Shown: in pieces, positions 1 to 33,292 of the stretch
Layout of the letters: each line of letters starts with the position of its first letter
How positions within the stretch are numbered: the stretch's first letter is position 1
Source of the DNA: Promethearchaeota archaeon
GTDB taxonomy: Archaea; Asgardarchaeota; Lokiarchaeia; Sigyniarchaeales; SOKP01
Reading direction: 5' to 3'
Length of the DNA: 33,292 nt
Assembly (NCBI GenBank): GCA_019058295.1
Contig: JAHPZI010000005.1
Span: 1 to 33,292 of the forward strand
The notes under the pieces: generated by a model
Seen by the model: the letters and a program-made list of their open reading frames with translations, nothing else
Told to the model about the DNA's origin: nothing
Databases searched by the model: none
Position numbers and translations under genes: made by a program

Positions 1-15
1 CGGCTTGCCGATCAT
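1..15 (-). CDS. Possible 5' start of the next gene after hdrB (MIGKP...), running off the window edge
   Basis: ATG at 15-13 on the minus strand followed by GC-richer codons ATC GGC AAG CCG after an AT-rich spacer; too short to identify. Confidence 0.3.
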
Positions 16-92
16 AAAAAATAAAAGAAAAAATAGTAAATAATTAAATACTAAATAAAAAAAAAAAAAATTAAAATATTAAAACTTGTTAA

Positions 93-959
93 TTAGAGAT
101 TTTCTATTGCTGTACCTCGTCGAACACGATGATTCTTCATCCCAATATCTTCAGAACTAATTCCCATTGCTAAAGCAATTAATTCCGTTATATAAAGAAC
201 AGGAATATTATATTCTGCATCGAATTTCTTCGATAGATCTCTCTGGGATGTATCAAAGCGTTGAAAGCAAGCAGGACAGTTCACAACAATCACGTCAGCA
301 CCTGCTTTTTTAACAGAATCTAATTTCTTCTTTAGAATTGCATCGCCATGATCCGGAAACGGACCAGCCACAGCATTTCCACAACATAATGCTAATTCGT
401 CATAATCAACTACATTAGCACCGGTAGCAGCAGCAATCTCTTTCAAATTTACTGGATGTAATGGATCATCAGATTCCATCCATTCTACAGGACGCATATA
501 ATGGCAGCCAGGATGGCAAGCTACTTTTAGATTGCTCATTTGTTTTGTAACAGCACCTTTAATAGCCCCTAAATTTTCCTTAAGAACGTCAACAAAATGC
601 CTTACATCAATTGAACCTTTATATTCCTTTCCAATTTTAGCTAATTCTTTATTAATAGCCTCTTTTTTATTGGAATCATGTTTTAATTGATGTTGAACAC
701 CTCGTAAGGTGTTTGCGCAACCATTACATAAGGAAATAATAGGTTTGCCTTCTGCTTCAGCTAAACATAAGTTTTGGGCGCCCATCGCAAGCCAAGCGGT
801 ATTATCAAAGCATTTCACACCAGTTGGATCAGGACAACACGAAAAAGGAGCTTGTGATGTCTGGACTCCAATTTTATCAAGAACCTTTCTGGATGCTGCT
901 TCTATAAAAGGAATTCTGTTTCCAATTACACAACCCTCAAACATTTTATATTCTGTCAT
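93..959 (-). CDS. hdrB: CoB-CoM heterodisulfide reductase subunit B (two CCG domains)
   Basis: FEGC..., FSCCPDP, CNGC, HPGCH, CCG and NCPACF motifs typical of HdrB; directly downstream of hdrC. Confidence 0.93.
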   Translation of the reverse strand: MTEYKMFEGCVIGNRIPFIEAASRKVLDKIGVQTSQAPFSCCPDPTGVKCFDNTAWLAMGAQNLCLAEAEGKPIISLCNGCANTLRGVQHQLKHDSNKKEAINKELAKIGKEYKGSIDVRHFVDVLKENLGAIKGAVTKQMSNLKVACHPGCHYMRPVEWMESDDPLHPVNLKEIAAATGANVVDYDELALCCGNAVAGPFPDHGDAILKKKLDSVKKAGADVIVVNCPACFQRFDTSQRDLSKKFDAEYNIPVLYITELIALAMGISSEDIGMKNHRVRRGTAIENL

Positions 960-974
960 TTTTTTACCCTCCGT

Positions 975-1508
975 TTATAACTTTTTATCAGCACCTATAT
1001 TTTTTAATAAAGTCTGCACTTCATTAACATTTGGTGCAGCTACGGCTGGTAAGCCCATTTGTTCTCGTCTTCTCTCGATCGCGGGTTGTGATGGAATTGC
1101 TTTACCATTCTCAAAAACAGTTTTTGCTTGAGCTACGACATTATCAGGTGCAAGTCCCGCACCAGAAGTTACGTTTTTAGCTAAACCAATAATTTCAGTA
1201 ACTTCAATCGCCTGTGGACAAACTGTATCACATGTATCGCATACAGTGCAACCCCAAGGAATAAGAGCTGATTTTGAGCCTGCTAAGGCCATCACAATAT
1301 CTTTATATCCTAGAAGTGTCCCTAATACAATCAATCTTGGATCAAACCAATTAGTTACTTCATGGTAAAAGGGATTTGCAACTGATGCGACAGGACAATT
1401 ATCAGTGCATCGATTACATTGATAACAGTATTTTATCTTATCAGATCCAATGTGTACATCCATAATTAATTTCCTAAATTCAAAATCTATACCCAATGGT
1501 AATGTCAT
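975..1508 (-). CDS. hdrC: Heterodisulfide reductase subunit C (2x[4Fe-4S])
   Basis: CYQCNRCTDNCP and WGCTVCDTCDTVCP motifs; C-terminal RRREQMGLP typical of HdrC. Confidence 0.92.
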   Translation of the reverse strand: MTLPLGIDFEFRKLIMDVHIGSDKIKYCYQCNRCTDNCPVASVANPFYHEVTNWFDPRLIVLGTLLGYKDIVMALAGSKSALIPWGCTVCDTCDTVCPQAIEVTEIIGLAKNVTSGAGLAPDNVVAQAKTVFENGKAIPSQPAIERRREQMGLPAVAAPNVNEVQTLLKNIGADKKL

Positions 1509-1557
1509 TTTTTTTCACTTTTTTTTGAGTTTTTTCCATTTTATTTTTTTCATTTTT

Positions 1558-1630
1558 GTTGGTTTTAACCCATGCAAGGGCAGTCATATCCAATCTATAA
1601 TTTTTATTGGATATTTCATCCTAAACCAAC
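1558..1630 (-). promoter_or_regulatory. Eukaryote-like (Lokiarchaeota-type) SECIS element of vhuU
   Basis: Minus strand reads GTTGGTTT-AGG-ATGA-A-ATATCCAAT-AAAAATTATAG-ATTGGATAT-GA-CTG...AAACCAAC: AUGA/GA core, perfect 9-bp upper stem, A-rich apical loop and an 8-bp outer helix; about 80 nt downstream of the in-frame UGA. Confidence 0.8.
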
Positions 1631-1765
1631 GTGTAATTCACGAGAGTAAATTTCTTTACCATCCTCATCAACTACAGTGATGTGAGCGGCACACGATAGT
1701 CAGCAATCAAAACAGCGGACAATCATTTCTAAGACATTTACTACTCCTTCTGGTATATCACTCAT
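1616..1765 (-). CDS. vhuU: F420-non-reducing [NiFeSe] hydrogenase subunit U, selenoprotein (49 aa; UGA=Sec at 1702-1700); absent from the ORF track
   Basis: Manual translation MSDIPEGVVNVLEMIVRCFDC-U-LSCAAHITVVDEDGKEIYSRELHVGLG*; supplies the L2 motif D-x-(C/U)-x-x-C-x-x-H missing from the upstream large subunit; SECIS follows. Confidence 0.92.
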
Positions 1766-1802
1766 TTTTTTTATTCACACTCTATATTAATTTTGATTTA
1801 GT

Positions 1803-3110
1803 TTATTTTATCCATGGATCTGGTAATTTTAATCCATCTAACGCCTTATCTTCAAATACTTGTTTAGCCACATGCATTAATGTCTTTTCAATTCCTGCGA
1901 TATTATGATTTGTCGCAACTAAAAGGTTACACTTTTTACAAATACCATCAGCGTCTGACCAGATATTATATAACAGAAGTCCTCGTGGAGCTTCAGTTAT
2001 CCCTACTCCATTTCCTTCTCTAGGTTGAACATCAAGTGTTTTACAGTCAGGATTTACAATATCTGGATCTTTTAGAAGAGTTGCAATCATTTCAATTGCC
2101 TCAACAGTTTCAATTATTCGTGCCCAATGATAAGCAAAAGTATGGTGTATTACGTTAGTTCCAACTTTTTCCCTCATTGCTTTTAATGCTTCATCTGCGA
2201 GAGGTGTTGCCATTTTATCAGCACAATTTATCATTGCTAAGGTGTTTGCTCTATAGATTCCTTCGGGATATCCAGCAGGTTTATAATACATATGAGTTGC
2301 ATATGAGTGCTCTGGAATATGCTCTCCTAATGCTTCTAAATATCTCTGTGGAGCATAATCGGTTTTTTCTCCCGTTGGAGAAACAATTCGAATATCACCT
2401 TCATAGATATCATGTACTCCATTATTTGTCATTCCAACATAATATGTTGGGACAACACCTACATTAGCAACAACATCCCAATAATCATCTATAACTTTTA
2501 GCGCAATATCTACAGTCTTCTTAGTCATTTCAATTTGATCGTCAATTACTTTAAGGAATTTATCGCGAACGTCTTCATCTAAAGCCTTTTTCATACCGCC
2601 AACGATTGCGGCGATCGGGTGAACAGCCTTACCACCAACAGCAGCACATAGTCTTTGACCGAAATCCATCATTTTTAATGCCATTGCTCCAACATCTGGC
2701 ATCTTATTAATTACATGTACTACATTTCTTAATGCAGGATCTGCCATAGGCCCTAATAAGAAATCTGGTGCTGTTAAAGCGTAGAAGTGAATTAAATGCG
2801 AACTGTATTGTTTAGCATTAATTAAAAGTTGTCTTAATTTTCTTGCAGGTTCAGGAATCTGAACACCCCAAGCATCTTCCACTGCTTTTGTTGGAGTTAA
2901 ATGATGTGGTATTGGACAAATTCCGCAGATTCTTGGAGTAATTCTTGGAATGTGTTCACAATATCGTCCTTCAACAAATTTTTCAAAGAATCTTGTCGAT
3001 TGGATATTAAATTGTACATCTTGAACTTTTCCATCATCTCCAAGAACGACTCTCATTCCACCATGCCCCTCTAATCGAGTTATGGGCTCTACTTCTATTT
3101 CTTTCACCAT
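1803..3110 (-). CDS. vhuA: F420-non-reducing group 3c hydrogenase large subunit (VhuA/MvhA type), lacking the C-terminal L2 motif
   Basis: EPITRLEGHG N-terminus, L1 motif PRICGICPIPH, EAPRG motif; ends ...LPDPWIK with no DPCxxCxxH. Confidence 0.92.
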   Translation of the reverse strand: MVKEIEVEPITRLEGHGGMRVVLGDDGKVQDVQFNIQSTRFFEKFVEGRYCEHIPRITPRICGICPIPHHLTPTKAVEDAWGVQIPEPARKLRQLLINAKQYSSHLIHFYALTAPDFLLGPMADPALRNVVHVINKMPDVGAMALKMMDFGQRLCAAVGGKAVHPIAAIVGGMKKALDEDVRDKFLKVIDDQIEMTKKTVDIALKVIDDYWDVVANVGVVPTYYVGMTNNGVHDIYEGDIRIVSPTGEKTDYAPQRYLEALGEHIPEHSYATHMYYKPAGYPEGIYRANTLAMINCADKMATPLADEALKAMREKVGTNVIHHTFAYHWARIIETVEAIEMIATLLKDPDIVNPDCKTLDVQPREGNGVGITEAPRGLLLYNIWSDADGICKKCNLLVATNHNIAGIEKTLMHVAKQVFEDKALDGLKLPDPWIK

Positions 3111-3114
3111 TTTT

Positions 3115-4437
3115 TTAACCTCCTTTTCTCGATGCTAATGTAAATTTCTCAAAGGTACCAACTTTATCTTTTACTTGAGCAAGCAATTCATCCTTTGATA
3201 AGCTTACATTGAAGCCTTTAATTGCCGTTTCAGCAAACCTTTCTGCTTGATTAACACCCCATTCTGTTTGGCCATAACAACCTGAACATGGAGCATTAAC
3301 CTTAACGCATAAGGCACCACAGCCAGCTCTAGTAACAGGACCCATACAAATATAGCCTTGTTCAATTAAACAATCCTCTAAATTTGGGAGTCCTTCATAA
3401 TCTCTCTTAACTTTAGTCATTGTTGATTTACTACCGATAATTCTATCACAAGTATCACAAACATTTGAGATGTCAATCAAATCGCGATTATCTCTTAAAA
3501 ATCCTAATACATTAGAAGCAATACTTACTGTATCAGGTGGTAAATTTGCTAATGGTGTTTCTGGTGTACCACGCTTTTTAACTTGTTTCAGAATATCCGC
3601 TGACAAATCAAAACCGGCCATTAGCGGTACGTTTAGAAATAATGATAGAAATTCGTTACTCGTCTTTTTATCACCAGAACTAGCTGAAGCGAGATTTTTG
3701 GTCATGTCATTTAATTTTGAAGCGCGTGCAGAGACTGTTTTTGCCGGTCCCATACATCCCACACAAGGATTTCCAGCATTCGGACATTTCAGCGAACAGC
3801 CGATACTGGTAATTGGTCCATAACATAATTTTCCTGCATCTAAAAGGCATCCCGATTGATTTAATGAACAATCATTACAAAAAGCAAGATCATTCATAGG
3901 GAATGGCTTTTGACCTAATAGAAATCCTACAGCACCGAAAATTTGTTCTGATCTTGGAGGACATCCTGCTATATAAGCATCAACCTTGATTATTTTATCA
4001 ACGTTAACAATCTTGTCCTCGAATCCAGGTACATGTTGGGTAGGTTCTCCACCACTTCCATCTGCGATACTTTCAACTTCAGAAAATTTACGTCTTACTA
4101 GTTCTTCCTTGCTCCATTGATTAGCTAATCCATGTACATTTCCATAACAAGAACAACTGCCAAATGCAATGATTATTTGACATTTTTCACGCATTAACTT
4201 TGTTCCTTCAACGTCTTGTTTAGTTCTAAGACTGCCTTCAATGAAACCAACGACAATTTCTCCGGGAGCTCTAGCTACCAATGAATCATATTTGAAATCA
4301 ACTACAGCTGGCCAATAGACAATTTCTAACGCTGGAAGTACCGGTAAAAGCTGTAAATGTAAATCTACCAAGCTTTGGTGGCATCCCCAGCAATCAGAGT
4401 TTTGCCAGAATGCTACTTTGACCATTTTTTTTTTCAC
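3115..4437 (-). CDS. vhuG: F420-non-reducing hydrogenase small subunit (VhuG/MvhG) with a duplicated C-terminal Fe-S module; likely start ATG at 4425
   Basis: DCWGC, EGS, AFGSCSCYG and GCPP proximal-cluster motifs plus two CL-x5-C-x-GP-x-T-xx-GC-xxx-C-x6-C-x-GC-x-G modules. Confidence 0.9.
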   Translation of the reverse strand: MKKKMVKVAFWQNSDCWGCHQSLVDLHLQLLPVLPALEIVYWPAVVDFKYDSLVARAPGEIVVGFIEGSLRTKQDVEGTKLMREKCQIIIAFGSCSCYGNVHGLANQWSKEELVRRKFSEVESIADGSGGEPTQHVPGFEDKIVNVDKIIKVDAYIAGCPPRSEQIFGAVGFLLGQKPFPMNDLAFCNDCSLNQSGCLLDAGKLCYGPITSIGCSLKCPNAGNPCVGCMGPAKTVSARASKLNDMTKNLASASSGDKKTSNEFLSLFLNVPLMAGFDLSADILKQVKKRGTPETPLANLPPDTVSIASNVLGFLRDNRDLIDISNVCDTCDRIIGSKSTMTKVKRDYEGLPNLEDCLIEQGYICMGPVTRAGCGALCVKVNAPCSGCYGQTEWGVNQAERFAETAIKGFNVSLSKDELLAQVKDKVGTFEKFTLASRKGG

Positions 4438-4569
4438 TCTTTATTTTTTATTTTTGTAGATTTTTCAGTTTTAATTTTGTTTTACGTTTATTAAGCATTT
4501 TTCTTTAAAAATATTAGTTGGATAGAAATATACACAAACGGTTAAAAAATTACTGATTTGGTTGTTTTA

Positions 4570-4599
4570 TGAATAATTATTCCTTTGAATAACTATTCA
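4570..4599. promoter_or_regulatory. Two adjacent copies of the TGAATAATTATTCA palindrome upstream of the vhu/hdr operon
   Basis: TGAATAATTATTCC at 4570-4583 and TGAATAACTATTCA at 4586-4599, one mismatch each. Confidence 0.7.
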
Positions 4600-4962
4600 A
4601 TTTATTTAATAAGTATTTTTTCCATTTCAATAAAATTAATGATTTTTATGATTATGATTTTATATTTTATTTAATTTAATTATATTTTTCAGCAATAAAT
4701 AAGAATTTTAATATATTTTATCGATTTAATTTATCTTTCTTTCTAACTGGAATATAATTTTATTGGTTTATCTGAAATAACTTATCTTCGTCAAGAATTA
4801 AGTTCTATTTCCGATCAATTTTTATGAATATTTATTATTAACATTAAAATTACGCTAATTTGTAATTTAAATTTGAAAAAAAAAGAAAAATTATTAAATA
4901 AAGTACTTATAAATTATTAATTTCGAATTCATTTTAAAACAAAAAATTGAATTTATAACTTA

Positions 4963-4976
4963 GGAATAATTATTCA
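4963..4976. promoter_or_regulatory. TGAATAATTATTCA-type operator upstream of the OsmC-like gene
   Basis: GGAATAATTATTCA, one mismatch to consensus; just downstream of TTTATAA (4952-4958). Confidence 0.65.
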
Positions 4977-5023
4977 CATTACATAAAAAATAAAATTAAA
5001 AATAAAAAAAAAAGGATTTAACT

Positions 5024-5530
5024 ATGCCAAGTTTTAAAGAAACATTTGATGCCATTAAGGCAGATTGGGCTGCTGGAGAAAAAAACTTCAATATTGAATG
5101 TGAAATGCTAGCTGACGGTATGCAAACCATGTGTACGATGGGTAATCCTGCAGGAGACGATTTTAAATTATTAATTGATGCTCCTGGCGGATTAAGCGGA
5201 ACAAATAAAGGACCATCTCCATTATTAGTAATTTTAGCCTCGATTGGCGCTTGTATTATTGCTGTTACTAAATTTTGGGCACTTATAATGGATATAAAGA
5301 TAGAAGAATTGAAAGTTTTTTCTCGAGGGCATATTAATTTAGGTGCTATTTTTGGAATTGATGATTCTAAATTACCAGGATATGATAAACTTGAACCTGT
5401 GATCAGAATCAAAGCCGATGCTCCAGAAGAAAAAATAAATGAATTAATGGATAAAGTCCTTACTCATTGTCCTGTAATTACAAATTTTGGCGGAGCATCC
5501 AAAATAACGCCTAAAGTTCAAATTAGGTAA
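5024..5530 (+). CDS. OsmC/Ohr family protein
   Basis: IDAPGGLSGTNKGPSP...LASIGAC and C-terminal HCPV motifs of the OsmC family. Confidence 0.85.
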   Translation: MPSFKETFDAIKADWAAGEKNFNIECEMLADGMQTMCTMGNPAGDDFKLLIDAPGGLSGTNKGPSPLLVILASIGACIIAVTKFWALIMDIKIEELKVFSRGHINLGAIFGIDDSKLPGYDKLEPVIRIKADAPEEKINELMDKVLTHCPVITNFGGASKITPKVQIR

Positions 5531-5744
5531 TACATTTCTATTAAAAATCTTCTACTTTTTTTTTTTAATATTTATTAGAGTAGAAAAGATTATTCAAAAA
5601 AAAATCTAACATTACGAAAGCTCTTGCTTCCTTTATTCTTTAAGGTTTCTAACTTATTATATTAATTTATTTATTAAAAATTGAATAATTTCTGAATACT
5701 TTTTCTAAAAAAAAAGGAGAAAAAAAATAATTGCTTTTTATTCA

Positions 5745-7292
5745 TTATCCAGTTTCTGTTTTTTCAATTATAAGAGATAGGGGTAATGAAAAGATTTGTT
5801 TCATTATAGGAACAAATGGATGTCCTTTTTTATGAACTGCCATACCAACAGCGGCTTCGGCTGCTTCTAATACCATTTCTGAAAGAGTTGGATGACTATG
5901 TATAGTAGACGTAATATCTTCTATAGTTAAGCCATGTTGCATGGCGAGTGCAATTTCGGCAATTAATTCTGAAGCTCCTGTACCAATACAAGATGCCCCA
6001 ATAATTTGAAGTGTGTGTTTATCAGCTAAAATCATTAAAAGACCGTCTTCTCCCATGCATTTTGCTTTACCAAGGGACTCATAGGGAAATTGGCCAACTA
6101 CTACATCTATGCCTAGCTTTCTTGCTTCTTTTCTCTTAAGCCCTACTGAACCGATGTTGGGGCTCGTGAAAATTGTACTAGGAATAACTCTATAATTTAC
6201 ACTCTCGGGATTTATATTGAACCCTTCAAGATTAGATAATGCATTTGCCACGGCAATATCACCCTCATGTCTAGCTACGTGCGCGAGCATTATACCTCCA
6301 TTTACATCGCCTATTGCATATATGCCTTTTATTGATGTTTCTAAAGTTTTTAGATCAACTTCAATTGCTCCTCTATTCATTTTAATTCCTAAGTTTTCTA
6401 AACCTAAGTTTCCAGATTCTTTTTTTCGACCAATAGCTACTAAACATAAATCACCCTCAAATGTAAATTTTTCTGCATTCTCAGTTTGGTCTCTTGGAAC
6501 AGAAGCATCACACGTTATTACTTTAACATGAGAACCTGTATTATTTATAGACAAAACGGCTTGTGAAGTTTCAATTGAAATTCCTCTAGAATTAAAAGTC
6601 TTTTGTAATTCCTTTATAATTAATGGCTCTTCTGTAGCAATAGGCGTAGGAAGCATTTCTAATATCGTTATTTTACTGCCAAAGCTTTCAAATATATCCG
6701 CAAACTCGCAGCCTATTACTCCGGCGCCAATAATAATTAATCGTTCTGGAATTGTAGTGAAAGTTGGATTTAAAATGTCATCACTCGTTAAAATTCTCTC
6801 GTGATCCACATTAAATTGTGGGATTAATGCTGGTGATGACCCAGTAGCAATTATTACTCTTTTAGCGATAATAATGTTGGATTCTTTTCCTTCAATTAAG
6901 ACCTTGAAACCTGAATCCGAGTTGCCTCCAAGAATTTTACCATACCCTATATAAACATCATTCTTCCAGGCTTTTTGTAAATTTTCAATTCCCTTGATTA
7001 ATTCTTGAACGATTTCATTTTTTCGTTCTACAACCTTTTTAAAGTCAACGTCAATATCCTTTACTGTTATTCCAAATTCTTCAGTATTCTTTACTTTTTC
7101 AAGAAGATGTGCAGAAGCCAATAGAGCTTTAGTAGGGATGCACCCAGTATTTAAACACGTTCCACCTAATTTGTCTTTTTCTATCAAGGCAACCTTAGCC
7201 CCATTTTGAGCAGCTCTAATAGCAGCATGATATCCTCCTGGACCCGCTCCTATTATTGCTATATCATATTGCTTCTCTTCTGACAATATCAT
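5745..7292 (-). CDS. lpdA: Dihydrolipoamide dehydrogenase
   Basis: GAGPGGY FAD motif, GGTCLNTGCIP redox disulfide, GAGVIG NAD motif, HSHPTLSE catalytic His. Confidence 0.93.
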   Translation of the reverse strand: MILSEEKQYDIAIIGAGPGGYHAAIRAAQNGAKVALIEKDKLGGTCLNTGCIPTKALLASAHLLEKVKNTEEFGITVKDIDVDFKKVVERKNEIVQELIKGIENLQKAWKNDVYIGYGKILGGNSDSGFKVLIEGKESNIIIAKRVIIATGSSPALIPQFNVDHERILTSDDILNPTFTTIPERLIIIGAGVIGCEFADIFESFGSKITILEMLPTPIATEEPLIIKELQKTFNSRGISIETSQAVLSINNTGSHVKVITCDASVPRDQTENAEKFTFEGDLCLVAIGRKKESGNLGLENLGIKMNRGAIEVDLKTLETSIKGIYAIGDVNGGIMLAHVARHEGDIAVANALSNLEGFNINPESVNYRVIPSTIFTSPNIGSVGLKRKEARKLGIDVVVGQFPYESLGKAKCMGEDGLLMILADKHTLQIIGASCIGTGASELIAEIALAMQHGLTIEDITSTIHSHPTLSEMVLEAAEAAVGMAVHKKGHPFVPIMKQIFSLPLSLIIEKTETG

Positions 7293-7336
7293 CCCTCATG
7301 TGATACGAAATTTTTATTTAAATTCTTAAAAAAAAT

Positions 7337-7945
7337 TCATAAAATTTTTGCTAGATCAACAAAGACCACATTAGATTTTACATTCTCTTCTTTTAAACGT
7401 CTCATGATCTCAATAAAAGTATTCTCTTCACCAATATGTACAAAACTCAATTCAGGATCATTACGATCTTCAATGAGTCTTAGCATCTTTTCAACTATGG
7501 CTTCTGATCTTACTTTTAAATTAATATATCGGTCTAATTCCTGAAGATCCTTTGAATATCGTTCAATCAATATTTTTAGTTCCTGAGCACTGCCCGTGTT
7601 CTTATTTGATAAAGTGTCGTAGGTGCCTAATAATTCGTCCAATTTATTTCTAATCTTGTCAATTTCTTCAGCAAAGTGCCCTTTAACGTAATATGGTAAT
7701 TCTGTTGTAAAATAGGGGATCTCATGTTCCTTCAATACTCGTGATAAATTAGTCTTATCAAATTCCCTTAAAGTCATATATCCTAAATCTATTGTAGCAA
7801 ACTTTATTGGCATATTAAGAAAATTTCCCACCATATCTTCTATGGTGTCATCCTTTACTTCAGCTTCGAGATTTCCCATCATATATATTGAGAAATTCTT
7901 ATCTACTAAAGATTCAAACATCATACTCACCATTTTTTTAACCAC
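7337..7945 (-). CDS. Hypothetical protein with a central coiled-coil-like region; likely start ATG at 7933
   Basis: 202-aa ORF with plausible composition; GAGGTG RBS precedes the ATG at 7933; no recognisable family. Confidence 0.7.
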   Translation of the reverse strand: MVKKMVSMMFESLVDKNFSIYMMGNLEAEVKDDTIEDMVGNFLNMPIKFATIDLGYMTLREFDKTNLSRVLKEHEIPYFTTELPYYVKGHFAEEIDKIRNKLDELLGTYDTLSNKNTGSAQELKILIERYSKDLQELDRYINLKVRSEAIVEKMLRLIEDRNDPELSFVHIGEENTFIEIMRRLKEENVKSNVVFVDLAKIL

Positions 7946-8066
7946 CTCTTAGTTTGTTTTTTTTATTTTTTATTTTTATTTTTAATAATTAATTTATTTA
8001 TTCCTAATATACTAATGTTCATTATCATATATAAAGTTGCTAGTGAATCGTCATTGTTCTTGTGGT

Positions 8067-8125
8067 GATCGATCAAAATGTAGGTAAATGATCGAGAAAA
8101 GATCAATATTGATGAGATCGTGATC
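8067..8125. other. Dense intergenic cluster of six GATC sites
   Basis: GATC at 8067, 8071, 8090, 8101, 8116 and 8122, plus one at 8196, in a divergent intergenic region. Confidence 0.5.
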
Positions 8126-8305
8126 CAATTCAAATATTTGAAAGTTTGCTCACAAAAAAAAGAAAAATAAAACTCTAATCTCAATTATCAGAACCGATCA
8201 TTTTTTCATTTTTTCTGAAAAATTCACTTCTTAAGAATTATTTTAGACTAAATTTGTATTAGAATTAAAATCATCTAAAACATAATTATAAATTAGGTGA
8301 TATGA

Positions 8306-10213
8306 TTGTCAAATGATTTACGTAAAGATATTATATCTTCATTGAAAAAATTTAGAAATAAGCAAGTTACCACAGAAAATGCAATTAAAACATTTATTAA
8401 GCCAGGAGATCGAATTTTTATAGATTCTGGTTGTTCAGAACCAATTGAACTTACTAAAAAACTTATTGAGTTTGGTCCACAGCTTCCAGATGTAGAGATT
8501 TTACACTTTCTTAGCTTGAGTGATTTAGATTATTATGAGACAGCTGGAGGGATCGAGGATCTCTTCAGACATAATGCATTTTTCATTGGAAAATCACTCC
8601 GAAAGTATATTAAAACCGGGTTTGCTGACTATACTCCAATGTTATTATCAGAAATTCCTCGAATCTTTCAGAGTGGACAGATGCATTTAGATACTGCGCT
8701 TATTCAAGTAAGTCCTCCCGATAAATATGGATATTGCAGTTTTGGGATTAATGTTGATATTATAAAATCAATAGCAGAAGCTGCGGATAAAGTTGTAGCG
8801 GAAATAAATCCAAAGATGCCCCGCACGCTTGGTGATTCTTTTATTCATATGGATGACATTGACTCATTTGTATGTGTTGAACACGATATTATAGAATATA
8901 GCTATGGAGATCCTGATGAGAATGCAAAAAAGATTGCTAAGTTTGTTGCTTCTCTGATAGAGGACGAATCTACAATTCAAATGGGTATAGGGCAAATTCC
9001 TAACGCTGTTACAAAAGAATTAATAGAAAAAAAGGATCTTGGCGTTCATAGTGAAGTTTTTTCAGATGGAATTGTTGACTTGGTTGAGAAGGGAGTAGTT
9101 ACTTGTAAAAAAAAAACTTTACATAAGGATAAAATCGTCTGTTCGTTTGTTATGGGTTCAAAAAAGCTCTATGATTTTGTAGATGATAATCCTATGTGTG
9201 AGTTTCATCCTGTAGATTATACAAATGATCCATATATTATTAGCCAAAATAAAAAACAGGTAGCTATTAATGCAGCTCTTACCGTAGATTTAACAGGACA
9301 AATAAATTCAGACTCATTGGGTCATAGATTCTATAGCGGGATTGGTGGTCAGGTAGATTTTATAAGAGGTGCTGGTCGAGCCCAAGATGGAAAACCAATA
9401 ATGGTGTTACCTAGCACAGCGACTTTGGAAGACGGAACTGTGGTTTCCCGAATTTTACCTCATTTAGAAGCTGGTTCTGGTGTCGTTGTTACGAGGGGGG
9501 ATGTCCATTATGTCATTACTGAATGGGGTATTGCTTATCTTTACGGGAAAAGCATAAGAGAAAGGATACTACAAATGATTAATATTGCTCATCCTGATTT
9601 CCGGGAAGAGTTATTAGATTATGCCAAGAAATGGAATTTAGTTTATTCAGATCAAAAGTTACCTGTGTCTATAGATGGCAGATTAAGTTTATATCCTGAA
9701 AAATACGAGACATTACTTAAACTAAAGAATGGAAAAACGATTAAAATTCGTCCTGTTAAACCAACTGATGAAAGGATGCTTCAAGAGCTTTATTATTCTT
9801 TGGATAAGGAAGATAGATATTTAAGATTTTTTTATCCTAGGAAAAATTTTCAACATAAAATGGTCCAACCATTAGTTAACATTGATTATTCATCTTCTAT
9901 GATCTTAGTTGGAGAATTTTTTAAAAATGGTGAGCAAAAAATTATTGCTACAGGTGGATTTTTTAAAACGATAAATCCATCAACAGCTGAACTGGCTTTT
10001 GTTGTTCATGAAGAATGGCGCAGAAACGGAATAACAAACTATTTATTGAATTATTTAGTTAGAATTGCTAGAGAACTCAATTATAAATTCTTTTCTGGCT
10101 CTATTCTTCTTGAAAATAAATCTATGCTCCATATTATAAATGCTCTAAAATATTCTAAAACCCAGAATATTGAGTCTGGAGTAGTCGAATTTACTTTAGA
10201 TATCTCAAAATAG
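8306..10213 (+). CDS. Acetyl-CoA hydrolase/4-hydroxybutyrate CoA-transferase family protein fused to a C-terminal GNAT domain
   Basis: IQMGIGQIP, LGVHSE, SGIGGQVDFIRGA and VITEWGIA motifs; C-terminal IRPVKPTD...AELAFVVHEEWRRNGI GNAT; TTG start after AGGTGA. Confidence 0.9.
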   Translation: MSNDLRKDIISSLKKFRNKQVTTENAIKTFIKPGDRIFIDSGCSEPIELTKKLIEFGPQLPDVEILHFLSLSDLDYYETAGGIEDLFRHNAFFIGKSLRKYIKTGFADYTPMLLSEIPRIFQSGQMHLDTALIQVSPPDKYGYCSFGINVDIIKSIAEAADKVVAEINPKMPRTLGDSFIHMDDIDSFVCVEHDIIEYSYGDPDENAKKIAKFVASLIEDESTIQMGIGQIPNAVTKELIEKKDLGVHSEVFSDGIVDLVEKGVVTCKKKTLHKDKIVCSFVMGSKKLYDFVDDNPMCEFHPVDYTNDPYIISQNKKQVAINAALTVDLTGQINSDSLGHRFYSGIGGQVDFIRGAGRAQDGKPIMVLPSTATLEDGTVVSRILPHLEAGSGVVVTRGDVHYVITEWGIAYLYGKSIRERILQMINIAHPDFREELLDYAKKWNLVYSDQKLPVSIDGRLSLYPEKYETLLKLKNGKTIKIRPVKPTDERMLQELYYSLDKEDRYLRFFYPRKNFQHKMVQPLVNIDYSSSMILVGEFFKNGEQKIIATGGFFKTINPSTAELAFVVHEEWRRNGITNYLLNYLVRIARELNYKFFSGSILLENKSMLHIINALKYSKTQNIESGVVEFTLDISK

Positions 10214-10227
10214 AAAAATTAAAGGTT

Positions 10228-11460
10228 TTAGTTGTTATTTATTTTAATAATCTCATTTAAATAAGTAAAATTACTGAGCTCAACATCCACAAAGTTGTTA
10301 TTAAAAATTAAGGAGGGGCCTTTTTTAAGAGATTCTTTTAAATAAATTTTATCTATTTTTTTTGAGATTAACCAATCAGAAACTAAGATTCCTTTTCTTT
10401 TTTCTTCGTGAGCAAATTTATTTACAATAATCTCAAATTTTAAGAGAGTTCCTTCTTTAAATTCTAAGATCCCAAAATAGGGACTTTCTCCGAAATGATT
10501 TGAAAGATTCGAATCTAAACCTCGATTATTTTCTAAAGGAATAGCAATTATAGTAATTTCTTTTTTCTGACTTTTGACAATTATTATAATTTTAAATATT
10601 GACGGAAACTTCTTTTTTATATCGGAACTCAACTTATTTTTTAAGTTATCCATCTGAGATAATGGAAAACTTTTGCTTAAATAAATTTCCAACTCTAAAA
10701 AAATATACCTGCCATAAGACCTTATTTCCATAGTTTCAATTTCTTTAACTTTCGGAGTTTTTTCAATTAAGTTATAAAGTTCTGTTCTGTTATCAAAATC
10801 AATAACAGCATCAAGTAATGTTTTTGTAGACGTAAGAAAAATCTCATATCCTCCTTTAATTATAAAGATTGCAATAATTAAACCTATTATGGAATCTAAA
10901 ATAGAGATTCTTAATAAAACAAAAATAAATCCAATAAGTACAGATAAAGAAATAAAAATATCAAACATTTTTTCCTGTGCTTCTGATTCAATAATAGGTG
11001 ACCTAGTTTGCTTACCGATTAATTTCAAATATAATGCTAAAATGAAGGAAGCTAACAATGAAATGATTAAGAAAAATAAAACTGTTAGCGAAAAATCAAC
11101 AATCTTTGGTTTTCCATTTATGAAATTAATTATATCTACAATAGATTGATTGATAATAAAATATGCGGTGAAAAAAATGAATAAAGAAATTATCAAACTT
11201 ATTATATTTTCTACTTTATAGTATCCATAGGGAAACTTTTCATTCGGTTTTTTTTTAGCAAAGTAAATCCCAATAAAGGAAGTAACACATATTACAATAT
11301 CAGTCATGTTGTCAAATGCATCTGCTTGGATTGCTAAACTGTTTGTTAAAATGCCAAAAATTAGTTTAATTATAAAAAAAATAGTGTTGAAAATTAAAAG
11401 TAAAAGATTTATAAAAACCGGTTGCTTGTAAAATTTTAATTTTTTATCTATTTCAGACAT
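10228..11460 (-). CDS. Cation diffusion facilitator (FieF-like) transporter fused to a C-terminal NifB/NifX-like domain
   Basis: Six TM segments, SLAIQADAFD and FPYGYYKVE CDF motifs, dimerisation domain, then IAIP...SNHFGESPYF NifB/X domain. Confidence 0.85.
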   Translation of the reverse strand: MSEIDKKLKFYKQPVFINLLLLIFNTIFFIIKLIFGILTNSLAIQADAFDNMTDIVICVTSFIGIYFAKKKPNEKFPYGYYKVENIISLIISLFIFFTAYFIINQSIVDIINFINGKPKIVDFSLTVLFFLIISLLASFILALYLKLIGKQTRSPIIESEAQEKMFDIFISLSVLIGFIFVLLRISILDSIIGLIIAIFIIKGGYEIFLTSTKTLLDAVIDFDNRTELYNLIEKTPKVKEIETMEIRSYGRYIFLELEIYLSKSFPLSQMDNLKNKLSSDIKKKFPSIFKIIIIVKSQKKEITIIAIPLENNRGLDSNLSNHFGESPYFGILEFKEGTLLKFEIIVNKFAHEEKRKGILVSDWLISKKIDKIYLKESLKKGPSLIFNNNFVDVELSNFTYLNEIIKINNN

Positions 11461-11516
11461 TACACTTCATATATTTTATTAATCTTAATTAAAGTTATTC
11501 ATAAAAATCATGATAT

Positions 11517-11939
11517 TTATTCAAGAGCAATAATCGGAATTATTGCATTATTAGGACAAGTAGAAAAACATTTTAAACAATTTTCACATAGATTCATGTT
11601 TTTTTTATTAAAGGTAATTAGTTCTTGACCAGTCTCTGGGTCAATACTAAGAGAAAATAAATTTTGAAAACAAAATTCATCTTCTAAACATTTTTTACAA
11701 AGATTACATCTCTCGTTATCAATTTTAAAATTAACTAATTGTCCTTCTTCCATTGAAATTACTTCAATAGCATTATGTTCGCAAACGTCTACACACTTAA
11801 GGCATCCTTTACATTTATTATAATCTACATACCTTAAGGAATTTCTAAAAAAAATTGCCTTTGCAGGACAGGAAAAGGAACATTTTTGACAGCGAATACA
11901 TAACTGCGGATTAATATTTATAGGAAATAATTTTTCCAT
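11517..11939 (-). CDS. Polyferredoxin-like protein with four [4Fe-4S] motifs
   Basis: CIRCQKCSFSCP, CKGCLKCVDVCE, CNLCKKCLEDEFC, CENCLKCFSTCP. Confidence 0.85.
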   Translation of the reverse strand: MEKLFPININPQLCIRCQKCSFSCPAKAIFFRNSLRYVDYNKCKGCLKCVDVCEHNAIEVISMEEGQLVNFKIDNERCNLCKKCLEDEFCFQNLFSLSIDPETGQELITFNKKNMNLCENCLKCFSTCPNNAIIPIIALE

Positions 11940-12099
11940 TTTTATTCATAAAAATTCAATGATGACTCGTAGAAAATTGTTTTAAAAATAAAGATTAAAA
12001 AGAAATAATTAAATTTTTACTTTTCTATTTTTTTTATAAATAAACTATAATCTATAGGTTTTTTTATAATTAAATTAGATTGCGGATCAAATTTACAAA

Positions 12100-12309
12100 A
12101 TGAATAATAAAAAAAGAATATGTAAATGGTATATTGTCTGTCCAATCAAGTATTTCGTGGATCAAGGAAAGCTTGATTCAAAATGGGTTAAGGATTATTG
12201 CTTAATTGGAAATAAAGAATGTATTCGATACCAAATGGAAGAAAGTGGTGAGTACCATCCTGATAATATGCTTCCTAACGGTGAAATTAAGAAAAATCTT
12301 CATTATTAA
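12100..12309 (+). CDS. Small Cys-rich hypothetical protein
   Basis: CKWYIVCP...WVKDYC...CIRYQMEE..HPDNMLPNG pattern resembles small proteins seen next to NifB/X clusters in anaerobes. Confidence 0.7.
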   Translation: MNNKKRICKWYIVCPIKYFVDQGKLDSKWVKDYCLIGNKECIRYQMEESGEYHPDNMLPNGEIKKNLHY

Positions 12310-12395
12310 GAATTCTAAATTATAAGGATAACATTTATTTAAAATATAAAATTAGAATAACAAAGGAATTCAAGCTTTTTATATAAAAAGGTTTA

Positions 12396-12417
12396 TTTAT
12401 GAATAATTATTCATAAA
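12396..12417. promoter_or_regulatory. Perfect 22-bp palindromic operator TTTATGAATAATTATTCATAAA
   Basis: Core at 12400-12413, about 15 nt downstream of TATA-like TTTATATA (12378-12385), upstream of the NifB/X and DUF134 genes. Confidence 0.75.
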
Positions 12418-12479
12418 ATTTAAATGCTTAAATTTATTCTTAAAATATGAATATAAAAATAAATAGGTGTATAATAAAA

Positions 12480-12887
12480 TTGAAAGTAGCTATTAGTATG
12501 GAATCAGGAAAGGTTTGTGCTCATTTTGGAAGAGCTCCAGAGTTTCTTTTTGTTACAATTGAAGATAATAAAGTAGTTAAAAAGGAAATACTTCCCAATC
12601 CAGGGCATACTGTAGGAAGTATTCCCCAATTTGTAAATGAACAAGGGGCGAATTTTATGATTGCAGGGGGAATGGGACCTCGAGCAGTCCAATTTTTTAA
12701 CCAATATGGGATTGAAGTAATTGTGGGAGTTGTTGGCAGTATTGATGATGTTATTGAAAAAATATTAAATGGAACATTAGAGGGCGGAGAGAGTCTATGT
12801 TCTCCTGGAGTAGGTAAGGGTTTTGGAGTAGAAAAAATCCATACTGACGCTGATGATAATAATGATCATCATCATCATCATCATTAA
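12480..12887 (+). CDS. NifB/NifX family cluster-binding protein with a His6 C-terminus
   Basis: KVAI...VCAHFGRAPEF...GGMGPRA motifs; TTG start at 12480 after AGGTG RBS (ORF track extends to 12447). Confidence 0.88.
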   Translation: MKVAISMESGKVCAHFGRAPEFLFVTIEDNKVVKKEILPNPGHTVGSIPQFVNEQGANFMIAGGMGPRAVQFFNQYGIEVIVGVVGSIDDVIEKILNGTLEGGESLCSPGVGKGFGVEKIHTDADDNNDHHHHHH

Positions 12888-13015
12888 AAGAAATAACTCA
12901 TTTATCAAACTTAATTAATTCCCCTTAAAAATTTAAATTCTATAGATCTTGAGAAATGTTTTTTCAAAAAAAATTCTTAAAAATAACACATTCAAAAACT
13001 GCTAGATGAATCAAA

Positions 13016-13435
13016 ATGGGAAGAAGAACTCGTCGAAGATGGGTTGGTCAACCACCAGATAATTTTTATTTCTCTCGCGAGAACCCATCAACGGACGCCA
13101 ATATTATTCTAACTGTGGCAGAATTTGAAGCTCTTCGTCTTAAACATTATATGAATTTGAATCAAGAACAGGCATCCGAATGGATGGGAATAAGTCAACC
13201 AACATTTTCTCGTGTCATAGAAAGAGCTCATCAAAAACTTACTCGAGCTTTAATTGAAGGAAAAACTATTAAGGTATTCGGCGGGGAGGTTGATTATAAA
13301 ATAACTTTCATAGGGTATGGATGTGCGGATTGCGACAGTGAATGGGAGGATAGATCCGCATCGAGAGATAAAAAAGTTAAATGTATTAACTGTGATTCGG
13401 ATAATGTTTATTATCTAATACGAGAACCTATCTGA
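13016..13435 (+). CDS. DUF134 (UPF0251) HTH DNA-binding protein with C-terminal Zn-ribbon
   Basis: MGRRTRRR, LTVAEFEALRL, QEQASEWMGISQPTFSR HTH, ALIEGK; C-terminal CADC...CINC. Confidence 0.88.
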   Translation: MGRRTRRRWVGQPPDNFYFSRENPSTDANIILTVAEFEALRLKHYMNLNQEQASEWMGISQPTFSRVIERAHQKLTRALIEGKTIKVFGGEVDYKITFIGYGCADCDSEWEDRSASRDKKVKCINCDSDNVYYLIREPI

Positions 13436-13559
13436 ATATACTTTTTTTCTTATCACAGAGCCAGAATTAACTAAATAATGAGAATTAATTCAGAATAATA
13501 GTCCATAGACTAGAATTTATTTTTTTTAATATTTTTAGTTAACTAGAGATCTAAAAAAT

Positions 13560-14486
13560 TTATCTACTATTCCATAAAGCATTTTTGAGATTTTTATAAA
13601 TAGCCTTAATAGCTAAACTCGCATCTGAGTTTGGTGCGAAATCCACTACAGCCTCTGCATAGGACATTGCTTTAGGTATTGCCAGATCAAAAGGAATTTT
13701 TCCTAAAATAGAAAATCCTGTATTATCAATATACTCTTTAAAATCATCTTGAAAAGGACTTTTTAAATCAAATTTATTGATTACTATACCAAAAGGAATT
13801 TCAAATTGTTGTACTACTTCGATTGCTCTTACAAGATCATGTAAACCGGAGGGAGTTGGCTCAGTTATTGTAATAATGTAATCTAATCCAGAAACCGTGG
13901 CAATTACAGGGCACCCTATGCCAGGAGGGCCATCTATTAAAATTAAATTGGAATATTCAAATTCATCGATTTGTTTAGCATATTCTTTGACATCTGAAAC
14001 TAATTTTCCAGAGGTCGTACTCCCAAGCCTAGTTTTACCATATATTAGTGGTAATGTGATTTTTGTTTTATAAGAGATTATTTCGCCACTTTTCACAGTA
14101 TTTACTTCAAATGCATGCTCAGGACATAAAACTTTACAGGCTCCACAGCCTTCACATGCTAAATAATCGATAATTGGAATAGAATTTTCTTCGTCCCATT
14201 TTAACGCATTGAATTCACAGAAGTGATCATCGATACATTGCTTGCAATGAACACATTTATCCTCTAAGAAAGTAGCTTTTAGTGTTGTAAAAGTATCTAT
14301 TGACTTTATCTTCCCATTTGAATCTGCAGGAAGGATTAAAGCTAAATTAGGGGCATCTACATCGCAATCTAAGATAATTGCATTTATTTCATTATCAGTT
14401 CTTATAATACTTGCTAGTGCTGCTGTTAATGATGTTTTTCCAACACCACCTTTACCAGATATGATTCCTATTGCTTTTCTTTTCAT
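13560..14486 (-). CDS. MinD/ParA-superfamily P-loop ATPase with inserted 2x[4Fe-4S] ferredoxin domain
   Basis: SGKGGVGKT, DCDVDAPN, CVHCKQC and CEGCGACKVLCP, DGPPGIGCP, TEPTPSGLHDL. Confidence 0.9.
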   Translation of the reverse strand: MKRKAIGIISGKGGVGKTSLTAALASIIRTDNEINAIILDCDVDAPNLALILPADSNGKIKSIDTFTTLKATFLEDKCVHCKQCIDDHFCEFNALKWDEENSIPIIDYLACEGCGACKVLCPEHAFEVNTVKSGEIISYKTKITLPLIYGKTRLGSTTSGKLVSDVKEYAKQIDEFEYSNLILIDGPPGIGCPVIATVSGLDYIITITEPTPSGLHDLVRAIEVVQQFEIPFGIVINKFDLKSPFQDDFKEYIDNTGFSILGKIPFDLAIPKAMSYAEAVVDFAPNSDASLAIKAIYKNLKNALWNSR

Positions 14487-14501
14487 TTTATTCCTATTAA
14501 T

Positions 14502-15422
14502 TTAAGTGTTATTTGTATCTATCCATTCAATAAGATTTTTAAATATTTCTTGAAATGCTTTATAACCCTCGCCACTTTTGAATTCGCTATTCTCGTTCAT
14601 TAACGGTATTCCTTGACAGTAAGAATTGACAATATCATCATCTAAAGGAATATCACCTATAATTTTTATATTTTTCTCTTCCAATTCCTTTAAGAATTGA
14701 TCTCTGAAACCTAACAATGATGATCTATTAACAATTGCTCGACAATCTTTATTTATTAATTCAATCAACTCAATTATCCTTATTAAATCTAATTTTCCAA
14801 ATCTCGTGGGCTCTGTAACAGGTACAACAAAATCAGCTTTGTTAATTAATAATTCAACATCACAATGAGCGCCAGGGGCGGTATCTAAAATTATATAGTC
14901 ATATTTAGTTTGTTCCGTTTTGATGATCTCGTCTAACTTCTCAAGGAGAGCTTCAACCACGGCGGCAGAGCGCGCTTCAGATGGTTTTAATTCACCGATT
15001 AAGAGAGAGATGCCATTTTTGATTGTTGAGTATGTCCAACCAATGGTTTTTTGCCCTGCTTTAATAGCCTCTACCGGGCAGATTTTATAACATAATTTAC
15101 AACCAGAACAAACCGCTAAAATTGGTATCGGATAAGCATCTTTTATATGTAGTAAGGCATGTGGAGCGCAATTTTCTGCGCATAAACCACATTTAGTACA
15201 TTTTTCTTCAATAATTTCTGGTTTGAAAAAAGGAACTGATTTTTGATTTTCAAGTTCTCCGCCTAATAATAAATACGTGTTTGGATTTTCGACGTCACCA
15301 TCAATAAGCAAAACTTTTTTTCCAATATTTTTAAACATGGTCGCTAAATTAACTGCTACCAAGGTTTTGCCAGTTCCGCCTTTACCTCCCGTAACACAAA
15401 TTACTACAGGTTTTTTTGACAT
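14502..15422 (-). CDS. Second MinD/ParA-superfamily P-loop ATPase with inserted 2x[4Fe-4S] domain
   Basis: GGKGGTGKT, DGDVENPN, CTKCGLCAENC, CSGCKLCYKICP, DTAPGAHC, TEPTRFG. Confidence 0.9.
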   Translation of the reverse strand: MSKKPVVICVTGGKGGTGKTLVAVNLATMFKNIGKKVLLIDGDVENPNTYLLLGGELENQKSVPFFKPEIIEEKCTKCGLCAENCAPHALLHIKDAYPIPILAVCSGCKLCYKICPVEAIKAGQKTIGWTYSTIKNGISLLIGELKPSEARSAAVVEALLEKLDEIIKTEQTKYDYIILDTAPGAHCDVELLINKADFVVPVTEPTRFGKLDLIRIIELIELINKDCRAIVNRSSLLGFRDQFLKELEEKNIKIIGDIPLDDDIVNSYCQGIPLMNENSEFKSGEGYKAFQEIFKNLIEWIDTNNT

Positions 15423-15462
15423 TATTTATTTAACATTATTTCCTTCAATTTAAAATGATGAA

Positions 15463-15933
15463 TTAAAAATTACGGCCTCTGCCCATTCCTCCTCCACCAC
15501 CCATTCCACGACCTCCGCCCATTCCTCGTCCGCCGCCCATTCCGCCACCACCCATTCCAAAATGAGCGCCGACATTTGAACCGCCCATTTCTTGTAATTT
15601 ACCCTCTATGAATAATTCAACAGCTTGTTTTACTGTTAGCTGTTGAGGTGGCGCTTGATAAATCTTTAAATTCAAGGCCATTAATGATTGGGCAGCATTA
15701 GGACCTAAATTTCCAGCAATTACTATTGTAGCTCCATGATTTCCTATAGTTTGAGCTGCTTGGATTCCTGCACCACCCATAGCACCTGCAGCCATATTAG
15801 ATACAGCTTTAACTTCTTTTATAGATTTATCTTCAATTGTTACAAAAGTGAATGAGTCACAACGACCAAATCTGGGATTCACCATTTCATTCAATCCACC
15901 ATTTCCAAAAGATGGAACTGCTACTATAACCAT
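15463..15933 (-). CDS. NifB/NifX family protein with Gly/Met/Arg-rich tail
   Basis: PRFGRC, GGAGIQAAQ and GNLGPNA motifs; tail GMGGGRGMGGGRGMGGGGGMGRGR. Confidence 0.88.
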   Translation of the reverse strand: MVIVAVPSFGNGGLNEMVNPRFGRCDSFTFVTIEDKSIKEVKAVSNMAAGAMGGAGIQAAQTIGNHGATIVIAGNLGPNAAQSLMALNLKIYQAPPQQLTVKQAVELFIEGKLQEMGGSNVGAHFGMGGGGMGGGRGMGGGRGMGGGGGMGRGRNF

Positions 15934-15988
15934 ATTTATATTTACCTCTTTATGTTTTTTTTTTTATTATTTGATAAGTTTTTTAAAT

Positions 15989-16006
15989 TATGAATAATTA
16001 TTCATA
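15989..16006. promoter_or_regulatory. Perfect palindromic operator TATGAATAATTATTCATA
   Basis: Core 15991-16004 in the divergent NifX/Mrp intergenic region; minus-strand TATA-like TTTTATAG near 16033-16040. Confidence 0.75.
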
Positions 16007-16197
16007 TTGTCTATGTAATAAAAAAATTAATTCTATAAAAGTTTTCTCATATTAAAAAAAAAATATTTAGAGAAAAACATATAATTTTTATAAATTATTA
16101 AAAACCGATTTAAGAGTATTATTAAACATTAAATTAAATAGAGAAGATATTAATTTTAATAAAAAATAAGGAAAAAAAAATTAGAATAAGTGATGAT

Positions 16198-17070
16198 ATG
16201 ACTGAAGATGATGTACCAGATATTAATTTGAAAGAGACTGTAGAACAAGGTAAAAAAGAAGCCATGGATCTACGTATGGAAGAGATAAATAAAAATATGG
16301 CAAAAATTAAACATAAAATTGTTGTGATCTCCGGAAAGGGAGGTGTTGGAAAAACTACAGTCGCTGTCAACCTTGCCATGAGTTTAGCAAGTGTAGGATT
16401 AAGAGTAGGGCTATTAGATGTTGACATTACGGGGCCTAATGTAGCTAAAATGTTGGGAATTAGCCCCGAATTAAAGCCAAGAGTTGATCCAGAAGCCAAG
16501 AAATTTTATCCAATTAATGGTCCCTTGAATATAAAAGTCATGAGTATGGCTTTCCTGATCATGGGGCAAGATGATCCAGTTATTTGGAGAGGCCCAATGA
16601 AAATGGGAGCTGTAAGACAATTTCTTGGCGATGCTGAATGGGGTGAACTTGATTATTTAGTATGTGATTTACCACCTGGAACTTCTGATGAGACTTTAGA
16701 CATTCTCCAACTTATCCCCGATGAAAATGTGATTGTTGTTTCTACTCCTCAAGAAGTTGCTCTTATGGATGCTCGAAAAACAATAAAAATGTCTCAAATA
16801 ATGGAAAGAAATGTTCTTGGGATTATTGAAAACATGTCTGGATTTGACTGTCCTCATTGTGGTGAACATATCGATCTTTATCCTCCAGGAGGAGCTGAAA
16901 AGGCTGCGAAGGATTTCAATATTCAATTATTGGGTAAAATACCTTTTGAAGTTGAAATAGGAATTCAAGGAGATCAAGGTTTACCTTTTATAATTAAATA
17001 TTCTGATAGTAAAAGTGCGAAAGCTTTCAAAAAGGCTGTAAAAAATATTCAAGAAATATTAGAAAAATAA
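16198..17070 (+). CDS. mrp: Mrp/Nbp35 (ApbC) family Fe-S cluster carrier ATPase
   Basis: SGKGGVGKTT, DVDITGP, VIWRGPMK, DLPPGTSD and ENMSGFDCPHC motifs. Confidence 0.93.
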   Translation: MTEDDVPDINLKETVEQGKKEAMDLRMEEINKNMAKIKHKIVVISGKGGVGKTTVAVNLAMSLASVGLRVGLLDVDITGPNVAKMLGISPELKPRVDPEAKKFYPINGPLNIKVMSMAFLIMGQDDPVIWRGPMKMGAVRQFLGDAEWGELDYLVCDLPPGTSDETLDILQLIPDENVIVVSTPQEVALMDARKTIKMSQIMERNVLGIIENMSGFDCPHCGEHIDLYPPGGAEKAAKDFNIQLLGKIPFEVEIGIQGDQGLPFIIKYSDSKSAKAFKKAVKNIQEILEK

Positions 17071-17130
17071 TTCATAATTTTAAATTGACATTTAAAGTTA
17101 TATTTAATAAAAAAACTAATTTAAGATAAC

Positions 17131-17577
17131 ATGGCCGAAGAGCATTTTGATGAATTTGTAAAAAATCTTCAAAAAGAAATTATAAATAAGGAATTAGAAC
17201 AATATAATCAATACGTTGTTAAATTATTCCATAATCCGAAAAATTGGGGTAAACCCCCTGATGATAAAATAAGTATATGGCATGCTTATGAGGGACCTTG
17301 TGGGGATACGATGCAGTTCTTTTTAAAAATTAATAATAATAATAATATAATCGAAAAAGCAAACTTTATTACAGACGGTTGTGGAGCAACAGTAGCAGCA
17401 GGAAGCCAAACAACTCTTTTGATTGAGGGCAAATCTTTAGATTTTGCTGAAAAATTAAAACCAGAAGATATTGAAAATGCCTTAGGGGGACTACCAGAAG
17501 ATCATAAACATTGCGCAGAATTAGCTGCGAGAACTTTAAAACGGTCGATTGAGAAATTCAAATATACAAAGGGATAG
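17131..17577 (+). CDS. IscU/NifU N-terminal-like Fe-S scaffold protein
   Basis: NPKNWG, GPCGD, TDGCGAT and LPEDHKHCA: three scaffold Cys. Confidence 0.88.
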   Translation: MAEEHFDEFVKNLQKEIINKELEQYNQYVVKLFHNPKNWGKPPDDKISIWHAYEGPCGDTMQFFLKINNNNNIIEKANFITDGCGATVAAGSQTTLLIEGKSLDFAEKLKPEDIENALGGLPEDHKHCAELAARTLKRSIEKFKYTKG

Positions 17578-17667
17578 TTATGATTATATTATTCTTTTAT
17601 TTCTTGCGTGAATAAGAACTATTAAATTATTTTTTTTAATACATTAATATTATTTTTAGAAGCTTAT

Positions 17668-18603
17668 ATGAAATATATCTATGGGCCTGTACCGAGTAGG
17701 AGATTGGGTAGATCTTTGGGAATTGATCCTATTCCCTCAAAAACTTGTAATTTCCAATGTATATATTGTCAAATAGGAAAAACGACTTTTTTTACGAATG
17801 AACGGAGAAATTATTATCCGAAGGAAGAAATTATTGCTGAAATGAGAGAAGCTATCGAACAAAATGAAAAAAAAATAGATTATATAACTTTTGTTGGCAG
17901 TGGTGAACCCACATTATATAAAGATTTAGAAGAATTGATTTTAAAAGCAAAAGAGTTATCAAAAAACCCCGTTTGCGTAATTACAAATGGTGCATTATTG
18001 TATAATTCCGAGGTTAGTAAAGCCCTTATGCTTGCTGATGTTGTTTTACCTAGCCTAGATGCGGGAGATAGTCAGCTTTTTATCAAAATTAATCGACCTC
18101 ACCCTTCTCTTAAATATAATGACATTATTCAAGGGATAATTGAATTTAAAAGAAAATTTAAAGGTAAGTTATGGTTAGAAATAATGATTATAAAGGGCGT
18201 TAACGATTCAAATGAAAATTTATTAAAAATTAAAGAAAAAATTGATTTAATAAAACCAGATAGAATTGATATTAACGTTCCAACAAGACCTCCTACAGAA
18301 AATTGGGTTAAAATTCCAGATAAAAGCATTATTCCTCTTCTTAAGGAAATTTTTGGTGATATTTATGATATAACATTTCCAGAAAAGGGAAAATTCGATT
18401 ACTATTCCTTAGATTTTGAAAAAGAAATCTTATCAATAATAGAAAGACATCCTATGAGACAAGATCAAATAATTGAGACTTTTCATTCAGGTAATTTTAA
18501 ACAAGAAGAAATTTTAAAGCGATTAAAAGCACTTGAATATCAGAAAATAATTACAAAGATAATCTATAATAATGAAATCTTTTGGAAATTAGATCAAGGG
18601 TAA
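17668..18603 (+). CDS. Radical SAM protein of unknown function (YGPVPSRRLGRSLG family)
   Basis: CNFQCIYC motif, GSGEPTL, ITNG. Confidence 0.85.
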   Translation: MKYIYGPVPSRRLGRSLGIDPIPSKTCNFQCIYCQIGKTTFFTNERRNYYPKEEIIAEMREAIEQNEKKIDYITFVGSGEPTLYKDLEELILKAKELSKNPVCVITNGALLYNSEVSKALMLADVVLPSLDAGDSQLFIKINRPHPSLKYNDIIQGIIEFKRKFKGKLWLEIMIIKGVNDSNENLLKIKEKIDLIKPDRIDINVPTRPPTENWVKIPDKSIIPLLKEIFGDIYDITFPEKGKFDYYSLDFEKEILSIIERHPMRQDQIIETFHSGNFKQEEILKRLKALEYQKIITKIIYNNEIFWKLDQG

Positions 18604-18616
18604 ATTTATTTGTGTA

Positions 18617-19003
18617 TTAATAATGAAATTCAAGAATAAGACTTTCTAGGGCATCAGATATCTCTGGAGTTATATAATGCTCAATTTTACAACATAAATT
18701 TTTCACTTGATCATTGTCTTTTAATTTTAAAACATGTACAAAAAAATCAAATAAACTATTATAGTTTTTAACAATGCTAAGGGCAATTTTTTTTCCCTTT
18801 TTAGTTAATCTTAAAGATTTATTAGGCTTCCAATCTATTAGATCTTTCGCTTTTAACTTATACAACATATTTGTAACTGAAGATGGGTTAACTTTTAATA
18901 TATTTGAAATTTCTGAATTAGATACCCAGCCACCTTTATTCTCTTTTGAAATTAAATATATGGCTTTTATATAATCTTCATAACTCTTATTTAAGTGTTT
19001 CAT
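18617..19003 (-). CDS. DtxR/MntR family metal-dependent transcriptional repressor (short form)
   Basis: EDYIKAIY, VNPSSVTNML HTH, LTKKG, CKIEH metal-binding motif. Confidence 0.9.
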   Translation of the reverse strand: MKHLNKSYEDYIKAIYLISKENKGGWVSNSEISNILKVNPSSVTNMLYKLKAKDLIDWKPNKSLRLTKKGKKIALSIVKNYNSLFDFFVHVLKLKDNDQVKNLCCKIEHYITPEISDALESLILEFHY

Positions 19004-19049
19004 TTTATTTCAAATTTCCAATGGGACTTTTAAATTAAAAAAAAAAAAA

Positions 19050-19445
19050 TTATTCAGTTTTTTCTAATTCTTCAATTCTTTTAGAAATATCGCCTAATGC
19101 GGTTTTAATTCCATCCATTTCAGACTCTAAATATTGCTTTTCTTGCTTAAGTATATTTAATTGCGCTTCAGGAGTAGTCGGAGGTGGATAAACGGGGGGA
19201 GGGACTAAATTTGATCCGTATAATGGAGCACCATACCCCCAGAAACCTCCAAACCTTCTGCCGCCACCTCTACCCCATCCGACGCCGCGCCCATATCCCA
19301 TTCCTCGACCTCCTCCAAATCCTCTTCCAAGACCCATACCTGGTCCTTTAGTATATCCTGGTGAATTATAACCTGCGCAATATCCTAAACCTCTACCAGT
19401 CATAGAACCTTGACCCCAAGGTCCCGTACCATCTCCTCTAGGCAT
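19050..19445 (-). CDS. DUF5320-family protein (Gly/Arg-rich with C-terminal coiled coil)
   Basis: MPRGDGTGPWGQGSMTGRGLGYCAG signature; ATG at 19445 after GAGGTG RBS. Confidence 0.88.
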   Translation of the reverse strand: MPRGDGTGPWGQGSMTGRGLGYCAGYNSPGYTKGPGMGLGRGFGGGRGMGYGRGVGWGRGGGRRFGGFWGYGAPLYGSNLVPPPVYPPPTTPEAQLNILKQEKQYLESEMDGIKTALGDISKRIEELEKTE

Positions 19446-19497
19446 TTTTTTTACCACCTCGTTTTAAAATTTAGGTTTTTTATATTTTATATTATAG

Positions 19498-19613
19498 TGA
19501 ATGATTATTCATAATACTAATAGTTTTCTTCATATAAAAATATAACTATTTTGGTTTCTGAATGATTATTCATAATACTAATAGTTTTTTTCATATAAAA
19601 ATATAACTATTTT
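19498..19613. repeat. 55-bp direct repeat (54/55 identical, period 61) duplicating an operator plus TATA module
   Basis: Copies at 19498-19552 and 19559-19613; each starts with TGAATGATTATTCA and contains CATATAAAAA (minus-strand TTTTTATATG). Confidence 0.9.
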
Positions 19614-19681
19614 AATTTAATGTCTTAGTTCTTGAGATATAGATTATGTGAGTAAAAAATTAATAATTAAACCAGATTCTT

Positions 19682-19972
19682 CTATTCTTTATGCATATTT
19701 CCACAATCAACTAATATTTTAGAGGCTAAACCTCTACCTAAAACTATAGATGAGCCCTTTACAATAATATTTATGGGCCCTCGAAAAGGTGCACATTTCC
19801 TCATGCTAATTTTCACACCAGGTAGAATCCCTAGATGAGCAAGACGTTTTTTTGCCCTCTGACCAGCATTTACCCCAATAACGAGTAATTCTGAACCGAT
19901 TTCACAATCAGTTAAACATTTTATTAATGGTTTAGAATGAAGTCTATTTGGTTTTTTAAATAGATTACTCAT
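19682..19972 (-). CDS. feoA: Ferrous iron transport protein A
   Basis: KRLAHLGILPG...APFRGPI...VKGSSIVLGRGLASKI, SH3-like FeoA pattern. Confidence 0.88.
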   Translation of the reverse strand: MSNLFKKPNRLHSKPLIKCLTDCEIGSELLVIGVNAGQRAKKRLAHLGILPGVKISMRKCAPFRGPINIIVKGSSIVLGRGLASKILVDCGNMHKE

Positions 19973-20015
19973 ATTTTCTACCTTGCATAAAGAAAAGGCG
20001 ATCTAGTATAAATAT

Positions 20016-20029
20016 TTTGTCTTGACTAA
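20016..20029. promoter_or_regulatory. Putative DtxR-family box for the leftward feoA
   Basis: Minus strand TTAGTCAAGACAAA, two mismatches to the perfect box at 20198, just upstream of minus-strand TATTTATA. Confidence 0.55.
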
Positions 20030-20197
20030 TTAGCTAATTTATATTATATTTTTAATTAAGGTTTGAATATTATTAGTGAGATATATAAGTTGATTATATT
20101 AAAAATAAATATAAAATATTAAATCCCTTAAAAAACATTTCAATCTTCAGTTTTTCATTAAAATCAACTTTTTAATCTTAAATAAAAAGATTAATAA

Positions 20198-20211
20198 TTA
20201 GTCATGACTAA
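20198..20211. promoter_or_regulatory. Putative DtxR-family box TTAGTCATGACTAA for feoAB
   Basis: Perfect 14-bp palindrome directly 5' of TATA TTTAAATA (20213-20220). Confidence 0.65.
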
Positions 20212-20259
20212 ATTTAAATATTAAAAATACTTATTATTATTGATAAAAAAGATAATTTA

Positions 20260-20571
20260 ATGTTGTTGATTATGATTAGATCAATGAATGAAAAATTTGT
20301 TCAAAAGAAAGGATTTGGAACCCCATTAATTAAATGCTTAACTAAATGTAAAAAAGGAGAAAAAACAAAAGTTATAGGTGTTAATGCGGGATTCCGAGCA
20401 AAAAAACGATTAGCGAATTTAGGAATAGTTCCTGGAACCACAATTAAGAAAAAAACGGAAGCCCCTTTTCATGGACCATTAGAAATTATTGTAAAAGGAT
20501 CAACATTAGCGATAGGTAGAGGTTTAGCATCAAAAATTATTGTTGAATGCTCTGAAATTTGTAATTTTTAA
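20260..20571 (+). CDS. feoA: Ferrous iron transport protein A (second copy; start may be ATG 20284)
   Basis: KRLANLGIVPG...APFHGPLEIIVKGSTLAIGRGLASKI. Confidence 0.88.
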   Translation: MLLIMIRSMNEKFVQKKGFGTPLIKCLTKCKKGEKTKVIGVNAGFRAKKRLANLGIVPGTTIKKKTEAPFHGPLEIIVKGSTLAIGRGLASKIIVECSEICNF

Positions 20572-20653
20572 AAAAGCTATTACTTTTAAAATCCTTATAA
20601 AAAATTTTTAAAATAATTAAATTAAGAAAAAAAATAGAAGTTATCATATTCAA

Positions 20654-22900
20654 ATGAATAAGAAAGGAAAGAGGAAGCGAAAAAAGCGTTCTAAAAGAAT
20701 GCTTCCATTAGAAAGGGTTTATCAAAAGAGACACGAGAGAAAACTCCGATCAAAAGTAAGTTCAGAGAAAAGAGCAATTTATGAAAAAGAAGACGCTTAT
20801 AAAGAAACGATTAACATCGCTTTAGCAGGTAATCCTAATGTAGGGAAATCAGTAATATTCAATCAACTAACTGGTCTCTCGCAAACAATCGGAAATTGGC
20901 CTGGCAAAACTGTAGAAAAAATGGAAGGCTATCTTAATTTTTTAGGCTACCACTTTAATATCATCGATTTACCTGGTATATATAGCTTATCTACATATTC
21001 TTTGGAAGAAATCGTAAGTCGAGAATATATTATTTCTGAAGAAGTGGATATTATTATAAATGTAATTGACGCTACAAATTTAGAGCGCAACTTATTTTTT
21101 ACTTTTCAGCTTTTAGAATTAGAAGTTCCAATGATACTGGCAATCAATCAAATGGACATACTCAGGAAAAGAAAAATTGACTTAGATTTCAAAAAGTTGG
21201 AAAAAATCTTTAAATTACCTGTTCTTCCCGTTGTTGCGGTACATGGTACAGGAGTACATCAATTATTAGAAGAAGCTATCGAATTAGTCATATATCATCA
21301 TCCACATTCTCATTATATTGAGGGTGGCAAGAACAAACATGAACATCTTAGTCATGATTATCATTTAAGAGAAGAAAGTAAGATTAAAATTGCTGAAGAG
21401 AGATCCACACTGAAATTTTTTCAATTTCCTGATTTATCATCCGTAATTTCCTATGGTAAGGAAGTTGAATTAAGGATAAAGGACTTGGTCAAATTGATTG
21501 ATGAATATCGAGATTATTTTTCTCAATTCAATTATCCTTCACGATTTTTAGCAATAAAAATTTTAGAAAATGATGAGGAAATAATTAAGATTTTTAATTT
21601 TGATGATAAATCCAAACATATTATTAAGATAGCAGAAAAATATCGTAAAGAATTGGAAGATTTACATGGTGAAGATATTAATACAATAATATCTTCCGAA
21701 ATTTACAATAATATACATAATATAATTGAAAAAACGGTCCTAGATTATACTCCAGAAACAATTAAAGAAACATTGGCCGAGAAAATTGACCACATTACAA
21801 CGCATTCAATAGGGGGTTATGTAATATTAGGATTAGTACTTGTTGGAATATATACATTTACATTTATTGTTGGTGATTTTTTAGGTGGATTAGTAGAAGA
21901 ATTATTTATGAATTTAACCATACCGATATATGCTACTTACGGTGAGGATAATGTTTGGGTTAAACTTCTGTGGGATGGGGCAATGGGCGGATTTTTTGGA
22001 GCTATTGGTGGAGTTCTTGTATATGTTATTCCATTCTTTCTTATAATTGAAATTCTTCAGGACTCAGGGTATCTACCGAGAGCTGCATTTCTTATGGATA
22101 GAGTAATGCACGCAATAGGAGTTCATGGAAAGACTATAATTCCAATGATTTTAGGTTTTGGATGTAATGTACCAGCATGTGCTGGTTGTAGAATAATGGA
22201 AACAGAACGGGAGAAAAAGATATCAATTGCGTTGACTTCGCTTGTTCCCTGCGCAGCAGTAACGACTGTTGTTTTAGGTTTAGTTGGACGCTATTTAGGG
22301 CTTGGATGGGTTTTATTTTTGTTCATTATAAATTTTTCTGTAATTTTATTCATAGGAAGAATATTAAATAAAGTAATGCCTGGTGAAAGTACAGAATTAA
22401 TTATGGAAATGCACGATTATCGCCTTCCTAATCTTAATGTTATTACTAAACAAACATATATGAGAAGTAAGGAATTTATATTTAAAGCTCTACCAATTAT
22501 TATCGTCTTAGGAATCGTCTTAGAAATCATGTTAATCTTCAATCTTTTGGAGCCTATTAATATCGTATTATCTCCAGTCACAGTTTTTTGGTTAGGATTG
22601 CCTATTGTTGTTGGTGTCTTTTTAATTTATGGTATTTTACGAAAGGAATTAACCTTAGTCCTTTTAGCAATTTTAGCAACTTCAATGGGATTAACTATAT
22701 TGGAACTTATGACACCGATACAGATGATTGTTTTTTGTTTAGTTACAATGCTTTATATCCCCTGTTTTGCTACAATAATAATTATCGCCAAGCAAACCAA
22801 TTGGAAATACGCTTTGCAAATTTCCTTAATGGAAATAGCTATCGCTTTATTAATAGGAGGAGCGATTTTTTGGGGATATAGTTTCTTTATAAATCTTTAG
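20654..22900 (+). CDS. feoB: Ferrous iron transport protein B
   Basis: GNPNVGKS, GNWPGKTVE, DLPG and NQMD G-motifs; DSGYLPRAAF, GFGCNVPA and LYIPC membrane motifs. Confidence 0.95.
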   Translation: MNKKGKRKRKKRSKRMLPLERVYQKRHERKLRSKVSSEKRAIYEKEDAYKETINIALAGNPNVGKSVIFNQLTGLSQTIGNWPGKTVEKMEGYLNFLGYHFNIIDLPGIYSLSTYSLEEIVSREYIISEEVDIIINVIDATNLERNLFFTFQLLELEVPMILAINQMDILRKRKIDLDFKKLEKIFKLPVLPVVAVHGTGVHQLLEEAIELVIYHHPHSHYIEGGKNKHEHLSHDYHLREESKIKIAEERSTLKFFQFPDLSSVISYGKEVELRIKDLVKLIDEYRDYFSQFNYPSRFLAIKILENDEEIIKIFNFDDKSKHIIKIAEKYRKELEDLHGEDINTIISSEIYNNIHNIIEKTVLDYTPETIKETLAEKIDHITTHSIGGYVILGLVLVGIYTFTFIVGDFLGGLVEELFMNLTIPIYATYGEDNVWVKLLWDGAMGGFFGAIGGVLVYVIPFFLIIEILQDSGYLPRAAFLMDRVMHAIGVHGKTIIPMILGFGCNVPACAGCRIMETEREKKISIALTSLVPCAAVTTVVLGLVGRYLGLGWVLFLFIINFSVILFIGRILNKVMPGESTELIMEMHDYRLPNLNVITKQTYMRSKEFIFKALPIIIVLGIVLEIMLIFNLLEPINIVLSPVTVFWLGLPIVVGVFLIYGILRKELTLVLLAILATSMGLTILELMTPIQMIVFCLVTMLYIPCFATIIIIAKQTNWKYALQISLMEIAIALLIGGAIFWGYSFFINL

Positions 22901-23035
22901 TTTTTAGTAAAAATTTTTAAAAAATTAGTCTTCAGAAAATCCATAAATTTAGTCATCTGATTTAATTTATGTGTAATATTCTAAGTTTTAGATATATAAA
23001 TACCCTACTGTGTAAAGTATTGCTACAGATAATCT

Positions 23036-23833
23036 TTAACCTCTAAATCTTTTTTGTAGAGTTTTTTGATGTAATGTAAAGGATATGAACAAAAATCCAA
23101 ATCCAAAAATCAGCAAAATACTAAAATCAATTAAAAGCCCCCATGTTCCAAAAGCACTAACTTCACCTAAACCAATATTAATAACATCAATGAAATATGT
23201 AAGTGGGGATATTAAGGCTAATGGAGCTGATGAAATTGGCATAAATAATGGACTCATGAAAACTATTGGAAATTTTATTAAAATGGTTAGAATCATAGTA
23301 CTTGCAGGTGTATCTGTTGGAGGAACTGATAATATTAAGCTGAAGCTTGAATATGCAAAAGCCGCTATTATAATTCCGATGATGATGATTAAAATATTTA
23401 TATAGGACCATAAACCAAAAATAAACACCCCTAAAACCATCGGGATAGTAGAAAATATACAACCGAAAAAAAATGAGCTCCACACATTACCAAGTAAAAT
23501 TGTTTTTATTGAAATCGGACAAGATATCAATCGCTCTAAAGTCTTTTGTCGAGTCTCCCATGGAAAAACTACTGGCCCAATAGATGTTGAAGTTAGGAAT
23601 AAAACCATTGCCATAAGTCCAGAAATTATATAAATTGGAAGAATAGTTCTCCCAACAGTAAAAGCTAAAAATAACATGATTGGAAACAATATTCCTTGAA
23701 TTACTACAGGTCCTTTATTATAATAAATTCTTAAATCCTTCTTAGCTATCGCAAAAGATCTTCTAATTTGTGTTAAAAAACTCTCAGATTTTAAATTCTC
23801 TAAAAAATTTTCATTTATATTACTAATTATTAT
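23036..23833 (-). CDS. ABC-2 type exporter permease; N-terminus extends upstream of the ORF-track start (23689), true start uncertain
   Basis: Frame stays open to 23842 and encodes RRSFAIAKKDLRIYYNKGPVVIQGILFP; WETRQKTLERL and SPLTYF ABC-2 motifs. Confidence 0.8.
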   Translation of the reverse strand: MIISNINENFLENLKSESFLTQIRRSFAIAKKDLRIYYNKGPVVIQGILFPIMLFLAFTVGRTILPIYIISGLMAMVLFLTSTSIGPVVFPWETRQKTLERLISCPISIKTILLGNVWSSFFFGCIFSTIPMVLGVFIFGLWSYINILIIIIGIIIAAFAYSSFSLILSVPPTDTPASTMILTILIKFPIVFMSPLFMPISSAPLALISPLTYFIDVINIGLGEVSAFGTWGLLIDFSILLIFGFGFLFISFTLHQKTLQKRFRG

Positions 23834-24813
23834 CCCCCCCCATTAACCATTTTAACGAAAACATCCTCTAAATGAGGTTCATAAGTATTTATTTTTTTTA
23901 TTTTGATATGGTTTGATTTTAAGTATTCAATAATTTCAAAAATACCATTATTAATATCATGAACTATTATGTGATAATGATCTTGGATCTTTCTAACTTC
24001 TTTTATAGTACTTAAATTTTCAATCTCTTTCTGATTTAAATCATTTATCAAGTATAGATCAATTGCCTGATATTCTTGTTTCAAATTTCTCAAATTTTCC
24101 GGAGAATCTAAACCAATGATTTTCCCTTTATTAATAATTGCTATACGATTGCATAATTCATTAGCGACATCCATATCATGAGTGGTCATGAAAATAGTCA
24201 TTCCCGTTTTATTATATTCTCTTATGAGTTGCTTTATAATTCGTGCCGATTGAACATCTAAACCCGAAGTTGGTTCATCTAAAAATAAGATTTTAGGACT
24301 GCTCATCAATGCCATACATAATAATAATCTCTGTTTCATACCTTTTGAATATTTTTTAGCTTTAGAATACCGCCTGTCAAATAATTCAAATTTTTTAAGT
24401 AAATTTTCGGCAAGATCGTTTCTCTCTTTTTTTGGAATTCCATAAATTTCTCCGATAAAATTTAGGTTTTGAATACCTGTTAGATCTAAATATACATTTG
24501 CCATTTCAGGAACATTACCCATTATTTGTTTTACTCTGATAGGATGTTTCCAGACATTTTCTCCAAAAATAGTTATACTCCCATTGGATGGTTTTAAAAC
24601 GCCCGTTAACATTCGGATTGTTGTTGTTTTTCCTGCACCATTGGGTCCTAAAAATCCAAATATCTCCCCATATTTAACGTTAAAACTAATATTATCAACA
24701 GCACAAATTAAGTTATTTTCTTTTTCTAGAATTTGTTTACTTTTTTTTTCTTTTTTCTTACCTTTAGATGGCTTGAAAAACTTAGATAAATCTTTAGCTA
24801 TAATTGCATTCAT
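23830..24813 (-). CDS. ABC transporter ATP-binding protein (DrrA/ABC-2 type)
   Basis: GPNGAGKTT Walker A, YSKGMKQR signature, LFLDEPT Walker B, TTH. Confidence 0.93.
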   Translation of the reverse strand: MNAIIAKDLSKFFKPSKGKKKEKKSKQILEKENNLICAVDNISFNVKYGEIFGFLGPNGAGKTTTIRMLTGVLKPSNGSITIFGENVWKHPIRVKQIMGNVPEMANVYLDLTGIQNLNFIGEIYGIPKKERNDLAENLLKKFELFDRRYSKAKKYSKGMKQRLLLCMALMSSPKILFLDEPTSGLDVQSARIIKQLIREYNKTGMTIFMTTHDMDVANELCNRIAIINKGKIIGLDSPENLRNLKQEYQAIDLYLINDLNQKEIENLSTIKEVRKIQDHYHIIVHDINNGIFEIIEYLKSNHIKIKKINTYEPHLEDVFVKMVNGGG

Positions 24814-24859
24814 TTTCTACACCTAATAAAATAAAAAAAAATAATTTAATTAAATAATG

Positions 24860-25015
24860 TTATTTTTTATCTTCTTCAAGTTGAATGTGTTTCAAAAGCT
24901 CATTAAGTGGTTGATCTCCATGACATTTTATAATTTGATTTAAAGAGCACCCATGTGGATGCTTTTCCTTTATTTCAGGATAAGTACAATCATATTCTTC
25001 CTCTTTTAATTTCAA
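24860..25015 (-). CDS. Unannotated 51-aa Cys/His-rich peptide, first gene of the ABC operon
   Basis: TTG start after GGGGA RBS; MKLKEEEYDCTYPEIKEKHPHGCSLNQIIKCHGDQPLNELLKHIQLEEDKK*. Confidence 0.7.
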   Translation of the reverse strand: MKLKEEEYDCTYPEIKEKHPHGCSLNQIIKCHGDQPLNELLKHIQLEEDKK

Positions 25016-25054
25016 ATTTTTTTCCCCTTTTGAGATTTTTTCATCTATAATTTA

Positions 25055-25081
25055 ATTAGTTAAATGATAGATTTAACTAAT
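25055..25081. promoter_or_regulatory. Perfect 11-5-11 inverted repeat, candidate operator of the adjacent wHTH regulator
   Basis: ATTAGTTAAAT-gatag-ATTTAACTAAT between divergent genes, next to TATTTAAATA (25091-25100). Confidence 0.65.
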
Positions 25082-25155
25082 CAAACCATATATTTAAATA
25101 CTTCGTTTTTCTATTTAAATTATGAAAAGAGGAAAAATTGTAAGGGTGTGAGATA

Positions 25156-25506
25156 TTGAAGGAAATTGATCTCACAGAGATAAGTAACTATGTTAGAGCC
25201 TTGCATTGTGAGATAAGATGGAGAATAATTGACATTTTAAGAGAAAGGTCAATGAGCTCTGAAGAAATTTTTAATGTCTTGAGAAAAAACAAGCAACCAA
25301 TAACAAAAAATCCAGATGAATGCCGAGGGGAATGCAAAGCAAATACCGTAAAGAAATTAAAAAAACCATCCCTATATTATCATTTAAGAGAATTGGAGAA
25401 GGTTGGAATTATTGAATTAGATGAATATAAACCTAGCAAAGATAATAGAGCTCCAGAAAAAGTGTGGAAATTAAATATGGATAAACTAATCATTAATTTT
25501 AAATAA
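25156..25506 (+). CDS. ArsR-like winged-helix transcriptional regulator
   Basis: ALHCEIRWRIIDIL, SLYYHLRELEKVGII, RAPEKVW wing; insertion ECRGEC. Confidence 0.82.
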   Translation: MKEIDLTEISNYVRALHCEIRWRIIDILRERSMSSEEIFNVLRKNKQPITKNPDECRGECKANTVKKLKKPSLYYHLRELEKVGIIELDEYKPSKDNRAPEKVWKLNMDKLIINFK

Positions 25507-25598
25507 ATAATTTATAAAAATATATCTATAGAATATGCTCTTGGTCTTTTAAACTGCTCTTTATATAATATTCCATATTTCTTAGGAATTGATAAGAT

Positions 25599-26660
25599 CT
25601 AATTATTTAAATATCTTTTAATTTCTTTTTCAGAACTTTCTGAAAATTTTTCAAATTTCTTCGGAATTGCACAACATGATGAATAAAATTTGAATTTAAC
25701 TTCTGGATTTCTTTTTTTCACCCAATTAATCGTTTTTTTTGAAGGGTTTTCAATCCTCGTAATTCCTGCTCTAACAGCATATTTCTCAATTTCAATTTTC
25801 AAATTTTTTCGTGGTCTCATGCAACCTAAAGAAATTTCAGTCTTAGGAAATAGAAATCTTATTGTAGCAACTATTTTAGCTATATCAATTGGCTTTGGTG
25901 TTTCAAATTTGGTTTTCTTATATTCTTTGGAGCTCTTTGGAGGAATTAAGGCGATTAATACTATTAAAGAAGGATTTATTTCTTTTAAGAATTTAATTGA
26001 CTCTAACTCCTTATGGAGCCTTCCATAATATAATCCTACACAAATATGCGGTACAATATTTAAATTATATCTTTTTAATAAACTTACGGCTCTTTTATAA
26101 TCATCTAACTCTTTATTTAAATGGTAAATATCCTTAATAACTTCATTATCCATATTTATATCAAAGGAAATTATATCTACATTAGCTTCAGCCAGCTTTT
26201 TTGCGGTTTCTTCATTTAATAACCCAGTGTGGACGTTAATAATTAAATTGGTTTGATATTTTACTTTTTTAACTGTATCTAAAAACCCTATCAAAGGGAC
26301 GGCTCCATCAGGATCACAGCCTCCAGAGATTAAAGCGCCAACTCCATTGTTCTTAGAAAGTTCTGTTAAATAATTTTCTAAATCTGCATTATTTTGAAGT
26401 GGTTTCATACCCTTTAAGTACTTCTTATCACAATGCTCACAGCCTAAAGCACATTCGCTTCCAGTTATACTAATTGCAGGAAATCTCTTGTTTGGAGTGT
26501 ATATTTTTAGTTGATTTTCAAAATTTTGAAAAGTAATTTTATTAGCAAGATTGAAAAAAGGTTCTAAATCATTCACATCCAATTCTAAAAACTTAGAATA
26601 ATCTGACCAAGTTGCGTTTCCAGATTTGATCCTATCTAATAGACCTTTAGTTTTACTCAT
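25599..26660 (-). CDS. lipS1: Radical SAM protein, LipS1-type archaeal lipoyl synthase subunit
   Basis: ISITGSECALGCEHC, LISGG, GCMRP and C-terminal CC motifs characteristic of LipS1. Confidence 0.78.
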   Translation of the reverse strand: MSKTKGLLDRIKSGNATWSDYSKFLELDVNDLEPFFNLANKITFQNFENQLKIYTPNKRFPAISITGSECALGCEHCDKKYLKGMKPLQNNADLENYLTELSKNNGVGALISGGCDPDGAVPLIGFLDTVKKVKYQTNLIINVHTGLLNEETAKKLAEANVDIISFDINMDNEVIKDIYHLNKELDDYKRAVSLLKRYNLNIVPHICVGLYYGRLHKELESIKFLKEINPSLIVLIALIPPKSSKEYKKTKFETPKPIDIAKIVATIRFLFPKTEISLGCMRPRKNLKIEIEKYAVRAGITRIENPSKKTINWVKKRNPEVKFKFYSSCCAIPKKFEKFSESSEKEIKRYLNN

Positions 26661-27432
26661 ATTTTTTTAACCAATTTAAATTTGAATATTTCTCAACTAC
26701 TAACTTTTCAGCTAGTTTTAATTCGTAATCTGAAAAAGAACCTTTTTTTAATTTAACACCTAATATTTTTTCAAAACCACGTTTCAATGAAGTAAGAAAT
26801 TTCTTTTCATCATAATTATGTAGCACGTCTTTAAGACCTATACATTTAGCTCTAACAGATTTAACCATCCTTGATTTACTGACATTCTCAGGTGATTTCA
26901 GAATTGAATACATTAATTCAGGATCAATTTCTAATAAAATAGTACCATGCTGTAGGATATGCCCTGTTTTTCTTAATTGTGCATTCCCAGAAAATTTTTT
27001 TCCTTCTAGAAAAATTGCCGGACAATGAATAATACCCTTTTCAGGTCTCAGTCCAAATATAGTTAATCCGGCAATTATTCCTTGAGTAATGATTTCAAAT
27101 TGTTCTAATACATTTTTAGCACCCATATCCTCTAAAAATTTTATTGGACATACAATAGAGTATGTGATTTCACCTACATTATCGTGAAGTACTGCGCCAC
27201 CCCCCGTGATTCTCCTAACTACATTAAAACCTCTTTCTTTCGCAAAATTAATATCTACTTCAGCCGATAAGCTCTGATTTCTGCCAATGCTAGCTGTAGA
27301 AGGATCCCATTTATAAAATCTTAATGTATTCAGCGATTTCTTTTTTATAACTGAATTTAGAATAGCTTCATCTAAAGCCATATTCCAAAAACCATTTTTT
27401 GTTTCTAACGGTAAAAATCGCCAAGTTTTCAT
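26653..27432 (-). CDS. Lipoate/octanoate-protein ligase catalytic domain (LplA/LipM family)
   Basis: NMALDEA, LRFYKW, VRRITGGGAVLH, GKKFSGNAQ, LQHGT. Confidence 0.9.
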   Translation of the reverse strand: MKTWRFLPLETKNGFWNMALDEAILNSVIKKKSLNTLRFYKWDPSTASIGRNQSLSAEVDINFAKERGFNVVRRITGGGAVLHDNVGEITYSIVCPIKFLEDMGAKNVLEQFEIITQGIIAGLTIFGLRPEKGIIHCPAIFLEGKKFSGNAQLRKTGHILQHGTILLEIDPELMYSILKSPENVSKSRMVKSVRAKCIGLKDVLHNYDEKKFLTSLKRGFEKILGVKLKKGSFSDYELKLAEKLVVEKYSNLNWLKKYE

Positions 27433-27448
27433 AGGTCAATAATAAAAA

Positions 27449-28447
27449 TTATTTTACAAATCTTTGTAATTGATTATAAATCTCATCTTTTTCTTCACTA
27501 GTTAATTTTCTCGGAAAATTATATATCGGTCCCGAAGGTCTTGAAGTATAGTAAGGTCGATTACATCCTGAGCATCCCGAAGTCAAGAATGCATCGCCCT
27601 CATCAACGATATTTCTTAAATCTCCTTTGTTTATATTAATGTTGATTATATCTCCTTTTAAATTAAAAGTAAAATCTTCTAACTTTTTATTCTTATGTAT
27701 GATAAGATATCTTCCAAGTTGTACTTTTCTAAAATCAATTAGAGTTGGTTGTTCTATATTTTCAAATTTAGTTCCTTTTATTGGCATAAACGCAAATAAT
27801 GAAGGTAAAATGGTTAAATTATGCAATTTTTCAATAAGTTTTAAAAGATCTCTCTGATTTTCCCCTAACCCAACGATGAGATGAGTGCTTACATAACCTC
27901 TAGAAAAAATTTCAAGGGCATCTTTTAAACTTTGTAAATGATCGTTCCAATGATATGGCCCTGAAACTCCCATCCCTTTAATCTTCTCAAAAATTTCAGG
28001 TGTCGACGCATCTAAAGCTATTCCTACTCTTTGAACACCCATAGCTTCTATTTGCTTCAATTTTTCTTTTGACATTGGAGGTATTGCTGCAGATATCGGA
28101 ATACTTGAAACTTTTCTAATTTGAGTAGCTATCTCCATTAAATCGTGAAAATTCTCAGGATAGTTAAGCGTTTGGAGGCATATCCTTTGAAACTTTTTTA
28201 GAGAAGAGACATATTTTAATTTTGTTAAAAATTCTTTAAAAGGAAAGACAGGCCAATTAATGCGTGAAAGCTGTTCAGTTGAACTATGTGAATCCCTTGC
28301 TTGAGGACAAAAACCACAATTCGCAATACAATGACCTTCTTTATAAGTCATTAGATAACATGTAGTGGGTGGAGCATTCAATCTTATTGTATTTAATCCT
28401 AAAACAGATGCACTTCCCACAGAAACTCTAATTTTCTCTATAACCAT
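27449..28447 (-). CDS. lipS2: Radical SAM protein, LipS2-type archaeal lipoyl synthase subunit
   Basis: CIANCGFCPQ, LSRINWP, HLIVGLGE and TSGCSGCNRP (TxGCxxCNRP motif of LipS2). Confidence 0.8.
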   Translation of the reverse strand: MVIEKIRVSVGSASVLGLNTIRLNAPPTTCYLMTYKEGHCIANCGFCPQARDSHSSTEQLSRINWPVFPFKEFLTKLKYVSSLKKFQRICLQTLNYPENFHDLMEIATQIRKVSSIPISAAIPPMSKEKLKQIEAMGVQRVGIALDASTPEIFEKIKGMGVSGPYHWNDHLQSLKDALEIFSRGYVSTHLIVGLGENQRDLLKLIEKLHNLTILPSLFAFMPIKGTKFENIEQPTLIDFRKVQLGRYLIIHKNKKLEDFTFNLKGDIINININKGDLRNIVDEGDAFLTSGCSGCNRPYYTSRPSGPIYNFPRKLTSEEKDEIYNQLQRFVK

Positions 28448-28480
28448 TATTTATCGTTTTGTTATAAATTAAAATTTTTT

Positions 28481-29614
28481 TTATGAGGCTTTATAAGCTT
28501 CACTAATAGCAGAACATCCTCCACATCTCACACAACCCGCTAAATTTTCTAATGGATTGACACCATATTCTTTCATCATTTTTCCTGCCTTAATATAAAT
28601 ATCTAAAAGAACATTATGATTCATATTAGGCTGAGTAGATATCATATCTGGGATTGATCTTACAGAAGTTATATAAGGTATAACTCCTAAAGATACTATT
28701 CTTTCAAGATCATCAATAAATTCTTCGGGAGATTCTCCAAAACCCATTAAAATATAAGTTTCTACTTGATTTTTGCCAAAAACATCAAGAGCTTGCTTCC
28801 AACTATCTTCAAATAATTTATATGGGATCTTAAATTTCCCAGGAGTTATAGTTTTTCTTAGGGATTCGTCAAGAACTTCGATATGAATGCCAATTGTGTC
28901 AGCTCCAGCATCTTTAAGTTTATCAATATAAGATAAATCTTCTAAGGGTTCAATTTGTATGTGCAAAGGAAGATCAGGATATTCATGTTTAATACCTTTT
29001 AAAAGCTCAATATAACGGTTAGCCCCTTTGTCAACGGTGTCCTCGGTTCCACTAGTAAGTGTCATGTGATTACAACGTTTTTCTTTCTTTGCGGCAGCTA
29101 TTACTTCATTCATTTGTTCATAATTTTTTTCTAATATGGTTGTATCATATTTCAATGAAAGTTCAATCCCACAAAATGTGCAAGCTTCCCCACAGCCCCA
29201 ATATCTACATTTTTGGTATATAGTACTCGATAAACAATCAATTCCATGAACCAAAGCTATTCTTTTCATTAAAATTCCTTTAGATGTTTTTTGGTTGTAA
29301 AATTGGGGTTCATCAATAAGTTCTAACCTTCCAAAAGTCCCATTTTCTTTAGAATCATATACTTTAAAATAGCCGTCTATATTTTCTTTTAAAACTAAAT
29401 TAGATTTTTTAGGATCATTCCATAAAGCTATATTTACCAAAGTTCCATCTTCAAATAAAAAATATCTTCCACCTAATGGCCCCGCACCACCTTTTCGGCC
29501 AAAATCTATATTGATACCTTGTGATTTATAATGTTGAATTAGGCTTCCGTCTAAATAGACTCCCTTGCATAATAATTCCGTTTTCTTTTTTAGGACAGTG
29601 TGAATATCAATCAT
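28481..29614 (-). CDS. Radical SAM protein resembling the MSMEG_0568 family
   Basis: RKGGAGP, IALVHG, QKCRYWGCGEACTFCGIE, C-terminal AGCVRCGGCSA. Confidence 0.75.
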   Translation of the reverse strand: MIDIHTVLKKKTELLCKGVYLDGSLIQHYKSQGINIDFGRKGGAGPLGGRYFLFEDGTLVNIALWNDPKKSNLVLKENIDGYFKVYDSKENGTFGRLELIDEPQFYNQKTSKGILMKRIALVHGIDCLSSTIYQKCRYWGCGEACTFCGIELSLKYDTTILEKNYEQMNEVIAAAKKEKRCNHMTLTSGTEDTVDKGANRYIELLKGIKHEYPDLPLHIQIEPLEDLSYIDKLKDAGADTIGIHIEVLDESLRKTITPGKFKIPYKLFEDSWKQALDVFGKNQVETYILMGFGESPEEFIDDLERIVSLGVIPYITSVRSIPDMISTQPNMNHNVLLDIYIKAGKMMKEYGVNPLENLAGCVRCGGCSAISEAYKAS

Positions 29615-29629
29615 GCTTTTGAATAAAAA

Positions 29630-30724
29630 TTATTCACTATAATATTTATAATAAATACTACAAGTTCCTTCCATGGAAACCATACAAGGACCGACTGGAT
29701 TGAGAGGGGTGCAAATTTTTCTAAATAATTTACACTCGTTTGGAGATAATTTTCCGGTCATTATCAAATGACACGAGCATCCAGGATGTATATCCGTTGA
29801 TTTTTCTATTTTTATATCAAATTTTTTGTCTGCATCATATTTTTCATATTGGTCTTTAATGGCCAAACCTCCATCGAGAATTCTACCAATTCCTCTCCAT
29901 GGAGAAGAAACAGACTCAAAAACTTCAGAAATAATTCTTTGAGCGACAATATTTCCTTCAGGCTTAACGACTCTTGAATATTCATTAAGTGTTTCGAATT
30001 TTTTATTTTTAATTTGTTTAAGTAGCATAAGAATTGCGAGTAGAACATCATTAGGTTCAAAGCCAGTAATAACATTTGGAACGTGATAGGCATTAGAAAA
30101 TAATTTGTAAGGTTTTATACCTATAATCGTTGACACATGACCAGGTGATATAAAACCATCTATACTTAATTGATCGATGCTCATTAATAATTCTAAAGCC
30201 GCTGGAATGAGTTTATGCGCACATATTACAGAAAAATTTGAAGGAGGATTGCTTTTTATCTCATACCCAGTTAATGGAACAGTGGTTTCGAATCCAATAG
30301 CAAAAAATATTATTTCTTTGTTAGGATTATCCTTTGCAATTTTAGCAGCATCGTTTGGACCATAAACTATTCGCACATCAGCGCCTTTAGCTTTAAGTTC
30401 CGCTAAAGAGAGGTTTGTAGCTGGAACTCGAATCATATCACCAAAAGTAGTAATTATAACGTCGTCCCGTTTGCCTAATTCGATTGCTTTATCGATATCT
30501 GCTGCTGGACAAACACATACAGGACAACCAGGACCAGAAATAATTTCAATTTCTTTTGGGATAAGTGATCTTAATCCATATTTTGAGATTGTATGCTCGT
30601 GTGTACCACAAACATGCATTATTTTTACCGGCTTATTAATAGCTTTAATATTTTTATTAATAGAACTAATTATCTTATCCGTAAATTGTTTGCTTCTTAA
30701 AATTTTAGATCCTGGAATTTCCAT
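29630..30724 (-). CDS. hypD: Hydrogenase maturation protein HypD
   Basis: MHVCGTHE, GPGCPVC, GFETT, PGHVS, GPCMVSMEGTC; likely start ATG 30724 (ORF track 30790). Confidence 0.95.
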   Translation of the reverse strand: MEIPGSKILRSKQFTDKIISSINKNIKAINKPVKIMHVCGTHEHTISKYGLRSLIPKEIEIISGPGCPVCVCPAADIDKAIELGKRDDVIITTFGDMIRVPATNLSLAELKAKGADVRIVYGPNDAAKIAKDNPNKEIIFFAIGFETTVPLTGYEIKSNPPSNFSVICAHKLIPAALELLMSIDQLSIDGFISPGHVSTIIGIKPYKLFSNAYHVPNVITGFEPNDVLLAILMLLKQIKNKKFETLNEYSRVVKPEGNIVAQRIISEVFESVSSPWRGIGRILDGGLAIKDQYEKYDADKKFDIKIEKSTDIHPGCSCHLIMTGKLSPNECKLFRKICTPLNPVGPCMVSMEGTCSIYYKYYSE

Positions 30725-30783
30725 GTTATTAATATACAGTTTTACTATTTTTTCATTATATTGATTTAAACTTAAAATATAAA

Positions 30784-31836
30784 TTAACAAATTCTAGGTA
30801 TAGGCTCGCCTAGGGGCATATCTACGAATCTTGTGCCACCAACTAAGGTTTTTAATAACACTTTTTTGGGATTTTCAGCTTTTACCTCTCCAATAATTTC
30901 AGCTTCCTTTCCAATTTGAGTAGATTTAATTTTCTTTAGAACAATATCCGCTTGAGCTGGATCAACAGACAAGAGAGCTTTTCCTTCACAGGCTATATTA
31001 AATGGATCTAATCCTAGCATATCGCATATAGCATTTACTTGTTTTTTAATTGGTATTTTTTCTTCCTCTAAATAAATACTTACATTAGATTTTGACGCCC
31101 AATCGTTTAGAGCTCCAGCAATTCCTCCCCTTGTTGGGTCTTTCATTGCATGAATATAATTAGATTTAATTTCAGATTTAATAGATTCATTAATTTCAAG
31201 TAACAAATTTAAATCAGATTCTAAATCAGTGGAAATATTTAAACCTTCACGACTTGCCATTAAGGCAGTTCCATGATCTCCGATAGTCCCTGTAATTATT
31301 ATTTTATCCCCTACTTTTAAACCATTATCTACGATTTTAATTTCCTTATCCTTAATTCCAATTCCAGATGTGGCAATAATTATCTCATTTAAACTTCCAC
31401 TAGGCATAATTTTAGTATCGCCAGCAATTATCGCAATATTCGCTTCTTTTGCTTTTTCATTAAATGATTTTATAATTTTCTCTAAAACTTCGAACTTAAA
31501 ACCCTCTTCAATAATAATCGTAGAAGTTAATGCCAAAGGCTTTGCACCCATCATCAATAAATCATTTACTGTACCGCAAATACTTAATGTTCCCAAATTA
31601 CCTCCCGGAAAGAATAAAGGATATACTGTATGTCCATCAGCAGTTATAACAATTTCTTTATCGTAATTTTCTAAAGGGATGGTTGCACCATCATCTAATT
31701 CTTCCACCCCAATACCTTTATTTACATTTTTCAGCGTGATATCTTTTGTAATGAAATTTATTAATTCTTCTTGTAAAACTCCACCAGCACCATGTGCTAA
31801 ACGGATGATTTTTGAACTCTCTTTTTTCTCACTCAT
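30784..31836 (-). CDS. hypE: Hydrogenase maturation carbamoyl dehydratase HypE
   Basis: LAHGAGG, PLFFPGG, GTVNDL, AGDTK, DPTRGG, C-terminal PRIC. Confidence 0.95.
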   Translation of the reverse strand: MSEKKESSKIIRLAHGAGGVLQEELINFITKDITLKNVNKGIGVEELDDGATIPLENYDKEIVITADGHTVYPLFFPGGNLGTLSICGTVNDLLMMGAKPLALTSTIIIEEGFKFEVLEKIIKSFNEKAKEANIAIIAGDTKIMPSGSLNEIIIATSGIGIKDKEIKIVDNGLKVGDKIIITGTIGDHGTALMASREGLNISTDLESDLNLLLEINESIKSEIKSNYIHAMKDPTRGGIAGALNDWASKSNVSIYLEEEKIPIKKQVNAICDMLGLDPFNIACEGKALLSVDPAQADIVLKKIKSTQIGKEAEIIGEVKAENPKKVLLKTLVGGTRFVDMPLGEPIPRIC

Positions 31837-31903
31837 AATAAAATGAAAGAATTTGAAATTAAAAGAATTTGTGTGATAAATTAAAAGATTGTAGTTTTAA
31901 ATA

Positions 31904-32719
31904 TTAAATCAATTTATTTAGAGAAGCCATTGAATCTATTGCTACTTTATAAGGATCATTTTCCCAAATCTTTTCGTTAAACAATTCTAAAGAAATCCAT
32001 TTATCATATCCTATTTCTTTTAATTTATTGACAAACATTTCAAGATTAAAAAATCCTTGACATGGTAAAACTCTATGAGAATCTTGTAATTCATTAAAAG
32101 GTTTCTCAATAGCATCATTAATATGGATTAGCCATAATTTTTCAAGCTCAATAGTTTCTAATTCTTCAACGGAATGTTCGCCGACGAAATAATGAAAAGT
32201 ATCAATCACCAATCCCATTTCCGGTAAATCCTGATGTTTGATAATTTTTAATGCCATCTTGAGTTTCCTTACAGAACAATTTGGAAATCCGAGCGGTTCA
32301 AATCCAAGTTTGAAATCGTACCTTTCAGCCAAATTCGAAAGAATTTTCAATCGATCTACCGTCTGAGAAATGATTTTTAAATCATTTATATTAGGATCTT
32401 CAAGAAAACTTGGAACCGCTATAATCATGTCGCAACCGATTTGATTGCCAATGTTCATTAATTTTTCAGTATATTCTAAAATCCTTTTGAATTCAGCTTC
32501 AGGACATAATGAAAATAGCTCAATTGCGTTAAAAGTAATACATTCAAGACTGTTTTTTTCTAATAATTCTTTCAATTCTTGAACAGTGTGATTTTTTAAA
32601 TATACAAACGTTTGATCTCGTCTCAATTCAACGCCTTTAAAACCAGCTTTAGATATCGCATCCAAGAAAATATCCATAGGAGCTTTGATTAAAGTTGCTT
32701 GATTTACTGCTAATTTCAT
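31904..32719 (-). CDS. Sugar phosphate isomerase/epimerase family TIM barrel (IolI-like)
   Basis: AGFKGVELR, GFEPLGF, IDTFH, IHIND, HRVLP and SLELFN metal-binding motifs. Confidence 0.85.
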   Translation of the reverse strand: MKLAVNQATLIKAPMDIFLDAISKAGFKGVELRRDQTFVYLKNHTVQELKELLEKNSLECITFNAIELFSLCPEAEFKRILEYTEKLMNIGNQIGCDMIIAVPSFLEDPNINDLKIISQTVDRLKILSNLAERYDFKLGFEPLGFPNCSVRKLKMALKIIKHQDLPEMGLVIDTFHYFVGEHSVEELETIELEKLWLIHINDAIEKPFNELQDSHRVLPCQGFFNLEMFVNKLKEIGYDKWISLELFNEKIWENDPYKVAIDSMASLNKLI

Positions 32720-32807
32720 ATTTTGACCAAACTACTATTTTTTTATTTCGTTAAAGATATAAACCTTAAATACATTATAATTCTAAAATTATTTATAACA
32801 ATCATAA

Positions 32808-33292
32808 ATTCATCGGGGATTTGAAGTTAAAGAAAAAAATAAAATAAAAGTCCTCATAATAATTTTAGGGGTTCTCTTTGTTTTTTCTATTATTGGTCAA
32901 CAAAATTTCAATGATGATAGAAAAAGTAATGATGATAATTATGAAGTTAAACAGGAATATTACGACCAAACAGATTATAAGCATCCAATAGCATCAAATT
33001 CTTGGACTTTCCATTCTTTGCATATTGACGATTCAGGAGGTTCTGGTAATTATACATGGCTTGAAGCAAAGAATGAACCTTGGTGTAATTTTAGTAATGG
33101 AATTTATATCATCGAAAATTTAACTATAGATGCAAGTAATTCAGCAACAGGTAGCGGTATAATTATTGGAAATTCCAGTGTGGATTTCATAATTAGATAT
33201 TGTTCAATAAATAACGCCCATTATGATATACCAGATGCAGGAATTAAATTAAATAACACCCATAATGGTACGATAATTAATAATAACTTTTA
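32808..33292 (+). CDS. Partial secreted/surface protein with right-handed beta-helix (NosD-like) repeats; runs off window; start uncertain
   Basis: Open frame from 32808: basic plus hydrophobic signal KIKVLIIILGVLFVFSII, then LHIDDSGGSGNYTW...PWC...YIIENLTID...GIKLNNTHNGTIINN. Confidence 0.7.
   Translation, partial: MHRGFEVKEKNKIKVLIIILGVLFVFSIIGQQNFNDDRKSNDDNYEVKQEYYDQTDYKHPIASNSWTFHSLHIDDSGGSGNYTWLEAKNEPWCNFSNGIYIIENLTIDASNSATGSGIIIGNSSVDFIIRYCSINNAHYDIPDAGIKLNNTHNGTIINNNF

Follow-up and report, generated by a model that had tools for sequence, protein, structure and literature searches.

A UGA-interrupted vhuU gene, very probably a selenoprotein gene, completes the split large subunit of a Lokiarchaeial hydrogenase

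We report that a short reading frame interrupted by UGA completes the split large subunit of a hydrogenase encoded on a 33,292-nt stretch of archaeal DNA (the window). This frame, vhuU, is very probably a real selenoprotein gene of a Lokiarchaeial (Promethearchaeia) cytoplasmic [NiFeSe] hydrogenase of the Mvh/Vhu type, the large subunit of which is encoded in two cistrons. An earlier note on this DNA had proposed that the UGA is recoded as selenocysteine (Sec), and this interpretation is supported here by alignment, by conservation downstream of the UGA, by the Sec-decoding machinery of the genome and by a lokiSECIS element. The features of the locus and of its neighbourhood are compiled in Table 1.

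Table 1 Location of the vhuU gene, its lokiSECIS element and neighbouring genes in the window
Feature	Position	Strand	Evidence or remark
hdrB-like protein, CCG domains	93..959	-	PF02754 E 1.6e-25, PF22196
hdrC-like 4Fe-4S dicluster protein	975..1508	-	Fer4 families; directly downstream of vhuU, same orientation
lokiSECIS, three-way junction	1558..1630	-	MFE, covariation, RNAalifold, cross-family architecture
lokiSECIS basal helix	1630-1623 with 1565-1558	-	5′ arm is codons Val46-Gly47-Leu48
lokiSECIS AUGA core	1619-1616	-	core UGA is the vhuU stop codon; extra A at 1615
lokiSECIS upper stem, 9 bp	1614-1606 with 1594-1586	-	AUAUCCAAU / AUUGGAUAU
lokiSECIS apical loop, 11 nt, A-rich, ending in G	1605-1595	-	AAAAAUUAUAG
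lokiSECIS GA	1585-1584	-	
lokiSECIS side hairpin, GCCC/GGGU, GC-rich, after the 3′ GA	1581-1578 with 1571-1568	-	
vhuU	1616..1765	-	49 sense codons and UGA stop; translation, alignments, conservation, coding-type substitutions
vhuU Sec22 codon	1702-1700	-	
vhuU Cys25 codon	1693-1691	-	
vhuU His28 codon	1684-1682	-	
vhuU C-terminal extension	1681-1619	-	21 residues after His28
vhuA, [NiFe] hydrogenase large subunit, 435 aa	1803..3110	-	PF00374 E 9e-29
vhuG, hydrogenase small subunit, 440 aa	3115..4437	-	PF01058; 5odc_E E 8.7e-57; 9sfi_I E 4.2e-52
hypD	29630-30790	-	PF01924 E 1.6e-146; [NiFe] centre maturation gene, on the contig of the hydrogenase
AIR-synthase-family gene, probably hypE	30784-31836	-	PF00586, PF02769; adjoins hypD

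On the minus strand vhuU begins with ATG at 1765-1763, 37 nt past the vhuA stop, and reads MSDIPEGVVNVLEMIVRCFDC-U-LSCAAHITVVDEDGKEIYSRELHVGLG up to the terminal TGA at 1618-1616, with the motif D-C-U-L-S-C-A-A-H around the internal TGA. This in-frame TGA breaks the frame under table 11, and the standard ORF listing holds no ORF at the site. The description in the earlier note, a 49-codon minus-strand ORF broken by TGA at 1702-1700 and absent from the ORF track, was exact, also in its coordinates, and the observation of a UGA-interrupted vhuU that completes a split hydrogenase is confirmed. A Pfam search returned no family for the 51-aa vhuU peptide.

The large-subunit gene vhuA encodes the N-terminal metal motif RICGICPIPH (R60-I-C62-G-I-C65-P-I-P-H69), whereas a search of its 435 residues for the C-terminal Ni motif DPCxxCxxH found none. 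Its best match among solved structures is the split VhuA 9sfi_g (418 aa; E 1.8e-120), residues 4-419 aligning to 3-417, and of MvhA 5odc_F (473 aa) only residues 3-416 are matched. In the 9sfi structure, the VhuA chain 9sfi_g is accompanied by a separate VhuU chain of 27 aa, 9sfi_M. The vhuU peptide aligns to residues 425-452 of MvhA 5odc_F ('...RAYDPCLSCATHI' / 'MEMLIRAYDPCLSCATHI'). VhuA thus stops near MvhA residue ~417 and VhuU aligns to 425-452, and therefore the two together make up one large subunit. In alignments to the C-termini of MvhA, FrhA and other large subunits the UGA falls on the first Cys of DPCxxCxxH, and in the alignment to 9sfi_M (LRAYDPXYSCAAHM) the UGA codon stands opposite X, the Sec. 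Side by side, the motifs read DCULSCAAH in VhuU, DPCLSCATH in MvhA and DPXYSCAAH in 9sfi_M, with Pro changed to Cys in the window. The earlier note had described a large subunit at 1803-3110 that has the L1 motif and lacks the C-terminal Ni motif, a UGA exactly at the Ni-ligand position and a split as in Methanococcales Vhu. All of this stands: residues R60-H69 are present and DPCxxCxxH is absent, the alignments to MvhA C-termini and 9sfi_M place the UGA at the ligand position, and VhuA ends where the split 9sfi_g ends.

The operon has the order vhuG, vhuA, vhuU, hdrC, hdrB, all on the minus strand. VhuG has 440 aa, compared with 288-308 aa in solved MvhG/VhuG, and is matched in two stretches; an insertion of roughly 140 residues is therefore implied. 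A fusion of MvhG with MvhD was considered for this length and is not supported, the solved-structure matches being only small-subunit chains (MvhG/VhuG and relatives) with no MvhD chain among them. Farther along the window, three radical-SAM genes and a gene for a lipoate-protein ligase surround hypD and the probable hypE. Outside the window, the same genome (G000) carries a gene for a HycI-family maturation protease at G000:C26:59592-59915. In a related locus, L094 (3859-5506), the gene order is vhuA-hdrC-hdrB-vhuU, vhuU and its SECIS lying ~1.5 kb from vhuA. The same distance of ~1.5 kb separates the two genes in L118, L137, L138, L140, L152, L156 and L159, which probably share the gene order of L094.

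Conservation across relatives argues for translation beyond the UGA. A vhuU ORF with in-frame TGA was found in 54/61 related genomes of the class and, among 80 further loci fetched with VhuA, in 71. The 80 loci come from MAGs mostly labelled Promethearchaeota or Promethearchaeia (= Lokiarchaeia); the regular expression for vhuU had no match in the other 9 of these 80 loci, several of which are too short to contain vhuU. The Sec codon is TGA in all of the 84 distinct orthologous sequences. With the window's own sequence as reference, the codon differences of these 84 sequences are synonymous in 621 cases and non-synonymous in 288 after the UGA; before it, the figures are 369 and 136, respectively. 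Ala+4, Thr+8 and Arg+20, counted from the UGA, are invariant over up to four synonymous codons. The earlier note had made conservation downstream of the UGA in orthologues a point on which its reading depended, and the coding-type evolution of this segment (621 versus 288) indicates, on comparative grounds, that the vhuU peptide is translated past the UGA.

Several features of the sequence around the Sec codon were noted. The codon directly after the UGA (1699-1697, minus strand) is CUA in 82 of the 84 sequences, Leu having six codons, and this bias points to a constraint on the UGA-C context. The DPC/U motif otherwise has a conserved Pro at the place of Cys21 (1705-1703, minus strand), and Cys18 (1714-1712, minus strand) stands where Ala is usual, giving RCFDCU versus RAYDPU. 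All 84 distinct family-level sequences carry DCU, and the other families of the class have DCU, DPU, DNU or DFU. One relative carries a Cys-type vhuU (L069, G039:C117:2690-3420; DCC LSCAAH) without a recognisable SECIS downstream, together with a Sec-type copy (DFU) on another contig of its genome (L070, G039:C15), a pair that recalls the Sec and Cys isoenzyme pairs of Methanococcus.

The 3′ end of vhuU carries a SECIS element that begins 81 nt downstream of the Sec codon. According to Mariotti et al. 2016, a lokiSECIS consists, in the description of their main text, of AUGA, a 9-bp stem, an 11-nt loop with AAAAA at its start and AG at its end, and then GA or AA (PMC4989117). The window has AUGA-A-AUAUCCAAU-AAAAAUUAUAG-AUUGGAUAU-GA and agrees with this description except for the extra A after AUGA. 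An 81-nt region folds with an MFE of -21.5 kcal/mol (z -3.72), and none of 200 shuffles folds as well. Rfam at gathering thresholds returned no SECIS and no other family in the window, which is to be expected because the published tools, according to the same main text, also miss lokiSECIS (PMC4989117). A loose pattern of AUGA, stem and A-rich loop has 59 matches in this 31% GC genome, mostly by chance. Four of them look genuine, with a 9-bp stem and a AAAAAUNUUAG loop, and they follow vhuU, selD (G000:C9:24499), vhuD (C18:25485), a gene with two in-frame UGA codons, and a further UGA-containing ORF (C8:18037). The element after vhuD (plus strand) has the stem sequence of the vhuU SECIS, AUAUCCAAU/AUUGGAUAU. 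The one on C8 (~18037, minus strand) is lokiSECIS-like, with a 9-bp stem and the loop AAAAAUGUUAG, and stands after an ORF reading ...DPGC-U-U-EQV... with two adjacent in-frame UGA codons.

Beyond core, stem and loop, the element extends into a three-way junction with a basal helix and a side hairpin. In a MAFFT alignment of 30 family members, 92.9% of the cells are paired and 10 of the 21 pairs show changes on both sides, in the upper stem 7 of 9. In 500 shuffles none of the five measures was equalled even once, and the pairing collapses to 27-49% when the partners are slid by one to three columns. RNAalifold independently gives the basal helix, the SECIS hairpin and the side hairpin. The third position of the Gly47 codon, which is GGU in 42 and GGC in 42 of the 84 distinct sequences, covaries with a 3′ UTR position occupied by A or G (U-A 16, C-G 8). 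Other families of the class keep the three-way-junction architecture with quite different sequences; in these families a U-run follows the SECIS structure, where the window instead has an A-rich spacer into hdrC.

We tentatively put forward a reading that goes further and that we regard as rather doubtful, namely that the functional SECIS of Lokiarchaeia VhuU is this compact three-way junction and not the published hairpin and, separately, that the lineage-wide DCU, a vicinal Cys-Sec, could give the Ni site a selenenyl-sulfide chemistry unseen in known [NiFeSe] enzymes. If the part on the junction were true, the basal helix would be formed by the last sense codons (Val-Gly-Leu) and the 3′ UTR, the kink-turn core would hold the terminator UGA, and the GC-rich side hairpin after the 3′ GA would be akin to the GC-rich stem of methanogen SECIS elements. 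Each ribosome that terminates would then have to melt the very signal that had let it pass the upstream UGA, and the invariant VGLG at the C terminus of the protein would owe its constraint to the RNA and not to the protein.

The earlier note had pointed to Sec machinery elsewhere in the genome as a check on the recoding. In the genome's own assembly (79% complete, 30 contigs) this was borne out for tRNA-Sec, SepSecS, a SelB-like factor and SelD, and not for PSTK. The tRNA-Sec, with anticodon UCA, lies at C30:102581-102703 (+) and matches RF01852 with 44.2 bits (E 6.6e-8), as encoded just under the Rfam threshold of 47 bits. Its true 5′ end (GGCCCUUGA...) is at C30:102581, and its D arm contains a 30-nt intron, the 5′ exon ending at about GGCCCUUGACGGUCGGA (...CGGUCGGA) and the 3′ exon starting at about GUGGUCUCUGACG. 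ARAGORN found no tRNA in the window and none at the tRNA-Sec locus as encoded; after excision of the 30-nt intron in silico it called tRNA-SeC(tca) from C30:102581. The low Rfam score and the ARAGORN miss are thus due to the D-arm intron. Several congeners share this 5′ arrangement and have in addition a T-loop intron, which is absent from the genome studied here and from G014; a T-loop intron of tRNA-Sec is described in the main text of Mariotti et al. (PMC4989117).

The SepSecS ORF (386 bits, C30:102920-104080) starts ~30 nt 3′ of the tRNA-Sec gene. The SelB-like factor (C30:98363-99403) lies ~3 kb away on the opposite strand and scores 240 bits against the bacterial-model cut-off of 242. 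SelD is encoded on C9 (188.6 bits) with one in-frame TGA. Searches of the 79%-complete assembly for PSTK with PF08433, TIGR03574 and tblastn with a congener's PSTK found none. PSTK was detected at ~140-156 bits in 5/5 relatives searched, three of them of the same genus, and the missing gene is read as a gap in the incomplete assembly, not as an absence.

Were the UGA a true stop, VhuA would be a truncated relic and the similarity downstream of it the decaying remnant of a full-length mvhA, hence a pseudogene. Table 11 indeed breaks the frame, so that ORF calling lists nothing at vhuU, and TGA is a normal stop in this genome, where it terminates 196 of 1390 open frames of at least 300 codons. 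However, across the class 84 distinct sequences retain both the TGA and the 27 codons that follow it, with about twice as many synonymous as non-synonymous differences; a separate ATG start for vhuU, a 37-nt spacer and a SECIS are all conserved, and solved Vhu structures have the identical split. Moreover, the position of vhuU after hdrCB, 1.5 kb from vhuA, in some relatives is unlike that of a decaying mvhA remnant. Judged from sequence comparison, the conservation pattern effectively refutes the pseudogene, which we consider highly improbable. That faulty assembly or sequencing turned a TGT or TGC into the TGA at 1702-1700 has nothing in its favour except that the source is a metagenome-assembled genome, and its probability is close to nil: the codon is identical in 84/84 distinct sequences from independent assemblies, and the site is covered by contigs from four public runs belonging to four studies, with no difference at 1700-1702 among the best-supported differences listed. 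These contigs, taken from Logan, derive from two DNA and two RNA-library runs and cover vhuA-vhuU; one of those from an RNA library, 597 nt long, extends over 1569-2164 at ~94% identity, contigs of this kind being unable to show transcription, strand or ends. The conserved TGA, the coding-type substitutions and the use of TGA as an ordinary stop therefore rule out that the gene is a pseudogene, that the codon is a sequencing error or that it is reassigned throughout the genome.

It is also improbable, if somewhat less so, that the UGA is read through as Cys or Trp by near-cognate decoding, which would yield a [NiFe] instead of a [NiFeSe] enzyme, at least when selenium is scarce. UGA-C is a leaky stop context in other systems, and the CUA found after the UGA in 82 of 84 sequences creates this context; the PSTK gene was not found in the assembly, and one relative (L069) carries the Cys-type copy DCC. 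Against such read-through, the genome has a dedicated and partly clustered tRNA-Sec, SepSecS, SelB-like factor and SelD, the same type of SECIS follows its UGA-containing selD and vhuD genes, and PSTK is present in all five relatives searched, including three congeners. Were Cys an adequate substitute, one would expect some of the 84 sequences to carry TGT or TGC, but none has either.

With Sec at this position, VhuA (435 aa) would supply the N-terminal metal ligands Cys62 and Cys65, and VhuU the C-terminal pair, Sec22 and Cys25. We infer from the sequence that Sec is inserted at UGA 1702-1700, which would be read by tRNA-Sec(UCA), delivered by the SelB/EFSec-like factor and directed by the eukaryote-like lokiSECIS. 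The terminator UGA inside the AUGA core of the SECIS would end translation and would escape recoding because it is too close to the SECIS; Mariotti et al. argue in their main text that a stop UGA in the SECIS core is too close to be recoded (PMC4989117). Once HypD, HypE and the other maturation proteins had inserted the metal, the 21 residues after His28 would probably be cut off by a HycI-family endopeptidase, leaving a VhuU subunit of 28 residues. Cleavage at this site is suggested by homology: Sorgenfrei et al. in 1993 are said to have found the VhuU of Methanococcus voltae processed after the His. The 21-residue extension also resembles the C-terminal extension of FrhA in the deposited chain 3zfs_A ('HVMVVDDEDKSVIKNEM'). 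The hydrogenase, encoded with hdrC and hdrB, would have HdrA and VhuD as partners, two further selenoproteins whose genes lie elsewhere in the genome; in which direction it runs in the cell is likewise a matter of inference.

Without re-annotation of vhuU, the hydrogenase of this MAG seems to have only half an active site and would be taken as broken in metabolic reconstructions. The D-arm intron hides the tRNA-Sec gene from standard tools. This intron, the basal helix, the side hairpin and the DCU motif are details that bear on how a kink-turn SECIS arose from the archaeal type.

VhuU of Methanococcales is the small selenoprotein subunit of the F420-non-reducing hydrogenase Vhu (PMC2933860). 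The system described here resembles it in that the large subunit is split at the same place, with a separate cistron encoding D-x-U-x-x-C-x-x-H. It differs in having DCU and the extra Cys18 (RCFD) where the methanogen protein has DPU and RAYD, and in the 21 residues after the His, the deposited methanogen chain ending one residue after it. Furthermore, its host is not a methanogen, and its SECIS is of the eukaryote-like kink-turn type whereas the euryarchaeal elements are of the GAA_A type, as stated in the main text of Huang et al. 2024 (PMC11227280). The MvhA subunit of MvhAGD-HdrABC (5odc_F, 473 aa) belongs to the same hydrogenase family and has the same Hdr association. In contrast to the split subunit, MvhA is a single polypeptide with Cys at the position of Sec22.

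The SECIS of the Desulfovibrionaceae [NiFeSe] hydrogenases is bacterial and lies inside the coding sequence. In these periplasmic enzymes (PDB 2wpn, 5jsh) the C-terminal Ni motif has Sec in the place of its first Cys, as in VhuU, which aligns weakly to 5jsu_B. They are unsplit, however, and belong to a different and distant hydrogenase group, to which VhuA aligns over residues 5-176 only.

The closest known counterpart is the Lokiarchaeota VhuU (VhuU.1) that Mariotti et al. described together with the lokiSECIS (Mol Biol Evol 33:2441; PMC4989117), and the vhuU of the window is its orthologue as that protein is presented in the main text. Both are peptides of ~50 aa with one Sec from the same lineage (Promethearchaeota/Lokiarchaeia), and both SECIS elements have a 9-bp stem, an 11-nt AAAAA...AG loop and an AUGA that doubles as the UGA stop of the gene (PMC4989117). 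In the published VhuU.1 element AA follows the stem and, in the published lokiSECIS, AUGA directly precedes it, whereas the genus of the window has GA and the extra A (PMC4989117). The statement of the earlier note that Lokiarchaeota are reported to encode Sec-VhuU is accordingly backed by the literature, including the SECIS and its overlap with the stop codon (PMC4989117), and in the catalogue of Huang et al. the family, listed under FrhA, MvhA or VhuU, occurs in 68.3% of the Asgard archaea that use Sec (PMC11227280). A Sec-VhuU with a eukaryote-like SECIS the AUGA of which is the stop is thus already known for Lokiarchaeia from the main texts of these studies (PMC4989117, PMC11227280), which model core, upper stem and loop only and do not mention a basal helix or a side hairpin. 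The three-way junction may be a small addition to the published lokiSECIS as it stands in these main texts. Together with its covariation-backed basal helix in the coding sequence and its side hairpin, the DCU motif and the D-arm intron of the tRNA-Sec, it constitutes a set of refinements and not a new kind of system.

Follow-up and report, generated by a model that had tools for sequence, protein, structure and literature searches.

A probable SECIS element of the lokiarchaeal type at the 3′ end of vhuU, with the stop codon in its core and a conserved third hairpin

We identify positions 1558-1630 (minus strand) of a 33,292-nucleotide stretch of Promethearchaeota DNA (contig JAHPZI010000005.1; hereafter the window) with high confidence as the SECIS of vhuU, an element of the class described as lokiSECIS or Asgard type I eSECIS-like, predicted to form a three-way junction with a kink-turn (k-turn) arm whose core holds the stop codon of the gene. 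Its predicted fold, its covariation among relatives, its association with Sec-encoding genes and the Sec machinery of the genome make this identification as secure as sequence analysis allows. The arrangement in which AUGA includes the stop codon has been published before, for VhuU.1 by Mariotti et al. (2016, Mol Biol Evol 33:2441; PMC4989117) and as a frequent overlap by Huang, Xiao and Zhang (2024, ISME J 18:wrae111; PMC11227280). The window is another instance, with a minor variant in which a 1-nt spacer is combined with GA. Only the three-way junction, together with the conserved hairpin that forms its third arm, may be undescribed.

The vhuU gene and its neighbourhood

The host assembly is a 79%-complete metagenome-assembled genome (MAG) of 3.2 Mb with about 30% G+C. 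Its closest public vhuA loci, at 82-97% identity, come from MAGs labelled Promethearchaeota or Promethearchaeia, the current NCBI names for Lokiarchaeota and Lokiarchaeia. On the minus strand of the window, vhuG-like, vhuA, vhuU, hdrC-like and hdrB-like genes follow one another in an operon-like series:

3115-4437, minus strand: vhuG-like gene, hydrogenase small subunit (Pfam Oxidored_q6)
1803-3110, minus strand: vhuA, large subunit (Pfam NiFeSe_Hases, N-terminal part)
1616-1765, minus strand: vhuU, 49 codons followed by the stop UGA (1618-1616)
1702-1700, minus strand: Sec codon UGA, codon 22 of vhuU, in the motif RCFDC-U-LSCAAH (from translation and orthologues)
1509-1557, minus strand: A-rich spacer between vhuU and hdrC (from sequence)
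975-1508, minus strand: hdrC-like gene with two 4Fe-4S motifs (Pfam Fer4_8)
93-959, minus strand: hdrB-like gene with two CCG stretches and HdrB-like_C

The vhuU frame opens at the ATG at 1765, translates as MSDIPEGVVNVLEMIVRCFDCULSCAAHITVVDEDGKEIYSRELHVGLG and closes at TGA 1618-1616, after which the frame reads AAT ATC CAA TAA. Judged from its translation, vhuU encodes the C-terminal part of the [NiFeSe] hydrogenase large subunit as a separate piece: the vhuA product lacks the C-terminal Ni-binding motif, and the 49-codon vhuU provides it. VhuU aligns with the C-terminal 25-30 residues of the solved MvhA and FrhA chains (RAYDPCLSCSTH region; E ~1e-4), with UGA22 at the first Cys of the DPCxxC of solved hydrogenases, the position of a Ni-ligand Cys. 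Codon 22 is TGA in all 84 distinct vhuU orthologues, and 36 of the 41 related genomes carry the gene, almost always with a single in-frame TGA.

Within the Ni-binding motif (1682-1717, minus strand; R-C-F-D-C-U-L-S-C-A-A-H), a Cys takes the place of the Pro of other hydrogenases (DPC/U). D-C-U is kept in nearly all Lokiarchaeia VhuU orthologues, and D-P-U occurs in one sister-family locus. The small subunit (3115-4437, minus strand) is 440 residues long and matches Oxidored_q6 over residues 16-170 alone; its C-terminal 270 residues carry further Cys motifs without a Pfam match. We also considered a hairpin starting at the Sec codon itself and rejected it as unsupported in this clade: its fold was no better than that of shuffles (z = -0.07), and one of its six pairs was retained in just 34 of 84 orthologues.

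Fold, covariation and a third hairpin

Read 5′ to 3′ on the minus strand, the element consists of the following parts:

1630-1623, minus strand: helix I, 5′ arm GUUGGUUU, in codons Val46-Gly47-Leu48; pairs with 1565-1558
1622-1616, minus strand: k-turn, 5′ strand; A1622-G1621 form a short C-stem with C1583-U1582, followed by the bulge G1620-A1619-U1618
1619-1616, minus strand: AUGA core, containing the UGA stop (1618-1616)
1615, minus strand: unpaired extra A separating AUGA from helix II (clade-specific variant)
1614-1606, minus strand: helix II, 5′ arm AUAUCCAAU; 9 bp with 1594-1586
1605-1595, minus strand: 11-nt apical loop AAAAAUUAUAG (from sequence and fold)
1594-1586, minus strand: helix II, 3′ arm AUUGGAUAU; pairs with 1614-1606
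1585-1584, minus strand: GA directly 3′ of helix II (from sequence)
1585-1582, minus strand: k-turn, 3′ strand; G1585-A1584 in sheared pairs with A1616 and G1617, then C1583-U1582
1581-1568, minus strand: helix III, GCCC (1581-1578), loop UUGCAU (1577-1572) and GGGU (1571-1568), from the minimum free energy (MFE) fold
1565-1558, minus strand: helix I, 3′ arm AAACCAAC (from RNAfold and covariation)

The original prediction, made from the window alone, had listed a GA/GA core, a hairpin and an outer helix whose 5′ arm lies inside the final vhuU codons. Each of these parts was found on the minus strand where it had been placed, and the outer arm does fall in the Val-Gly-Leu codons 46-48. RNAfold, which had been suggested as a check, returned the claimed structure: the MFE and centroid folds are both the one proposed here (-21.5 kcal/mol, z = -3.4), and 1 of 200 shuffles did as well. 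In the published definition, a lokiSECIS has AUGA, then a stem of 9 bp whose 11-nt loop opens with five A and closes with G, and then GA, or AA in the case of VhuU (PMC4989117). The window has AUGA, the 9-bp stem, an 11-nt loop of the form AAAAA...AG and GA after the stem.

We aligned 79 distinct vhuU 3′ ends, drawn from loci of 36 related genomes and 80 named contigs (alignment A1), built a covariance model from this alignment (R1), and collected the 47 further, non-vhuU elements that the model found in a second alignment (A2). With the three-helix structure imposed on A1, 96.1% of cells pair and double changes occur in 12 of the 21 pairs; none of 500 shuffles attained any of the observed measures, and a slid 3′ partner pairs at 27-50%. 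Covariation across orthologous vhuU loci, which had been named as a way to check the element, is thus present in both helix II and the outer helix (n = 79, 0/500 shuffles). The observed covariation score of A2 (n = 47) was likewise attained in 0 of 500 shuffles, and over the two alignments slid controls pair at 27-53%. All nine pairs of helix II covary in A1 and in A2, and its 5′ arm takes 62 distinct sequences.

The single-stranded parts are conserved among related elements. AUGA is present in 111 of 115 distinct elements; the apical loop has 11 nt in 90 of the 115, starting with AAAAA in 87 and ending with AG in 86. The dinucleotide 3′ of helix II is GA in 68/115 and AA in 43/115. Twenty-two distinct vhuU elements have a 1-nt spacer between AUGA and helix II, and all 22 have a 3′ GA, whereas 33 of 45 spacer-less vhuU elements have a 3′ AA. 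In the clade of the window, an additional purine separates AUGA from helix II, and the published rule of AA in VhuU fails here.

The core is a canonical k-turn by sequence consensus. Of the 111 elements that carry GA or AA, 107 have G-C as the -1b/-1n pair, which joins the base ahead of the bulge to the one beyond the 3′ GA or AA; the bulge of 3 nt reads GAU in 77 elements and AAU in 26, with tandem G.A/A.G (or G.A/A.A) pairs next to it. The k-turn pattern is matched and conserved, with two reservations: kinked geometry lies beyond sequence evidence, and k-turns do not usually have an unpaired base, here A1615, next to the G.A pairs. The L7Ae-bound k-turns of archaeal box C/D RNAs and ribosomes share the G-C closing pair, the 3-nt bulge ending in U and the tandem G.A/A.G pairs, and GGAUGA in the window resembles box C (RUGAUGA). 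Unlike the box C/D k-turns, the element has neither D box nor guide, and its C-stem is 1-3 bp long and leads into a three-way junction.

The 17 nt that separate GA from the outer helix had been regarded as an unstructured asymmetry. This view is refuted by the conserved GC-rich hairpin at 1581-1568. A hairpin of this type (at least 4 bp, at least two of them G-C) lies 3′ of the GA or AA in 110 of 111 elements, which come from all gene families. In the controls it appears at a rate of 16% among shuffles and 9% among [G/A]AC sites taken at random from the genome. It occurs as 43 distinct stems, among them ACCC/GGGU, ACUC/GAGU (a C-G to U-A exchange) and UCCCU/AGGGA, and its loop holds a GC dinucleotide in 110 of 115 elements. 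Because helix III joins helix I and the k-turn arm, the element is a three-way junction. We found no mention of a third hairpin or three-way junction in the text of PMC4989117, PMC11227280 and PMC11881835.

It is unlikely that only the published hairpin (AUGA, 9 bp, 11-nt loop and GA) is functional and that the outer helix and the mini-hairpin are incidental results of coding constraint or local composition. Coding constraint from vhuU does act on the 5′ arm of helix I, the literature has a lower stem and an internal loop without conserved nucleotides at this place, and the central pairs of helix III are mostly invariant C-G, so that its covariation is thin. Helix I nevertheless covaries through compensated synonymous changes: within vhuU, GUU to GUA is matched by AAC to UAC in the non-coding 3′ arm and GGU to GGC by ACC to GCC, and two pairs appear as UA/AU/CG and CG/UA. 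Outside vhuU, where the helix is non-coding, covariation extends to all 8 pairs, and the sequences are quite different. Incidental origin also sits poorly with a helix III that is nearly universal in a genome of 30% G+C, far above its controls, and that varies among stems by exchanges such as C-G to U-A while its loop GC is conserved.

A three-helix element is the reading we prefer. As a tentative extension, to which we give somewhat less than an even chance, the functional Asgard SECIS may comprise an L7Ae-type k-turn arm, a basal helix and the GC-loop third hairpin instead of the published simple hairpin; the third arm would then offer another site of recognition, perhaps to archaeal SelB or to the ribosome.

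UGA as probable Sec codon and as stop

The gene ends ...GUU GGU UUA GGA UGA, and the A of the last Gly codon together with UGA makes up AUGA. The core TGA (1618-1616) had been proposed as the vhuU terminator and is indeed the last three bases of AUGA 1619-1616. The further claim that one short cistron uses UGA in both meanings is supported, with codon 22 as Sec and codon 50 as stop; the A of AUGA comes 83 nt after the Sec UGA (1702-1700). Such dual use within a 50-codon cistron is an example of position-dependent recoding.

Codon 50 is UGA in 76 of the 84 distinct vhuU orthologues. Three of the others read UUA UAG GAUGA, with a stop one base ahead of an intact AUGA, and five sister-family orthologues are terminated by UAA and have their AUGA core some 20 nt further downstream. 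Since AUGA is kept where it is not the stop, the core is conserved for its own sake and the stop overlap is a lineage-specific economy. The stops of several vhuD genes in related genomes likewise overlap AUGA.

The core UGA might itself be read as Sec, at least in part, giving a protein that ends ...GLG-U-NIQ at the TAA. This we regard as very improbable. Its appeal is that a SECIS recoding UGA22 is present and that an in-frame TAA follows after three codons. That backup TAA, which the original prediction had placed four codons on, is real in the window but occurs at this distance in only 21 of the 76 distinct TGA-terminated orthologues, whose next in-frame stops range from 3 to 41 codons away. 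It is only a by-product, CCAAUAAAA of the stem-loop read in the frame of this clade. The C-terminus ...VGLG is conserved in VhuU and the frame beyond UGA is not: a 1-nt indel right after UGA separates two large clades, so that the downstream frame differs between them. The three orthologues ending at UAG one codon earlier and the five ending at UAA also argue against a second Sec, as does the minimal UGA-SECIS distance proposed by Mariotti et al. 2016 (PMC4989117).

We thus read the core UGA as the terminator. It would escape recoding because a ribosome that arrives there would already have melted helix I and the core.

Genomic copies, Sec machinery and related elements

A strict pattern scan (9 bp, 11-nt loop, GA) of the 3.2-Mb genome gave two matches only, both 3′ of genes with in-frame UGA. 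A covariance model had been proposed as another check, and R1 found four matches in the whole genome. All four sit at the 3′ ends of selenoprotein genes that contain an in-frame UGA, namely vhuU (100.9 bits), two hdrA-vhuD pairs (contigs C18 and C1) and selD with FGUSCK (C9). The same-family genomes sampled were positive in 25 of 25 cases, with 1-5 matches each. The 47 non-vhuU matches lie downstream of vhuD, selD, hdrA-like and prxL-like genes and small ORFs, most of them with in-frame UGA. In a 150-genome sample of the phylum, R1 gave no match beyond the window's own family; the sister-family vhuU loci carry the element when examined by eye. We take this blank as the result of a model that is too sequence-specific, together with strict filters, rather than as absence of elements.

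The genome encodes SepSecS (386 bits), a Sec-containing selD and two L7Ae-family proteins. About 220 nt upstream of SepSecS lies a tRNA-Sec-like gene (C30:102616-102699, plus strand; L183:1501-1584) with a CUUCAAA anticodon loop (UCA) and a long variable arm, which scores 44.2 bits in Rfam against a cut-off of 47. ARAGORN did not call this gene and found no tRNA in the window.

Among the copies, helix II of the hdrA-vhuD element at C18:25468-25549 (plus strand) is identical to that of the vhuU element (AUAUCCAAU/AUUGGAUAU), and helix II of the one at C1:161713-161798 (minus strand) differs only in its 5′ arm (AUAUCAAAU). The outer helices of both differ from that of vhuU. The shared helix II suggests either constraint at the sequence level or gene conversion within one genome.

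The least probable of the readings we weighed is that the element is a generic L7Ae-binding k-turn, a C/D-box-like sRNA, or a hairpin that stabilises or terminates the 3′ end. An Rfam search of the window gave no SECIS family at its gathering score, and SECIS_1 was blank up to E 10; the sole matches were weak ones to C/D-box snoRNAs (15-25 bits, E 0.28-4.6), which are due to the box-C-like 5′ strand GGAUGA. The best of these reaches 25.2 bits against a gathering score of 43 (thresholds 43-60), and the element contains no CUGA D box and no guide region. A generic k-turn is at odds with the finding that all four genome copies follow Sec-encoding genes. For a terminator one can point to RNA-library contigs that end near 1569, whereas no oligo-T follows the element in hdrC-linked loci.

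Co-transcription of vhuU, SECIS and hdrC, with the element in the middle of a polycistronic mRNA, is plausible, if only tentatively so. The hdrC start lies 107 nt beyond the vhuU stop on the same strand, and the spacer has a Shine-Dalgarno-like GUGA ahead of the hdrC ATG and no oligo-T run. An hdrC-like start is found at most 330 nt away in 52 of 81 distinct orthologous loci. None of these 52 has a run of five or more T after the SECIS, which is indirectly compatible with read-through transcription; 12 loci without hdrC carry such runs directly after helix I. Relatives of the stretch were found in four RNA-library (metatranscriptome) runs, and one contig of a relative (X18 record 27) spans 1393-1630. 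We do not count this bridging contig towards co-transcription, because contigs cannot prove a single transcript and DNA carry-over is possible. Two further contigs (X17) stop at 1569; both come from one run, and for this reason we claim no 3′ end there.

The SECIS would direct Sec insertion at UGA22. By analogy with eukaryotic SECIS and SBP2, and with archaeal k-turns and L7Ae, an L7Ae-family protein or archaeal SelB would bind the k-turn and loop and bring Sec-tRNA(Sec) to a ribosome paused at UGA22, 83 nt upstream. SBP2 has no known counterpart in Asgard archaea (PMC4989117). A lokiarchaeal SECIS was non-functional in Methanococcus maripaludis (PMC11881835), so that factors specific to the lineage, or else the complete three-helix element, may be needed. 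If the third arm is a recognition site and the construct tested lacked it, this could explain the failure in the heterologous reporter. Three-helix covariation and a canonical k-turn together give a concrete plan for the constructs with which an Asgard SECIS can first be tested for function.

That an AUGA..GA SECIS of eukaryote-like type has been described in Lokiarchaeota, as the original prediction stated, is borne out by the literature (PMC4989117). The lokiSECIS of VhuU.1 shares with the window its gene family, its phylum and the anatomy of AUGA, 9 bp, 11 nt and purine-A; it differs in having AA where the window has GA and an extra A (PMC4989117). With the Asgard type I eSECIS-like elements (PMC11227280) the window has in common the AUGA_GA/AUGA_AA core, the A-rich apical loop and the frequent stop overlap. 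Those elements lie within about 30 nt of the 3′ ends of frhA/vhuU, hdrA-frhD, selD and prxL, with which the window agrees, and the lower stems reported for frhA ([U/C]GG_C[C/U][A/G]) correspond to UGG/CCA in its helix I (PMC11227280). The published model has two stems and an internal loop without conserved nucleotides (PMC11227280), whereas in the window a conserved hairpin occupies the 3′ side of that loop.

Eukaryotic SECIS of type I (RF00031) share the AUGA...GA k-turn core, a basal helix, adenines 10-11 nt past the core, distant action on an upstream UGA and a minimal-distance rule. In contrast to them, the window element has a helix II of 9 bp rather than about 12-15, an extra third helix, and a location that overlaps the coding sequence within a probable operon instead of a 3′ UTR. 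Asgard SECIS elements bear on the origin of the eukaryotic Sec system, a point already made in 2016 and 2024. Euryarchaeal SECIS are single stem-loops with a GAA_A internal bulge and G-C clamps (PMC11881835, PMC11227280). The predicted difference from the methanococcal type holds, as the RNAfold structure has no GAA_A bulge. We rejected the idea that helices I and III are a relic of the methanogen GAA_A SECIS; there is no GAA_A-like bulge and no conserved 3′ A.

As a by-product, the searches gave leads to small candidate selenoproteins in related genomes. Seven of these genomes (loci L153, L161, L163, L164, L165, L170 and L181) have an ORF of about 40 residues resembling a zinc ribbon (MIFCLNCK...GYYYCxxCKK.TYF..LRFK), in which UGA is followed directly by UAA or UAG and a full three-helix lokiSECIS core lies about 40 nt downstream. 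The product could be a small selenoprotein that carries Sec at its C-terminus, and the seven Asgard families of Huang et al. 2024 (PMC11227280) do not include it. Four loci (L137, L148, L168 and L178) carry small membrane ORFs with one transmembrane segment, past which there is a conserved GGG-U (Sec) motif, and each ORF is followed by a lokiSECIS; these are candidates for undescribed membrane selenoproteins.

Follow-up and report, generated by a model that had tools for sequence, protein, structure and literature searches.

A conserved palindrome coupled to DUF134 marks a candidate regulon of hydrogenase, NifX/MinD and DtxR-type genes in a Loki-type archaeon

The locus analysed in this study belongs to a Loki-type (Asgard) archaeon (Promethearchaeota archaeon, GCA_019058295.1), whose 3.2-Mb genome comprises 30 contigs, with a G+C content of 31% and a completeness of 79%. 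The window, namely the whole stretch of 33,292 nt that was analysed (JAHPZI010000005.1:1-33292, contig C5), carries genes for a hydrogenase with Hdr-like subunits, an OsmC-like protein, NifX-like proteins, MinD/ParA ATPases, Mrp/NBP35, IscU, a DtxR-type regulator and a protein of the DUF134 family (Table 1). Pfam searches agreed with the gene labels given in an earlier note on this DNA. The note had also described a 14-base palindrome, TGAATAATTATTCA, in seven intergenic copies with at most one mismatch and none within genes. All seven were recovered at the positions and with the mismatches described, and all lie between genes, outside ORFs of at least 90 aa.

Table 1. Palindrome copies (putative operators) and genes in the window; roles as target or regulator are proposed
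Feature	Position	Strand	Remarks
Paired putative operator copies, one mismatch each	4570-4583 and 4586-4599		Centre-to-centre distance 16 bp; 133-149 nt before the start (4437) of the hydrogenase small subunit
Hydrogenase small subunit, NiFe(Se) large subunit, HdrC-like, HdrB-like operon	93-4437	-	Pfam; candidate target
Putative operator copy, one mismatch	4963-4976		47 nt upstream of the OsmC-like gene
OsmC-like peroxiredoxin	5024-5530	+	Pfam PF02566; proposed target
CDF transporter fused to NifX-like domain	10228-11460		Pfam
Putative operator, perfect	12400-12413		33 nt upstream of the NifX-like gene heading the NifX-DUF134 pair
NifX/NifB-like protein, NifXa	12447-12887	+	Pfam PF02579; proposed target
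DUF134 (UPF0251), 139 aa	13016-13435	+	Pfam; proposed regulator
NifX-like protein, NifXb	15463-15933	-	Pfam PF02579; first gene of the proposed ORP-type target operon 13560-15933
Two MinD/ParA ATPases with inserted 4Fe-4S ferredoxin motifs	14502-15422 and 13560-14486	-	Pfam (CbiA/ParA + Fer4)
Putative operator, perfect, divergent region	15991-16004		NifXb 57 nt away, Mrp 193 nt away; 26.6 bits
Mrp/NBP35, IscU (NifU_N), radical SAM operon	16198-18603	+	Pfam; probable target
Mrp gene	16198-17070	+	PF10609 domain only
DUF5320	19050-19457	-	Pfam; proposed target operon with DtxR-A (18617-19457)
DtxR-A, short DtxR/MntR-type regulator	18617-19003	-	Pfam; conserved proposed target and rival regulator
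61-bp tandem duplication upstream of DUF5320	19498-19613		Units 98% identical, each headed by a one-mismatch copy (19498-19511 and 19559-19572)

The palindrome is concentrated at this locus. Dinucleotide-preserving shuffles gave a mean of 0.10 copies and a maximum of 1, against the seven observed. A genome-wide count returned only 11 copies with at most one mismatch, two of them perfect, and 7 of the 11 lie within one 15-kb stretch. Three of the four copies beyond the window fall inside ORFs; the fourth (C10:80597) precedes a 1-Cys peroxiredoxin gene and has a weaker partner site 67 bp off. Similarity between copies ends at about 20 bp, and a MITE or dispersed repeat was ruled out because the flanks are not conserved. 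The core can be written TGAAT-N4-ATTCA, and the full 20-bp form is TTATGAATAATTATTCATAA. Two known box types were also set aside. The palindrome resembles the Fur/PerR box, TGATAAT-N-ATTATCA (7-1-7), but that box differs in spacing, and no PF01475 match was found in this genome (79% complete); Rex operators have the spacing TGAA-N4-TTCA, and the spacing here is TGAA-N6-TTCA.

A 20-bp weight matrix was trained on 49 sites, all from other genomes. These sites were picked by consensus similarity, and both the reversed-matrix control and the motif-first test described below are independent of that choice. In this genome the matrix gave seven matches of at least 18 bits, as compared with none for the reversed matrix; six lie in the window, whose sites rank top in the genome, and the seventh, at C21:194817, precedes a gene of the metallo-beta-lactamase fold. 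The 20-bp form of the site at 12400 scores 28.4 bits, the maximum of the matrix.

Conservation upstream of orthologues, which the note had proposed as a check, extends over genus, family and order. In other genera and families the palindrome is found ahead of the orthologous operons for NifX-like/MinD-ferredoxin, Mrp-IscU, DUF5320-DtxR, OsmC and Vhu-type hydrogenase, and 80 DUF134 loci contained 138 matches versus one for the reversed matrix, which upholds the idea of one shared operator. The proposed hydrogenase link was likewise borne out: sites of at least 14 bits lie 130-260 nt upstream of 9 of the 14 small-subunit orthologues (at least 68% identity) in the family, and none was found before paralogues at 47-50% identity. 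A search for a small ORF between the 4570/4586 pair and the hydrogenase gene found none. The site pair is kept at the same offset in two genomes (G005, G007), and six others have a single strong upstream site (G002, G004, G001, G017, G011, G009). Sites also precede OsmC orthologues in four genomes (G001, G004, G013, G007). The core ends about 33 nt before the NifXa start codon in four of the five loci, among the 80, where the exact start could be placed, and 37-58 nt from the NifXb start in 31 related loci. The divergent NifXb/Mrp position is kept in most Promethearchaeota loci; the Mrp site lies at a greater distance from the start codon here than in relatives (median 77 nt). DUF5320 in many relatives follows site pairs or triplets about 60 bp apart, and in family f2 a perfect site precedes feoAB. 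Peroxiredoxin sites were found in only two of 21 genomes (G000, G005), with weak ones in three others, and peroxiredoxin was dropped as a conserved member, its membership being lineage-specific. Genome-wide enrichment is weak or absent in genus g2. Judged by these sequence comparisons, the motif is a real and widely conserved operator.

The gene most closely tied to the site is DUF134, which the earlier note had put forward as the best local candidate and which is present in single copy in this genome. Where DUF134 stands apart from the cluster, directly upstream sites are retained in four genomes (G012, G013, G014, G017). In families whose DUF134 proteins share 30-38% identity, at loci of 33-48% G+C, the palindrome lies 1-40 nt before the DUF134 start (f14, 6/6 loci; f21, 3/3; f24, 1/2; f7, 1/1). 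This site is the sole match with at most two mismatches to the 16-mer in three f14 genomes and the sole perfect 16-mer match in one f21 genome. Family f9 keeps the half-sites around a G+C spacer, TGAATC(A/T)(A/G)GATTCA, and the motif as a whole is conserved across lineages of 29-58% G+C. The related-locus search across genome contigs yielded only close Asgard loci. In the motif-first test, 80 metagenome loci of unassigned taxonomy were found by the 20-mer alone; 71 had DUF134 and/or DUF5320 directly downstream and oriented away from the site, the distance between site and start codon being mostly 0 ± 3 nt, and DUF134 was present in 50 of the 58 loci with enough flank. Four of five genomes lacking DUF134 also lacked MinD-ferredoxin genes. 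For about 30 of 80 Promethearchaeota DUF134 genes apart from the cluster, a strong site was missing from the surrounding 4 kb. These data show that the palindrome is real, conserved and physically coupled to DUF134, and the comparative evidence makes DUF134 its best-supported regulator, with DtxR fitting worse and the local ArsR gene having no site in the matrix scan.

DUF134 belongs to Pfam PF02001 (residues 3-93 score 73.8 bits, the cut-off being 27), and its homologues are named 'DUF134 domain-containing protein' in their sources. It consists of an N-terminal Arg-rich arm, a sigma70-region-4/DeoR-type helix-turn-helix (HTH) whose recognition helix reads SQPTFSR, and a CxxC-x16-CxxC ribbon at the C-terminus; in the structural model the last 45 residues form this four-cysteine ribbon. 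G2, R3, S60-R66, C103, C106, C123 and C126 are invariant in 53 homologues. The basic arm, SQPT-type helix and CxxC...CxxC recur in seven Asgard families, and every family retains the helix ISQPTF(S/H/N)R. Whole-protein PDB fold matches at E of at most 0.001 were sought and none was found; the HTH and the ribbon match separately. In agreement with the note's view of the candidate regulon as undescribed, full-text literature searches (DUF134, UPF0251, COG1342, PF02001, DUF5320) did not return a functional study.

The best PDB sequence match of the HTH is the DNA-binding domain of Bacillus subtilis DeoR (7BHY; profile E 1.3e-4, about 38% identity over 38-40 residues), which was also the best solved structural match (Foldseek probability 1.00, rmsd 0.7 Å over 40 residues); the two recognition helices read SRPTVSR (DeoR) and SQPTFSR (DUF134). 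DeoR, of the SorC family with a sigma70-region-4-type HTH, represses at the dra-nupC-pdp operator, where its dimers bind a promoter-overlapping palindrome (PMC11229326; PDB 7BHY, 8R7Y). The left operator, ATTGAACAAAATTTCAAT, has the layout TGAA-N6-TTCA (PMC11229326), which is common to the DUF134-linked palindrome. However, DeoR carries a large effector domain for sugar phosphates and forms a tetramer on a 39-bp composite operator, whereas DUF134, at 139 aa, has a basic arm at its N-terminus and a four-cysteine ribbon in place of that domain, and also occurs in archaea. Since DUF134 lacks the effector domain (C-terminal, about 250 aa), it is not a SorC/DeoR member, and the HTH alone is common to both. 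A second comparison is with a small dimeric repressor from the archaeon Thermococcus onnurineus, EnfR (TON_1525, Tfx family), which binds a pseudo-palindrome from -44 to +3 and governs a gene cluster for hydrogen production (PMC10570040; PDB 8HNO). EnfR resembles DUF134 in its sigma70-region-4-type HTH, and its N-terminal loop adds a DNA contact, but it differs in domain order, in its alpha+beta 'note-head' C-terminal domain, in lacking a cysteine ribbon and in its 36-bp operator. The extreme N-terminal HTH followed by a 'note-head' is not the arrangement of DUF134, of which the HTH alone aligns (48 columns), and no Pfam or sequence match links DUF134 to Tfx/EnfR.

Promoter geometry was readable in G+C-richer relatives, where the order is unambiguous: a TATA box 0-3 nt before the palindrome, which is the only TATA-like element, and a start codon 1-10 nt after it. 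With the start codon so close, the site would cover the start of a leaderless transcript. In the present A+T-rich genome the TATA-like element TTTATTTA abuts the site at 12400 on its 5' side, but TATA-like strings flank most sites on both sides, several have a ATTTAAAT element just downstream as well, and the local geometry is therefore ambiguous. The repressor geometry claimed earlier thus stands in the relatives and is ambiguous here, where the hydrogenase and Mrp sites lie 130-190 nt from their start codons. The palindrome was also considered as a bidirectional core promoter (BRE-TATA-BRE; the centre in relatives is TATATAT), which was rejected because in f14 and f21 the start codon is 1-10 nt past the site and a separate TATA box lies upstream.

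We consider it likely that the palindrome is the operator of DUF134, acting as a dimeric repressor both of the operon that encodes it and of several further promoters. From the sequence comparisons we infer binding, dimerization and repression: two sigma70-region-4/DeoR-type HTHs of a dimer would occupy the two TGAA half-sites, and where the promoter is readable the operator would fall after the TATA box and before the transcription start, a position at which binding would block recruitment of RNA polymerase. The regulon would be a single DUF134-NifX-NifX-MinD-MinD operon in distant Asgard lineages. In this Lokiarchaeial lineage it would have expanded to take in five or more promoter regions of the window (Vhu-type hydrogenase/Hdr, OsmC, NifX-DUF134, NifX-MinD-MinD with Mrp-IscU-rSAM, and DUF5320-DtxR) and at least two elsewhere (1-Cys peroxiredoxin and the metallo-beta-lactamase-fold protein).

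By composition the locus resembles the ORP (orange protein) cluster of Desulfovibrio vulgaris Hildenborough, which is under the sigma54 activator OrpR (PMC8359166, PMC6345978). Both contain NifX/NifB-like proteins of the 'orange protein' type, a pair of MinD-like ATPases, each with two 4Fe-4S motifs, and the Fe-S carrier Mrp/NBP35, and both have divergent operons and one dedicated regulator, which here would be DUF134; the Desulfovibrio regulator senses redox. On Pfam composition (reference PMC6345978), the NifX/NifB-like proteins and the two 4Fe-4S MinD-like ATPases agree, whereas a two-domain MrpORP (P-loop NTPase plus NifX-like) is replaced by the single-domain Mrp. OrpR is unrelated to DUF134; it carries an Fe-S PAS domain and works as an enhancer-binding protein at sigma54 promoters; the host here is archaeal and its promoters have TATA boxes and the palindrome. 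The OrpR regulon consists of two orp operons only, whereas the candidate regulon here adds hydrogenase/Hdr, OsmC, DUF5320-DtxR and others.

The alternative that survives best keeps DUF134 on the site but gives it a chiefly activating or dual role instead of simple repression, for example by recruiting TFB/TBP beside the TATA box. The downstream ATTTAAAT, if a true TATA box, would make the operator BRE-proximal, and the analogous Desulfovibrio orp operons are positively controlled (PMC8359166). The sole TATA-like element of the G+C-richer relatives is upstream, however, and their start codon follows within 1-10 nt, which leaves this reading unlikely. A different proposal is that DtxR-A reads the palindrome as a metal-loaded dimer, so that the sites form an iron/manganese regulon and DUF134 is a mere target. 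Archaeal DtxR-family metal-dependent repressors (MDR1-type) have palindromic promoter-overlapping operators and are autoregulated. DtxR-A lies behind two sites here, had upstream sites in all seven further genomes examined and in one genome stands alone, 37 nt behind a 27-bit site; it keeps Cys/Glu/His at positions that we take to be the metal ligands of DtxR, and feoAB in f2 is an iron-related member. As DtxR-A too is always preceded by a site, autoregulation alone cannot separate it from DUF134. Co-occurrence nevertheless does not support a DtxR reading the palindrome. DtxR-A-type genes (at least 56% identity) were found only in part of family f1, whereas the motif is kept in G016 (100% complete), G012 (98%), G018 and f2 genomes including the single-contig G026, which have only B-type or longer DtxR, never adjoining a site. 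No DtxR homologue was found at the f14, f21 and f7 loci with the palindrome abutting DUF134, and DtxR occurred in about 4 of the 80 motif-first loci, as opposed to 71 with DUF134 and/or DUF5320. We regard control by DtxR-A as improbable. DtxR-B (contig C17) was also rejected, with sites at 0 of 7 loci.

An equally slim chance is given to another, unlinked transcription factor (such as an ArsR, TrmB or Lrp type), with DUF134 and DUF5320 as its most conserved targets. The tie of DUF134 to the site is one of co-localisation and homology only, and many cluster-separate DUF134 genes in genus g2 have no strong site; but a genome-unique site at the DUF134 start codon is a classic mark of a self-regulated local factor, an unlinked factor would need equal conservation across the 29-58% G+C range, the local ArsR gene is without a site, and a Fur-family gene was not found in this genome (79% complete). 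Finally, a non-regulatory origin as a short dispersed repeat or chance A+T-rich palindromes has a negligible probability, since despite the low G+C content and the two copies arising from the tandem duplication, the excess over shuffled sequence, the dissimilar flanks, the retention at promoters of orthologues even where the genome reaches 58% G+C and the near-absence of reversed-matrix matches all oppose it.

DUF134/UPF0251 is an old and widespread family without an assigned function, and with an operator and target set defined, the proposed repression by DUF134 can be put to the test directly by gel shift, DAP-seq or reporter. Gene regulation in Asgard archaea is almost unexplored, and the locus offers a concrete candidate regulon with readable promoters (TATA box, operator and leaderless start). 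The regulon would connect the poorly understood NifX/MinD proteins of the ORP type with Fe-S assembly, with defence against peroxide and with the Vhu/Hdr hydrogen module; this membership suggests a purpose for them and points to a redox/iron-stress response of strictly anaerobic, hydrogen-dependent Lokiarchaeia. Speculatively, the invariant four-cysteine ribbon may sense redox, iron or Fe-S status and free the promoters of the repressor at times when Fe-S proteins require repair. More tentatively than the operator assignment, and with considerable doubt, DUF134 may be a cysteine-ribbon sensor that in Lokiarchaeia was promoted from private repressor of an ORP-type operon to a master switch coupling Vhu/Hdr H2 metabolism, Fe-S supply, DtxR-A and antioxidant enzymes. 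If so, DtxR-A would be a second-tier metal regulator, this would be the first defined stress/energy regulon in the archaeal relatives of eukaryotes, and a function would be provided for a DUF family spread over anaerobic archaea and probably bacteria.

The palindrome TGAAT-N4-ATTCA, searched in its 14-base form TGAATAATTATTCA (TGAATAWWTATTCA reported from another Loki-type genome), occurs seven times in the window at the positions named in the earlier note, against a mean of 0.10 copies expected from dinucleotide-preserving shuffles. All seven copies lie outside open reading frames (ORFs) of at least 90 aa, and the gene labels of that note agree with Pfam (see the table). The assembly (3.2 Mb in 30 contigs, of which the window is contig C5) contains 2 perfect and 11 near-perfect copies, 7 of the 11 in one 15-kb stretch of the window. 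Three of the four near-perfect copies elsewhere fall within ORFs; the fourth, on contig C10, lies upstream of a 1-Cys peroxiredoxin gene, with a weaker partner copy 67 bp off.

A 20-bp weight matrix trained on 49 sites, all from other genomes, was run against the whole genome. The top matches were window sites (28.4, 26.6, 24.8, 24.2, 18.7 and 18.1 bits), and next came a site on contig C21 (19.1 bits, 26 nt 5′ of a metallo-beta-lactamase-fold gene) and the peroxiredoxin site; seven matches reached at least 18 bits, and none did with the reversed matrix. In 80 Promethearchaeota loci carrying DUF134 (588 kb), 138 sites of at least 14 bits were found against 1 in the reversed control, the related genomes in these comparisons not being independent samples.

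Features of the window and additional sites in related loci
Feature	Position	Strand	Remark
Hydrogenase small and large subunit, HdrC-like, HdrB-like operon	93-4437	-	Pfam
TGAATAATTATTCA, one mismatch	4570, 4586, 4963, 19498, 19559		
OsmC	5024-5530		Pfam
Cation-diffusion-facilitator transporter	10228-11460	-	NifX-like C-terminal domain
Cys-rich ORF, 69 aa	12100-12309	+	no Pfam match
TGAATAATTATTCA, perfect	12400, 15991		
NifX-like gene, then DUF134	12447-13435		Pfam
DUF134	13016-13435	+	candidate regulator
NifX-like gene, two MinD/ParA ATPases with ferredoxin inserts	13560-15933	-	Pfam
Mrp, IscU, radical SAM operon	16198-18603		divergent; Pfam
DUF5320, then short DtxR/MntR-type regulator	18617-19457	-	Pfam
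DtxR-A	18617-19003	-	rival candidate
DUF5320	19050-19457	-	
Tandem duplication	19498-19613		61-bp units, two operator copies
feoA, feoA, feoB	adjoining DUF5320-DtxR		Pfam
Weak copy upstream of feoA-feoB	20191		two mismatches
ArsR-type gene	farther along window		Pfam
Loci with 58-62-bp operator spacing	L036, L037, L038, L048, L051, L056, L059, L060, L106		
Sites of family f2	L064:3013, L067:3040 (G026, G019); L065:2956, L068:3020		
Site upstream of metallo-beta-lactamase-fold gene (337 aa)	C21:194817 (L002:4321-4334)		this genome (G000)
Site upstream of metallo-beta-lactamase-fold gene (228 aa)	L056:6061		G007; ODP-type

The conservation check likewise upheld the earlier proposal: the palindrome recurs 5′ of orthologous operons in the same genus, family and order, namely NifX-MinD-MinD, NifX/DUF134, Mrp-IscU, DUF5320(-DtxR) and OsmC. 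The hydrogenase link also held, with sites of at least 14 bits found 130-260 nt upstream in 9 of 14 small-subunit orthologues of the family (at least 68% identity); none of the paralogues at 47-50% identity had such an upstream site. Thioredoxins, a thioredoxin-reductase-like gene, FMN reductase, feoAB and a small ferredoxin follow the palindrome in single relatives, and peroxiredoxin is a target only in the window's species and its nearest relative. The window's own feoA-feoB has only a weak upstream copy.

Perfect sites precede feoA-feoB by ~200 nt in family f2, and a further one stands ~30 nt 5′ of a ferredoxin-like, unannotated ORF of ~54 aa, between a pair of convergent genes. In two species a site lies 18-26 nt ahead of the start codon of a metallo-beta-lactamase-fold gene; such a gene may be one more regulon member with an oxygen- or redox-related role. 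Homologues of the Cys-rich ORF adjoin NifX/DUF134 genes in ~30 of 80 Promethearchaeota loci; by this sequence criterion it is a conserved, unnamed cluster member. The transporter with the NifX-like domain (PF02579, E 1.7e-4, under the Pfam cut-off) stands beside a poly-ferredoxin and adjoins the regulon, with no site of its own. The window copies upstream of DUF5320 head the two units of a 61-bp tandem duplication (98% identical), and paired or triple operators 58-62 bp apart precede DUF5320 and some other targets in many genomes. Such spacing may arise from cooperative binding along one face of the DNA, or the operators may be phased with archaeal histones, around which DNA is wrapped in ~30-bp multiples.

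The genome encodes one DUF134 protein and two DtxR paralogues, and Fur was not detectable in it. Both DUF134 and DtxR-A are, as judged from their loci, conserved regulon members. DtxR-A is a candidate reader of the palindrome, and its genes have upstream sites in 7/7 further genomes examined, against 0 for the paralogue DtxR-B. However, DtxR-A-type genes are found in only part of the family; the motif persists without DtxR-A in high-completeness genomes and in a second family, one genome of which is a single contig. DUF134, the best local candidate of the earlier note, is favoured over DtxR-A as the predicted reader because of phyletic range, the deep conservation of its pairing with the palindrome, and a motif-first scan. 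This pairing and the regulon are predictions from sequence comparison.

The deep conservation is seen in four Asgard families (f14, f21, f24 and f7), where DUF134 shares 30-38% identity with the window protein at loci of 33-48% G+C. Here TTATGAATATATATTCATAA (or TGAATAATTATTCA) precedes the DUF134 start codon by 1-40 nt, DUF134 heads an operon DUF134-NifX-NifX-MinD-MinD, and no DtxR gene is near. The DUF134 site is the sole 16-mer match at up to 2 mismatches in three f14 genomes and the sole perfect match in one f21 genome. Family f9 keeps the half-sites TGAAT/ATTCA with a G+C-containing spacer, and all these families share the recognition helix ISQPTF(S/H/N)R. Genomes scored as lacking DUF134 (n=5) offer a test able to refute the pairing, and they do not contradict it: four likewise lack the MinD-ferredoxin genes, and the fifth has a weak DUF134 homologue at the operon head, preceded at 40 nt by a perfect site. 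Many DUF134 genes away from the cluster in one genus have no strong site nearby. One f24 locus (L144) carries the variant ATGAACATCTGTTCAT, with half-site TGAAC rather than TGAAT, ~74 nt upstream of DUF134; at the expected operator position, it may represent operator drift, which could pair with recognition-helix changes.

In the motif-first scan, metagenome contigs were searched for the exact 20-mer with no gene as query, yielding 80 loci (L267-L346; the ones with sufficient flank span 29-58% G+C). A DUF134 homologue was present in 50 of the 58 loci with at least 450 nt on either side. DUF134 and/or DUF5320 were directed away from the site in 71/80, their start codons mostly 0 +/- 3 nt from the palindrome. 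DUF5320, which is composed of Gly/Arg-rich repeats and a C-terminal coiled coil, was along with DUF134 the commonest gene immediately 3′ of the palindrome, and the order DUF5320 then DUF134 occurred in 19/80 loci; rather than a mere target, DUF5320 may be the regulator's partner.

The window DUF134 protein (139 aa) has an Arg-rich arm at its N-terminus, then a three-helix HTH, and at its C-terminus a beta ribbon bearing CxxC-x16-CxxC; across 53 homologues neither the four cysteines nor the SQPTFSR helix varies. We found no paper on DUF134 function, and no solved structure spans the whole protein. Its HTH resembles sigma70 region 4 domains, with the Bacillus subtilis DeoR DNA-binding domain as best match (phmmer E 0.007; profile E 1.3e-4; Foldseek rmsd 0.7 Å, 38% identity). 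A dimer of DeoR DNA-binding domains binds the left operator ATTGAACAAAATTTCAAT (PMC11229326), which shares the TGAA-N6-TTCA layout of the present palindrome. Given this likeness and shared layout, a DUF134 dimer is predicted to be able to read the site, and the DeoR analogy can serve as independent support. EnfR of Thermococcus onnurineus, which represses a hydrogen-producing gene cluster (PMC10570040), is a small dimeric protein that combines a sigma70-r4-type HTH with an N-terminal loop; it would be a functional analogue of DUF134 from another family. The core targets resemble in composition the orange-protein (ORP) cluster of Desulfovibrio, which is driven by OrpR, an Fe-S redox sensor, together with sigma54 and is off upon oxidation (PMC8359166, PMC6345978). 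However, the candidate regulator here is unrelated to OrpR, and the predicted regulon is far wider.

The repressor geometry of the earlier note is readable in G+C-richer relatives, where the palindrome is preceded at 0-3 nt by a TATA box (TTTAAAT or TTTATTTATA) and followed at 1-10 nt by the DUF134 start codon, so that the predicted transcript can have little or no leader. The operator there spans the stretch from TATA to start, and archaeal repressors in this position exclude RNA polymerase. The present genome is compatible but not decisive, because the TATA-like strings abutting its proximal sites (27-58 nt from start codons) at times lie on both sides; the hydrogenase and Mrp sites are 133-193 nt from start codons. 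From the TATA-operator-start geometry, DUF134 is proposed as an autoregulated dimeric repressor; if DUF134 is the reader, repression is the somewhat likelier direction of control. The invariant cysteine ribbon would be its sole candidate sensor. The targets, comprising Fe-S carriers, a scaffold, ORP-type proteins and OsmC, and in relatives thioredoxin-system genes and feoAB, suggest that the signal is redox, iron or Fe-S status.
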